From Trichoplax sp. H2 (lineage: Eukaryota), in the NCBI GenBank assembly GCA_003344405.1, contig NOWV01000119.1:62001-126000 (forward strand): a DNA stretch of 64,000 nucleotides. Reading direction: 5' to 3'. A program made the translations under genes and the position numbers. The notes under the pieces were generated by a model. The model was not told the DNA's origin. It was given only the letters and a program-made list of their open reading frames with translations, and made no database searches. This document shows, piece after piece, positions 1 to 64,000 of this stretch. How positions within the stretch are numbered: the stretch's first letter is position 1; each line of letters begins with the position of its first letter.

Positions 1-102
1 AAATTTACACAATAATATTTAATAGCTATTCAGTAGAAACATGATCACTAGTTGTTCGTCATACCAAGACTGATCAATGATCGATATTGCAATGGACGAT
101 TA

Positions 103-1187
103 TTACCCTTGCTGTTTTAAGCTTCTTAAAGGCTTATCTAGATGGCGGCAAAGTATTTGTGCCTACAGTAAGATATAAAAACAGTAATGTTAGTAAAACT
201 TACGTCGTAGATATCACGATTACAACTATATGCAACTGTAAATATTCATAGATGATCTTGTTAAATAATTTAGAAATTTAGACCATAAATTTATAATAAT
301 AACAATTTCATCAATCTCTTGGTTTAAAAAGGCCTGCATGTCTTAACCTTTGCTTTAATTAAACCCATAGCGGCCGAAGGCTTGGCAAATATGCATAACA
401 ACATGTTGGCAGCGTTAGAGATGACAACCTGACCATCCTACAGTTATAACCCATTATTTTAATATCAGAAATAAGTTGGACTGATCATAATGCTATCGGG
501 AAAGATGCATTCGTAGTCATTCTATCATCGTTTAGGCGTAAAACAAATTAAATTAACAATGAAAAATTTTTGTGCTATACCTTTCCATCGATCATAATCA
601 TGTCTAAGTCATCAGAATACAATACCATTTGACCTAGGTGTACATAGGAGGACCAAATATTTGATGCGATAGCTGCAGAGGAAGTTGAATCTTCATCTGT
701 ATTTCGATTGGTATAAGCAACTAATGATCCTTCTAATGTCATAAGCCTATAAATAGACAGAATATTAATATGTTTCGTGTTATACAGCAATGCCTAATTC
801 ATTAACTATACACTATCATTCCTTTTAAACGTGATGGTAATGAACTACCCATGGCTGCAAAAGATTAATATCACAGATTCAAGATTGAAAATCTCAATCA
901 ATAATCAATTTAAAACTAGATTAAAATGAACTCATGAATCAGTATAGGCATTTGAATATCTTAATCAATACTTCATTTTAAACTTGATGAAATGAATTCA
1001 CAAATCACTATGGCTATCCTATTTCGCCAGAAGTACACATAAGATAAAATAAAAAAGTTGCTGTTGAACAAGACATTTAACCAAGTACAATATTACGCTT
1101 ACTACGTTCTCGTACTTACACAATTCCAACGATATCAGAACTGTGAGCTTCATTCAAAATTTCGTGTAAAACTTTGGTTTTAAGCAT
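103..1187 (-). CDS. LAMTOR2: Ragulator complex protein LAMTOR2 (p14, roadblock domain), 4 exons: 1187-1120, 746-581, 437-348, 162-103
   Basis: The spliced translation MLKTKVLHEILNEAHSSDIVGIV-LMTLEGSLVAY...AAIASNIWSSY...-DGQVVISNAANMLLCIFAKPSAAMGLIKAK-AQILCRHLDKPLRSLKQQG* matches the LAMTOR2 motifs EGSLLAY, AAIASNIW, LLCMYAK and GMLKAKAQ. All introns are GT-AG with consistent phases. Confidence 0.93.
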
Positions 1188-1356
1188 ACAAGGCGATGAT
1201 ACTTCATTATCATAATCATTCATAGCTGGTAATCAACTCTAAAATTGTGGAATCCAATGAAAAGATGATCCAAATACGATTTCCACCCAAATAATTTATT
1301 AACAGTAAAGGAAAGTTAATGCGGCCTGCAATATCAAGCTTCCCGAACTGTCCAAC

Positions 1357-2000
1357 ATACAGTACAGTACACTGTATAGTTGAGAATGCAATGTACTGTA
1401 CACTGTCAAAATTCATTTTTACTTTGTACTGTAGCAATTCTCGTTCTTTAATGAGTAATTACGAAGTACTGTACTGTAGACGTTGTACGAGTATTTTAAT
1501 GACGGATTCATGTAAATCAATTCTTTCTCTATCGACTGATACGAAATCTGTTATAAGATCAAATTTGTAATACAGTATATTTCATTTTCACAAAAATCCA
1601 TAAATATTAGCCCTTCCACCCTTCCACCCTGCACTATACTGCAAACTGTGCAATTCATACAGTACAGTATAGCAGAATGATTCCTTTAATGACTACTGAC
1701 GGTAGTAGGCTGTAATAGTACGTAGCCTATAAAATGGCCAATTTTGTCGAAATAGAGATCGTGTCTTCAACATCAATTTTAATATTATACGTCCAATAAG
1801 GGGTTTGTTTGACTCCGTAACTAATCACTAGAGACCTTCTTCTAAGTGTACATATATAATAATCCTCTATTACTGTAAAAAATTCCAATACATTATTTCG
1901 CCAAAGTTTTGCCAACAATGAGAATTATTGACCGAGCAGCTACTGCACAGTACCCTGTAGTACAGTACAGTACAGTATACAAAGTAGTACACACAGTCCA
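1357..2000. promoter_or_regulatory. TAC(A/T)GTA-rich motif clusters upstream of LAMTOR2
   Basis: Repeated TACAGTA/TACTGTA units at about 1357-1480, 1655-1670 and 1940-2000, including TACTGTACACTGT at 1394-1406. The regulatory role is inferred from position. Confidence 0.5.
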
Positions 2001-2425
2001 GTAGCTTGAGTGCATTACTTTGATGCAGAATTCTCCTCTAGTCATCATCGGGAATTGTTGACTTGCACATAGGGATTCGGCAAGCATTGTGTACCAGCAA
2101 TCATAAGACAGAAAATAGAATTGAATCATTACGTTAACTCGTTGAAGTTATGGTTAGTTACCGAGTACACCATACAGTAATCAAAGTACAAAAAGGGACG
2201 CTATACAGCTCGTCAAGCTCACAGGCCCAGACAGGATTTGCTGTAAGAATTTTCCTCCAAGTATCCCTATTCCTGTGAGGTCGAAAACTGGAATATGTAC
2301 TGCTTACTGTAGTTAGTTTGAAAGTTTTTTTTATCATATTCACGGAGGAAAGAATGACAACACGGAGTTGACTAGCGACTAATAATTCATCAAAAAGGAC
2401 AGAGGCATTCATAGCAAGGAATGGG

Positions 2426-2432
2426 AAAAAAA
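2426..2432 (-). terminator. RNA polymerase III terminator (T run) of tRNA-Leu
   Basis: An A7 run on + gives T7 on -, 8 nt downstream of the tRNA 3' end. Confidence 0.7.
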
Positions 2433-2440
2433 TTAGGCCC

Positions 2441-2562
2441 TGTCAGAAGTGGGATTCGAACCCACGCCCACATACGTGGACCAGAATTCTCTCTCGCTTT
2501 ATATTACGAGAAGACATATTGAGTCTTGAGTCTGGCGCCTTAGACCGCTCGGCCATCCTGAC
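2441..2562 (-). tRNA. tRNA-Leu(CAA) with a 38-nt intron (2487-2524)
   Basis: The reverse complement reads GTCAGGATGGCCGAGCGGTCTAAGGCGCCAGACT-CAA-G [intron] TTCTGGTCCACGTATGTGGGCGTGGGTTCGAATCCCACTTCTGACA. It has a canonical A box, a long variable arm and a GTTCGAATCC B box, with the intron after position 37. Confidence 0.97.
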
Positions 2563-2624
2563 ATACCTTAGATAGGACGGGAATTTTTTGTCTTTTAAAT
2601 CAATCACGTAACAGCTTTCAGCGA

Positions 2625-2655
2625 AGTACTGTACTATACGGTACAGTGTACAGTA
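2625..2655 (+). promoter_or_regulatory. TACAGTA motif cluster upstream of GOSR2
   Basis: AGTACTGTACTATACGGTACAGTGTACAGTA contains ACAGTGTACAGTA at 2643-2655, about 325 bp before the GOSR2 ATG. Confidence 0.5.
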
Positions 2656-2980
2656 GGGGTGTTACAGTCCAAAGTTCCCATATCAATCAACTGCTTTCCA
2701 TACCATGGCCGTTAATGAACTCTAAATACAGCTTTCAGTATAGCCAACGATAAACTGAATGGAATAGCATTACTAAAAACCTACAGTACTATAAATATTG
2801 TCTACTGTAACAACAACGCACTGTAGTGCAATCGTGGCACTTTTCCATTGCAAGATCGATCGATGGGCGATTGGCAAGTTGGAGAAATTTTCATCGCAAG
2901 CCATTCGATTATCCCTTCTGATTGACATTTACAACATCTTCGCTTGCATTCTGAGCTTCATCTATCAACCCATAGCAGCC

Positions 2981-5900
2981 ATGGATATTCTACTAAATCA
3001 AACCAATAGGTATTTGTTTTTATACGCTCTAAAACCAAAGGGGAAATTGCTATTTATTATGGTTATGATGGTGACACTATCCAGACATATATTGAAATTG
3101 AGACTTGAGAGATTAGATCACTGTATCGCAGTTAAAATGTTTCCTATACCTTATCAGCTATTTCTATACAAATTTGTATAGAATTATCTCTTAAAGTATC
3201 GTTTACTTTATGATTCAATACTACAGGTATATTGGTACTACTCCAACGATTCCACTAGTTTTATCTTTGATATAGCTAAGTTGTAAAGTAAATGATTCGT
3301 AGGAATGTTTCCGAATAAGTGATTGGACTAACTCTACATTATTATACGTGTCGATCATAGATTAATCCATGAAATTCAAAGTTATCTTCAGCAAATTGCC
3401 TACCAAGACGATGAGCAAGCCAAAGGTATCTAGTGATAGTAAACTATTGTATCATGTGTACACAACAATTTTATTGCTATTTCCATGGCTATGTAGCTAT
3501 CTATAGGAAATTGATTGCGTCGTCAGTTGTCGTACTAAGTGATGTTGCCCTCCTACTTAGCCAAATAATTCCTTATTCGCGTAATGATATTGTTAGCCAC
3601 ATTTAATCAATCGATATACAGTCTTATGATCATACGATTGTGGGTATAAAATTCGATCTCACTCTTGGATTATTAAATCAGTTAGTGAAAATGGCATTAC
3701 TTGCCGACTCCAGCAATTATCCACAAATTGTGAAAAATTACAAATTCAAGTTTCCAAGTTGCCTGCAGCTCAACGCCAAAATGTAAAATAGTAAGGAATG
3801 GATTTGATACAGTAATTCTAATAACTGATTAATAATTATCCTGCACCGATTGTAATAAATGTTACAATGGATAGATTAGCCATCTATATATTAATTGACT
3901 ATAGCATTTTAGTAAGCCTGTAATAAAGCCAGTTCCGAAGTTTAAAAGTATAATGGCAATCATACAGTATATCCCTATGAGACGAAGTACTATCGCCAAT
4001 TCTAATTTCCATTACAAACATTACTATACCGCTACTGTCTAACCACATACATAGTTCCAAATTTTAATTACCGTTGCTCTAAAATTTGGGGAACTGGATA
4101 TCATTTAGAGAGAGTGAAACTTTTGCCTTAATATCTGTTCTGTATATAGTAACTGAATTTATTTAGATACACGTATGCGTCTAGAACATATCCAGTAGGC
4201 CGGATCAGATTGCAGAATGTTAAAAAACTTCAATCTTAGACAATTCCATATCTTGCTATATTACTGTCACAAACTCGTCTTTGTGATCCGACTAAACTAT
4301 TTTACTAGCTACCTAGCGAGCTCCTACCAACTAAGGAGATAAAGTAATACTCTGAATTAGACTGACTACTGTCTCACAAGTACTATAAGTGGCTAGAAGT
4401 TTGTTAAGCTTTTTAAGAGTCTTTATTCTAAGTGTATATATACAAATAGTATGAACCTTCGTGTACAACGAAGAGATAGTAACTGAGCAATCAAAACGTT
4501 ACATTAGCTTGTATACATTTGCCATAAACTAATGGGGCATTGTTGAAATATGCCGGTTCTACAATTTTACTTACGTTAGTATTAGAATGAAAGATAAATT
4601 TATAATATAACACATTATAGAATCTAACAGTAAACAACCTTAATTAATATAAATCAATTAACGATCAATTAAGACCTAGAGAATCCGCACTACTAAATCA
4701 TTTAAGAGACTCAAATTAATAATAACTCAATAATGAGTAAGGTTGGTGCTAAATTAAATATCATAATAAACATAATCATGTCATAGTCCATTATCACATC
4801 CAACTAGAAATTAATTTGCACATAACAAGAATTAATATCCTGACAATTACATTATCATTAGTCCCTCCAAGTTTAAATAACGGTTAAAAACTTAAAGAAT
4901 TGACGATAGTGTAATATAGGATGATATGGAATTATCTAAGCATGATAATTTTAAATTATGCGCTTTCTGGATTGGCCTAATATCCAGTTATCAATAATTA
5001 TAATAAAATTGTTAATATTATTCTCGTATTATCTCCAAGTTAGTAATATGCAGACATCTGCAAACAATCGTAGCTTAGTCAAATCGAATCCCTGATAATT
5101 TTAACCGTATTAAAGCTATTCTTGATAAGATAATTGTAACCTCAAATTCATCTCTTATGATAGCCGAATAGATCAAGTGGTATATGATTACAAACACTTA
5201 CAATCTGGATATAATCAATATCTTCAAGCTAAAGAAACAAAGGTAGATCTTTTTAAGTTAATAGCAATAAAATGAATGGGCCCTGTTCTCAATTTGTCAT
5301 TTTAATTACAATAAACGGGTTCTTATAAAATCATTACCATTCTTCTTCAATAATTTTCTAACATCTTTTCTTATTATTATATTTCTAGCAGCGAGAGGCT
5401 AGAGAGCGAGAAGAACTCTTATCCCAAGACTATAAAACCAATGCATGTATTTAGCTTAGTTATAATATTTTTTCAACGTAGTCTTTTCATTATTACCGTA
5501 CATCTCAGTTAGGTAATTAAGTAATATGTAGATTACATTATCCTTTCTATCCATTTCAGCAAGAGACAGCTATCGATATGGACAATTCTTTATTACATAA
5601 TCGATCACTGACAAATGCAAATCGACAAATGGACGATTTGCTTACTTCTGGTGCAAATATCATGTCGGATATTAATAACCAAAAAAGCATTCTAAAGGTA
5701 GATACAGTAATATTCAATCTGCTGATTTCTCTATTTTCCAAAAATTTATATCACTCCATTTAACTCAATTCTGCGCCCTGAAAATTTAATTAAAAGTAAA
5801 TAATGCTATCGCGTTATTATTTTACCGCTGTGATAATTTTAACTGTGCTTAATTAGCATGATATAAAAGAATGCTTCGCTAAATTCTGATTATGCATCCA

Positions 5901-6317
5901 TCACTACCTACTAGAATACCCATAAAAGGTTATTAGATATCGGCAATACGTTAGGATTATCCACGACCGTCATGAGAATGATCAATAAACGAGCTGCTCA
6001 GGTAACGTACAAAACGATACCTTAAAATTCCTCTATTTTTTTAAGTGATGTTGGCATTACCGTTGTATTGTCATTACATCTTATTGGATTCAACGGTAAT
6101 GGTAAATATTTTTATCTTGGTACTTTTGTTAATGATTAACTATTGCTTTCTACACTATCACCTTTTGAAAGAGTTATGATTACTCTATGGCATCTAACAC
6201 ATAAATATTTCGTTTAATTTTCTATTTTAAATTTTTGTATAGGATTACAGGATATTTATCGCTGGAGTTATAGTGTGCTGTTTGTTTATGTATGTGATCA
6301 TAAAGTATCTAACATAA
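2981..6317 (+). CDS. GOSR2: Golgi SNAP receptor complex member 2 (membrin/Bos1 Qb-SNARE), 8 exons: 2981-3009, 3361-3425, 3682-3790, 5164-5242, 5389-5442, 5560-5697, 5915-6001, 6243-6317
   Basis: The translation MDILLNQTNRLIHEIQSY...QRQNVKYRIDQVVYDYKHLQ...EREELLSQ...MDDLLTSGANI...THKRLLDIGNTLGLSTTVMRMINKRAAQDYRIFIAGVIVCCLFMYVIIKYLT* follows GOSR2 along its length, including the SNARE motif LGLSxTVMR and a C-terminal TM anchor. Confidence 0.93.
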
Positions 6318-7219
6318 TTTACTTATTGATAACATATATAATATTGTACAGAATTAGGATTCATTTACCTAATAGCAGCATAACGTTGTATGCTTGAGTT
6401 CATCCTATAACGTATATTAATTTAATTAGATGAAAATTTATGAATACGTCCTTTAAAAGAAATATCTTATATCTGCTATCTATCTCATCGATTACTATTA
6501 TACGTATATCTCCTATCATTAAATTTGTTGGTAAATATGTTCGAAAGTTGTGTAAACGCGCATGCATGACTTTTTCGAGTCCTATCTGATGTTACAACCT
6601 GTTAACGTAAATTACGATAATTGCAATAGGTAATAATTGCTTATATTTGAGTCACTATATACTCTTCGAAGTTAAATCTATAAAGTATTATTACTATAAA
6701 CGTATACGTAATCTATTTTTAATTGTAACCCCTGTAAGGTTCATACCTTAGTTATGATTACTTTGATTTAATCCATATCTTTTGCAATATCTTACATTCG
6801 TTTTCTGAAAATGTAACAAGATAACTACAGAAATCGTATTACTTATATTATTTTTAAGTATAAATAAAGAATAGGTCTACTTTGCTATTTCATTATGCTT
6901 CCTCTTAATAGCCTAATATCTCAGGAATTCAAAATGTGTACGCTGAAGATTGCATATTTGCCAGAGGGAGAATTATGATCAAAATCGTATTGAATGACTA
7001 TATCATTTGATAGTGTAGATTACACTATGAGCCGTTTCACAAACTTCCTAAATACTTTTATATAACTTCATATTCTAACTTAAATAATTCAGAACTGTTA
7101 AAAACATTTCAGTGTACTAACTAAACAAACTGAGCCGATATAGAGCAAGTAAGGAGATCGCGATAAAAATCTAGGCTATTCGCAATCCTCACATAACATC
7201 GTATTATACTGTATTAATG

Positions 7220-7659
7220 TGTCACGGTAAGAACTACCGTGAAGAAATAGCCATCTAAGTTTGGTTAATATAATATAGTGATAATATATTACAACTAGTT
7301 ACTTACAGTAGGAATTACTTTAATTATAAATGTGTTACAGTAAATTTAATGCTGTGCTGTAATGTGCACTGAAATGATTCTGTGCATGAACATATTGTAG
7401 TCCGACTGTGAAAATTAGTTAGTAGATGTTTTCACCTAAGTATTTTTATAAGATGACTCGTGAATGTTAGCTGCTGTAGAAGGGTATATAAGCCCGTCTG
7501 ATAGTTAAATAAAGTAGTTCTCAATTGTATAGTTGCTTTAACGTAGAAGCAAAGGCGTCTAAATTCTTGTGAGGTAGTTAAGGGATACTGAATCCCAGAG
7601 ACTATGGTAATTTGGAGATTTGTTTTACGTTATCCTCGTCACGAAGCTGGTTTGTGACA
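7220..7659 (+). mobile_element. Solo-LTR-like element, copy 1 (440 bp), TSD TAATG
   Basis: It starts TGTCAC and ends GTGACA, flanked by TAATG at 7215-7219 and 7660-7664. It contains TATATAA (7485-7491) and AATAAA (7508-7513) and is homologous to copies at 25597 and 48331. Confidence 0.85.
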
Positions 7660-9274
7660 TAATGTTACTTTAATATCTAAACATATCGGTATATGTGTGC
7701 ACTAATACCGGTTATAAAGGCTACTTACTAGTAGCGATTCGTGATAATTATGGTTGGAAATACCTCATCGAGCAGCAAAGAAAATATTAAAGACAGATGA
7801 CATAGTAAATTTTTATTAATTCTTTTAATGTGATCGCGAATCGCAATAATTTTTACTGCATATCATATGTACAATTGAAGTAATCTCAATTTAAAAAGCA
7901 TACCATAAAATACTACTTTCTAATATGATGAATATTCTTGAACAATATTAGAATCGTCATCCTAAAAGTAGCAACCATGTAGAACTTTGAGATATCATTA
8001 AGTTAGTTTGCTATCGTTAAATTAAAGCATGTCATAACATTTTCTCGTTACAATATCAATATACTATAACTATCACATACTTATCTACAATAAATTGCAG
8101 TTCAATTAGCAACACTTTTGCTTACATATGACAGGATTACTAATATAACATAGTAAATTTTGTAGCCATGCTATGAAATTATTTGAAGACGGGTATAGCT
8201 GAGCATCATTTACAGCTATTATTATGCATAGACTATCGAAAAGGCAATAGTCAATTGCTATAAAAGTTTAAATTAAATATATAAGTAAATAGCTATAATT
8301 ATATTATATTATTGGCAGAAATAGATTTAATATTACCATAATTAATACAGATTTGACATTAAGTTATCAGTCTAACGCTATTATTCAGTTCTAAATAGCG
8401 AATCACTTTCCATACGTAATATTATGGAGAGCATAGTGCCTTTAGTTGAAATAAAGCATTGGGAGACTCGAGATTTTTCAATTGAAGTGGAAATAATATT
8501 TTCAAATAGCTTAAAAAGTAATATAATTTCTTAGCTGCTGTAAATGACTAGGCAATATAGATTTATTTAATGATCCATAGATTATGACTTAGAATCAGTA
8601 GAGGATATACGAGCATATGGTCTCATTTCGTCCGAAATTGCAATCAAATATGCAAAATTAAAAACTAATGAACTATCCGATGCAATCATTCTATCTACAG
8701 TATTAAATGCAATACTGTACGAATTCTTCGATCTTACATGAACAAGATTAGAAAGCGCAATTTCCTGCAGTTCGCATTTTTTTACATCAAATGGTACCAC
8801 TATACACCCGCAAAAAGGTATCGAAATCACTTTCTGTTAAAATTTTGTATCGAAAGATTGATATGGAATAAATAACATGAGAATTACGACAAAATTTGTT
8901 TTGAAGCAATGTACAACTCTTAGACACGTAATCATATTTTCTTAATGATTAACCTACTATAATACAAATTTATCAATGGAGAGTATCCATATTTTAGTTA
9001 GTCATCATATTAGAAATAAAATTGCTATTAGCATGAATATTTTTAAACGAACTTTACAGTATCGATAGCCATAGCATTTTTAATTTAAAGTAAAAGGTAC
9101 AATTATAGCAAAGCCACTTAGTCATACATATTCTTTCAATATTTTCCGACTGTTATTTCATCATTCTGATAGAAATTAAATCATATAATCTAATAACTTA
9201 AATAAATTATATTAAAATTTGAAGTTTGATATCTAAAAAATACATAAATACCAAGACTTGTTAAGATTAAAATA

Positions 9275-12200
9275 TTAATCCGTAAGAATCTGGGGCGAAG
9301 CACAACCAGTTTCATGGTCAGTTGTATCATCGTAATCCGTGTAGTCAGTTACGCAATTGATATTCTCAATTGCGGAGGGTTTATCTTTTTTATTAAGTAG
9401 CCTTCTTAATTCATCAATAGTATTGTTTTTCTAATGAAATATCAATAAAAATTAAAGTTTAGATAATTAAGATAAGATTCGAGATAATTTACATCTAAAG
9501 AAATAAGACAGATATATTTATCATTGATGCTGTCAATAATATGAATGGCTCCTTGATTGTGTACGGTAATACTTCTAAATACTTTTTTATGGGTAAATGA
9601 AATATATAACTGCAAAAAAATGATATACATCTAACAACATAACTAAACTGCCTATTTACCCGATGCAAAGATGCTTCTAATCGTGTTACTTTGGATAATA
9701 AATCAGCTTCTTTAAAACTTGTCATCCGGTGAGGATAAATTGAACTTCCGCACTCGGTGATGGGCATGTTAGGATAAGTTATAGTTTCAGGAACGTTAAT
9801 TCTCTTCAGCTCTGTAATCTAAAGTATTAAAGTAATATTCTATCAAATAATAACTATATTACATTAAGTATTAAAGCTATCTAAATTATTATATTGTTAA
9901 CTATTAAATTCCATACAAGCATACCTAGCGGCAATAAGAATACTTGCTAAACTAACATAATTTATTTGCAGCATTTACGTTATAATTAACTTCAGTAATA
10001 TTACTAAAAGGAAATTTCAAGTTACCTTTGGGATAAAAACCAAGAATAATGTTGCAGTTGTACAAAAAATGATAAATACAGACATTAAAATAAAAGCTGC
10101 ACTTGGATAATCCTCCAAAACAGTTGATAATGGTATGCAAATTGCACATAAGATAACCACATTATAAACGGATGCACCGATATAACGTGAATCATTTAAC
10201 GCTGGTATACTGACTTTACGTGTCTCCCAGGCTAAATAAATACCAGCAATTAATAGTAAACCCTTGTAAGTATACAAAATCGTCAACCATATGCTAAAAT
10301 CACGACTTGCACACAACTCAATAACAGGGATCCGAACCGCATCGGAATCATTTAGGATTGGCTATACAAAAAATAATAAAAATAGCACGTATTTATTCCA
10401 ATGCTACCATATGTGAAATATCTGATGCAACTGAAATATTTATACTGCTACTTTATTTTGATTATACTGTAATAAGCTAGTATACAACCTGAAATCAGAA
10501 TCTGGCACATCTGCTTTCAATAATTGTGCATCAAATTAATAGATTCAGTAATTTTCAACTCAACATGGTAGCTAACCTTTTCTGCTAAATCTTTCGTTAC
10601 TCGCTGTAAAGGATCGACACCTTGCCATACCGATAATAAAACTATATCAGCTAAGAGGAGGAGACAAACACCTCCGAGTAGATGGGTATCAGTTAAGGCC
10701 CAAAGCTATAGTATTTCGTTTAAGGTAAAAGATAAAAAGATATTGCACAAGTTATATATAGGGTTTAAGCAATTGAAATTATATTTATAAATTTTTAGTA
10801 TCAATATTTGAAACCTACTGATAATTTTAATTTTTTGTTCTTGAATATCTTATATACGCGATAAGTTTTCGCAAATAGAGCACCAAATCCTAAGGTAAAG
10901 CCAAATACTGGTAACCAAGTTTTGACCTGCGTCGAAAAATGAAGATGATATTAATTAAAACTCTGAAACGCGCTACAAATATTGCAGATTGTAATACAGT
11001 GTGAAAATATATCAAATACTATCCAACAATTTCAATAATATGAACTAAGACTATACCACTGGAATTTATTATTATCATTAACTTAGAAAGAAACCGTAAA
11101 ATTAATATCATACTTACCACGCATACAGTAGAAAATTTAGAACCAGCTTGACTGGTTTTACTTGCATCCCCTGAAGTTAGTCCAAGAACGTAGACTGTAG
11201 AATATAGTAAGACCGAGCCAACTAAAATAATGTTGTTCAATCGTGGACTTGAAATTTTAATGAAACTAGAATATGAATTCAATGATAAGCTGAGCATTGT
11301 GTTGATAGATGTTGATTTTAAATTGTGTAATAGTCATTAGTAAAGCGCTTCTATAATTCCTGGCTAGCAGCTAAGTAAATATATACTTTTTACATATAGT
11401 GCTTCTCTATTACAGAATACCTGTTCTTGCGGTAGTAATTGTTGATAAAGAGGAAAATCAAGGCAACAACGATGCCAAATGATGTTAATACGCACATGAC
11501 AATGTATATAGGCGTCGATACATATTCCAGTGAGCGTATCATTACAGTAGAATCTTGCGGCTTTTTTCCATCTAATTTTGAAATTTAGAAATCATTCTAA
11601 TCGTACGTATATTCATCAAATTATAACACATTTTATCGCTATAGTATAACCATTATCACTTTAAAACTGTACTTACTAGGCCAGCTAATACTGTTGTTAC
11701 TCCACTGTAATATGGAGGTGGCCGCATAATAAAATCCAATAATGACTTTCTTGGGTTTTCCGTTACTATCTATATTATCCGTATTAAATGTCAGGAATGA
11801 TATTATTTACAATAAAATTCGTTTCTGTTTGCCTGGTGTTTGTATTCTAATAATTGTATCAAACAAATAGCTTCGAATTTTTATTTGCTAATACTCACAT
11901 CGCAATTGCGTAATGCTATCAACTCCAATGCGATCACCCTTACTGTCAAATTCCACAGGCCCCTACCGGTAACACAACGCTCATAAGTAATTATAAATAT
12001 AGTTCATACAACTAGAACATTAGCCTAGTTTAGTAGTGGTGCTAATATATAAACTAACTGACTATATATTACGTTGAAACAATTCATAAAGTCACTTATA
12101 TTAAATTGTTCTACTATCTCAAAATGCCGAATGTAGTACCGAGCATTTATAAATTTAATTACGTCGTATCCAACACTGGTAATGGCTGCATTACCGACTT

Positions 12201-15200
12201 TGGTTATAACAGTATAACTAGTAGAATATAGAATTGAAGCTAATTTCAAGTAATCTTCTAAGCATTTTAATGTTCTCTATAGATGTCTAACAGGGGGGTA
12301 TGTGGGATATTAACCTACCGTAATTCCTGTAAAGTTAACTTTGTAACAGTTTCTAATTAATGTCTGAGCCATCTGATGATTATCATAGGAGAAATCTGTC
12401 AACCACTGATTTGGCTGCATTTCATTATGAGTTTCATTTAATGCTAATGCCATAGCATAAATCGCATCATATGCGAAATTACTGTAGCCGTAACTTTCAT
12501 GATCTTCCATCAAGGTAATATTTCTCTCGATCATATATTCTTGAACATTCTGCATAAATGAATAATTATGAGGGTTATTATTATCAATAAATATTATTGC
12601 TAAGCTTCCGATCAGCAGTTCTTAGTGTATGTATTGGATATATCAATATGGAATAAAATTAATTCGATTGAAAACTCTTGCAAGAAAGTCTACCTTACAA
12701 TCACTAATAAAATAATTACCTGGCCTTGAATTGGTGATATCCCATTTTCACTCTGAAAAAAGGACACAGTGTCTGTTGCTAAATGACCATCAACCATTTC
12801 GATCATTTGTTCTCTAGTGCAATTCGATGTACCAGTGTTGACGTCATGATTCCACCAGTATCCGCTAAGCCATCCCAAAAATATCCAGACATATTTTTGG
12901 CCTTTCAAGCCTTGATGATAAGCCTGTAATTCATAGATTTATAAGTAGAAGCCATATGAATAATTTTAAAGCCAAAATTTATTCGTTACTGACGTATTAA
13001 TGTCAAAACTCGTTTCAATTTCAGAAGTATTATGATTAATAGAAATTTAAGCTGGTGCTATACTTGAACAGCCAAAAATTTTTAATAGTGGTAGTCATCT
13101 GAACTAATCAACAAACTCTCCACCCAATACTTGAACCGAATTATATAATAAAATGAAGACTTAATTGATAATTACTTGGTTTGTAATCAACATACTTCCA
13201 TCTTTTGTAAAAAATACAAGGGAAATTAAATATTGTAATACAACTACTAACTGAATATTAAAAGTATCGATATACTGACATAAGCTCGGTGGTTAATACA
13301 AACAAGAGAGTAAATCACCCATAGTGGTTTTAATCATTTCATCATTAATACAATCTGTAAGCGATGAACCTTTACCTATATCGCTAATCATCGATTAAAA
13401 TATTTTAAACCATTCAAAATTTTATAATCTGATTCACAATATTACGATCATTGCAATATTTACCTCACACATAACTTTTCTACCTTCTTTTTCATAAAAG
13501 CTTGCAATAATTATTCTAGCGTCACTAGCCTAAAATACATTTTTTAAGTAAATCTTAGTGTTACGTAGCATTAAGGTGTTTAGTGTACTTAAAATAAATG
13601 AATCAATTACAGCGCGATTGTAGCGATGACAACTTTGCTCGCTAAATTGACATTTCTAATTTCGTAAATGTAGAACAAATAAGGAATGCATATATACGCT
13701 CTGATATCTTTATCGATGCAGGCATATTTTACCTTCAACTGTTCAATCTGGTTTTTAGGATTATTGGTAAATACTGTGGAAGCTAGCACCGAAATACCTT
13801 CAATTTTTAGCAATTTAATTAATTCTTCCATAGTCTAGCAAAAATAAATTAATAAAGCTATATGTCATGTTTGCTCAGATCTTCTTAACATCTCTGACGG
13901 TCGTACAATGGAAAAACTCGAAATGATATCAATTAAAGATAACAAGACTTACAACAGCAAAAATATTTTCGGACTGGTAAATCAAGCCGACTTTTTTCCA
14001 CTGAAAGGCTTTTAATAAAGCAACGCGTGGGCCATTCATAGAAGCATCCGAAGGTATTGTACGTAGGAAAAAAGGAAATTTTTTCTTATCGGATAGCGAA
14101 GGGGAAGTTGCACCATAGGAAAACTGAAATTGAAATAGATTAATAATTTCAGCTAAGTCTTATCTCATAATTTATTTTGTAGTTTTTAGCGGATAATCCG
14201 CAGTGATTAATATTAAGATATTTGTCGCAATTGCTAATACTTAATGCATGTTTTGTTGACAAATGTAACTCTTAGTAGCCTTACGATAAGACAATCATGC
14301 ATATATGATTTTAAGTAATATATGCTTTACCAAATAAATAAGCTAAATCATGGTCATATGCTGAGCGATTATAACAATTTAACTTTACTGTTAACCAATT
14401 GGACAATAAAATATATAGTATATCGAGAGCAACGTGAAACTCAACGATCACTTTATGCTATTTTTGGCGATAGTACAGCTATCTTAGTTAAAAAGTAGCC
14501 TTACCTGAACTAGATTCCATAATTTCGATGTCTCGGCGATAGGTTCGGTTACGCTAGAATACCCCGAACCAAGCAACATAATTTTCTTAGGTGCATGGTA
14601 GACATATTCATAAAGAATTTTTAAGCCATACGGAACTGAACTCTACCATGAAATAATTTGATACGCAATAAAAAATTTACCATTTTGCGAATGTAATCGG
14701 TATTTTGTGTTTATCCGTAATAGATTATAAGAACCATTCAACTTTATATGTGTTCTTTAAATCCGTATCAAAGGGCTAAAATTAATTTCAACTCTGAATC
14801 GACACACTAAATCACGAAATATGTAATGCCCTCCCAAATCGATTTAAAACAGTAACAAGCGCAACAATTGCCATGGGTGTGATGAAAATGCAAATTATCA
14901 GGGAAAAGCAATATTTCTTTATTTTACGGAATGAACCCTCATTATAACTGATATTGATAGTACCGGTGTGAAATATTATATATTTTGATATACAACTTGA
15001 ACTTTTAATGGAGACATTTCTAGTTTGCTCATGCCAAAACCTTGTTAATAAGTAAAAGAAAAAGTTCTAAAATTTTTTCCTTACCTAGATATAACGCATA
15101 TTTTTTCGACTAGACGTGAAGATTTTTACGTTAACTGCCTCAGTTGAAACTCAAGATACTGATAATTGCTTGACTCAATTCAAAACAATATACTGTAAAC

Positions 15201-17640
15201 CTACACATTTAACTAAGGAATATCAATGTTCTGCAAAACTAGGCACAGCTACAGACAAAGCAAATTAATTTTTAGATCTAAAAAATTATTGCAGGGCTAT
15301 ATACTAGTTTGTAAACATTTAGCTCTAAAACATTGCTTTTGTAATCTTTGTACCATGCGTTGATAAGTGGATAGATTTGTTTACTAAGTCAAATCTTCTC
15401 TAAACGTAATCGTCATTTTAATTTTTCAAAAGTATTACTTCAAGGCTAATTACATTTGCCAAAATCATCTGGTCAGATGTCTTCAATTACTTACACGGCA
15501 TACGAGTACATTGTATTATTACTTATATTTGCACAATGTTTAAACTGTCTATGAAAGAAGTGAGTTGAAGGAATATAGTTGTTTATCTCTCAATGATGAT
15601 TGACTAATTACTAATAAATCTCCTATTAAAATGATCTAAACCATTTACATAGACATAAATGATTTCCACATTTAGTGCAGTATAGTCAAAAATACGATAT
15701 CATATTTTTCTTTATGTTACTTTCTTATAATCAAATTATAAATTCCTTTCTATCAGTTGTACTTTTTTGCGAGTTAAAACATAAAATAAAAATTTCGATC
15801 AATTTCCTTAATATTTTTCTTCCCAGTTAACATAATTTCTAACAGAAAAATGTCGACTACGAAAAATTAAAAACGCTTATACATGAACGCATTTTTTGCA
15901 TCAAATTTTACAAAAACAAAAACCTTGTCTCAATATGTTTACGACTATGAATGAAGGAACAAAAGCAAAATTTCGTATAAGCAATAATGTAAACGATGCA
16001 AACCATTAAGTCTTATGAGTCTAACTACTAGACCCTAGAATCTAACTATACCGTAGAAGTGGTCATCAACTCGTCATGCTTTATTAATTATTACCGAAAT
16101 AGCATAATTAATGTTACAGAAACAACAACTTGAAAATCTATTTTGAAATGATTACGTAAATTTCTCTGTAAATATATAGCAAAGTTTATTATTACGCTAA
16201 AGACTGACTATTCAAAAAAATTCCCAACGTGTCTATCAGCAATTAATCCAAATACGAAAAAAATTTGGATCGATCTCAGATATTTATGTGTATATCAATA
16301 GCATCATCTTATTATCATGATCAGTAATATCATGTTGATTTCTATGTACAGTTAAATTTTCTAGATGTTTAAACTAATTCTAGTTATTTGGTTAATTTTC
16401 TATCTGTGAAATATATTTCTATCCGTATTTTACACGTATTGAAGCAAAATAATTTAACTAGACTGAGTATTAAAGTAAAAAAGAAAAATTAAACTGATAT
16501 TTGCATAAGAAATAAAGGTTCGAATATTTGCTAGGTTATACCGAGAACAGTAGTGAATATTTCATGGCTATGAAATACTGCCAAACATAAGCTACACAGA
16601 TTACATAAATACTTTTTACAGTACTAATATTTATTCTAACCGAATTTTTCAACCTTCCAATGTATATAAACTAAAGTCTGCTAAACCAGAATGCAACGAT
16701 TTATTAGTAACTAGCCGTTGCAAAATAAGTTTACGGCATAGCGAAATAACAATCCTCGCATCTTCGATATGTTTTGCTATTAAACGCATAACTACAATAA
16801 TTAGGCGATAAAGATCCCTTCTATTTCAAAATCGCTAGCAGCAAGTTTAAATTCGCTTACAATTGTCAAAGCGAGATCCATCCGTCCCGAAAAATAATAA
16901 ATGGATCCAAAAATACTCAAAGAGCCATGACGGAAGTATTAAAGAAATAAACTGATATTGAATCTTGAGCAACTGGGCTGAGTACGAGTATATACGTATT
17001 ATTAACTAATGTCTTCTAGCTAGTAGAAATGTTTCAAATATAATACTGATGATTAATCATAGCTAATCATGTCATAGTCGAGAATAACCAAAGGTAGATA
17101 ACTATGGCCTAATTAGAAAAATAGAGATCTTCAAACTCTCATTCAGTAATAATATATTAACGGTATACAACCTATAACAGTAATTTCGTTCTGATATAAG
17201 GTAGATTGCATACACATACTTTGAATCTATAGTACAACTAAAGTTACTAAATTACTATTATGAACTGTACAGTAAGCTGACAATTGAAGATTACTCCATT
17301 CACCAAAATTAGACCTTAGCTATTATTGCAGATTTTTTTATTTATAAAGTCAGACCCAAGCTCAAATTAGAAGATTTATTTCACTTACTTTAGTTCCATT
17401 CCATATCAATTTCAACTTATAATCCGGAAGTAAGGTCGGATCTTCGTTTACATGTTGAACAGCTAGTTGAGTAGCCAATAAAATACGATTTGTGCCAACC
17501 CATTCAGAATCATTTAAAGGAAATAGTCCTCCAATGTATAAATCTCTTGCTATATTTTGATTAGCTGATGACCACTGATGTGGAAGGCCAAAAAGTACTA
17601 TTACGACAGCTATAATAAGATTTGGGTAAGTCCTAATCAT
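9275..17640 (-). CDS. GABA-B-receptor-like class C GPCR, 16 coding exons: 17640-17389, 14642-14505, 14123-13953, 13834-13733, 13529-13464, 12923-12720, 12549-12319, 11962-11899, 11769-11677, 11571-11421, 11265-11118, 10926-10819, 10705-10577, 10361-10026, 9818-9660, 9430-9275
   Basis: It has a signal peptide, then Venus-flytrap motifs (LYIGGLFP, SYGATSPSLSDKKKFPFFLRT, DARIII, YVWIFLGW, FAYDAIYAMALAL, GPVEFDSKGDR) and no Cys-rich domain. The 7TM motifs are [43 protein letters not shown] and LVFIPK, followed by a coiled-coil-like C-terminal tail. All introns are GT-AG and in phase. Confidence 0.93.
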
Positions 17641-20600
17641 CACGGTAGCTCCAGATTAATGAGTGCTATAAAGATTGACGGATAGAATCTGGATTAAAAC
17701 ATTAATAGGTTTTTACTAATATCAGCTATTTTAAAATATTGATCATGCGGTTCAATAAGTAATATTTTAGATATTTGAACTTTATCACGCATCACTGGTC
17801 TAATTGGTTATCTTGTTATAACACAAAGTTAGCGAGATTGCTATTAAAATTATTATGTATCAGTCTAATTGTTCGCTTTGAGCCGAAAATGAGTCAGGCT
17901 CTAGTACTCCCTAGACATAAGTCATTTCTGCTTGGAAGGCTTTCTTATGAATAAATCTTATTTATGGTAGAATAAGATTTTACAAAAATATTATGCATAT
18001 AAAACAAAGCTATTAATGAAAAATATATCCCTCAATAATAATTTTTAATTTTTAATCTACCAGAATATTCAGGCATGTTAACAACATTGAAAGCTAGTAA
18101 TGATATTGCACATAATTGTGGTATAGACAACCTCCCAACCCCATATCAATATTTCCTGTAGCCTTTAATCCTACTTTTTTTACTGAATCAGTTAATTATT
18201 TCGGTCCTTAAGTTTATAATTATAAGAATTATTCATAACAAGATAGATTACAATTTATTTTATTGATACACTCTCAATTCAATATAAAAAATTCTACTTC
18301 GATCAAATCAATCAATCGTTAAGAATTTCAATTTCGGCTTTAATGGAGCATGTAATTACTCTATATAATTGAACGAGATCATAGTACATGGATTCCCTAC
18401 GTACGTGTAGATCACGTAATTGTTATTTCACTATGTGTAAACTTGAATTCAGTTTATCATCAATTCGGTAGCCATGTCTATTTATTAATGAAGGCGCTAA
18501 CACTATTGTAATTTTTTAGTAATTAGAGCACTTGGCGCCACATATTACAAGAAATATCATTTTCTGGTATGCATGATATTTTTAAGGCTACAAATGCATA
18601 TTATATTATTGTGTAGTGGTCAAAATCATCCATTAATCCATAATTATAAACGAATTCGAATTATCCATATAGCCTTCACTTTACGAAACCTGCCCTTATT
18701 CAAGAAAATGTTTACTTACGAAAATAATATCAACATAACGGTTAGTTTTAGATGACTTCCACTTTAAGCTCCGCTTATTATTAAAGAATAATGTTACGAT
18801 TAAAGTTCTATGGTAACTAGCAATACTTTAAACAATCGATATATCCTATTTTTGCCGTATTTGCTCTGTTTCAAAATAGATCGCTCGTCTTATTATGAGG
18901 ATGTAGTGGGTTATAAATAAACAAGTCTGAATGTAGGTTCTAGTATGTGTTTAGCAACCAAAGGTCATATTATAATTGTTCGCATTCATTCTTAAAGCAT
19001 TTTGCTACCCAAAAATTAAAAAGAAACCAAAAAGGACAAACAAAATCCACTTATCTAATATTCTTGATTATATTATCTAAATATCTTACGTGTTTAAAAT
19101 GACCGATTAAGCTCACGCTTTTTCGAATACAGATCTGAATTTATCTAATGTTTTGATTGGCATGGCTAATAGGATGTAAAGTTCCTTCTCTGAGTTTCTG
19201 AGCTCATAACTGCACAAATTCGTTTGCTATCATTATACCAGTATTTCCTTCTGTGTAGTTCTCTTCTGTTAATGACATCAATAATAAATATCAAAATTTT
19301 CATTTCTCGAAACTATTCATTGATAAATATTTTTCTCAAATCCAACCAGTTATTGTTATGACAACAATCCCCTAGCGATAAATTTGCCCTTACAAAATTA
19401 ACGCTTTTCTTCATAGCCTTAGGTCTTTTTAAGTTTTCATAACTTCAGTACTAAAGTTCTTTAAATGATTTTCTAGTATTATAATTTTTAAAATGGTTTC
19501 GCGACACTTTTTAACATCAAGTTACATGCCGGAAAGTCCGAGCAATGATAAAATTTTTTAGCGCAGTTTGTTATCATCAATACATAAATACTTTTTTCAT
19601 GTTTGCGGTATCGTTTATTAATTAATTGTACCTTTGTCCAATCTAGAGAACATCACGTATCAAGTCATAAATACAACAGTAAATTCCTATGTGCATTAAA
19701 TGATAGGAAATTTTACGTAAATTTTGAAGAATTTTATTCCTTATCCACATCTTCAACCACGCAACTTTAACAATAAGAGTATTATGTAATATTATAATTT
19801 AAGTATGGCCAGATGAGTAAACCTGTCCTCTCATACGGCAGAACTAGCCGAGAATTAACATACTATAGAGTTATTAAAATACCAATTAAGGCTAATTTAA
19901 TTAAAGACTTTAATTAATTGCAAAAATTAAGTAATGGCAGTTGATAGGATGCAGCATACTATTTACTCGTATTCTTACCGAAGCCCCTTCGTGAGCTTCA
20001 TTAATTAATTATCCTGATGAAATATTGGTATTGTAGCAATTTTAAATTTACTTACTACTCTCTTAAGGCATTTATATTTTACACTCATGGTGTCTATATT
20101 GTAGCTCATCTGAAGTTAGGCAATAAACTATACAATTTTTAGACTTTCTAAGAGAAATACTTCATTATGACTAGACCGAAAACTGCTAGCAGTTGCAATT
20201 CTTGGCGTAGTGGTAATCGTTTAGGCTAAAATTGGTAGCTTCAAAAACCATGTCCAGATACCAATTAATAATGAAGTACGACTACAGCTTACTCACAATT
20301 AATAGTAAAATGTGAAAGTCAGGATACTACCTCATAACCGTCTTATTAGCAATCCTGGCTATAGAATTTAACACATGAAATGATTAACTTTGATGCAACT
20401 TAATCAATCTTTTCATTTCAGACATGATGCATTGTGTAGGTTTATATTTCTTTAATGTTATTATGGATTTACTGCTGGGATATACGTAACTGATATCTTT
20501 AAATATTAAAGTTTGTCTAAAAGAATCTCGTGACGACAATCTTTAGACAAAAATGTAAGTAAAAAGTGCAAGTGCACGCAGTATGCGAAGTATAGCGAGT

Positions 20601-23600
20601 GTGGATTCTAAAGGTATATCATAATATTCATATATCTATAAGAAGATGAATAACAAATAGGTAAACTGTGGCCTTCAATGATAAATTAATTAGCCAATCA
20701 TGGATTTCGCGATAGAGTTTTACATCAGTTAAATATACGTGATCACATATCATAAATGGGAAAAAATTGGCTAACATTCTTAAACCCTGCTTAAAGCGCG
20801 TAAATTTTAATGTGGAACTAGGGGAAATCCTCGTTGAATAATCAATTGTTCTCCTATAAACGTAACTAAAATAATTAATTTTCTTATTTAAGAATTTAAA
20901 ACCAATCGTATCAATGAGGGCTTATCCTACGTATTTTATTACTGTAATAAATTAAACTACCTTAGTAGAATGAAAAATTCAACTATCGAAAATATCACAG
21001 CAGCAAAACGCGACGTATATTTAAATTATTCAATTTAAAGAGATCACGATTTAGCTACGGAAAAAGTTCAAGCAAGTTTAAGTAAGGAATCAGTATCGCT
21101 TCGCATCTGTATGCAATCTCGAGAACGCTTACTTTTCGGAAGGTGAAATAGGGATCAAAGAAATTAATTTTAAGTTTAGCACGATAGTTTTTCATTCTCA
21201 GGGAAATTTATCAGAGTGATTAAAATCTAGCTTCGATAATATTTTGTAAAAGTTTATCAAATTAAATTTCACTAACTTTCCAAAAATGTATAATTACGTT
21301 ATTTTTACATTAGACCTAAATGCTTACTTTTTTCAAAATTTCTATGATTTGATACTAACATTTAATACGGTAAATGATTTACTTATGCGCATATCGTTTA
21401 TTTTTCTTTATGTCCCGATCTAGAAACTTATGCTAATAAAATTCGGCTGATAACCGTGATATCAGCCCAAATTACAGGGTTAGCAGTTTACTTTCATTTC
21501 ATTCTGAAATATAACTGAGCTAAATGTCCAAACTGCGGAATTTACACTTGTATACCAAATCCAAGCTTCTACTAAATCGCCTAGGTAATATTTTATAGAT
21601 GATATACAGTGATTCTTCCACTATGCTCTATCTTTCATGCTACGATATACTGATGCGGCGTTAAACATGATATAAAGTTAACTTTTTATTTATCAAATAC
21701 TATAATATTCATAGGTTTAGACACAGCTGAGGGATCTCTTACATTAAATGGTCTAGTTTATATATTTTTGCTACGCTATGTAAAATCGATTCGCCTCCTA
21801 TCCAGAAGATTTCTGCTGCGCATTTGAAGAATTATTACGGAGAAACTTTGTTCCTCCGACAGTTCGAAACTAAACGATATTATCACTACCTAGATTCTAT
21901 TTCTATCTTCTATAATTAAAAGTAGCAGCAAGAACAATTTCTAAACTATGTCAAAATATATTAAATTTGCGGAAATCCCTTAATTTATTCCCCATTTCTA
22001 TATGTTCATTGTCAAAAATTTTCTCCAAAATTGAAGCGCTTAGAGAAAGTCAAATGCTCCTTTTACCGTGAAAACTAGATTGGTAAAAAACTCCCTAATG
22101 TGTTATATCGGAAGTTTATTAACTCATCTCATAAACCGCAAGCAATTTGAAGCTGTACTACTCTGTAAGTATATATTCAACAAGTTCATGTCTAATATTT
22201 TAGCTCAACCACTGAATCTCTGTGATAACATTTCCATCATGAAGATTAAATCATACGATTTCATTCTAATAAAGTAATCAGAAATATGCGATAAAGAACT
22301 TTATATTATCCCCTAAGTTTCGATTTTAATTATGATACGAAATCTACGCTAATGAAGAAAACTCTACGTTCGGAGTTCTACTCTATTAAGAATAGAAAAA
22401 TAGCTCTGACATTCCGTGCACTCTTGCAATGACCAGTAATCTGCATCCGATGATTAATTAAAGAAAATAAAAATACTGTTCCGCCCGTAAGGGTACAAAT
22501 TTAAACTGGGTTCATCTTGATTGAGTTCATTAACTATTTTTTTATACTTTAATTCATAATCATCCTCTTTTGTACTTTATATGATCCTTATATTTAGTTA
22601 TAATAAACTTCAGCCTTTGTGATAACGACTAAAGTCAAATGGTATCAACTTTATACATCCTATCATTTTGAGTTTTCCACCATTTCAGTTATTTAAATCA
22701 ATTACGATAACTTACTAATTGCTATAATTGCTAATTTCAGAACTAAATGTTCTTATTATTTATTATATATTAACTACTGGTCGTTATTGCTTAAATTAAT
22801 TACGACAGTTATATTATCCTCTGGTCTAAAAATGCATACTAATGCTAACCTGCTAATATTATTGGCGTACATAACTCGCTGTCTAAAGCACTCTATTACT
22901 AGGAATAAGAATGTTTTATATTTTACTAGATTCACCTCAATCGTACTATAGAAATCAAATTACCGGATTTTTATTCCAGCAATTTAATGTACTATTAACG
23001 CCATTTTATATCGCATGTCTGCAAGCTATTACATCAGGGTTAAATTTTTTACATACCTCTGGTCATGAGTTTTTAATCTTAATTTGAGCCAGAAAGTTTA
23101 GCTATTACCTTCTCACGCTTCTCCTTCCTAGATAGGTTTTTAAATAATAATTCATCAGCTTTACTACAACTAAGTCTAAATGTAAGGTTTACAACTACGA
23201 TGAAAGCTATAGCTACGTGAAAAAGACTGCCCGATGAGGAATAAAATGCCGCAATACCTGATCAATTATACCAATATGCAACTGTTAAAAATACATGAAA
23301 TTTGAATATTATTACCGATCGGTCAGTTACAATCCATGTCTAAAATAAAATAAATTAATCTCGCCAGCGATAGATCAAGAAAAGAGCACCTCCTTGGGGC
23401 TATAAATATTGAACTACTAACAAGGGCATAGATTTGATTTTCAAGACTTACCCTATAAAATTTTCAATGCGCTGGATTAATGAGAATAATCTACAGTTTA
23501 TGATTTATTTTGGCTTAAAATAAATTGCTTTGACGTAGGATGATAATAATCGCTGAGTTAAAATTTTTCAAGAATAAAATTATTCGGAATCGATATTAGT

Positions 23601-24402
23601 TTAAATACTAGCCATTGCTATAGATGGTATTAATTTCAAAAAGTTACTTGCAGAGAGATAAAATTTAACTTTAAAGACATCCGACGGAGAGAAACGGTGA
23701 AATTTTACAAGTATAATTAAGCCAAGAAATAAATGATATATAAATGACGATGAGTTATAAAATATTCTTAAATAGGATTTTTCTGGTTAAAGAAGAGTGG
23801 ATATAGACGCCTTCTATGGTGAAATTATATATTGGATAATAGAGAAAATCGCACTTGTACGGCGTAAGTAATAATTTCTAATAACAAGAAATCTATCGAT
23901 CCTTGACGAAACGCCAAAACGATTTAGCTGAAATGTTGGTAATGACCTTCTCGGCTAAGAATTCAATAAAAAACACCTTAGCTAACAAACGAACAATAAT
24001 CTTTTTTAGTCAACTAACTTAGTATTGCGTAACAAAAAGGGATGGCACTAAAGGGGTAAATTATTTTATTTTTATTTATTATAGTCCAATACCCTCAACA
24101 ATGACATTGAACATCATCAATGAAGATGCATCATTAACAAGTTGACATTTTGACGTTAATGTTTAATAATGCCAATCAATTAGATAGACTTTATAAATTT
24201 TTTTAAGTTTAATGAGTGTAGACAGATTGTCTGTAGTTTATATCTATTGATACCAGATGACGGGAAGTAGCTACTGAAATAGGCGGAGATAGTATTATTG
24301 GTCTAATTTTAATTGACAATGACAAAAAGTACTTGGATCATTATTGACTAAGCTGATATTGATCGATTTAATGTCAGCAAGAGCAGGTGTTTACATGTAA
24401 AC

Positions 24403-24478
24403 GGTTGCATTAATACATTTGTATCTAATCTATCAATATCAAAATTGATAGATTAGATACAAATGTATTAATGCAACC
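24403..24478. repeat. Perfect 35-bp inverted repeat with a 6-nt spacer
   Basis: GGTTGCATTAATACATTTGTATCTAATCTATCAAT (24403-24437), spacer ATCAAA, then the exact reverse complement (24444-24478). Confidence 0.95.
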
Positions 24479-25596
24479 ATTACATGTCGATATGATTTAT
24501 AATTCGTTTCCATGTTATAAGATGGTAGAATAGCAAGGCTTATATTTTTTCTTGGCCTAACTTTACACATTATTATCATTAAAAAATAAAGTACAGTAAT
24601 TTTAATCACTCCCTTATATTCGATAGTAACTTTTGTCCCTTCTAAGTTTATTTTATCGCATTAATGCGATCTTTCATCTAGGCCTATTTGCTCTTTGATT
24701 ATTTCCATTATGAGGCTATCATGGAATAGATAAGATATTAAGGAGTATTCTTAAGCATATTCTTGGAACTTTTAGGTCATCACATAAATATTTTAGCTAT
24801 ATTGCTATCTGGTTGTCAGAGAATGTGTAATTTATATCATATACATATATCACGAATAGACGTTGTAGCTACGCTCCTAAAGTGTGGCATTAAATTCTGT
24901 GATCATTAACTATTTAGCAATAATAATCATTTTGCAAATTTTATAATTCCATTTGCTCGATGCAAAAGGAGATATCCATTCAATTTTTAAATTGAATTTT
25001 GGATTTCAAATCAGGAGTGAATGAAACTGTTGAGTCAAGAAATAGAAAATAACGTATATTTAGAGTAGCTAAGCATACAAGGATCTCACTTTAAACTTAT
25101 TTGATATATCTATACTGAATGGCTTAATATTGCTGCAGAAGCAATGAGGTCATTCTGAGTCTTGATTATTCTTACTTATTGCTTTAACTTATGATGGTTG
25201 TTCTTATTAGCTGAATTTCTATCTTTTAGTGATTAAATTATTTAAGAGATATAGTAAAGAATAATAATTAATTATTTGATTAGACAAGCATATTTGTGTA
25301 CGTATTTTTATACACAAAAATAACATCAGAACTAAACAAGATTACTGTAGGTTGTAATTTCAAACTTTTTTTCGATTTTATGTAATATATTTTTGTTTTT
25401 CTGGTATACTTAATCCAATAAACATCAATAATTGGCAAAAATAATGAATAGAAAATAAGATTTGCTATTAAGTGCATTCTGAAAACTGACATTGTTTAGT
25501 AATCTATCTTTTACGTAAATTTAAGCAACCTCCTATATAACACATTACTTTCGCATATTTCTTCGTCTGTTTCTGTAACTATTACTTGTTCTTAAG

Positions 25597-26030
25597 TGTC
25601 ACAAACCAGCTTCGTGACAAGGAAAACGTAAAATAAATCTCTAAATTACTATATTCTCCGGGATTCAGTATCCCTTAATTACCTCACAAGAATTTAGACG
25701 CCTTTGATTCTACGTTAAACTCAACTAGGCAATTGAGAACTACTTTATTCAACTATCTGACGGGCTTATATACCCTTCTACAGTAGCTAACATTCACAAG
25801 TCATCTTATAAAAATACTTAGGTGAGATAACTAGTTTTTCACAGTCGGACTACAATATGTCCGTTCACAGAATCATTTCAGTGCACATTACAGCACAGCA
25901 TTAAATTTACTGTAACACATTTATAATTAGAGTAATTCCTATAGTAAGTAACTAGTTGTAATATAATATCACTATATTATATTAACCAAATTTAGATAGC
26001 TATTTCTTCACGGTAGTTCGTACCGTGACA
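25597..26030 (-). mobile_element. Solo-LTR-like element, copy 2 (434 bp, inverted), TSD TTAAG
   Basis: It is the reverse complement of 7220-7659 with scattered substitutions and small indels. TTAAG flanks it at 25592-25596 and 26031-26035. Confidence 0.87.
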
Positions 26031-29000
26031 TTAAGAAAAATTGCTATCGATATTCTATTAACTAATATTTCTTTCTTAAATCTATATCAATAAAATAGTT
26101 ACGCAGGAATAAGCATTTAGGTATTAGCACCTTTCCATCTGCAGATTATTGCAAATGCGCTAAAAATTTATGTTTGATTACATAAGTAGAGATACCGTCA
26201 CTGAAATACTATTTCAATAAATTTCCATCACGATCATAAGTAATTAGTGATAGCATAGCGCAGGATATCGTAATCAAAACGAGCTAGTTTAATCCCTGTT
26301 ATCTAATTTCGGTTTATATGAAATTATTATACAGCAAGCGCTATATTGCGTCTAATTTTACTATGATCTGTATCGTATCTCCGGTGCATTGTACCATGTG
26401 CGTGATAGGTTGATATGATAGGTTAATAAAAGTTATCATACCGTAGCTTATTATGTCACCAATCACAAGGATATTATCGCCTAGATATTGCTAATCCTTG
26501 ACACATTTCGTACGCAGTTAAGTATTACTTGCAAAGTAGGATTTATGCAAAGCTGAAACTATCAAAGTAATACCGTTACAATCAGAATTGAATAATGGAA
26601 GAAAGTATATCTTCACTCGAATGAATATTTATTATATTTTCATATAGAATTTATGAAAACTGAAAGCAAGTAATATGTCATACCATTAAGCTATCAAGGT
26701 AATATCCTTAAATGAGGATTATATAACAGTCATACAGTTTTGCTTCATCAGAACAATGGACTTAATATTATTCAACTTTTAAAATCTGGTAAGTAGAGGT
26801 ATCGTGAAAATAAGATAGTTTAACAATTATAGATCCTGATAAATATAACAAAGTGAATTAACCGAGAAAAAATAAAAATAAAATAATATATTTCTTTATT
26901 TTTATATTGAGACGACGAACATTAGAAGCAGTTTATCTCATTAGAGTTAAATAATCATAAATGAGACCGTGAAAGTTGCTGCTTATATTGTAAAAGCTGT
27001 TTATCTACTCGTAGTAGCAAGATGCTAAGCTCGATAGAAATCATAGCAATGTATTGGTATTTTTACGTTTCAAAATGAACAAATTTTTGCAAATTTCTGA
27101 TCTTGTAATTCTATATATGTTATAAGAAACAGTCTTAGTAATCGAAATCAATGGATTACATCCCATTAAAGAAATAATTCAATAAGTAACAACAAAATAC
27201 GAAAGGAACACCGGAAAGAAACTTTCAAATACTTTCTTCAAGTCCATTGGCAAACTGATTTAAATTTTATGATAACAAAATAAATAGCTTAGGAGTTCTA
27301 TAACTTGGAAATATTTCAATCTTTCCCGTTAGTTTAATACTTTATAACACAGTGTGATATATACCAATCACGAGATTCCAAATTTTTAGAAAAATAAGGG
27401 CTTTATTGAATTTTATACAAAGATTAACTACACACAGCTCTACTCTAGCCGAATACTACTACTAAAGACTTCTAGAACAAACTAACAGCATAACCTAAAG
27501 TTGCATGCTTTATATTTTCCGTAGCATTCGTAGCTACAATATGCATGGCAACCTTTTACCTTATTTTACACATAGTTAAATTATTCTTAGTAAGACTATT
27601 CTATTGCGGACCATCATTAATCCAATATGGATACGACTACAGTACTTACGTAGACATTATTCACACCAGCCAAAGTACAATGAATTAACCATATCCTAAT
27701 ATATGATTTACAGTTCTATTTTTACCTATAACCTTATTAGTAACTCAACATCTTACTGTATATAGTCATCTGTACTCTAGCATAGAGTCTCTACCACTAC
27801 AGTCTATAGTTATAGCTACCAAATATCTCTTAGGATAAATATCTACCGTACATTATACTAAACATGGCTAATAGTCTACAATCACAATATTAGTTACATT
27901 ACACACAGTAATATAAAAAATGGGAGGAATATTTAAATATATCTGTTACGGCCAATCCCGGGAATGGCCAGCAATTTCGGTCAATATCCATTATAATCAA
28001 TAATGCAAAATTTGAAAATACAGATAAATATTCAAATTTCTTTATTTATACTGGTGTCCTATGATTACATAAACAACTACACAATCAAGATATTGCGTTA
28101 TGCAATGCCTATCACTTTATCTTTTGATTTGGCTTTAATCCCTCTAGGGAAAATAGTTGTACGTATACTGTATAGATAAATACCACATTGCTTGTTAAAA
28201 AATTTTCGAATAATTCTATCTTGGAAGTTGATCACCAGAAAAGTTAGATGACGCGAATGGTTAATACAGGCATTTGGTAGCCGTAAACAAAATCCGATAA
28301 ATAAAATGCTAGACAAAGCAATTTACGTGACATGAAGCATCGGTCAATTGTTATAAAATTAAGTTCAGACAAAATAGCTTATCTTTAGTATGAAAGTAAT
28401 GTGCTATCAGCCTATCTTAATATACGAGCAAATTTCATGAAACAGCTTTAAAAGAGCCTTACTAATTATAGTATCAAAGTCAGTAAACGCAGTAAATTGC
28501 CAACTTCTTCTTAATCACATTTTAGTAGCCGAGGAGTTCTTTTAACTTTAAATTAATGAATTACCGTACACAACAGATTTTGATTTGATTTAGACGTCTC
28601 AGGGAGCAATTACTTTCATTAGAATGTAGCATAGTTACATCTTCAAAAATGCTAAGAACGGAGGGGGGGGAGGTTCCAAGGCTTCAAATATTATCTGATG
28701 GTCTTACTAATTTCGGGTTTTGTAAGGAAGGTAAAAGACCATTCTATAAAGCAATTTGATTTAATATTTCCCTTTAGGATATTATTTTGAAGCTCAAACA
28801 AAATTATTAAAGACTTCAGTGAAAAACTGCTGTAGAATTCAAAAATTTTACAGTTTCAATTAGCACTAATTATGGTACTTGTCTAATTCATTTAATACGT
28901 CTTCATTTTAATAATTGCTTGTGGTTAGTGCAATATGCGGACAAGAGGCATTAGAGGATATCAATCACTAATATTGCAGCTTTAGTCCCTTATTTATTAT

Positions 29001-29613
29001 CATCTATCCTTACTATATGTTTTGTATGTTAAAAGTCATCAGTTACTCACTTCTTTATATTAATCTCTTTAATTATTGTCATGCTTCTTTCATATCTGTC
29101 CTGTGTATTATTGCAGTACTTCCTAATCATCCAATTACTGTTTTAAAGCACTATATCGGCCATCAAGTTTCTTTCAAATCTATGATGAAGGAAATAACTG
29201 AAATAATAATATAAATTACGGGTAGAATTCATTTATTTCTTAGATAGATCAAAATCAGCAGCATAACTTGCTGACGCAGAATCTGAAAGATTTGCTTGAT
29301 TCATCTATACTTAAATTTTAATCAAAATTACGAATGCCATAACATCTATATGATATCTTTCGTTCGATGACATCAATTATTTCTATTAATTTTCTAAAAT
29401 GAAATATTTACAAAAGCCATGATCAGATTTAATAAAGTATATTGATAACAACTGCAATCAATAAAAGATAATTATTCTCCACATCTGTCGTCTTCATAAG
29501 CATCTTTATCTACAATACTGCTAAATGTTTGAAATTTTGATGGATATTAAAATTTAAAAATAAATATAAGCTAATTATAGTTAGGGTTTTATACATTTTA
29601 TCTATATAATTCT

Positions 29614-29731
29614 ATCTTGATATTATTAATGCGGATATTACCTAATATATTGATAGTGAACAGCTGGGTGTACGGGTTCGGCTACCTCCGCTATAACCCC
29701 ATCTTGATATCATTAATGCGGATATTACCTA
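29614..29731. repeat. Pair of 31-bp direct repeats around a 56-bp spacer
   Basis: ATCTTGATAT(T/C)ATTAATGCGGATATTACCTA at 29614-29644 and 29701-29731, with one mismatch. Confidence 0.85.
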
Positions 29732-32700
29732 CTAATATAACTATAAAGATAGTAAAAAATGTTACATGTAATCTAAGAAATGCAATTATACCTGTGGCAC
29801 TAAGAACTCTAATTACTAGGTGGAATTAGGAACTACGTAATAGAATTCGTAAACAGATACTGATTCCATAATCCATTATTAGATTTGCTTACTTAGTGCT
29901 CTAAATTTCTTTATTAAATTTACGCTGCAATAGATTATTTAACTCATAAACTTTTTACCCCTGATAAAATTAGGAAGCACAGACGATATTCAAGGTTTTA
30001 CAAAAGTAAATAGATGACTAAACGCTACATTTTATCACTAAGTTCGTCATGACTTGTTTTTATTCGAGTATCCTGAATTATTAGATGGAAGAAATTCAGA
30101 GAAATAATTATAATTATAATCAATTGTATGCATAGAACAAAATATTTTACCACGAAAGCATTAATGTCTTTCGTTTACTATTAGCGGCAAAGTGCATCTA
30201 GAGCTGATTAGTTCAATCAATAGCAGCTAAGAATTTCTTGCCACTGGTTAGTGTTAGAACACATGATCGTCATATCTAATCATTATTTCCTCAAAAGAAG
30301 ATATTGAATTAGAAAATGTAATAGAATTTTCTGATTAATACCAAATAATTATATTAATTAACGTGTTCTAAATAAGGATCCTTTTATTCCTAAGGATTCT
30401 TTTCGATATACGCATACTTTGCTACTCTAAATCTTTACGCTGCAATAAAAGTAAACTAAATAGATGTGATGTATTATGATTATTCACCATGTACACAGCA
30501 CTAAATTTCTACAAATCGCTTCCATATTGCCTTAATTTGATTAATCGCTAGCAATATTTTCCTACTTTACAATATTTTCCACACATGCATCGATAAATTA
30601 TACTGTAACTGGTTGTGTTCGTATAGCAGGCAATTTTTAATTTCATTTCTACATTAAAGTAATAAATTTTTCCGTATTGTAAATGCATTCTGTTAGATGT
30701 TCAAAAATAAATACTGTAGATTAAAACGATATGATATGAAGACAGATGCCGCGATGAAACATGTAATGCATCGCTGAACTACCGGTGTAGATAATTACTT
30801 ACAGTTCTATATTCTAATCTTTCTGCAATACTCAAGCCATTGGAATAAATTGAAAACACTTCTTCAGAAATTGGTCATGCTCGATAGCCGTTTACTGCCC
30901 CCTTGGTAGTAGTATCAGAATACATATTTTAGAACACTTTTCAGGAATTCCACGTACTTTATACTTGTACAGTATTTTCGAACTTGCAAGATTACATATG
31001 TGATTATTGCTAACTTAGCCTTATTTACAGAAAATCCTGTCGAAGATCTTGGTATAAGGCGCTTTAACAAAAATCCTTTAATAATTTAGATTATCACTTT
31101 TTTCACTCTGCGTGCCAATTGAGTCACTCAATATAGTAGTTCTTACTTATCGTGCTGTATAAAGGCAGGCAATTGACATCTAATTGACGTAATTGAATTA
31201 TTAGATGATACGATCTCAGAAGTGAGTACTCTAATCTCTAAGATCGCAAAATACCGTACTATTTCTTGCCAGCCTACTATAACCAGGTAAATCTCAGAAA
31301 CTCAGTATAGTAATGACTGTATGAAAACACATGTAGATAGTAAGCTCGTAATTCCTGATAATTTTTTGTTATAGATCAGTTTTAATTTGCAAGAAATGTG
31401 CTTGTTGTAACCATCACTAAGATTTATACTAAGGATATATATTGAATAAAGAAAAGGCACAGTGTGTACCTCTAATTTAATAATGCCATCTCATAACTTA
31501 GTTGATTTTCGTGATATTTGTAGCAAAATAATTTCAAGTTACGCAAGACAGGATAATTTCAATCAAAATTATCTGCCGCAGTGTTTTTAAGCTCTGATAT
31601 TATGACTTGTCATGGCCGTCAAAAATTGACTATTATTAAGCGTTACACAAGCGTATTATGATTCATAACATGATATAAGAAATACTGACGTCAATTAAGT
31701 AATCTATCTTTACCATTGCAAATATCGACAGGCTTTGTAAATAAATGAAATCACTTAAATAAAGTAACTATTTGTATAGGGTAATGCGGTATATTCGTTT
31801 TCGTGCTCTATAATATTATTATATCAACAAATTAACTACATTATAATGTCAAGGTTATATCTCGGAATTCTTTAAGCCTACAATTTTATACTTACTAATA
31901 CGGAAGTGAATTATCTTTTCTAGGTGAAATTTTCCAGAATATTTCTACTCTTATAGATATTTATGAATTCTGTAATGTCACATAAAATATATTCAATACG
32001 CTTACTTTTAATATCCTTGAGCATATTACGGCGTTCATAAAATTACGGGCAAGGATTCCCTCATAAAATGTAAATTACTGTAAAACCTCTGAAGAGTGTA
32101 AAGTAGATTTTCGTGATACTGCCGTACTAAAATTTATACGATACCAAATTATCTGCTGCACATATAAGGCGATCTTTACCTGATCTATTTCATGACTAGT
32201 CCTTTAAGTAGTCTTTGCCTTTCAATATCAAACCGTCTTTGCAATATTACCTTCTTAGAAGTAATGTTGAAGAACTTTCAATACGAAATTCTACTATACA
32301 ATATAATAATTCTACAAGCTATAAAAATGCCCTGACATCGATATCATATCATAGAACCCTTCCTAATTTCATAGATAATTTAATCTACGCTAAAGGCTTT
32401 AGAGACAACTGTAAGGCGTGAGCAAACGTAGTTTAAAGGATAGGTAAATCCAAGGCATAAGATATCACAACAATGCGACTATAATTATTACATAGTATCT
32501 CATAAGGAATAATTTTGCACCCTTCTGATAAACACTAACGTCGTGTCATAAAATATTAAAACTTACCACGCAATTATCGATCAATGATATAGAAAAATAA
32601 TTACTAACATATAAAGATATGAAAGCATTAAAATAGCATCAGTTCATCAACAAGTCCAAAAAAAAGAATAAAAATATATCGTCCTTGTCCAATATATGAT

Positions 32701-34485
32701 AAATAATTTAGCCTCTTCCCCTTTGTCTTTTAAATAATTTATTTGTAAATACAGCTATATTAACTAAAAATGTTTATCCAGTATATGGAGAAGATAAATT
32801 TCTTACCATGCAACCCAAATATCGTGAACTTTTATTAAAGCTGAAATTTATTACCAGTTAATACAGTAAAGTGAAGGCAAAAATCTACTGTTTCATTCAA
32901 TATCAAAATAATCTTTCTTATTATCTGCTATACATTCAATTTAGTTGCTAAAGCGGGCGCCATATTAGTTCTCTACAAAATACAACCACTGTCCTGCTAA
33001 ACTGAAAAAGAAAGTAGGCGTGACTAAAAATCTTGTATGAACAATGACCTAAGTATCCTTTCTGAATCAGTAAATCTATAATATCCATTTTATAAAGTAC
33101 GTACATCGGTACAAATAATGTATTACGATAGATTACAATGAATAAGGTCATATAGAAAAGCATCAATTAAATTTTACGAATAACTTTGTATTCAAAGTCT
33201 ATCCACTACTGACAATACATAGAGTAGTCTGGAAGATACAGTAATAATAAAATAAACAAATTTACCCGGCATAGAGTAATTATTCTAGCTTCACCTTTAA
33301 CAATTTCTTTAATGTTCTATGTCCCTTTAACTGTTATATAGAACGGGAATAAATTGAATACGTACTATGGCACTATGAATGAATTAATTTCGGCTCCTAG
33401 ATAAATATTTACCCTTGCACTGAAATAGAGGTATAATAATTGATGAAAGAATAATTTTAGTTACTTCGTAAAATATCGGAAATTATCCCAATAGCTGAAA
33501 GCGATCGCAGCTATTTGTAGAATTAATGATTTGGAAAATTAGCCTCTATAAAATCAGCAAGTTACTTTAATAGCCGCTATTAATGTAACACCTATTCTAA
33601 CTTGAACCAAGTGGATTGATCATTCAGCTCGCATTATTGTATACTTACCCCGAATTATCGGTAATAAACATTCTACGCAAACGCAGCTGTATCAAGGCTT
33701 CCTTGGCTAAATACAATTTTATACCGCAGCTATTCACTTTGCAATTAGAACCGTACATGGTTCATCTTATGACAAATCGTAATTGCGATATATCCGATTT
33801 CTTCTATACGCGTACGCATCGCTTTCCAATTGACGATACTTAGCACTGATTCAATGAGCCAATTTATTTTAGCTCATTGCATTACACAATGAAGATCATC
33901 TACACAGATTAACTGCGTGCTACCGCGGTAAATAATTTCTAATCTGCCATTAACTTTCCTTTCAGCTACACAACTTCTGAATTGCAATAAACCCACCAAA
34001 TATTTCAACAAATAATTAGCTGTAAATAATAGTACTTATCAACTCTGACCGTAAATGTAGTAATACTTTATAGATAGTATCACCAATTTAATAATGTCCA
34101 GATATTATGATTAACAATTGTAAAAATGTTAGTCGAGAAAGATAGCAAGATATAATAAGGATTGAACTATTACCACTACTGCATAAAAAAATTTTTTAAA
34201 TTTAAGATTATCAGTATCTTGATCTGCATAAATGATAAATATTTCGTTAAGAGCAGCACTTTGAGAAGTGATATACAACATATCTGATTATATACTCATG
34301 TGAAAGATCATAACAACGGATACAGTATGCGGTATTCCGTTACGTTAGGCATTTATCGTATGAATGCGCTCAATACTGCACAATACAAATTCAATAAGAT
34401 TTTGTAATTAAGAAGACTATTTTATAATTTTACGAATTTCATAAACGATTTTGGCAAATTTGCATTTCTTTCATTTATTTACTTT

Positions 34486-37400
34486 TCATTTCTTTTTACT
34501 TCTACTAATAGCACTACTTTTCTTTGTTTTTTGGGAGAAATTTCTAAAATAAACAAGGTTAAAAATTATGATGTTGATATATATAAAAGTCCTTCTCATT
34601 ATCGTATAGAATAGATATCATAATAGCCATATTAAAATATTTATCAACCTTACCTATTGCTCATTTTAGCCCGTTTTCCTTGGCGAAAGTTGCCTTTAGA
34701 CTTTCTGCCTTTTTTCGATTTTCTAAGAAATATCAAGCCAAAGATACTTTAACGCTTAATAATTCTCGAAAATTCCTCTAACAGGTAATTAATGCTTTGA
34801 CGAACTAATCAAATTTTGATATAGCATGGATAACATACTTTCCGTCTTCCTCAACTGGATTCATGCTTACAGCCTAATACAAAAATAAATAAGTGGCAAG
34901 TTATGAAGGGTATCGAAGAATCTTACATTTAATATATATATATACAATATTGTCATTGAATAAAGCAGTAATAGGCTAAATGTCGCATGCATTTTTTACT
35001 CTTTAGAATTTAATTAACGGAATTAATTAGCGACCCATTTATAGCTAATTTCGTAGGATTAGCTTAACGAAATTATAATTTACAAATTCACGTAATCAAA
35101 TCATAAAAGTAAAAGCTAGGCTATGTCCAATGCGTAATAAAATACCTTAAAAAGCTGAGATACCATCATTGTCTAATATGATGCTATACAGTGTAATTGA
35201 CATTGTCAATATGGCAACAATTTACGATACTTAGACTTATAAGATGCGTTTTAAGATTAGGTTCCTTCTACAGTACTAGAAATTGCAGTATAAAATTTGA
35301 AATATCGAAAAGAATGACGTGAGCAACTCAACAGTTGTATAATCACATTCACAAAATTATCCAGTTTGCTGCTGAAATTACAGCTTCACTCAGTAATAAA
35401 ATAGCTATAAAAGTACTTTGACCTTTATGCTCTGAACAGAACTTTAATAACCGGAGGCATAATTTAATGGTATTAAACCGTAGTACGTTTACGCAGGAGA
35501 TAGGATTATCATATCATCTAAATTATTGCTACTCATTGTTTGCAACAGAATAACTTTCTATGGCGAAATCGTCATTTACCACTATAAATACGCTGAGCAG
35601 CACCAATTAATTGTGAGAAAATGGTATAATCAAGCTTTCGACTTTATAATTAAGTACATTACAACCTTCGGTATGTTCAATATTGGAGCCTTCCTAAGTT
35701 TATCAGCAATTTCTAATCCCGCACCGCGCTCAGATTTAACATCTCCTAAATTGGGTGGTAACTAAACAAAAATGTAATAATTAAAACAATAACTGAAGAC
35801 TTTATAAAGACGATGAATAATATCTCATCGATTGATTGCTGATTTACATTTCGCGCTCAAAAGTGTTAATTCTATTCAAAAATATCTATGCCTATCTTTT
35901 AACTGGATACGTATCTATATTACACTGTGTTTAATGAAAATTTAATACAAAAGTACGTCATTTAATTCATTCTACGAAGACCATACAAAGCTAACCTTTC
36001 TTCTAACTCCAGCTTTTCGTAAACGTTTTTCTTGAGGCTAGTACCAAATGAGAATTAATCAAATCATGTAATACATTAGCTACAATGGCTGTAAGACTGA
36101 ATCGAATGCAAACTTCCAAAAATGGGCACAATTCAACCATTATGTAAGATACGTACCAATATTTTGGTAAATACACCGTGAGATGCCGTCGATGACTGAG
36201 CGTCTTTGATGGCCTTTGTTACCTAGAATGAAAATGAAGTCATATTAATTTAATGTTTTCGAATTATACCGAATGCAATGCGATTTAATAGCATTAATCC
36301 TACTAACTAACCTCTTCCTGTGCTGCTTTCGTTTTCATACTCTTACCTTTAATACAAGAAGATATATAAAATTAGCCTTTTTTATAAATGTTGCATTCAT
36401 GTGCTATAGTAAAATAGCATACTTTTAACATTAATCGATAACTTTTAATGTACAATTTATACCTTTGGAGGCTTCAAACTTGTTAAAAAATCCTACATAA
36501 ATAATAAACAGAAACAAATTTATTACCTTTTTGTCGTCTCTCAATATTTCTTAATCGTTGCAATTCATTCTTTGCAATGCGTTCCTTTTTAGCCTCCCTG
36601 GCTACTTCAAACTGATCTTCATAAGGATCTATGAATGAGAAAGTACCCGAATCCAATATAAAAACCACATTTACCAGTGCATAAAGCCTATATCTCGATA
36701 TAAACATATCTGGCAATGTAGCTATTGTAAATAGACCACAGACCTGCATTTTCTGGGACCTCTTTAACCCAATCATTACTGTCATCTGTAACACTTTTAT
36801 AACCCCACCTTCTTTTATAAGTCTAAAAAGATAGTTAGATAACCATAGCAATAGACTAATCAGTACTTCAAACAATAATTCCAAATCAATTGCAGGGGTA
36901 CCTGTGTTTTTTCGTCAAAGGTCATTTTGCCTCTTTTGCGTTTTTGTATTCCCTACGTATTTAATACACTATTATTATTGCAGATTACGACCAGCTAGTG
37001 CATGTAAATAAAGGTGCAGAAATTTACCTTTGCCTTTGCATATTGCTCCCATTTTGTTGGCGGCTTAGGTTTAGGTATCTATGAAGACAGAATGGCTGTA
37101 TAATAATTTTGCAATTTGCTATGCAATTACATTGACAAAAACAACCATAAAATGATCCTTATTAATGCTACGATTTTAGTAAAATATGTAAGATTAAAAG
37201 TGTATTCTCCCGATGGGACTGTAATGAATAAGCATTACGGAATCAATTAATGCTAATATCATGCTAATTTCCATGTACTGAATGACATTGAAAAATTGTA
37301 ATAATGCCTCAATTACTGAACATGCCATTACATCAAAGGGGCACTAACAATTTAGTATTAATATCTTTAACATTATCATTATACGCGCAATCATAAAGCA

Positions 37401-39806
37401 ACGCACGTCCTTAAACGTAATAAGACATTTAGCAGATATATACAAACTCTATTATTACAGATATGCGAACATGAATCAACATTGCAACGATTGCATCAAG
37501 TTTGCAAGTGGACTCGTCATAAGACTTAAACTTGACAGCACGACGTAAACGTATCGCGGACTTAATAATTACATTGATACAATTGGCCAGCACTAAGCAA
37601 AGCGTAACCAAGTACAGTATAATTTTTCCGTAGATTTATTCATTCCAAATTTGAAATTTCAGGACTTACCGGTTTCTCTCGGGCAACTATAGTCGTAGGC
37701 TCCGGTAGCTGTTTGTATCAATCAAAATACAGTATAAAAAAATTGGCTATGACCATTTAAATCAATATGATAATTCATTAGCCAAGAACAACAAAATCTA
37801 ATGTTGGAAATAAAATTGCAATCTCAAGTAATCAGTTTTAACAGTAACGTATACTGCATACATAAGGTATTAACTAATGTGCAGTAGTGAGCTTGCCATG
37901 TATATGATATGAGACAGAGTGTGATCGTACGCTACAATACAAATTACTTTTGGTCATTTAATAGTGGGACTCATTAAGATAGATATCCGCTTAGCAGTCG
38001 TTATAGGTAGCTTATTATTATTAAATATGATTATCATTAGCATACAGTAAAGATTACGAATACAAGTAAGCAAGATTCACGTAACTTTAAAAATTTGTTA
38101 CATATTTTGTGTCAATACTGTATAGTGTGAGATATCGAGCTATCTAACTTGATATTCAGTAAATTCTATCTACCTGTATCATGATTATACGTGTAATAAG
38201 ATAAGACAGTTATGTCAGTCAACTGAAAACTATCTCTGGTATTTAATTTACATAATATCATTATTGTCGAGTAAGGAATAATGTAGCATCTGAACGCCGA
38301 TTTCTTTCATTGCACACATTATTAATTGATTACATGGCTTGCACTATATCCACATAACCACATATTGTATACCGTAGCCACAGGAATTACAGAATTGATC
38401 AAGTACTAGATAATTCTGTCAATCACCATGAAAAAGTTGCAAATGATATCATTGTCTAAGTTACAGAATATCAGAAACCTGTTCTTTGTGCATGCTACCT
38501 TTTGATGAAAGAGGTTTCAAATTGATATCATGACCTAATTTACTGTACAGAATGATATTAGATCAGAAACCTGTTCTTTGCGTAGGCAACTTTGATGAAA
38601 AGGTTTCAAATGATATCATTACCTAATTTGCAGAATAATATTAAATCAAAACTTGATGTTTGTGTGTGCAATTTTTTCTATATCTAAAGTAAAGTATAGC
38701 TCTATTCTCATAGATTTAAGGATTGAACGTGATTCATTACCACTGTAACAGTATACACCTACTTGCTAGCAACGAATTTATTATGTCTGTGCATACACTC
38801 TGAAACTATAGTACTGTCTGTGCATTATAATAATAATATAAAAGACGGTCCAATAATTACATAACGCAGACTTTACTATATCGCTAGCGAGGCAATTAAA
38901 TATACGAACCTGTACCAGTAGTGCATCCTCCATTTGTTGGGTTGGAAGCTAAAATAATCAAGAATATGCAAGATTTGCAATCAGTAAATTAGATCAAAAA
39001 ATTACAAGACCAGTTCAGCATCATTATTATTACTGAAGCTAGATTCAATCATGTTATAGCTGATTTTGAACATAAGTGATGTGGATGGACTTTTGCAACT
39101 AACCTTCCAAATTTCATTGATTAACCACTGAGTATTGTCACGCGCAAGCTGCTGTAGAGAGATTTCTATATCAGACCTGTGTTACAGTATATCAAGGAAT
39201 AATTGAGGGGTAAGCAATACGTATTCAAGATCGATTCTGAATAAGACAATTATACCGATTCCCCAAAAAATAAATCCATCAATGTCATGCATGGTTCCTC
39301 GTTGGGGGAGTGTACACTTAAGTATATATCAATCATCTACTGCAATGCATGAGTTTTATATATTACAGTATGATTGTTGAAGTAGAACCAGTACACTAAA
39401 AATAGTTCAGTATAGACTGTACAGGTCGTCGATCCTTCCTTCATTGGTGCACCTATACGCTGAGCTTGATGTCATGTACTGCAGAGCTATTAATATATTG
39501 CACACACTAGAATTGAGCACCAACATTGTATCATTTGTACTTTTTGGCTCAGTTTGTATATTATGACAACCTATATCAAAAGCATAGAGATCAAGTATCA
39601 ACGTATGCATCAACATTGGCTTACTGAAGTTCTTGTGGATCCACCGGTTGTCGATCGATTAACAGTAAGTTGCCAAGGTCAACCTCTGGCAAGATATTCT
39701 TGCTGACTTCAGTGCTCTTATATCGACGAGACTGGGCTTGAAGAATGCTATCCACATTAATGACCGTCTTTCGATCTTGGTTGGTATGCAATTTACTTGA
39801 TTCCAT
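34486..39806 (-). CDS. RRS1: Ribosome biogenesis regulatory protein RRS1, about 15 short exons (first 39806-39625, last 34543-34486)
   Basis: The spliced translation contains [76 protein letters not shown]...KKERIAKNELQRLRN, STASHGVF and a basic C-terminal tail ending SRSKKK*. Confidence 0.93.
38428..38670. repeat. Degenerate tandem repeat (about 80-92 bp unit, about 3 copies) in RRS1 intron 3
   Basis: TCAGAAACCTGTTCTTTG occurs at 38471 and 38563, with a degenerate third copy near 38646. The block TGAAA..GGTTTCAAATGATATCAT also recurs. Confidence 0.8.
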
Positions 39807-40028
39807 CAGTTGCTTCACTATTTAAACTATGCACGATAACAATAATAATGAATTTCTAAGATCGATATACAATACAGGAAGAAATTCAAGCGATTTTAAT
39901 GCTGTCTTGCATTGGATGCATGAACTATTTCTGCTATGCCCATGCTGTAAGCTAGCAAAACCACGAGTACAGTGGAGAATGGAGTGGATTCTGTCCGTCC
40001 GAAACTTGACAGGACTAACATGACGCTA

Positions 40029-40413
40029 TACTGTACACTGTACAGTACATTGTACAGTACAGTACGTACTGTAAACTACGTTTAACATACAGTACTGTAC
40101 TGTAGAGATACTACAGTATACAGTACTGTACAGTACAGTATCTCTACTGTATGTTAGATATCTCTGTAAAAATATTTCTTGCAATTACATATGGCGCAAG
40201 TACAGTACTGTACAGTACTTATAGAAACCGGCGTTTTTCAATACAATAAATAGAGAGTTAGTAGTTAGTTTTGCAATAACTTCAACTACGAGTTCAATTT
40301 CTTGTCTCCATGCTTAGATATACAGTATTGTCAGTGTATATCATTGAGTCTAGAACCAACTTTCAATACAGTTGTTCGTATTAACTCCGCTGTACAGTGT
40401 ACAGTGTACAGTA
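40029..40413. promoter_or_regulatory. Dense TAC(A/T)GTA array upstream of RRS1
   Basis: There are many TACAGTA/TACTGTA units at 40029-40220, with TACTGTACACTGT at 40029-40041 and its reverse complement at 40401-40413. Confidence 0.55.
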
Positions 40414-42687
40414 TTTTATTGGTTATGCAGCGTAGCGGAATCTTTTTTTACACACTGATTCATTGCACTGCGCATGCGAAAACAATATGGCAGCGTATCT
40501 ACTACTTTAGTAGAGCGTTCAAAGGTTTTCATGGAATAAGTTTTTAGCGTCAAGACTTTAGCAGTTCTAAAGACGACAATGATCTTCCATACTAACAGTT
40601 ACTCACATTAAAGTCATTTTTTTTTGTTAGTATATCCTTTCTGCTTTGATTCTATAGCCGTCATATACAAAACCCTCTTTTCTTTTATAGCATAAAAAGG
40701 AAAGGATATCATTCCAGGCAGCATTTCTCCACTGTCTATCATGATATACAATACTGTTAATGAAGGGCAATATTTTCGTTAGATTTGAATAATATTTCGG
40801 GCATTGTCTAACGATGTGTATCACAGCACAAAGTTACTAGCGACAATGGCTAAGAAATAAACTAAAAGGAAATCACTATCATGCATCGCGCTGATCTATC
40901 CATTTCAGTAACGTAGTGACTACCTACCACTAGGGACTTTTGATGTGGATTTCATGTCCCTGTCACAATACTTTTGTTTGCAATACGGGTAGGTTTTCAA
41001 CCAGTTCTCGCTACTTGAATTTAATCCATCTTGACTGCAATTTCGAGAGTAAGTTGTTAATTGCAAAATTTAATTTAACGAAGATGATAAGATCTTATAA
41101 TATCAGGTAAATTTATAGTCCATATGCTTTAGATAGTCCGTGCCGAGTAACTGCTGTTGTTCTTTTGTGCATCGAATGCAAAATGTGATGAATTGCACAA
41201 GAGTATCATAAATTCTATGGATTCTACCATGCAATAATAAATAGTACAATGATTCTTATTTATGTTATATAGTAGATTAATTAATAATGAAAATGCAACT
41301 GGGGCGGGATAGGACATTCTCCTGATAGTGTATAGCCAGCAACAAGATAATACATCGAATATTCCTGTAATAGTTCGGAATGGACAGAGCTTGGATCTCT
41401 ACGGCCAAGAATTAATTAACGATCGCTATAGACATCGGTTCCACTACACTACTGACCATTCTACCGCTTGGCCCGACTTGGCGGAGAATTTAATTGTCAA
41501 TACACTATAACTAAATACGCATATCTAGCCGCATTTTTGGTATAAAATTGAACTAGAATAACTTTATTATTAATATCCTCAATCGTCGTATTGGGATTAA
41601 TCAAATTGATCATCCTCTTATTCTCTTTTATAATATCGATTATCTTATAGTGAATTCTAGCCGGTATCACTCGTTCATGACATTTTGCTGTTTTGACTGC
41701 GAAAAGCATTTTATTATTGATTTCAAAATAATGAATAATGGAAACGGGCGTAAAACGCGAATTACGCATTAAAATATTGCTTTACTTTAATATGGCATTT
41801 GAGTCCTATACATGCGTAAAAACGCAAGTTTGCGGAAAACAAAAACAATAACAATAAATATGCTTAAGCAGCCGGATAAAGTACAACTCCTCTTACAATA
41901 CATATTGTAAAAGTCAGTAATATCAAATAAGGAGGAAAAAGTTTAAATGACGAAAGTGATGTACCCTTAATGATCATTTCTTTTCATTTTCACTATTTTT
42001 TTGCCTTAATTTCGTATTCATACCATCAATACAAGCTGTTAATATGAATAAATTGCGTCCAAGAACAATGAATAAATTAATTGAATTAAGTGTCAACATA
42101 CGACACAATATATTGAAACAACTTTTCAAAGGATAATAATCAATTAGTAGATTCCATTTGCACATGCCAAAGTGATAAAGAAATAAGTCTGATCACATTA
42201 TCCTGCTATACCGTATGTACAGCGTTGAAATCAAAGACATCTGCATAGGTAGCATAGAGCCAACCTGTCAAGAATGAATCTAAAAATACCGATTATGAGA
42301 TGATATATATATATATATAGTATTTTGATATACAAGATATCAAATTCTATCTATACCATTTACAAGGCCTTCTCATAAGCCTTTTAATTAAAATTACTAC
42401 TCTTAAAAAATAGACGCATATCACATTTAGAGTTAGATAGAGGAGCACAGTCAAATGTCGTTCGAAAACAATTGTCATTTTCACAGCGGAAACATGCATT
42501 CTTTAGCTTTTGGTCATCAATTGAACTAATAGAATACATAAACTCTTAGAAGAGTATAATATATGTATTATTATATATGTTACATTTATGCTTATATCCA
42601 TATAGATAATGTTAAAATAAAAGCAAGGCAACAAAAAATGAATATCATCATGCGAAAATTATATTTATTTTTATAAATATGTTTACT

Positions 42688-42710
42688 GTATATATATATA
42701 TATATATATA
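42688..42710. repeat. (TA)n microsatellite
   Basis: A run of TA dinucleotides. Shorter runs occur at about 42303-42319 and 61036-61050. Confidence 0.85.
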
Positions 42711-43113
42711 GGAAGAGAAATAGACAAAGACAAGAAAAAAAATTTCCTAGAAATACCATCCTTCATGTTTAATAATATAATAAACTTCACATGACCTATG
42801 TATAAATACTAAAATTCAGTTTATTTATGTAAATATATCACATAGAGACCAAGTGTTCTACGTCTATGAAGAAAGAGAGCGAGGCGGAAAATACCACTGA
42901 AATGCCCATCCTTTATGTCTCAATACGAAACTTTTCACGATATACGGGTATATTATAATACTAAATTTCAACTTATTGATATCAATACGCCATGGAGACG
43001 ACGTTCCGTGCGTCAATAAGGAGAAAGAGAGAGGAAGAGGAAAGACTTTGAAATATCTTCCTTCATTTCTCATTATTAAAGTCCTCTGATAATAAAATGA
43101 ATTAATAAGTAAA

Positions 43114-44202
43114 TTATTTTACACGCAGGTTGTTACAAATGTTATTATCAATGTGAATACTATACTGTATTGTAGTCTTTCGACGGATTTCACTCTTGAT
43201 ATCGGCTCCTCGGGCTTCGGCATAAAATTGCTTTACTTCGTTGCTATGCTTTCTTTTCATTAAGAGACAGCAATGGATCATAATATTCTTAAAACCTTTA
43301 CGAAATGATTGATTAAATATGCCGTAAATGATAGGGTTGTATGCAGAATTGCTTAAAGCCAAGCGAAGTGCAGCTATCGATACAACATTATAAAATGGCT
43401 CTTGAGCAAAAATGGAAACGATATCAATGAGGACTAACGGTGACCAACAAAACATAAATACACCAACGATAACAGATAATGTTGAAGCTGTCTTTAAATT
43501 AGATTTAAATTTTTGACGATTAATTTCACACAGTTGTGTTAGGGAAGCTATTAGAGCATAACTCTTCTTGGCTGAGCGATAAATCATAAAATAACAAGTG
43601 GTAAAGATAGCTAATGCTGCTGTCATGCTCAACATGACTAAACTTACATAGCCAAGGTTAGGGCGATGTTGATCGACAGCAATCCAGCAATAAGCCTTTG
43701 AATCAAGGTATTGATATTTTCCTAGTGAAATAGACTGTAAACCAAGCAAGGGCATCGTTGCCATCAAGCATGGAAATAACCATAACAAAGATATTAAAGC
43801 AATATATTGTCGAAATGGGTAGTGTTGCTGATAGCGCAATGGCTTGATAATAGATTTACAACGATCAATACTAATAACAGCTAATGTGAATAAAGATACG
43901 CCAGTCGCGAAAGTCATCATAAAACCACTGAACTGGCAATTAATTGAACCGAGTGGCCAACGGCTACTAATCAAGCTGACCATTGTAGCGGGCATGTTGA
44001 AGATAGTAATTAAGAGATCAGCAACAGCAAGATTGGCCATTAAGATACCTGCAGTATTATGCAATGACGATTGATGATAGATAACCATCAAAGCCATGAT
44101 ATTACCAATAACCCCTATAACGGTTGCTATTGACATATAGATTATGAATATAACAGCTACTGGCGTAGAAATATTATAATCTGTAGTTGAATTAACATCC
44201 AT
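43114..44202 (-). CDS. Rhodopsin-family (class A) orphan GPCR, intronless CDS
   Basis: The ORF has seven hydrophobic segments with GN (TM1), LAVAD (TM2), Cys3.25, DRC (TM3), CWSP (TM6), NPIIY (TM7) and FRKGF (helix 8), plus N-terminal N-glycosylation sites NST and NIS. The first ATG is at 44202, just after a splice acceptor near 44221. Confidence 0.93.
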   Translation of the reverse strand: MDVNSTTDYNISTPVAVIFIIYMSIATVIGVIGNIMALMVIYHQSSLHNTAGILMANLAVADLLITIFNMPATMVSLISSRWPLGSINCQFSGFMMTFATGVSLFTLAVISIDRCKSIIKPLRYQQHYPFRQYIALISLLWLFPCLMATMPLLGLQSISLGKYQYLDSKAYCWIAVDQHRPNLGYVSLVMLSMTAALAIFTTCYFMIYRSAKKSYALIASLTQLCEINRQKFKSNLKTASTLSVIVGVFMFCWSPLVLIDIVSIFAQEPFYNVVSIAALRLALSNSAYNPIIYGIFNQSFRKGFKNIMIHCCLLMKRKHSNEVKQFYAEARGADIKSEIRRKTTIQYSIHIDNNICNNLRVK

Positions 44203-47200
44203 AATCAACGAAATGATATTCTAACAGAAAATGGTCAATGCAAAGACTTAATTTCAAGTTCCGCTATCTTGTGTTGATCATCTTCAGATCAAAATACCTA
44301 TGCCTTGAATTATGCTACCGATCTATTGTTCTACACTATCATCTCATGATAACCAATTCTGGCTATAATAATAAAGTCCAATTCACGCTACTAAGTAAAA
44401 ATGATCTTGATTTGCCTTTAATAACAACTTCACACGACCTTGTTAAAGATCTCGTCTTGCGAACATGACGTATCTTCACCTTGATTTCTTATGGAAGTAA
44501 TCAACAATGTCATATGCCAGAGTTTAAAATGAACTCCATCAATCATGATCATACGCGCTTAAAATTGAACCTTTCTAAAATAGAAGAATTCGATGTTGAC
44601 GTTATTATATGAAGTAGAAAAAATCAAATATAAAGATGAAGTTTGAATTTTGAAGTAGTCCAGCTTTAAATTGAATACATTTGATATCTTTATTCTTTGC
44701 TAATTTTAAAAACCATTCATTGATTATGAGTTCTTGATATCTAGCCCTAGCTGTTAAAAATGATCAGGTAGAAAAAAATTCAGATGTTATTCAATTGTAT
44801 GTATATATTTTTCTCTAAGAAATTCATCTACGAATATTATAATGGATGATTGACTAAATTTACACTTTTTGCTAGAAATGATGATTGCGACTCCCACTCA
44901 ACTAAAAATGATTAGCTACGTATCGGATGACAGAACTTATAGTAAACAGATTATCAAGTATAGTGATGTCTTCTAAATAATTCTTTGATCTATCATTTCA
45001 TCTATAAATGAAATAACAATGACTTAAAATAATTGCTAAATTAATAGACTTGGATATAATGAGAAAATCTTGCGCAATGTTCTTTATATATCAATAACGA
45101 ATTTCCGAGACGATATTTCTTATACTAAACGATAACTCTTTTTCTCTTCTATTCATATCCATCTATTATTATTATACGTATAATGCTGTAACCTCTCACT
45201 TGAATCAAGACTTAGTCATCAAATCGATGGACATCTTTTTATATTTGATAATTACTATTTTAATAATTAAGTTTTTTGAGTATGTCGTATTCTATGATGA
45301 AATCAGAATGATCTAGGTTAAAATACCTTATTCGGTAAAATACTAAAAATCCACAATATTAATACGAGAAGGTACCATGATTATTTTACTCTCAAAATTA
45401 TACGATCAATGGTTATATTATTCTATTTTATCGTAAAAGTAAAGCAAATGATAATGAAATTGTCTATTTGTTAACTTCATTTGACGTAATATAGAATTAA
45501 ACCCGATCAACATCATTTTACGGTTGAATTCATTAATGCAAAATGATTTCATTATTGAATACAGTATTTCATGCGTTCACGTAGCGAAAAATTGTCAATC
45601 CTTACTACACTAATAAATGTAGTAAAATTAGTGCACTATATAAATGCTATTAGCAGATATAAAATTCAACCTATAATTCAACCACTGATTATCAATAATG
45701 CTAAAATAAAAACCACGAAATACCGCTACGCAGTGTGATCAACTATAGCGTAGAATCTAGCCGAACATCGGCCGAAATAGATTTATGAATGATATTGCTC
45801 CAATCTCTTTTCTATTGTAAATAAGCTGAAACATCACTTACCTTAAAGAGAAAGAGTATTATGAAGGTTTTGATTCATTTCCAATGCTAAATATAATAGC
45901 AAAAAATAAGGTACAATTGCTTAATTCATGTAGTGGTGCTTTATGGTAAGAAATAAGTAAGCTGAAGGATATTCAACTTGGTTGGCTAGCTGTTCTAAAT
46001 ACCTGAGAGTTTACCTTCTCTTTCTTGATAGTTAACAACACTGTCAGCAAAGTGATAGTTGCCTGTCATTGGTGGGATGATAAAGTAGAAATAGCAAAAA
46101 TTACTTCATTAATTCATATCTTTGACCTAGCGTAGAATACGTAGGTTGTAAAACACAGCAAACTATAGGATGAAATAAGCTTATTAATAATTTATTTTAC
46201 TGACTTGTTATTAAACTAAACTCTCCAAATGGCAGATCTTTGACCTGTATTCTTCATTACAATGGCAAGTTACTTCCTACTATTATTCCTGTTAATAAGC
46301 TATTTGAATATCATATTGTTTGTTATACCACTATACGCTTAAATACAAATACTTTATACCATAGTATTGACAGAGCGATGTCTGATTGTTGATAATGATG
46401 ATGAAATTTAATGACGATTTTGAATTAAAGGACACATAAAAATTTGATTTAATTTATCCAATATAGGTACTTCCTTAGCTCTCTTCCACTTCTTCGATCA
46501 TTATCTTAATCTATTAATCATTTATTTATCAATAGGTTGTTGCTATCACGACCATTACGGAATTTCGTTTTGATGGCATTGTTGGTGAAGCGATATTCCA
46601 ATTTTATTGACTCAGCTTGAATGTTGTATATGATTACTTGCATGTGATTCAATAACAATCTGCTTATCGCACTATCATAAGATGATTAAAAGCAATAGGC
46701 TAATACTTAATATAATATAAAATGTAACACATTTCCATCTCTGATCCAGGTATTGTTATCATATCAAATTCTATACTGCAATAAGACAATAACTTTATTC
46801 TCTTATTACTTTTATCCAATTCACCATTAATTATTAACCCTAATATATTATAGTATTTGGCTACCTTTTGTCGTCAATGTAGCAGCAACATATAATGATG
46901 ATGCTAATTTAGATGACTAACGACTTTGTTTTTTTTTCCTAGGAGTAAAATCATTCAATATTTTATGATCATTAATTCCCTCACAAAAATAGGCGAAGGC
47001 TCAGGAGGGCAACAAATAAATTTTTTTATTATTAGTAATAACGAAGCCTTATTATATGCTGCAATAAGCAGGAAATGTGTTATAGATCATCAATTTAAAA
47101 GACTACAATTAATTATTATTATAGCGCTTTATTATAGTATAGAGATAGTCTCTCAACGGTGATGAAGGATATCAGCTGTCGTTATAATATTGAAATTCCG

Positions 47201-48330
47201 CTGTTCAAAATGAATAGATCTCTGATATTGCGCACCAAATACGAACTGTTAATTACTTAATCCTGTGACGAACTAAATCTAAGCGTTGATCAAAAATTAA
47301 AATGTCGAGCTAATTGATAATTGAATCAGATACGAAATAATTTTTTTATTATAACATGTCTAATTAATAGGAATTTGTAATATTATAGAGAGTAGTTACT
47401 TAGAAGAATAGATAATGAGTAGTGAACATAGAGGAAAATTAGCTTCCTCCTTCTTTTATGAGAGATGGCCTGAAAGGTGTATTATATTAATGAATAAAAC
47501 TTTGATGATATAAGGCCTTATTTCGATTTGATTTGTAATTAAATGTAGCTATTTATTCTTCTTACTTAATCTTCTATCGAAAGTAAATTTATTGATCGTG
47601 AGAGAAAGTAAATAGAGCTTTTATCCTTATTATTTATCCATATTTGTATTATCTATCCAGTTTTATCAAATTTGATTCATTTGGATTTTTGAAGATGATG
47701 TAAAGGGCAAAAACTATCATCGTTGATATACCGCAGCGTGCCATTGCTATTATCAATCCTAAGAATTAACTATCTTCTATGCTGTGAATATATTTATGGG
47801 CCGATTTAGGCTTCCATTTAATCAGTTTAAAGTAGCCGAATCGATTAATAGTACTGTGCTAATTTAATCTTTTTACCTACTGTAATCAGCCAACTGCTAC
47901 AGCTTGTCACATAGTGCAATTGTTGCTTTTATAATTCTATTTGAGAAATATATTATCCAATTGACAGATCAATGCAATTTTTGATTACGCTATAGTGAGT
48001 AAGTCTGTTTTAGCCACGATTAATTATAAATCATACATTTGATTTAATATCTTATGTTTAAGCTAATTTCTAGTCTGAGTGTTTAAAACCTGTCGAATGC
48101 CTTAATATTTTATCTTATTTCTACGCTCATATATATTATTCAAATACAACATAAATGACACTGTTATCAATCTTTATAAGTGGGATTACTAGTTTAAATT
48201 ATAGGTTTTTATTTTGTAACGTCCTGAAAATAAAAATAGATGGACATGATTTACCATATCCAATATAATATGAACAGGTTTAAATGTACTGCACTAAGGA
48301 TATATTACTCTTTTCGGTATAAAAGTTCAG

Positions 48331-48895
48331 TGTCACAGTACGAGCCACCGTGAAGAGTAAATGACTAAATTTAGTGCTTAACATTTATATATAGAGATAA
48401 CTTATAATGACTTACAGTAAGAACTATAGTAGTTATTATTTTGTTACTGTAAATTATACTGTATTGTAGTAAGAGTTCTCATAAGGTAACTAATATTAAT
48501 TGATAGTGTTATGTCTTGTAACACTTGTGATGAATATCCTGAAGATATTCAATTATACATGATAATATAAATAATTCTGTGTGTGGACATACTGTAGTCT
48601 AATTATCTAGAATCGTTTAGTAAAAGTCCAAAATTATGAATAATGTCTGTATTGATTTAGGCATCCAATATGAGCTAAATTTCGTGAACTGTTATGACTC
48701 ATACATGATAGCTGCTGCCGAAGGGTATTTAAGCTCAATAGATAGTTGAATAAAAGAAGAGTTTTATAGTTGTTTTAACGTAGAAGCAAAGGCGTCTAAA
48801 TCTTGTGAGGTAGTTAAGGAATACTGAATCCCGGAGATTATAGTAATTTAGAGATTTATTTTGCGTTATCTTTGTCACGAAGTTGGTTTGTGACA
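48331..48895 (+). mobile_element. Solo-LTR-like element, copy 3 (565 bp, diverged and longer variant)
   Basis: It has TGTCAC...GTGACA ends. The 3' ~170 bp closely match copies 1 and 2 (GAAGCAAAGGCGTCTAAA, TGTGAGGTAGTTAAGG, TACTGAATCCC) and AATAAA lies at 48749-48754. The 5' part is expanded and diverged, and there is no clean TSD. Confidence 0.8.
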
Positions 48896-51800
48896 AAGTT
48901 TCTCTGAATTATCTTAGTAATCATACCGACTAATTTGACTGTAAATCTGTCTTTATGATGACAGTTTTTCTTTATTTTTTATTCTCCTAATAGGTTAATA
49001 CGATATTCTTACATTTAATAATAAATCTGGCAGATGAATAGGTTTCCTCGAATACTTCTTGCTATATCGTAAATCTTTTCATCTGCAGGATATGGAGGAT
49101 GATAACTATGTCTTAAGTGATTTACAGTACTAGATAAAGCAGACTAAATTTTAAAAGCAGCCAATAGTACTATTGTTAAAGATGAAGGAAATGGTCAATA
49201 CGTCTAGCAGTCTAGCAATTAATACCAAGTGGATAATACTGTAGTTATTTATTAGGTGGTGCTAAGATAGTGACAATGTCGTGTTGGTATAACCATATGA
49301 TAATAGCTTTTCGGAATATCGTTAACTATCTTACACCAGTTAGCATGAACCTTATTAACGATAATATGATTTAATCTATTAGAAATAGTAGGATGCATTA
49401 CGTATACTGCTCAAGGTTATGAGGATTATAGCGGTTTAATATCAGTTAGTTTACTGTAGTAGCCTTATCACCGCTTGATTACTTATACTATGATAATAGT
49501 TTTTATTAAGAGACGCTAGTCAGCTTAAGTTTGCATTCATTTGTGAAAAATCACTTTCTAATCTTGGTATGAGAGTATGATGAGTGAATTTGAATGCTCC
49601 TTTACTATTAAAACAATATGCAGTACTGATAGATCATTTACTAGGTTAGGATTGTTTTAAATTGTTTAAGGGTATTTCTTAAGTTCCGTATGAGGCCATG
49701 TACGTGAAAAACATTAGATTCACTTTACATGGAAAAATTTCATAGCGCTCATGATGAAGGTATTATGTAATACAGTAATTCATGAATAAAATTAATTTTA
49801 GCTTACATTTGATCTGATACCTAATGCATCTATGCTTTTAGCAGCAAGTGTTAAGAAAATTGTTAAAGGGGTTATACGAGTATGATACGATTGATAAGAT
49901 CTAAGATCAAAGATCTCGGTAGATTTGATATGATTTAATAGTTTATGACTCAGTAATTCATTTATATTTGATATCAACAACTGCGGCTATATTCTTGCTA
50001 CTTGTGGCTATCATTCTTTGTCCAATATTTAAAACATGGAGTGGTCATTTTTCATACTTAAATACAAGTTCACACACGTATACATAATACATAATTCCAA
50101 ATACTAACAAATTCTAATGAAGAGGTTATAAAAATCAATAGCCAATTTCACAATAATTAATCTAACGACAATAAGTACAAAGAGTATAAAATTAATGATC
50201 TAAAAGTAATCGATAATTTTTTGACGAATTCTTAGCTCCATAAACTTACATTGAATGCTTTCACTTTGCAGATGAAATATTACATAAATATAAAATTTCG
50301 TACTGTCTCTCTAAATTAAACTCTAGAACTGACGAATTGACTTATAAACTAATACTCCATACCAAATTTCCAGGGCGTAAGCAACCAATGAATCTTGTAA
50401 ATTTTTATTCTAGTTACTAGACTTTTAATATACTTTCCTGTCAGTTTTAAAGATATTCAGCGATCTCGCATAATTCTTCTCCTTCATTTATAGGTCGCTA
50501 ACTCAAATATACTCATATTGCAAATAGATTACCAATGGCATCATAGATGGGCCTGCACTCGGGTATATTTGCTGATAGTGGCTATGAAAAAACCTTAACA
50601 AAAAGTCCTGATCGTAGTTTCATGGCTAAGAGTATTGCTACTGATTGCTAGTGTTAGAAAACATGCTATATGAACAGCTTTATCTTGGTTGCAGTTCTTT
50701 AAAATTGTATTTCTTTCACTTTATATGGCTATGTAACAGCTATAAATATACATTAATTTAGCAACACTACACTAGGACATCATTGAAGAATCTGCATATC
50801 TTGCCTTAAAATATTTTTCAGTTTTGATAACTTGATTATATTTGATCATTATAAATCAATATTTAGAAAAATATAAATTCTCTCATGATCATGGCTGTGT
50901 CATTAATAACTATCTACTTATGTATGCTGTTATTTCGATAAAGAATTTAAAATTTTATTTCTATAATAATATCCCTTACATCTACCCAGTAATTTTCTGA
51001 TACGTACTGTAATAGATATTTTAATTACGTAGTAGCTTTACGGAACAATTTTTCGTGTTATGACGCATTAAATTAGACCATCATTTTAGTGCTTAAGTAG
51101 AGAAACTTACATAATTTATTTATTTTGATGGATATACTTTAATATAAGATAATCATTTTCTGCAAACGAAACAACGGAACGAAATAAGAACAATGACAAA
51201 GACAAGAATTTAACTTCGCTTATTTTAATGGCAATGTAATTAATATTAACATTAACTAGACGGCTATCTTAATGCTACTAAAGTCTATAGGTTGATATAG
51301 TCAGTTAGCAAATGATACAAAACAAAGAAATAAACTATTGATTATGATAAAATGTTCCATGATGATTGTATTTTAGCCTGAATAAGGAAGAAATGTGACT
51401 AAAGAGATTATTTGTCTTCTAATTCTGGATAATTTTTATCACTGTTGCGCATAATTGTTTCAGATATGAATATGGTCGTATGACAGGTAATATCAAAGAA
51501 TGTAGTACAAATAAAATAGTTTCAATTTTAAATAAAGCGGTCTAAAAACTTGTTAACTTTGTCAATATGATATCAATTTCTAGAGTTTAATTTACAAAGT
51601 GTCAAATCATACATTACCACTATAAGTTGTCTATCTACAGTAGGATAGCATCAATCAGTAGCAGGAAATATTTAAAATGCATTAATTAATGTTACCATCT
51701 AAGCTAAGATACAATTGGTATTTTAATACTATCCCATTCTATCTAGAATTATTATCCAATCTGATATTCTAGTGAATGAGTAATCACGCAGAAACAGTCT

Positions 51801-51914
51801 AATCGAATGATTTCATTCTTCTTTCCTTTCTACCCTCCACAACTCTGTAATAGCTGCAAACTTGAAGAACAATTTATATATTTCATACGCTGGAAATGTC
51901 TATATATTTTACAA

Positions 51915-53883
51915 TTAAAATAGATAAGGTTTCAGCGGTATACCAGAAATAGGCTTAGGATTGGACTGAGCTGAAAAAGGCTGACTAAAGTAATAACGCC
52001 AACAAGCTAATTCTTCACGTAAAGCGGCATTTTCTGCTTTTATTTTAACATTTTCTTCTTCTAACCAAGTAGCACGTGAGGCAACTTGGTTATCTTTTAA
52101 CTTTCTTGCTTCGCGAGAGCGTTTAGCCGATTCATTATTTCGTTTCCTTTTGTCCCAATATTTGTCATCTTTGCGATCATTTGGGACCGGCGTTTTGGAT
52201 TTCTTGCTGGCAGACAGATTTGCTGATTTCTTATCTAGAGCTCCAACAACAATCCTGACGTTGTCCATGTTACCCTCATGAGATGGTAAGGTTGGATATA
52301 AATTAGATTTCAATGTAGGATAAATTTGTCCGTTACGAAGTGGATTAATTGATAGACATTTCTGTGACATGACGTCCATTCTATGCATAAAGCAATACTA
52401 AAACATCAAAAATAAAAACTTGTTAAAATAGCAATATCGACATAAAATTGATCAATCTTTATTTTCAAATACAAGTTCGTTTTGCAATTTTTTTACCCAT
52501 AATAGATAGTATTTTCTACATTCAGTAGTGCTATCGAATAGTTTATGATTATACTAACGCGCTATACAAATGTAGCAGCAATGCTTTCTATTGCTTTATT
52601 GTCTATGATGCAATTGCGTGTTTTAAGTGATCATTTTTTAATATCTATTTTTATTTATGCAACCGTTTACTTCATCGTGTCCTACTTTAATAGTTACGTC
52701 GTCTGACATTAAAATAACAATCATATGTATGCAAACTACTTCTTATTGTTATGTATATGCATTGATATTATATTTTTAAATGGCATAATTTGAATAAATT
52801 AACGTCTACTCAATGACAGGTCAAAGTTGTTTTAATTAATTGCCAACTTGTTAATTGGAATGCCGAATCAATCAACTTAAACCAATGATTGATTTTGTTT
52901 AATATCTTTCATGTTTTGTCAGACTTGATAAATGTTTCTTTTTACAAATATTCCAATTAATTAAATATTATCTGCCTATCATTACTATTCGATAATTTAA
53001 ATATTCTACTTCATTAACACAATGTTTCTCAATGATAACAATTACTCGTCAGAAAACTTATGGTGATACTTAATCATCATTAAGTATCAAATTTATTTTA
53101 TGGTAAAAAAATGATGAGCGACTGAATTAGCGATATCTGATAGCTGGTTGCAAGCAACTTGTATCGTAATCATTCATTATGTTCTAGTAGTGACACTGTA
53201 ATAATTATGATTCATAGATTACTGTTGCGTATTTTGCAATGAGCAATAACGTAACTATCTATGGAAGCCATGTAAAAACTAGCAATTTCTGAACAGACGA
53301 AAGGCTGTACCCCAAATTTAGACCTTTATAAGGTCCGATGGAATAGCATGGAACAGATTTGATGAAGCAAGTGTTATAAGTTATCGCAATTCAAATAGAG
53401 TATTAAGTAATTAACTCAATAAATTGATTCAGAAAGTTGATGTATAAAACTAGCCGCTAAGAATAAAGTAGCTTAGAACATTCCGAGCCACTGAATAGAG
53501 AACTAAGCAATTTTTATTGCTCTGAAGCAACTCAACAGGATACAGTAATATATTGAGCAAGCATGTAGTAAGAAATTTAACTCGCTGACTCGAGACAAAT
53601 CAATTTTAAATACAATTATGATTTACGAACTACTTATTATGTTAAGCTTATTAAGGAAAGCCAAAAAATACATAATGTTAACTTTGGAAGTAAGGTTAAT
53701 TAAAAGCATGCTTTGATTAATTATAGATATCAACAACATGATCATCGTCAAATGTAAAAATTTTTAATACAAATATTCTTAACGTAAGAGATTTTTTACT
53801 AATTTAAGATGTAGTCCAAAACTGCTTACCTCAGGTGATAGTGTACTGCAAGACAGACAATTTTGTTGGTTACGATCCGTCAT
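51915..53883 (-). CDS. PAR-bZIP transcription factor (HLF/TEF/DBP/Pdp1-like), 2 exons: 53883-53830, 52397-51915
   Basis: KDDKYWDKRKRNNESAKRSREARKLKDNQVASRATWLEEEN parallels the PAR-family extended basic region and zipper. A putative first exon MTDRNQQNCLSCSTLSPE ends GAG|gtaagc and splices in frame to ttttag|TATTGCTTTATG. The first exon is less certain than the bZIP exon. Confidence 0.88.
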
Positions 53884-56800
53884 AGTGAATCAATTAAGAA
53901 ATATGATTAATTCAAGTATAGAATTGAGGTTATGAACAGATTAATTGGTTAAATCCTGTATATCCAAGTATAGCCAAGTGATTAATTTATTTATTTAATG
54001 TCGAATATATTGGTAAAATCTCTTTTCCAAAGGAAAGAAGGCTGTCTTAGCTACGAAAACAGAAGAAAAAATAGAATTAATTTTTCATCAAATGGACAGA
54101 CTATCACTCTAAAATTATTGATGATGTTGATTCTTAGTTACATCAATACTAATAAAACCACCTAATGATAAGACGAACCTTTTCTCAGACTAGATCACCT
54201 CGCACTGCCGTGCTGTTGTATAAATGATGTCTTTGCATATGTATCTAGGTGCCTTTTATATACTAGGGATCAACTGTTAAACAATTCTTCTTATTTAATT
54301 TTAAAATTGTCGCTCGATGGGCGGTTATTTGTAAACATTAATTGTTCTGCCCAATCAAGGATATGAAGACTAATTGATAGATAACGACAGTCAATATATC
54401 CAGCTGACAAGATCATCTTGATTCGAAAGATTTCAATTCACTTCATTACAATATTACGATATTTCATTACGCAATCACCCAAAGAATAACTCAATATGCA
54501 TATCTAAGTTCGTTAAAAGTTATTTTTTCTTTTTTATTTTATCGTCTATTTATTGACCCATAATATTTATTAGTATTTCTATCGAGACATATGGTTGATT
54601 GAAAATCACTGTGTCCATCGATTAGAATTCATTCTTTATTATAGTCTAGGTTGTGACAAAATAAATTCTTTATCAATATTCTCTCTGTATGAGAATGTCT
54701 TCAAAAATGATTTATTAATATGGTTAAAATAAGCCATTAATATCGATTTTAATTTAAAGAGCTGACTAGAGAGTAGAGTATAAAGTGTTTATAACTAGAC
54801 GATAGTTCCGCCATGCAAAAGTAATCGATATGCCCGCAAATACGATCATTTATGTATTACCTTGAACTTTATCTTAATTAACTATCGTGTATTTGTTGAT
54901 TTAAGGTTTAGACCTTGTAGGTGCTTTTTATCATCTGCATACTCCATATTATTTGCTTTAGTACAAACTATCAAGACATATCACCAAGATGTGAGAATTT
55001 AACTTGACAGTCTGTAAATATTCGTCTATTCAAACAGAAACAACATGGAACCAGGAGCTATTCGTTTACCATGATATCGATATCTTAAATCTAATCAAAT
55101 AGATAGTGTGATTACTTTTTTATTTAAAATATGAATATAATCCAACAACATCACCGTAACCATTATAGAGCTAACAAAAAGCTAAGGTTACCGTGATTAC
55201 ATGCTTTTTCATAATTTTTAATCATACTGTTTTAATTTAGTAGCACATCCGTAAGCTAATATTTTATCGACATCGTCATTATCAAAAATAAATTTCCTTT
55301 CCATTGTTTATGATATTTTTCTACATATTTTTGATATACCGAAGAGATAAAACTAATATAATAAACTATTCTTGGAGCAAAATAGAGATCTGATCTTGGA
55401 TACTTTGTTACATTTCTTAATAATGAATTAGCTATTATAATAAAGTGTCAAATGTAGACGACAATTAACTGCGATGAAAACTTTCATTAATTTTTTATAA
55501 AATAGCGTAATAATGGACAATAATATACTATCTTGAAATAGTACATTGTGCTGTCTATAAGCCATCGAAATACAGCTGTATGGGTTCAATACAGTGGTTA
55601 AAGACACTTTAAAATTTCTCAATGTATCTAAATGATTAATGAAAAGGAGCAGAAAAAATCAATTGCAGCTAAGCCAAAGCAATGTTTATACTTCATGAAT
55701 AACTAGAACAGATAATCGATAGATATACATAATTTGATCTTGTTTTTATGATCAAGTATAATCAATGGCCGGAATCAATATAGAGAATTAAAGAAGATAT
55801 TTAATAGAAGCTATAAGTAACCTAGGCTTGATGATTTAATCATTCTTTTGTCGATACTAACACATACTTGATAGGTAATTACAGGCATATATTTATAGAG
55901 TCAACTTGTTGTAATGGCCTTTTATCATCTCTTTGACTCTATTATGCGCATATAAAATAATTATTAATTTCATTCGGAAAAGAAATCAACACTATCGTGT
56001 TCTTTACCTTAAGTACAGTCAATTAATCAATAATAAGACTACCCTTTATTATCCTTTTAACCAACATTGATACATCATCGCATCAGTTTTAATTATTGCA
56101 AAAGGACTTTTTCTGCACTAACTATTTTATTCTTTCCCTATTTTTAATACTATATCAATTCATACGTTGTTCTTCAATAGTGCATCTTAGATTTAACAAA
56201 AAATATTGATTAATCGTTTACTTCATCTATCGTTTTCTAATTTTACATTAGAGTTATTCTAACTGTTACGCAACAGAAGCTGTCATGATATTGACTTAAT
56301 ACTAATTAAGAGCCCTTGAAATTGTTTATTTACACTTGACAAAGAATCTTGGCAAAACAAACATACGCTAATTAACAATAACTGCAGTTATTAATAACTT
56401 AGACGTGATTTTTTGTTTTGTTTGTCGTGGACTACCCGCTGGTCTGTTCTATCCTTACTCTTTACAAACTAGGTCAGTAATGTGTATCATGTATACAAAA
56501 GCAAAGCTGTCTTAACTAAATTACAATTATATCAATCATTTGCGTAGATTGATCATCAATGAAAATTGTTTATTGTAAGTAAAGATATGATCGACTATCG
56601 CAGTAATTACTTTATTCCGTTAGAAAAGATAAAAGAATGGATGATCAGCTTCGATAATTAGCAACGATCTCTTTTATCATAATTAACATCTTTCATCGCC
56701 TTTCACCTATGATTAGGCTACTTCATATCATGGATAAGCTAATTCATTTTCAAGGTATAATTAAAGATGATTGCGAAAAAAAATTATTGAAAATGGATGA

Positions 56801-59800
56801 GTTTATGTCGGCTTCTTCTCATCATCCAATCTACTGTCTCCATAATAAGCACATTGAACTTATTCAGTATATAGAGATTGGGAGAGAGTTTTGTTTCAAT
56901 TTATTAAAAGATACATTACCACAACAGATTGCCTGAGGCAATCTAGTTCTTAGTTAGGAAACTCAAGTACGGATATAAAACTGTATTGTTATCAATCAAA
57001 TTCCAAACAAAACAACAGTTAAGATATTTTTCTTGTTACCTACGCCATTTGGTTAATGACAGCAGGTCTAATTTAATGGGACGCGTGGCCATCTATTATC
57101 TTGCACAATATTAATTCAAAAACAAACCACTTCCAACTATAACTCACGTTATGTCACGAAAGGATCATTGCAAAGTGTTATATAACCCTATGGATTGAAT
57201 CTTTTGATAATTTTTCTAGCCAGGATTGACGTTAATTACTTGGGGAAGAAAATACGTCATTTACTAGACACAGACTACCTTGATGATCAAGCTGCTATCT
57301 CGTGTTTTTAATCCATAATAAAAAAACAGTATGGCTTTCTAATGTAGGGTATGACTTAATATACAATCAGCATAGTCAAGAATGATGGAAGTATATCAAA
57401 TAGGAGTCCTTGAGATATTATTTTTTTACCTAACACCGTATCAAAATGCATACTGGTAAATAGCATGATATCGTGATGAAAAAGTAGACAGAGTTATTGG
57501 AAGCAATTACAACTCGGTGTCATCCGACGTAATACGAAAAAATTACCCTAATTCATCTATAATATCCAATATTCACTGGATAATGATCCATTGATAATAC
57601 TTAATCTTCTAGTCAACAAATTTATCATATTTAATAGTATTGAGTAATAGACGTCTGCAGATCATCTTTTTTCTTCATAATCACCTTCGTCGAGCAGATT
57701 CAATTTCTTTTCATTCTATTTTCCGGCGGTTACATTAATAAGCATATTTGATATCTTTTCTTTAATTTCTTTTATTATTCTAACAATGATTTTTCCGATG
57801 TATCCTATCAGCTATTTCTGATCATTTTCTTTTATTCTCAAAAATATTCTATCGCTGTAATGGCTTATTTGTTGCCAGGTTGATGATTACTTAAGTAAAG
57901 GGACTAGTTATTTGACGGTATTACACCATTTCCAACAATCCATTACTTAATAAATCGCGATGCGCAAATAGGCTTTCATAACGGTTAATTCCGATAATAT
58001 TGAATAAAATCTAATTTTATCAACGTTCCGAATACAACTCTATGGCATTCTAATGGTATACAGTTATAGTAACGCAATCGTTAAGGTAAAATAACTATCG
58101 TTATTCAATTATAATGTAATCCTATTGAAGAAAAGCAAACTATAAACATTTCCCGTTGCAATGATTATTTCTTCTTTTATTTTCCCACCTCTCTTACTAC
58201 GATACTGTCTACTAGTCAGAATCATCCTATCAATTTGATTAAGAATGGTGAATACTGTCACTTTAAATTATACTAATATCTATATTCTTCTACTTAATCT
58301 TGACAATGTTAAAAAGAGCACTTTATTTTGAAATGTGTAGTATCAGAACGCTATCAAATTTGAAATTGCGCACAATAGTTTTTGAAAAACTATTATAGAC
58401 AATTAAATGGAAATAACAGCTGGTAATCCTGTCGCCTGTTATGAAGTAAAATAAAATTAGAGACAATAACACAAAGTTACATGACCGATTGTTGTTATAA
58501 TGTAACAAAGACATAATTCTATACTAACGAGGAGGTTAATGATGATTTATATGCCTTTAGGAATCTTCATTTCATACACTACTTATGTAATATGTAAATT
58601 GGTACCTAGATTGCTAAGAGTAATTTTATGCTTCAAATAACAGGATACGCTGATTGCTCGCTTTGATTCTGTCTAGGACTAAAGTTGAGGATCACGTAAT
58701 TTTGGTAAATATTCGAATCCCATTTTAGCGTTTTATAACGGCACAGCCGCATTTGTAGCAGCAGCTTTAGACTGTCGATGATATATACCATCCATGTGAA
58801 GATAGCTTAATTAATAAATTAGTCGATAGATGATGTTAAATTTGATTTAACGTCTTTATTCAACAATGGTTCATTTAATCTCCGAATTCTCTCGCTTAAT
58901 TTAACACCCAATTGAGAACGACGTCACTTTTAATCATAATGAAAACTAACAATTAAGAATAATTAGAATTGTTAATTTTTAAAACGGTCTCTATGGAAAA
59001 TTGAGAGCGTAAACATCGACTATACAAATTATGGTGATAATAATAATTTGCAACCTTTAAGCCTGTAAAATCTCTTTAACTGATCAAAATATCTTTATTG
59101 AGTATGGACGCGAACAGGTGATGAGGATAAAGATACTAAATACTATAGCCATTAAAATTTAGTCAAGCGAGTAAGTCTATTACAACTTGCATGGTTGGCT
59201 AGAGCTACTCAAGATTTTAGGCTCGCTCTTTTAAAAGCGTAATTACTGGCATGATTAAATTTTAAAATCAGAAACATTCCTCCTTTATATAAATGGTACA
59301 TTAAAGTCTTTGCAATAAAGCGTCATTAAATTTAGGAATTAGATGTATTCCTTCCATTTAATATCCATGCTACAATAACATTGTTGCAATGCAAGTTCTT
59401 TAAATTTTGGAATCAGAAGTATTAATTTTATCGTTGTAATAAAAGACTGTTTAAAATGTTTGAAATTAGTGTACCAATAGAGGAAAGTGAACTAAAAATA
59501 ACCTTTTGCTTTACGAAACAAGTGTACATCTATACCATTAGCCCTATAATAAGTTATAGAGTATCACATCTTGTATTTTGAATTATTCCGAAACGCTATT
59601 TGTCATATGAACTGAGTCACGAAAATGAACAGTATCAACTTTATCCGACCCGAAGGAATCGACCAAGCAATCAAAACAACTTTTTAATATGCTTTTGAAT
59701 GAATTTAATGAATATGTAAGTCCTTTATTTTGATATACGCAATCTTATTTATAAAAGGTTTAGCAAAACACAAGTATATATCTGATAAACAGACCTTGTC

Positions 59801-61101
59801 TGAAACTTTCAGTCCAAAAATAATCGATAAATTATATATCTTACATTAGTTTATTTTTGACTAAAAATACTAGATCTGCCATAAATTAGTTGAAGAAATT
59901 TTAAATTTAGACCTTAATGGCAATAGCTGAGATACAAATGACGCTATCTTCACTATCTAATAGTAACAGATTACTTAAGATACCTAAATAGAGTATGGAA
60001 ATTTTATTTTTTGCCTATTTAAATAAATGATTTTGTTATAGTTTTGACAATGTTTAATAAAAATAAATAACGCTGGGGCATCCAAAAAACACTGATCTGA
60101 ATATTCCTAATTATCAAATAGTCGATATCTTTGTATTATTGTCTAAACAGTCTCTAGCTAATTTACAACTGTAAATATATATTAACGATACGATGGTGCT
60201 TGACATTCGTGTACAGGTTTTGGGAACTCCAACAATAGAATAAGCAAGGAGACGTAATAAAAAGGACAACCTATTGCGTTTAACTTACGTATGTTCTATT
60301 GCTATTACAATTTTTCGGCCATTACCGTGCTGTAGCTAAATAAAGATTAAAGCACGTAAACATAAATATTTATCAATCTATAATCATATCATGTTGTAAA
60401 TTGTTAAATAATGGCAGTTACTATTTATGATTTTATATAATCAATGTCGCTTTGTTAAAGTGGACCTAAGTAGCTTAATAAACGGCTGCATGGTGGCTGC
60501 CGTAGCAGACTAAAGTTACGGAGAATTATACAAACAAGTTAATAATTTCAATAATCCGACTGAAAAGATGATTTAAATAGTACACAATGTAACTATTGAA
60601 TAAAACGACTTCCGTTATCCCTTTGATTTTACAATATTATCACCACTATTATTAAGGTAAAATATTAAAAAATGACTTACTATTGATTTATTTGTAATCT
60701 AATGTTAAACATTAGATATTGATGTGAACATACTTTTAACAATATTGTTCATGCAATTGATGAATAATTAATGAATAATTATATATTATCTTACCTTTTT
60801 GGACTATAATTAAATGGATCTGCACATTGACATACAACTACAGAATTGGTAATCAAGCATGAATGGTTGGATTGAAGGTCATAAATCTAAATAAACATCT
60901 AGTAATACACCGCTAGAAAGTCATGTTATTGTGTTCTCTACAACAAACTCATGCTTGTTTTTATTGCGAGATTAACAGTAAATGCCAGTTAGTCAAGGTA
61001 ATATATCTGAAGTACAATAAGGGTAATAAAAATACTATATATATATATATCCCGACACCTATAACAGGCGACGTATATCCACATAAATCTTTATCAAGAC
61101 G

Positions 61102-61744
61102 ATGGTAAATTCTTCCTCAAACTATCAACCGGAGTCGACTCTATACGCCGATACCGAAGCTCCGTTAGTAGACCCAAGCATGAAAAATGTAATTTTAATT
61201 AATTGTACATGATAGAATAACTCCTTGACTTATGGCTAAAAATTAATTTCTGGTCTGATCATGTATTTTGTTCGAAAGTAATTTCTACAATATAAATAGT
61301 TAAAAAATTTCAATTTTATAACTTCGTTTTTATGACTAGATCAGCCGACCAGACAATATTAATCTTATGAGAACAATGCAGAAGGAAGAAACTGCATCTA
61401 ATAGCTCTATCGAGCCATCATGTCATTACTCTGCCAATAGCACAATTATTAAATCATCATTCATTCGAAAAAGCAAAATTCCTGTACCAAGTGAGCAGAA
61501 AGATTCCAAATATTGGAATAAAAGAAAGCGTAATAATGAATCTGCAGCTCGATCCCGTGTCAAGAAGAAATTGCTCAATTCTCAGATGATTAATCGTGTA
61601 ATCGAATTGGAACGACTTCATCGAACATTAAAGGTGCAGAATGTGAAATTGAAGAATGAGTTGGTTCACTATTATCAACAGCCTGTTTATTACTATCCTA
61701 AAACTAGCCAAGTTGTTCGTTCCAGTTACCTTCCACTTGCCTAA
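61102..61744 (+). CDS. Second, more diverged PAR-bZIP-like transcription factor, 2 exons: 61102-61188, 61340-61744
   Basis: The bZIP region reads KSKIPVPSEQKDSKYWNKRKRNNESAARSRVKKK...RVIELERLHRTLKVQNVKLKNEL. The first exon MVNSSSNYQPESTLYADTEAPLVDPSMKN splices in phase 0, and a TATA-like (TA)n run lies at about 61036-61050. Confidence 0.87.
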
Positions 61745-64000
61745 GTAGCCAATTATAGGATGGTCAAAATTAAAAATGTAAATTTGAAGAATAAATTGAT
61801 TAGAGTAAATCAATTGCCTATTGCTATTGTCGCAAAACTTATCAAATTGTTTATTCTAGTTATTCCATACTGACCTTAATCATAATTCTATCGCTAATTG
61901 CGGTCTTAAATTATGAAATCTCACGCTAAATCAGTTGGAGTAATATTAATAGCTGTTTGCTATTTTTCAATTTCAAAACTAATGCAATCAATTTTATTCT
62001 CTAAATGCCATTCTACAATCAGAGAAAACTTATTACATTATTTTCTTTCAAGTTTGAAGTGATATTTTCAGCGGATACTTAACTTAACTGACTACGGTTT
62101 CATATAGCGTTCATATTAACGCATTATGCCGTAGAATATGCGCTAAATGAGTGATCCAACATCACTTTATCTATGCCATCTAGAGGTTTGCTTGGTATGC
62201 TTTCCTTTAAATAGTCAATATAAATTTATTGCTTAACTGTATTATCATGTTCATGTGTAACGTCTCATTAATTATTGAGGATAACCGTATTCTTGCTATT
62301 ATTGAAAAATTTAATTCTTTTGCTATCGTTATTTGCAGTAGAACGTGTGAACGGTATTTTAAATTGAAATTTGAGTGGTTGCAATTTAGCATTTAAATTT
62401 AAAGCATAGAGGATGATTCGATGTTGTTATCACTTGTATAATTATACTATTCAATTATAATAACTTTTAACAAATATCTATGGTAGTTTATTCGCTATCC
62501 TGGAATATTTGACTTTTTTATCTCATATATTTAGCCTATCATACATAAAATTAAGGTAGAATCAGTATATAAGCTATGATTCAATTGAGAGAGAGCTATG
62601 ACCATAGTATTTGAAATCAGGAATAGAGTTGCTGATTCGATATAAGTTTTGACGTTGCCAGTAGTATTATAATGCCTTTTAAAGTCTATAAGTACCTGTA
62701 AAGTTAATATACCAAGTTATTACTGTTAGCATAGAATTACCATTTAAAATAATAGTTACATTAGAACAACGTCCATCGTCAATAGCAAATATATTTCTTA
62801 ATATTATTGATAGTAATAATGAAGTACTAAAAATACAGTATAAGGTCATTATTGCCAATCTAATTGTATTTCCTTCTATTTCTGAAAGTCTTAACTGTCT
62901 CGATGCATAATATTTTATTATAACCATGATTACCGTAGCAAAAGTAACCATGAAAATAATGTGCAAATTATAGGATATGGCACAATTGTGTTTTATCCTT
63001 GCTAACAATTAGCACTATAGCCCATAAAAGATTAGGCCATAATGATTTCCATTCGCCATAAACAAATGTTATATTGATTATCTTATTTAACTTTAAGAAA
63101 TAAAAAATTTTTGATCAAACTTTCTTACAACATAATCCATTTCATTACGGACTCTATACATGAAATACTTTAGCCACTCGGTAAACAAATATGTTAATTA
63201 GAAATCTTAGTGTGCTATTCGTACTACAGCCGTCTTAAGCCAATTAACACAAAATTTCTGAAGAGAGATACGTATATCAAAAGTTACAGTCACTACAGAA
63301 TCTCTACCATTGCCTACTTTAATTAAATGCTAACTATCGTACAAGAAATAGATTACTCTTCATTTACGGATAACTGTGTTTTAATTACAAATTTCATATG
63401 GAAACTATTTTGCTTTAATTTACTTTGCAATGAACTCATGGGCAAAGTTACTTTATTTCCCCTTTCTTTAGGCCTAATTATCTATTTGTATCTTAATTTT
63501 TTATTTTTATCAGATATTTTTCTAACCTGTATTACGACAATGTGATTAATAAATGTTTTCTTCCCAACTTACTTCATTCTTTTACAATTTTCAACGTTCC
63601 TATCCAGTTTAGCAGAAGTTAATTGATTTTAGTTGTTCAAGGACTGCAGAAAATTGTTTTTAAATGAATAAAAGTAATTCGAATAGTTTCGTTAACCACA
63701 GAATTGTATTTGCTGATATGCTGCTCAGGCACTTACGTTGCTGAGAATTATACTTGCAAAAATATCAAAGTCAAGCAAAATATGCTTATATTATACACAA
63801 AAGTTTAGGTTAAATAGAAATTCTTTTTATTACTTGAGCAAATGCTTTAATTAATTCATCCGAAACTAGAAATTAGGTGCTCATAAGATAGGATTTGCAT
63901 TTCAAATAAGATGCTAAATAGAAACTAAAAATAGCAGATACCAATATGAAATACATATTACCTAATCTGCTGATCTGGTCGAAGCTCTAAAATACAAAAA

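Follow-up and report, generated by a model that had tools for sequence, protein, structure and literature searches.

The clusters of TAC(A/T)GTA in this 64-kb stretch of the Trichoplax sp. H2 genome (the window, 64,000 nucleotides of contig NOWV01000119.1) are arrays of (ACAGT)n, known from earlier work as the dominant microsatellite of Trichoplax and located upstream of genes. In the window they occupy the intergenic DNA on the 5' side of genes with constitutive expression, namely LAMTOR2, tRNA-Leu, a GOSR2-like gene and RRS1. The 13-mer ACAGTGTACAGTA, which a preliminary description of this DNA had put forward as a strand-oriented code word of housekeeping promoters, is one recurrent concatenation (TA-CAGTG-TA-CAG-TA) inside these arrays and no discrete oriented promoter word. 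What is new here is the match of TACWGTA to transposon excision footprints, the excess of isolated units with no information in their flanks, and a switching of the A/T centre unlike that of slippage arrays. The explanation that we find best overall, and to which we give an even chance, combines an array-derived 13-mer, a known repeat and an origin of that repeat in the scars of a Tc1/mariner-type transposon.

Table 1. Genes, copies of the 13-mer and TAC(A/T)GTA arrays in the window, in order of position.
Feature	Position	Strand	Details
LAMTOR2	578..1187	-	First two coding exons 1119-1187 and 578-793; PDB LAMTOR2 match, E 1.7e-6
Array group nearest LAMTOR2	1358..1478		TA-CAG/CTG/CACTG-TA chains at 1358-1376, 1393-1406, 1427-1433 and 1466-1478; within these, tandem ACAGT chains at 1358-1369 and 1467-1478
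13-mer copy 1	1394-1406	-	Reads A-CAGTG-TA-CAG-TA on the minus strand; 207 bp from LAMTOR2 ATG (1187)
Lone unit and two-unit chain	1571..1669		Unit at 1571; chain 1658-1669
Perfect period-5 array	1946..1977		TRF period 5 at 1959-1977 (3.8 copies, 100% matches), preceded by TA-CCCTG-TA
tRNA-Leu(CAA)	2440..2563	-	Has a 38-nt intron; lies in the same intergenic region as the arrays; distance to the array of 13-mer copy 2, 63-92 bp
Array GTACTGTACTATACGGTACAGTGTACAGTA	2626..2655		Between the tRNA-Leu and GOSR2-like genes
13-mer copy 2	2643-2655	+	326 bp from GOSR2-like ATG (2981); tRNA-Leu on the opposite strand has its 5' end about 80 bp away
Two single units	2782..2809		Upstream of the GOSR2-like ATG
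GOSR2-like SNARE gene	2981..5760	+	ATG 2981; V-SNARE_C exon 5521-5760
RRS1	34218..39960	-	Spliced RNA contigs with GT..AG introns on the minus strand; PDB RRS1 homologue, E 1.1e-5; ATG 39806
Densest array	40027..40151		TA-delimited fillers in 40027-40070: CTG, CACTG, CAG, CATTG, CAG, CAG, CG, CTG; TRF period 5 at 40040-40140; within this, tandem ACAGT chains at 40053-40064, 40088-40104 and 40119-40140; palindromic arms 40098-40124 and 40125-40151
13-mer copy 3	40029-40041	-	223 bp from RRS1 ATG (39806); 69 bp past the farthest RNA contig piece (39960)
Three-unit chain	40199..40219		Centres A, T, A; TRF period 5 at 40199-40218
13-mer copy 4	40401-40413	+	Closes a run (40391-40412) of the 7-bp unit TGTACAG, 3.1 copies long

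The basic unit of the arrays is the 7-mer TAC(A/T)GTA, chained to its neighbors through a common TA with a period of 5 bp and sometimes of 7 bp. The preliminary description had reported clusters of this unit around the 13-mers, and these are real: TACWGTA occurs 94 times in the 64-kb window against 13.05 expected, with a concentration in the array bins (per 500-bp bin, 19 at 40000, 6 at 1000, 7 at 1500, 2 at 2000 and 4 at 2500). The longer GTACWGTAC is found 15 times against 0.30 expected, every time within the two intergenic regions. All 15 GTACNGTAC have A or T at the center, and the three-nucleotide C..G fillers are CAG or CTG in 38 of 39 cases. Five-nucleotide fillers delimited by TA also have the form C...G far more often inside the clusters (11 of 20) than outside them (8 of 506, p = 5.8e-13). 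Along the chains the centers read AA, TT, AAA, ATT, ATAA and ATA, with no regular alternation of orientation; of 13 pairs of adjacent units, 5 switch between A and T, and a C or G center is absent from all 21 units. This can be set against (GTACW)n arrays at 114 metagenome loci from other organisms, in which only 39 of 923 pairs are switched and 884 are the same (Fisher p = 1.8e-4), the variation there being A>G and T>C instead (77 of 1,263 units).

The 13-mer has four exact matches in the 64-kb window, with 0.00 expected from 100 shuffles. Three of these had been reported earlier at 207, 326 and 223 bp from the ATGs of LAMTOR2, GOSR2 and RRS1, and both their sites and these distances are borne out by exact matching and by the start codons at 1187, 2981 and 39806, although the fourth, at 40401-40413 on the plus strand, had gone undescribed while supplying the end coordinate of the finding. 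To the right of this fourth copy no gene was identified within the window. The distances are measured to the ATG, and neither in distance nor in strand do the copies show the fixed arrangement relative to a start site that marks an oriented core-promoter element. The four copies instead form two inverted pairs that bracket the LAMTOR2/tRNA-Leu/GOSR2-like and the RRS1 intergenic regions. One is part of a 17-nt perfect inverted repeat (40028-40044 and 40398-40414, 353 bp apart) bounding the segment 40028..40414, and the other, of 13 nt, spans 1,236 bp with the tRNA gene included. Allowing up to two mismatches gives 15 matches, the four exact ones included, of which 12 are in clusters; the copies with one or two mismatches inside clusters lie on both strands, even within one cluster. 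Given the inverted pairs, these variants and a unit that is palindromic apart from its center, the claimed strand orientation is not supported. Nor is the 13-mer the code word: seven other 13-mers recur at least four times as well, one of them an AT repeat and six derived from the arrays, so that ACAGTGTACAGTA belongs to a set of array-derived 13-mers with 4-5 occurrences each.

The distribution of the arrays among genes fared better. In the 1 kb upstream we counted 14 units for LAMTOR2, 6 for the GOSR2-like gene, 4 for tRNA-Leu and 19 for RRS1, against 0-1 for each of four control genes, in agreement with the earlier remark that the GPCR and bZIP genes lack upstream clusters. The constitutive-type 5' regions therefore do carry clusters, as had been claimed for housekeeping promoters, but the supposed three promoters amount to only two intergenic regions. 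Counted by region, arrays are present in 2 of 2 against 0 of 4 controls (Fisher p = 0.067); with the four promoters counted separately the value becomes 0.029. The GOSR2-like gene is weakly identified, by a Pfam V-SNARE_C match of E 2.8e-5 that is below the cut-off and with no PDB match. Additionally, the assignment of the second 13-mer copy to it is ambiguous because the tRNA-Leu gene lies just 63-92 bp from the array that holds this copy. At RRS1 the arrays begin within about 70 bp of the outermost RNA contig.

The repeat itself has been published, first in 2010 and again in 2024-25, and is no new promoter code. Wang et al. (2010, Biol Direct, PMC2871265) found that 7,233 of 11,697 Trichoplax microsatellites are pentanucleotides and that 78% of these are ACAGT, an abundance they call unprecedented among eukaryotes. 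By their count 54% of the ACAGT repeats lie upstream of a gene at a distance of no more than 1 kb, translation genes being enriched, and they proposed the repeats as possible transcription-factor binding sites. The arrays described here are the same tandem pentamer at the same kind of location (up to 1 kb upstream) and beside translation or housekeeping-type genes, and perfect tandem ACAGT repeats of more than 12 bp, the only ones that Wang et al. counted, are present in the window. Their paper does not describe mixed A/T centers, lone units of 7 bp, a spacing of 7 bp or inverted pairs, and does not use the words footprint or excision. More recently, the Chimaera network applied to T. adhaerens Micro-C data recovered a "repeating ACAGT" de novo (10.1101/2024.11.14.623548, PMC12817080). 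This is again the same repeat, here linked with insulation or fountains in the predicted contact maps. The association comes from the model alone and is given with no mechanism or origin, and the words footprint, excision and microsatellite do not appear in the text. The interpretation offered in the preliminary description thus survives in part: clusters do occur at constitutive-type genes and the same repeat is reported genome-wide, but the code word, its orientation and an origin in terminal inverted repeats (TIRs), which we take up below, are not supported.

The likeliest mechanism for the origin of the arrays, one that we would place a little short of an even chance, is scarring by a TA-targeting transposon of the Tc1/mariner type. 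The canonical footprints left by Sleeping Beauty are 5'-TACAGTA-3' or 5'-TACTGTA-3', in which the terminal 3 bp of the transposon remain between two TAs (PMC6943129). The unit found here is identical to these in its 7-bp sequence, its A/T-ambiguous center and its flanking TAs, and all 94 units fit TA + CAG/CTG + TA. The net gain of 5 bp per Sleeping Beauty footprint also matches the 5-bp chaining seen in the arrays. Such footprints should have only A or T at the center, either being possible for each event, and should sit at arbitrary TA sites with no further context; the units here agree with both expectations, in their centers (above) and, for the isolated units, in their flanks (below). We propose that a cut-and-paste transposon with CAG...CTG termini may have repeatedly inserted into and excised from open promoter DNA, each cycle converting TA to TA-C(A/T)G-TA (+5 bp) with a random A or T as the central base of the scar. 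Re-insertion at the TA of an existing footprint would produce a longer chain, imprecise end-joining would account for fillers of 5 nt with the form C...G (CAGTG and CACTG among them), and later slippage could lengthen some runs. Shorter and longer imprecise variants are indeed expected of Tc1/mariner footprints.

The isolated units point in the same direction. The 62,008 bp outside the clusters hold 56 copies of TACWGTA, where Markov models of orders 1-4 predict 12.2-31.2, and this is the most over-represented 7-mer there (z = 7.1, the runner-up reaching 4.4). At all 24 positions flanking these 56 units the information content is at most 0.12 bit, with no remnant of a neighboring unit. Within the body of a cell-type-specific GPCR gene, introns included, isolated units are at background density. 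For the identity of the arrays with the known Trichoplax repeat, further evidence comes from the contigs of four public runs, which accumulate at the arrays and then exit into unlike sequence. In one run (X16) 25-53 contigs exit at each junction, and their flanks agree with a consensus at only 0.39-0.46; the loose ends on either side of the arrays agree at 0.39-0.65. Arrays of this kind must therefore be present at numerous loci whose flanks differ. In addition, the only named relatives of the GPCR encoded in the window, at 29-36% identity, are from Trichoplax sp. H2.

There are also possible problems with a scar origin. The Tc1/mariner footprints known so far are solitary scars at donor sites, whereas the arrays here are multi-unit and the window holds no such transposon: none of its 294 ORFs (at least 45 aa) matches a transposase, and an element with TA|CAG ends is absent from it. 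A search of the literature found no report of arrays, or of the dominant repeat of a genome, derived from excision footprints. A vast past activity would have to have left almost only scars, given that Wang et al. (PMC2871265) list just 11 degenerate mariner/Tc1 fragments and no active transposable element in the T. adhaerens genome. TA-delimited fillers of 2, 4 and 6 nt show no C...G enrichment, though an unbiased end-joining spectrum might predict it. The isolated units show no Tc1-like extended target preference, and comparison of the run contigs with the window gave no 5-bp CWGTA indel among 9 indels, so that there is no sign of recent events. The counts of units and fillers are for the 64-kb window. 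To our knowledge, Tc1/mariner elements are not noted for strong promoter targeting.

The strongest competitor is that the arrays are a selected cis-regulatory code, in which a protein with sequence specificity, architectural or activating, binds multimerized GTAC/TACWGTA sites, marking the constitutive promoters and shaping 3D contacts, with the origin of the repeat being secondary; we judge this possible but somewhat unlikely. Arrays confined to the 5' regions of four constitutive-type genes, with 0-1 units at the four cell-type-type genes, would be expected from it, as would their closeness to the RRS1 transcript. The upstream location and translation-gene enrichment in Wang et al. (2010, PMC2871265) and the effect of the ACAGT motif on the maps predicted by the Micro-C network (10.1101/2024.11.14.623548) also speak for it. 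Promoter units are nearly all perfect, which could reflect selection, and a 7-bp palindromic binding site would likewise give sharp edges and a degenerate center. Microsatellite-type promoter elements known elsewhere are comparable: (GA)n is bound by GAGA factor in Drosophila, and heat-shock elements are arrays of pentamers in either orientation. The Trichoplax arrays resemble these in being short units multimerized at promoters, of 5 bp like the heat-shock units, but they differ in having no known binding protein and no regular alternation of orientation. Variable GTAC spacing (4, 5 and 7 bp) and random A/T centers are odd for a cooperative site, and selection for binding hardly explains a 7-mer that is 2.5- to 4.6-fold over-represented in 62 kb of non-promoter DNA. 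Integration bias predicts an association with open promoters equally well, and the window offers only the two array-bearing regions against four controls noted above.

The second alternative follows the proposal of the preliminary description that the motif came from the TIRs of a DNA transposon. Here the arrays would be the ends or remnants of a MITE-like element in promoters, of the kind annotated by EDTA as Mutator, with the inverted 13-mers as its TIRs. Two inverted pairs are present and the perfect 17-nt pair does have the form of TIRs. Kim et al. (2025, Nature, PMC12221973) reported that Mutator elements have inserted into GP1 promoters and that the TIR carries the loop-anchor motif, in the same organism group, at housekeeping promoters and with a proposed transposon link. 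Despite this the window shows no transposon structure for the arrays, and we consider this origin improbable. The segment 40028-40414 lacks a target-site duplication (its flanks are CATGACGCT and TTTATTGGT; Mutator makes one of about 9 bp), the second pair has a tRNA gene inside it, the flanks of the four 13-mers have nothing in common beyond GT, and no transposase match was found among the window ORFs. To the left and to the right of the arrays the contigs from other loci diverge, which leaves no conserved body of an element. The link to a Mutator-TIR motif raised in the preliminary description probably concerns another motif: according to 10.1101/2024.11.14.623548, on whose description this difference rests, the transposon-borne, insulation-linked motif of Kim et al. 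is a repeating ACGG and ACAGT is separate. ACGG is unclustered here (ACGG/CCGT 8 times in 1188-2981, twice in 39807-40800 and 155 times in 64 kb), and the ACGG repeat ACGGACGG does not occur in the window. The transposon calls of Kim et al. were made with EDTA v2.1.0 (PMC12221973), and a structure-based caller would probably take palindromic arrays for TIRs.

Ordinary replication slippage of an (ACAGT)n microsatellite in AT-rich intergenic DNA, with no special origin or role, is very improbable: perfect period-5 runs exist, the adjacent pairs of the first region are homogeneous in 5 of 5 cases (which fits slippage and counts against scars), and other organisms have (GTACW)n arrays too, in more than 114 metagenome contigs, but those arrays are homogeneous with transition-type variation where the present ones switch, the excess of isolated units and the 5-nt C...G fillers are left unexplained, and the abundance is unprecedented among eukaryotes (Wang et al. 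2010, PMC2871265).

If the scar reading is true, it would explain why one odd pentamer dominates the placozoan repeats, why that pentamer lies at open promoters and why its center switches between A and T. Extending this reading, we suggest, more tentatively, that the thousands of promoter-proximal placozoan (ACAGT)n arrays and the excess single units are scars of an almost vanished Tc1/mariner-type element that preferred open constitutive promoters. The association with promoters and 3D contacts would then be a passenger of integration bias, possibly co-opted later, and TIR calls of the EDTA kind on such palindromic arrays would be artefacts. A scar origin would also counsel caution before a dedicated architectural protein is read into motifs enriched at the promoters or loop anchors of placozoans. 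The arrays may plausibly have a present secondary role, for example as a platform for binding, as a spacer that is poor in nucleosomes or prone to form cruciforms, or as an element associated with insulation. Their hairpin or cruciform potential, which would suit a regulatory code as well, is strong, with a minimum free energy of -39.2 kcal/mol against -25.4 +/- 3.1 for shuffled sequence (z = -4.41).

Occurrences of the 7-mer TAC(A/T)GTA (TACWGTA, hereafter the unit) number 94 in the 64-kb window against 13.05 expected; the 500-bp bin at 40000 holds 19 of them, and the four consecutive bins beginning at 1000 hold 6, 7, 2 and 4. These clusters lie beside LAMTOR2, a tRNA-Leu gene and a GOSR2-like gene and beside RRS1. 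The 9-mer GTACWGTAC is found 15 times (0.30 expected), always within 1362-2634 or 40040-40218; successive GTAC tetramers are spaced by 5 bp 15 times and by 7 bp 5 times, and TRF detects arrays of period 5 and period 7 where these GTAC chains lie. The arrays are strongly self-complementary (z = -4.41), which could be relevant to their function, and to our knowledge no known transcription-factor motif matches them convincingly. Weak groups of TACWGTA are also seen at 7207-7342, 30601-30974 and 37613-38122.

The observation of these arrays is real, and it is already known. The named relatives of the window's GPCR come only from Trichoplax sp. H2, which makes a placozoan the most likely source of the DNA. 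According to Wang et al. 2010 (PMC2871265), 7,233 of 11,697 microsatellites in T. adhaerens are pentanucleotide and 78% of these are ACAGT. Of the ACAGT repeats, 54% are found no more than 1 kb upstream of a gene and 85% no more than 5 kb, and the genes concerned show enrichment for translation (ribosomal proteins) and for protein modification. Since (ACAGT)n is the TACAGTA chain of the window, the preliminary description had rediscovered this repeat. As to the origin of the arrays, we see roughly an even chance that they arise chiefly from a mutational process directed at open promoters, most likely iterated insertion and excision of the Tc1/mariner type followed by some slippage.

The preliminary description had instead singled out a strand-oriented 13-mer, ACAGTGTACAGTA, at the LAMTOR2, GOSR2 and RRS1 promoters. 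Its positions are exact and its distances to the ATG (207, 326 and 223 bp) are correct, but the exact copies number four, at 1394 (-), 2643 (+), 40029 (-) and 40401 (+), with none expected in 100 shuffles of the 64-kb window; the last of these was missing from the list even though it supplied the end coordinate. The claimed orientation does not hold, as the copies form two inverted pairs (the first 1394-1406 / 2643-2655, the second growing into a 17-nt perfect inverted repeat, 40028-40044 / 40398-40414), and 12 of the 15 matches with at most two mismatches, the four exact copies included, lie inside the clusters with both strands side by side. No target-site duplication was found around 40028-40414. 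Nor is the 13-mer a discrete code word, given that seven further 13-mers recur at least four times in the window, six of them derived from the arrays and the seventh an AT repeat. Around the four exact copies the flanking sequence has nothing in common but a GT just before the copy, present in three of them, and split at its TA dinucleotides the 13-mer reads A-CAGTG-TA-CAG-TA. The 13-mer and its strand orientation are incidental, and it is not the repeat unit. Immediately to the right of the fourth copy, at 40468-40480, lies CTGCGCATGCGAA, which may resemble the palindromic NRF1-type site of housekeeping promoters.

Genes were sought by comparing all 294 stop-to-stop ORFs of at least 45 aa in the window with Pfam.

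Features of the window and the evidence for them
Feature	Position	Strand	Evidence or reading
LAMTOR2	ATG 1187	-	PDB match, E 1.7e-6
tRNA-Leu(CAA), 38-nt intron	2440-2563	-	Rfam; ARAGORN with introns allowed
V-SNARE_C gene (GOSR2-like)	ATG 2981	+	weak Pfam match, E 2.8e-5, below cut-off; no PDB match
Class-C GPCR	10020-17655	-	Pfam
RRS1	ATG 39806	-	PDB match, E 1.1e-5
Densest array	40027-40070		TA-TA-CTG-TA-CACTG-TA-CAG-TA-CATTG-TA-CAG-TA-CAG-TA-CG-TA-CTG-TA (TA-delimited)
Rhodopsin-type GPCR	43117-44220	-	Pfam
bZIP gene 1	51918-52397	-	Pfam
bZIP gene 2	61340-61741	+	Pfam
Multi-copy element	7350-7665, 25591-25900, 48590-48901	+, -, +	three copies

The GOSR2 identity is only plausible, because the V-SNARE_C match is weak and a PDB match is absent. 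The tRNA-Leu, which escaped ARAGORN at its default setting (no introns allowed) and was overlooked in the preliminary description, sits between LAMTOR2 and the GOSR2-like gene within the array-bearing intergenic region, and the array with the second 13-mer is 63-92 bp from its 5' end. Counted over 1 kb upstream there are 14 units for LAMTOR2, 6 for the GOSR2-like gene, 4 for the tRNA and 19 for RRS1, whereas each of the two GPCRs and two bZIPs has 0-1. This contrast agrees with the earlier proposal that the clusters mark housekeeping genes. However, the arrays occupy just two intergenic regions (2 of 2, compared with 0 of 4 for the controls, p = 0.067), and the window alone is therefore insufficient for such a claim. 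To the right of the fourth 13-mer the ORFs at 40.4-43.1 kb have no Pfam match, and an ORF at 41500-41781 (-) is without a detected relative. Two long stretches, 18000-34000 and 53000-61000, contain no Pfam-recognisable ORF of at least 45 aa, so that further promoters, whether array-bearing or not, may have escaped notice there.

Sleeping Beauty, a Tc1/mariner element, leaves excision footprints published as TACAGTA and TACTGTA (PMC6943129). One round of insertion and excision would convert TA into TA-CWG-TA with a net gain of 5 bp, and a second round at either of the two TAs in the scar would give TACWGTACWGTA. Repeated scarring of this kind would account for the chaining at 5-bp steps seen in the window, each centre being A or T independently. 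Where end-joining was imprecise the bases adjoining TA would survive, leaving 5-nt C...G fillers, and some slippage may follow the iterated insertion and excision.

Several properties of the units are consistent with such footprints. In the 62,008 bp outside the two clusters TACWGTA occurs 56 times, where Markov models of orders 1, 2, 3 and 4 expect 12.2, 16.8, 22.4 and 31.2, and it is the most over-represented 7-mer there (z = 7.1; the runner-up reaches 4.4). The seven isolated units in the class-C GPCR gene body correspond to this background density. Flanking information around the 56 isolated units is at most 0.12 bit at all 24 positions, with no vestige of neighbouring units, so they are neither decayed arrays nor transposon ends. 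One-mismatch neighbours of the unit show a mild excess (355 against 294.1), as expected of older, decaying scars. All 15 occurrences of GTACNGTAC, and 38 of the 39 three-nt C..G fillers, have A or T at the centre. Among TA-delimited 5-nt fillers the C...G form makes up 11 of 20 within the clusters but 8 of 506 in the rest of the window (p = 5.8e-13), an excess that would be expected if the bases next to TA outlast imprecise end-joining.

The variation between neighbouring units bears on slippage, for which 114 metagenome loci matching GTACWGTACWGTACWGTAC served as control (GC 0.34-0.66 among the 80 listed; no placozoan locus recognised). Of 13 pairs of adjacent units in the window, 5 have unlike centres, against 39 of 923 in the 231 control arrays (Fisher p = 1.8e-4), and so do 5 of 9 pairs in chains of at least three units (p = 2e-5 against the control). 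The control arrays vary instead by A>G and T>C (77 of 1,263 units). Such (GTACW)n arrays are widespread in metagenome contigs of other organisms, with homogeneous runs of up to 41 units and mainly transitions, whereas the window arrays are short and A/T-mixed. In the first region, all five adjacent pairs are homogeneous, which indicates that slippage also acts.

Contigs of four public sequencing runs (X19 and X20, RNA libraries; X14 and X16, library type not on record) were aligned to 33501-53500. A 1,441-nt spliced RNA contig of X20 spans RRS1 from 34218 to 39890 on the minus strand with GT..AG-type introns, and an X19 contig extends to 39960, so the first array unit (40029) lies at most about 70 bp past transcribed sequence, although the true start cannot be read from contigs. 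A great many contigs overlap the arrays over just part of their length (X16, 574 of 1,036; X14, 171 of 317; X19, 59 of 86; X20, 56 of 84), departing at the unit boundaries 40029, 40047-49, 40088, 40119, 40140, 40199 and 40413 into unlike sequence whose flank consensus agrees at just 0.39-0.65. The same arrays therefore recur elsewhere, at many loci and with unrelated sequence to either side, and this speaks against a transposon body. Summed contig depth was taken solely as a sign that the arrays are common to many contigs, and was not interpreted as expression or copy number. The single-copy pieces listed for X16 are 38820-39887, 40629-41252 and 43564-43745, and its gaps elsewhere are not readable as promoter enrichment. 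No RNA-run contig piece among those listed falls in 40420-41800, which is uninformative either way. Among the nine indels listed between run contigs and window, none is a 5-bp CWGTA indel between strains.

Other points weigh against excision footprints. The window holds no source element for the scars, with no transposase among the 294 ORFs compared with Pfam, and the 56 isolated units are without the extended target preference of Tc1-like elements. Among fillers whose length is 2, 4 or 6 nt, the C...G form is not in excess. Remnants of Tc1/mariner are very few in T. adhaerens, in which transposable elements account for 0.13% of the genome; the mariner/Tc1 fragments number 11 and the MuDR fragments 6, none active (PMC2871265). 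Our literature search found no paper tying the Trichoplax ACAGT repeat to excision footprints. The words "footprint" and "excision" are both absent from Wang et al. and from the text on Chimaera, a network trained on T. adhaerens Micro-C (10.1101/2024.11.14.623548); in the accessible text of Kim et al. 2025 (PMC12221973) "excision" is absent and "footprint" is used just for ATAC profiles.

A selected binding-site code is a possible though less probable explanation, and it could be layered on the same origin as the scars. A 7-bp palindromic protein site would likewise be sharp-edged with a degenerate centre, and the near-perfect units at promoters could reflect selection. That the arrays are MITE termini is improbable; this fits the data poorly, many loci sharing the arrays with unrelated flanks on both sides. 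Plain slippage fits poorly as well and seems slightly less probable still.

Placozoan loop anchors and GP1 promoters carry a motif within the TIRs of EDTA-annotated Mutator elements, according to the accessible text of Kim et al., whose text and three xlsx supplements, as available, do not give its letters. The preliminary description had raised this motif as a candidate for the one in the window. It is probably another, since repeating ACGG, which the Chimaera paper names as the TE-borne motif of Kim et al., is not clustered in the window. For ACAGT itself the published link to contact maps, in the Chimaera text, is model-based.

High summed depth at 48.2-49.5 kb was considered as an effect of the arrays and this was rejected, the depth being explained by a separate multi-copy element, whose copy there is covered by many contigs from all four runs. 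The three copies have a mean column identity of 79% over the whole alignment, with about 125 nt nearly identical. Rfam gives no match at E up to 5, and the element is not reported in the titles and abstract beginnings of the papers retrieved on Trichoplax and spliced-leader trans-splicing. A TATA-like box, GGGTATATAAGC, lies about 50 bp upstream of the conserved segment, which begins AACGTAGAAGCAAAGGCGTCTAAAT and includes GAG|GTAG, a stretch resembling an Sm site (AATTTGGAG / AATTTAGAG) and, as terminal hairpin, TGTCACGAAGCTGGTTTGTGACA. Judged by its sequence, the element appears to be a small-RNA gene present in several copies, perhaps one similar to an Sm-class or spliced-leader RNA. Two further repeats were seen in the window. 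A near-perfect 38-nt palindrome at 24400-24481 (arms 24400-24437 / 24444-24481, 97% complementary, 6-nt spacer) lies where no gene is recognised, and a 69-nt inverted repeat inside the GOSR2-like gene region (4196-4264 / 4911-4979), whose arms are 646 nt apart and 71% complementary, could represent an ancient insertion of MITE type.
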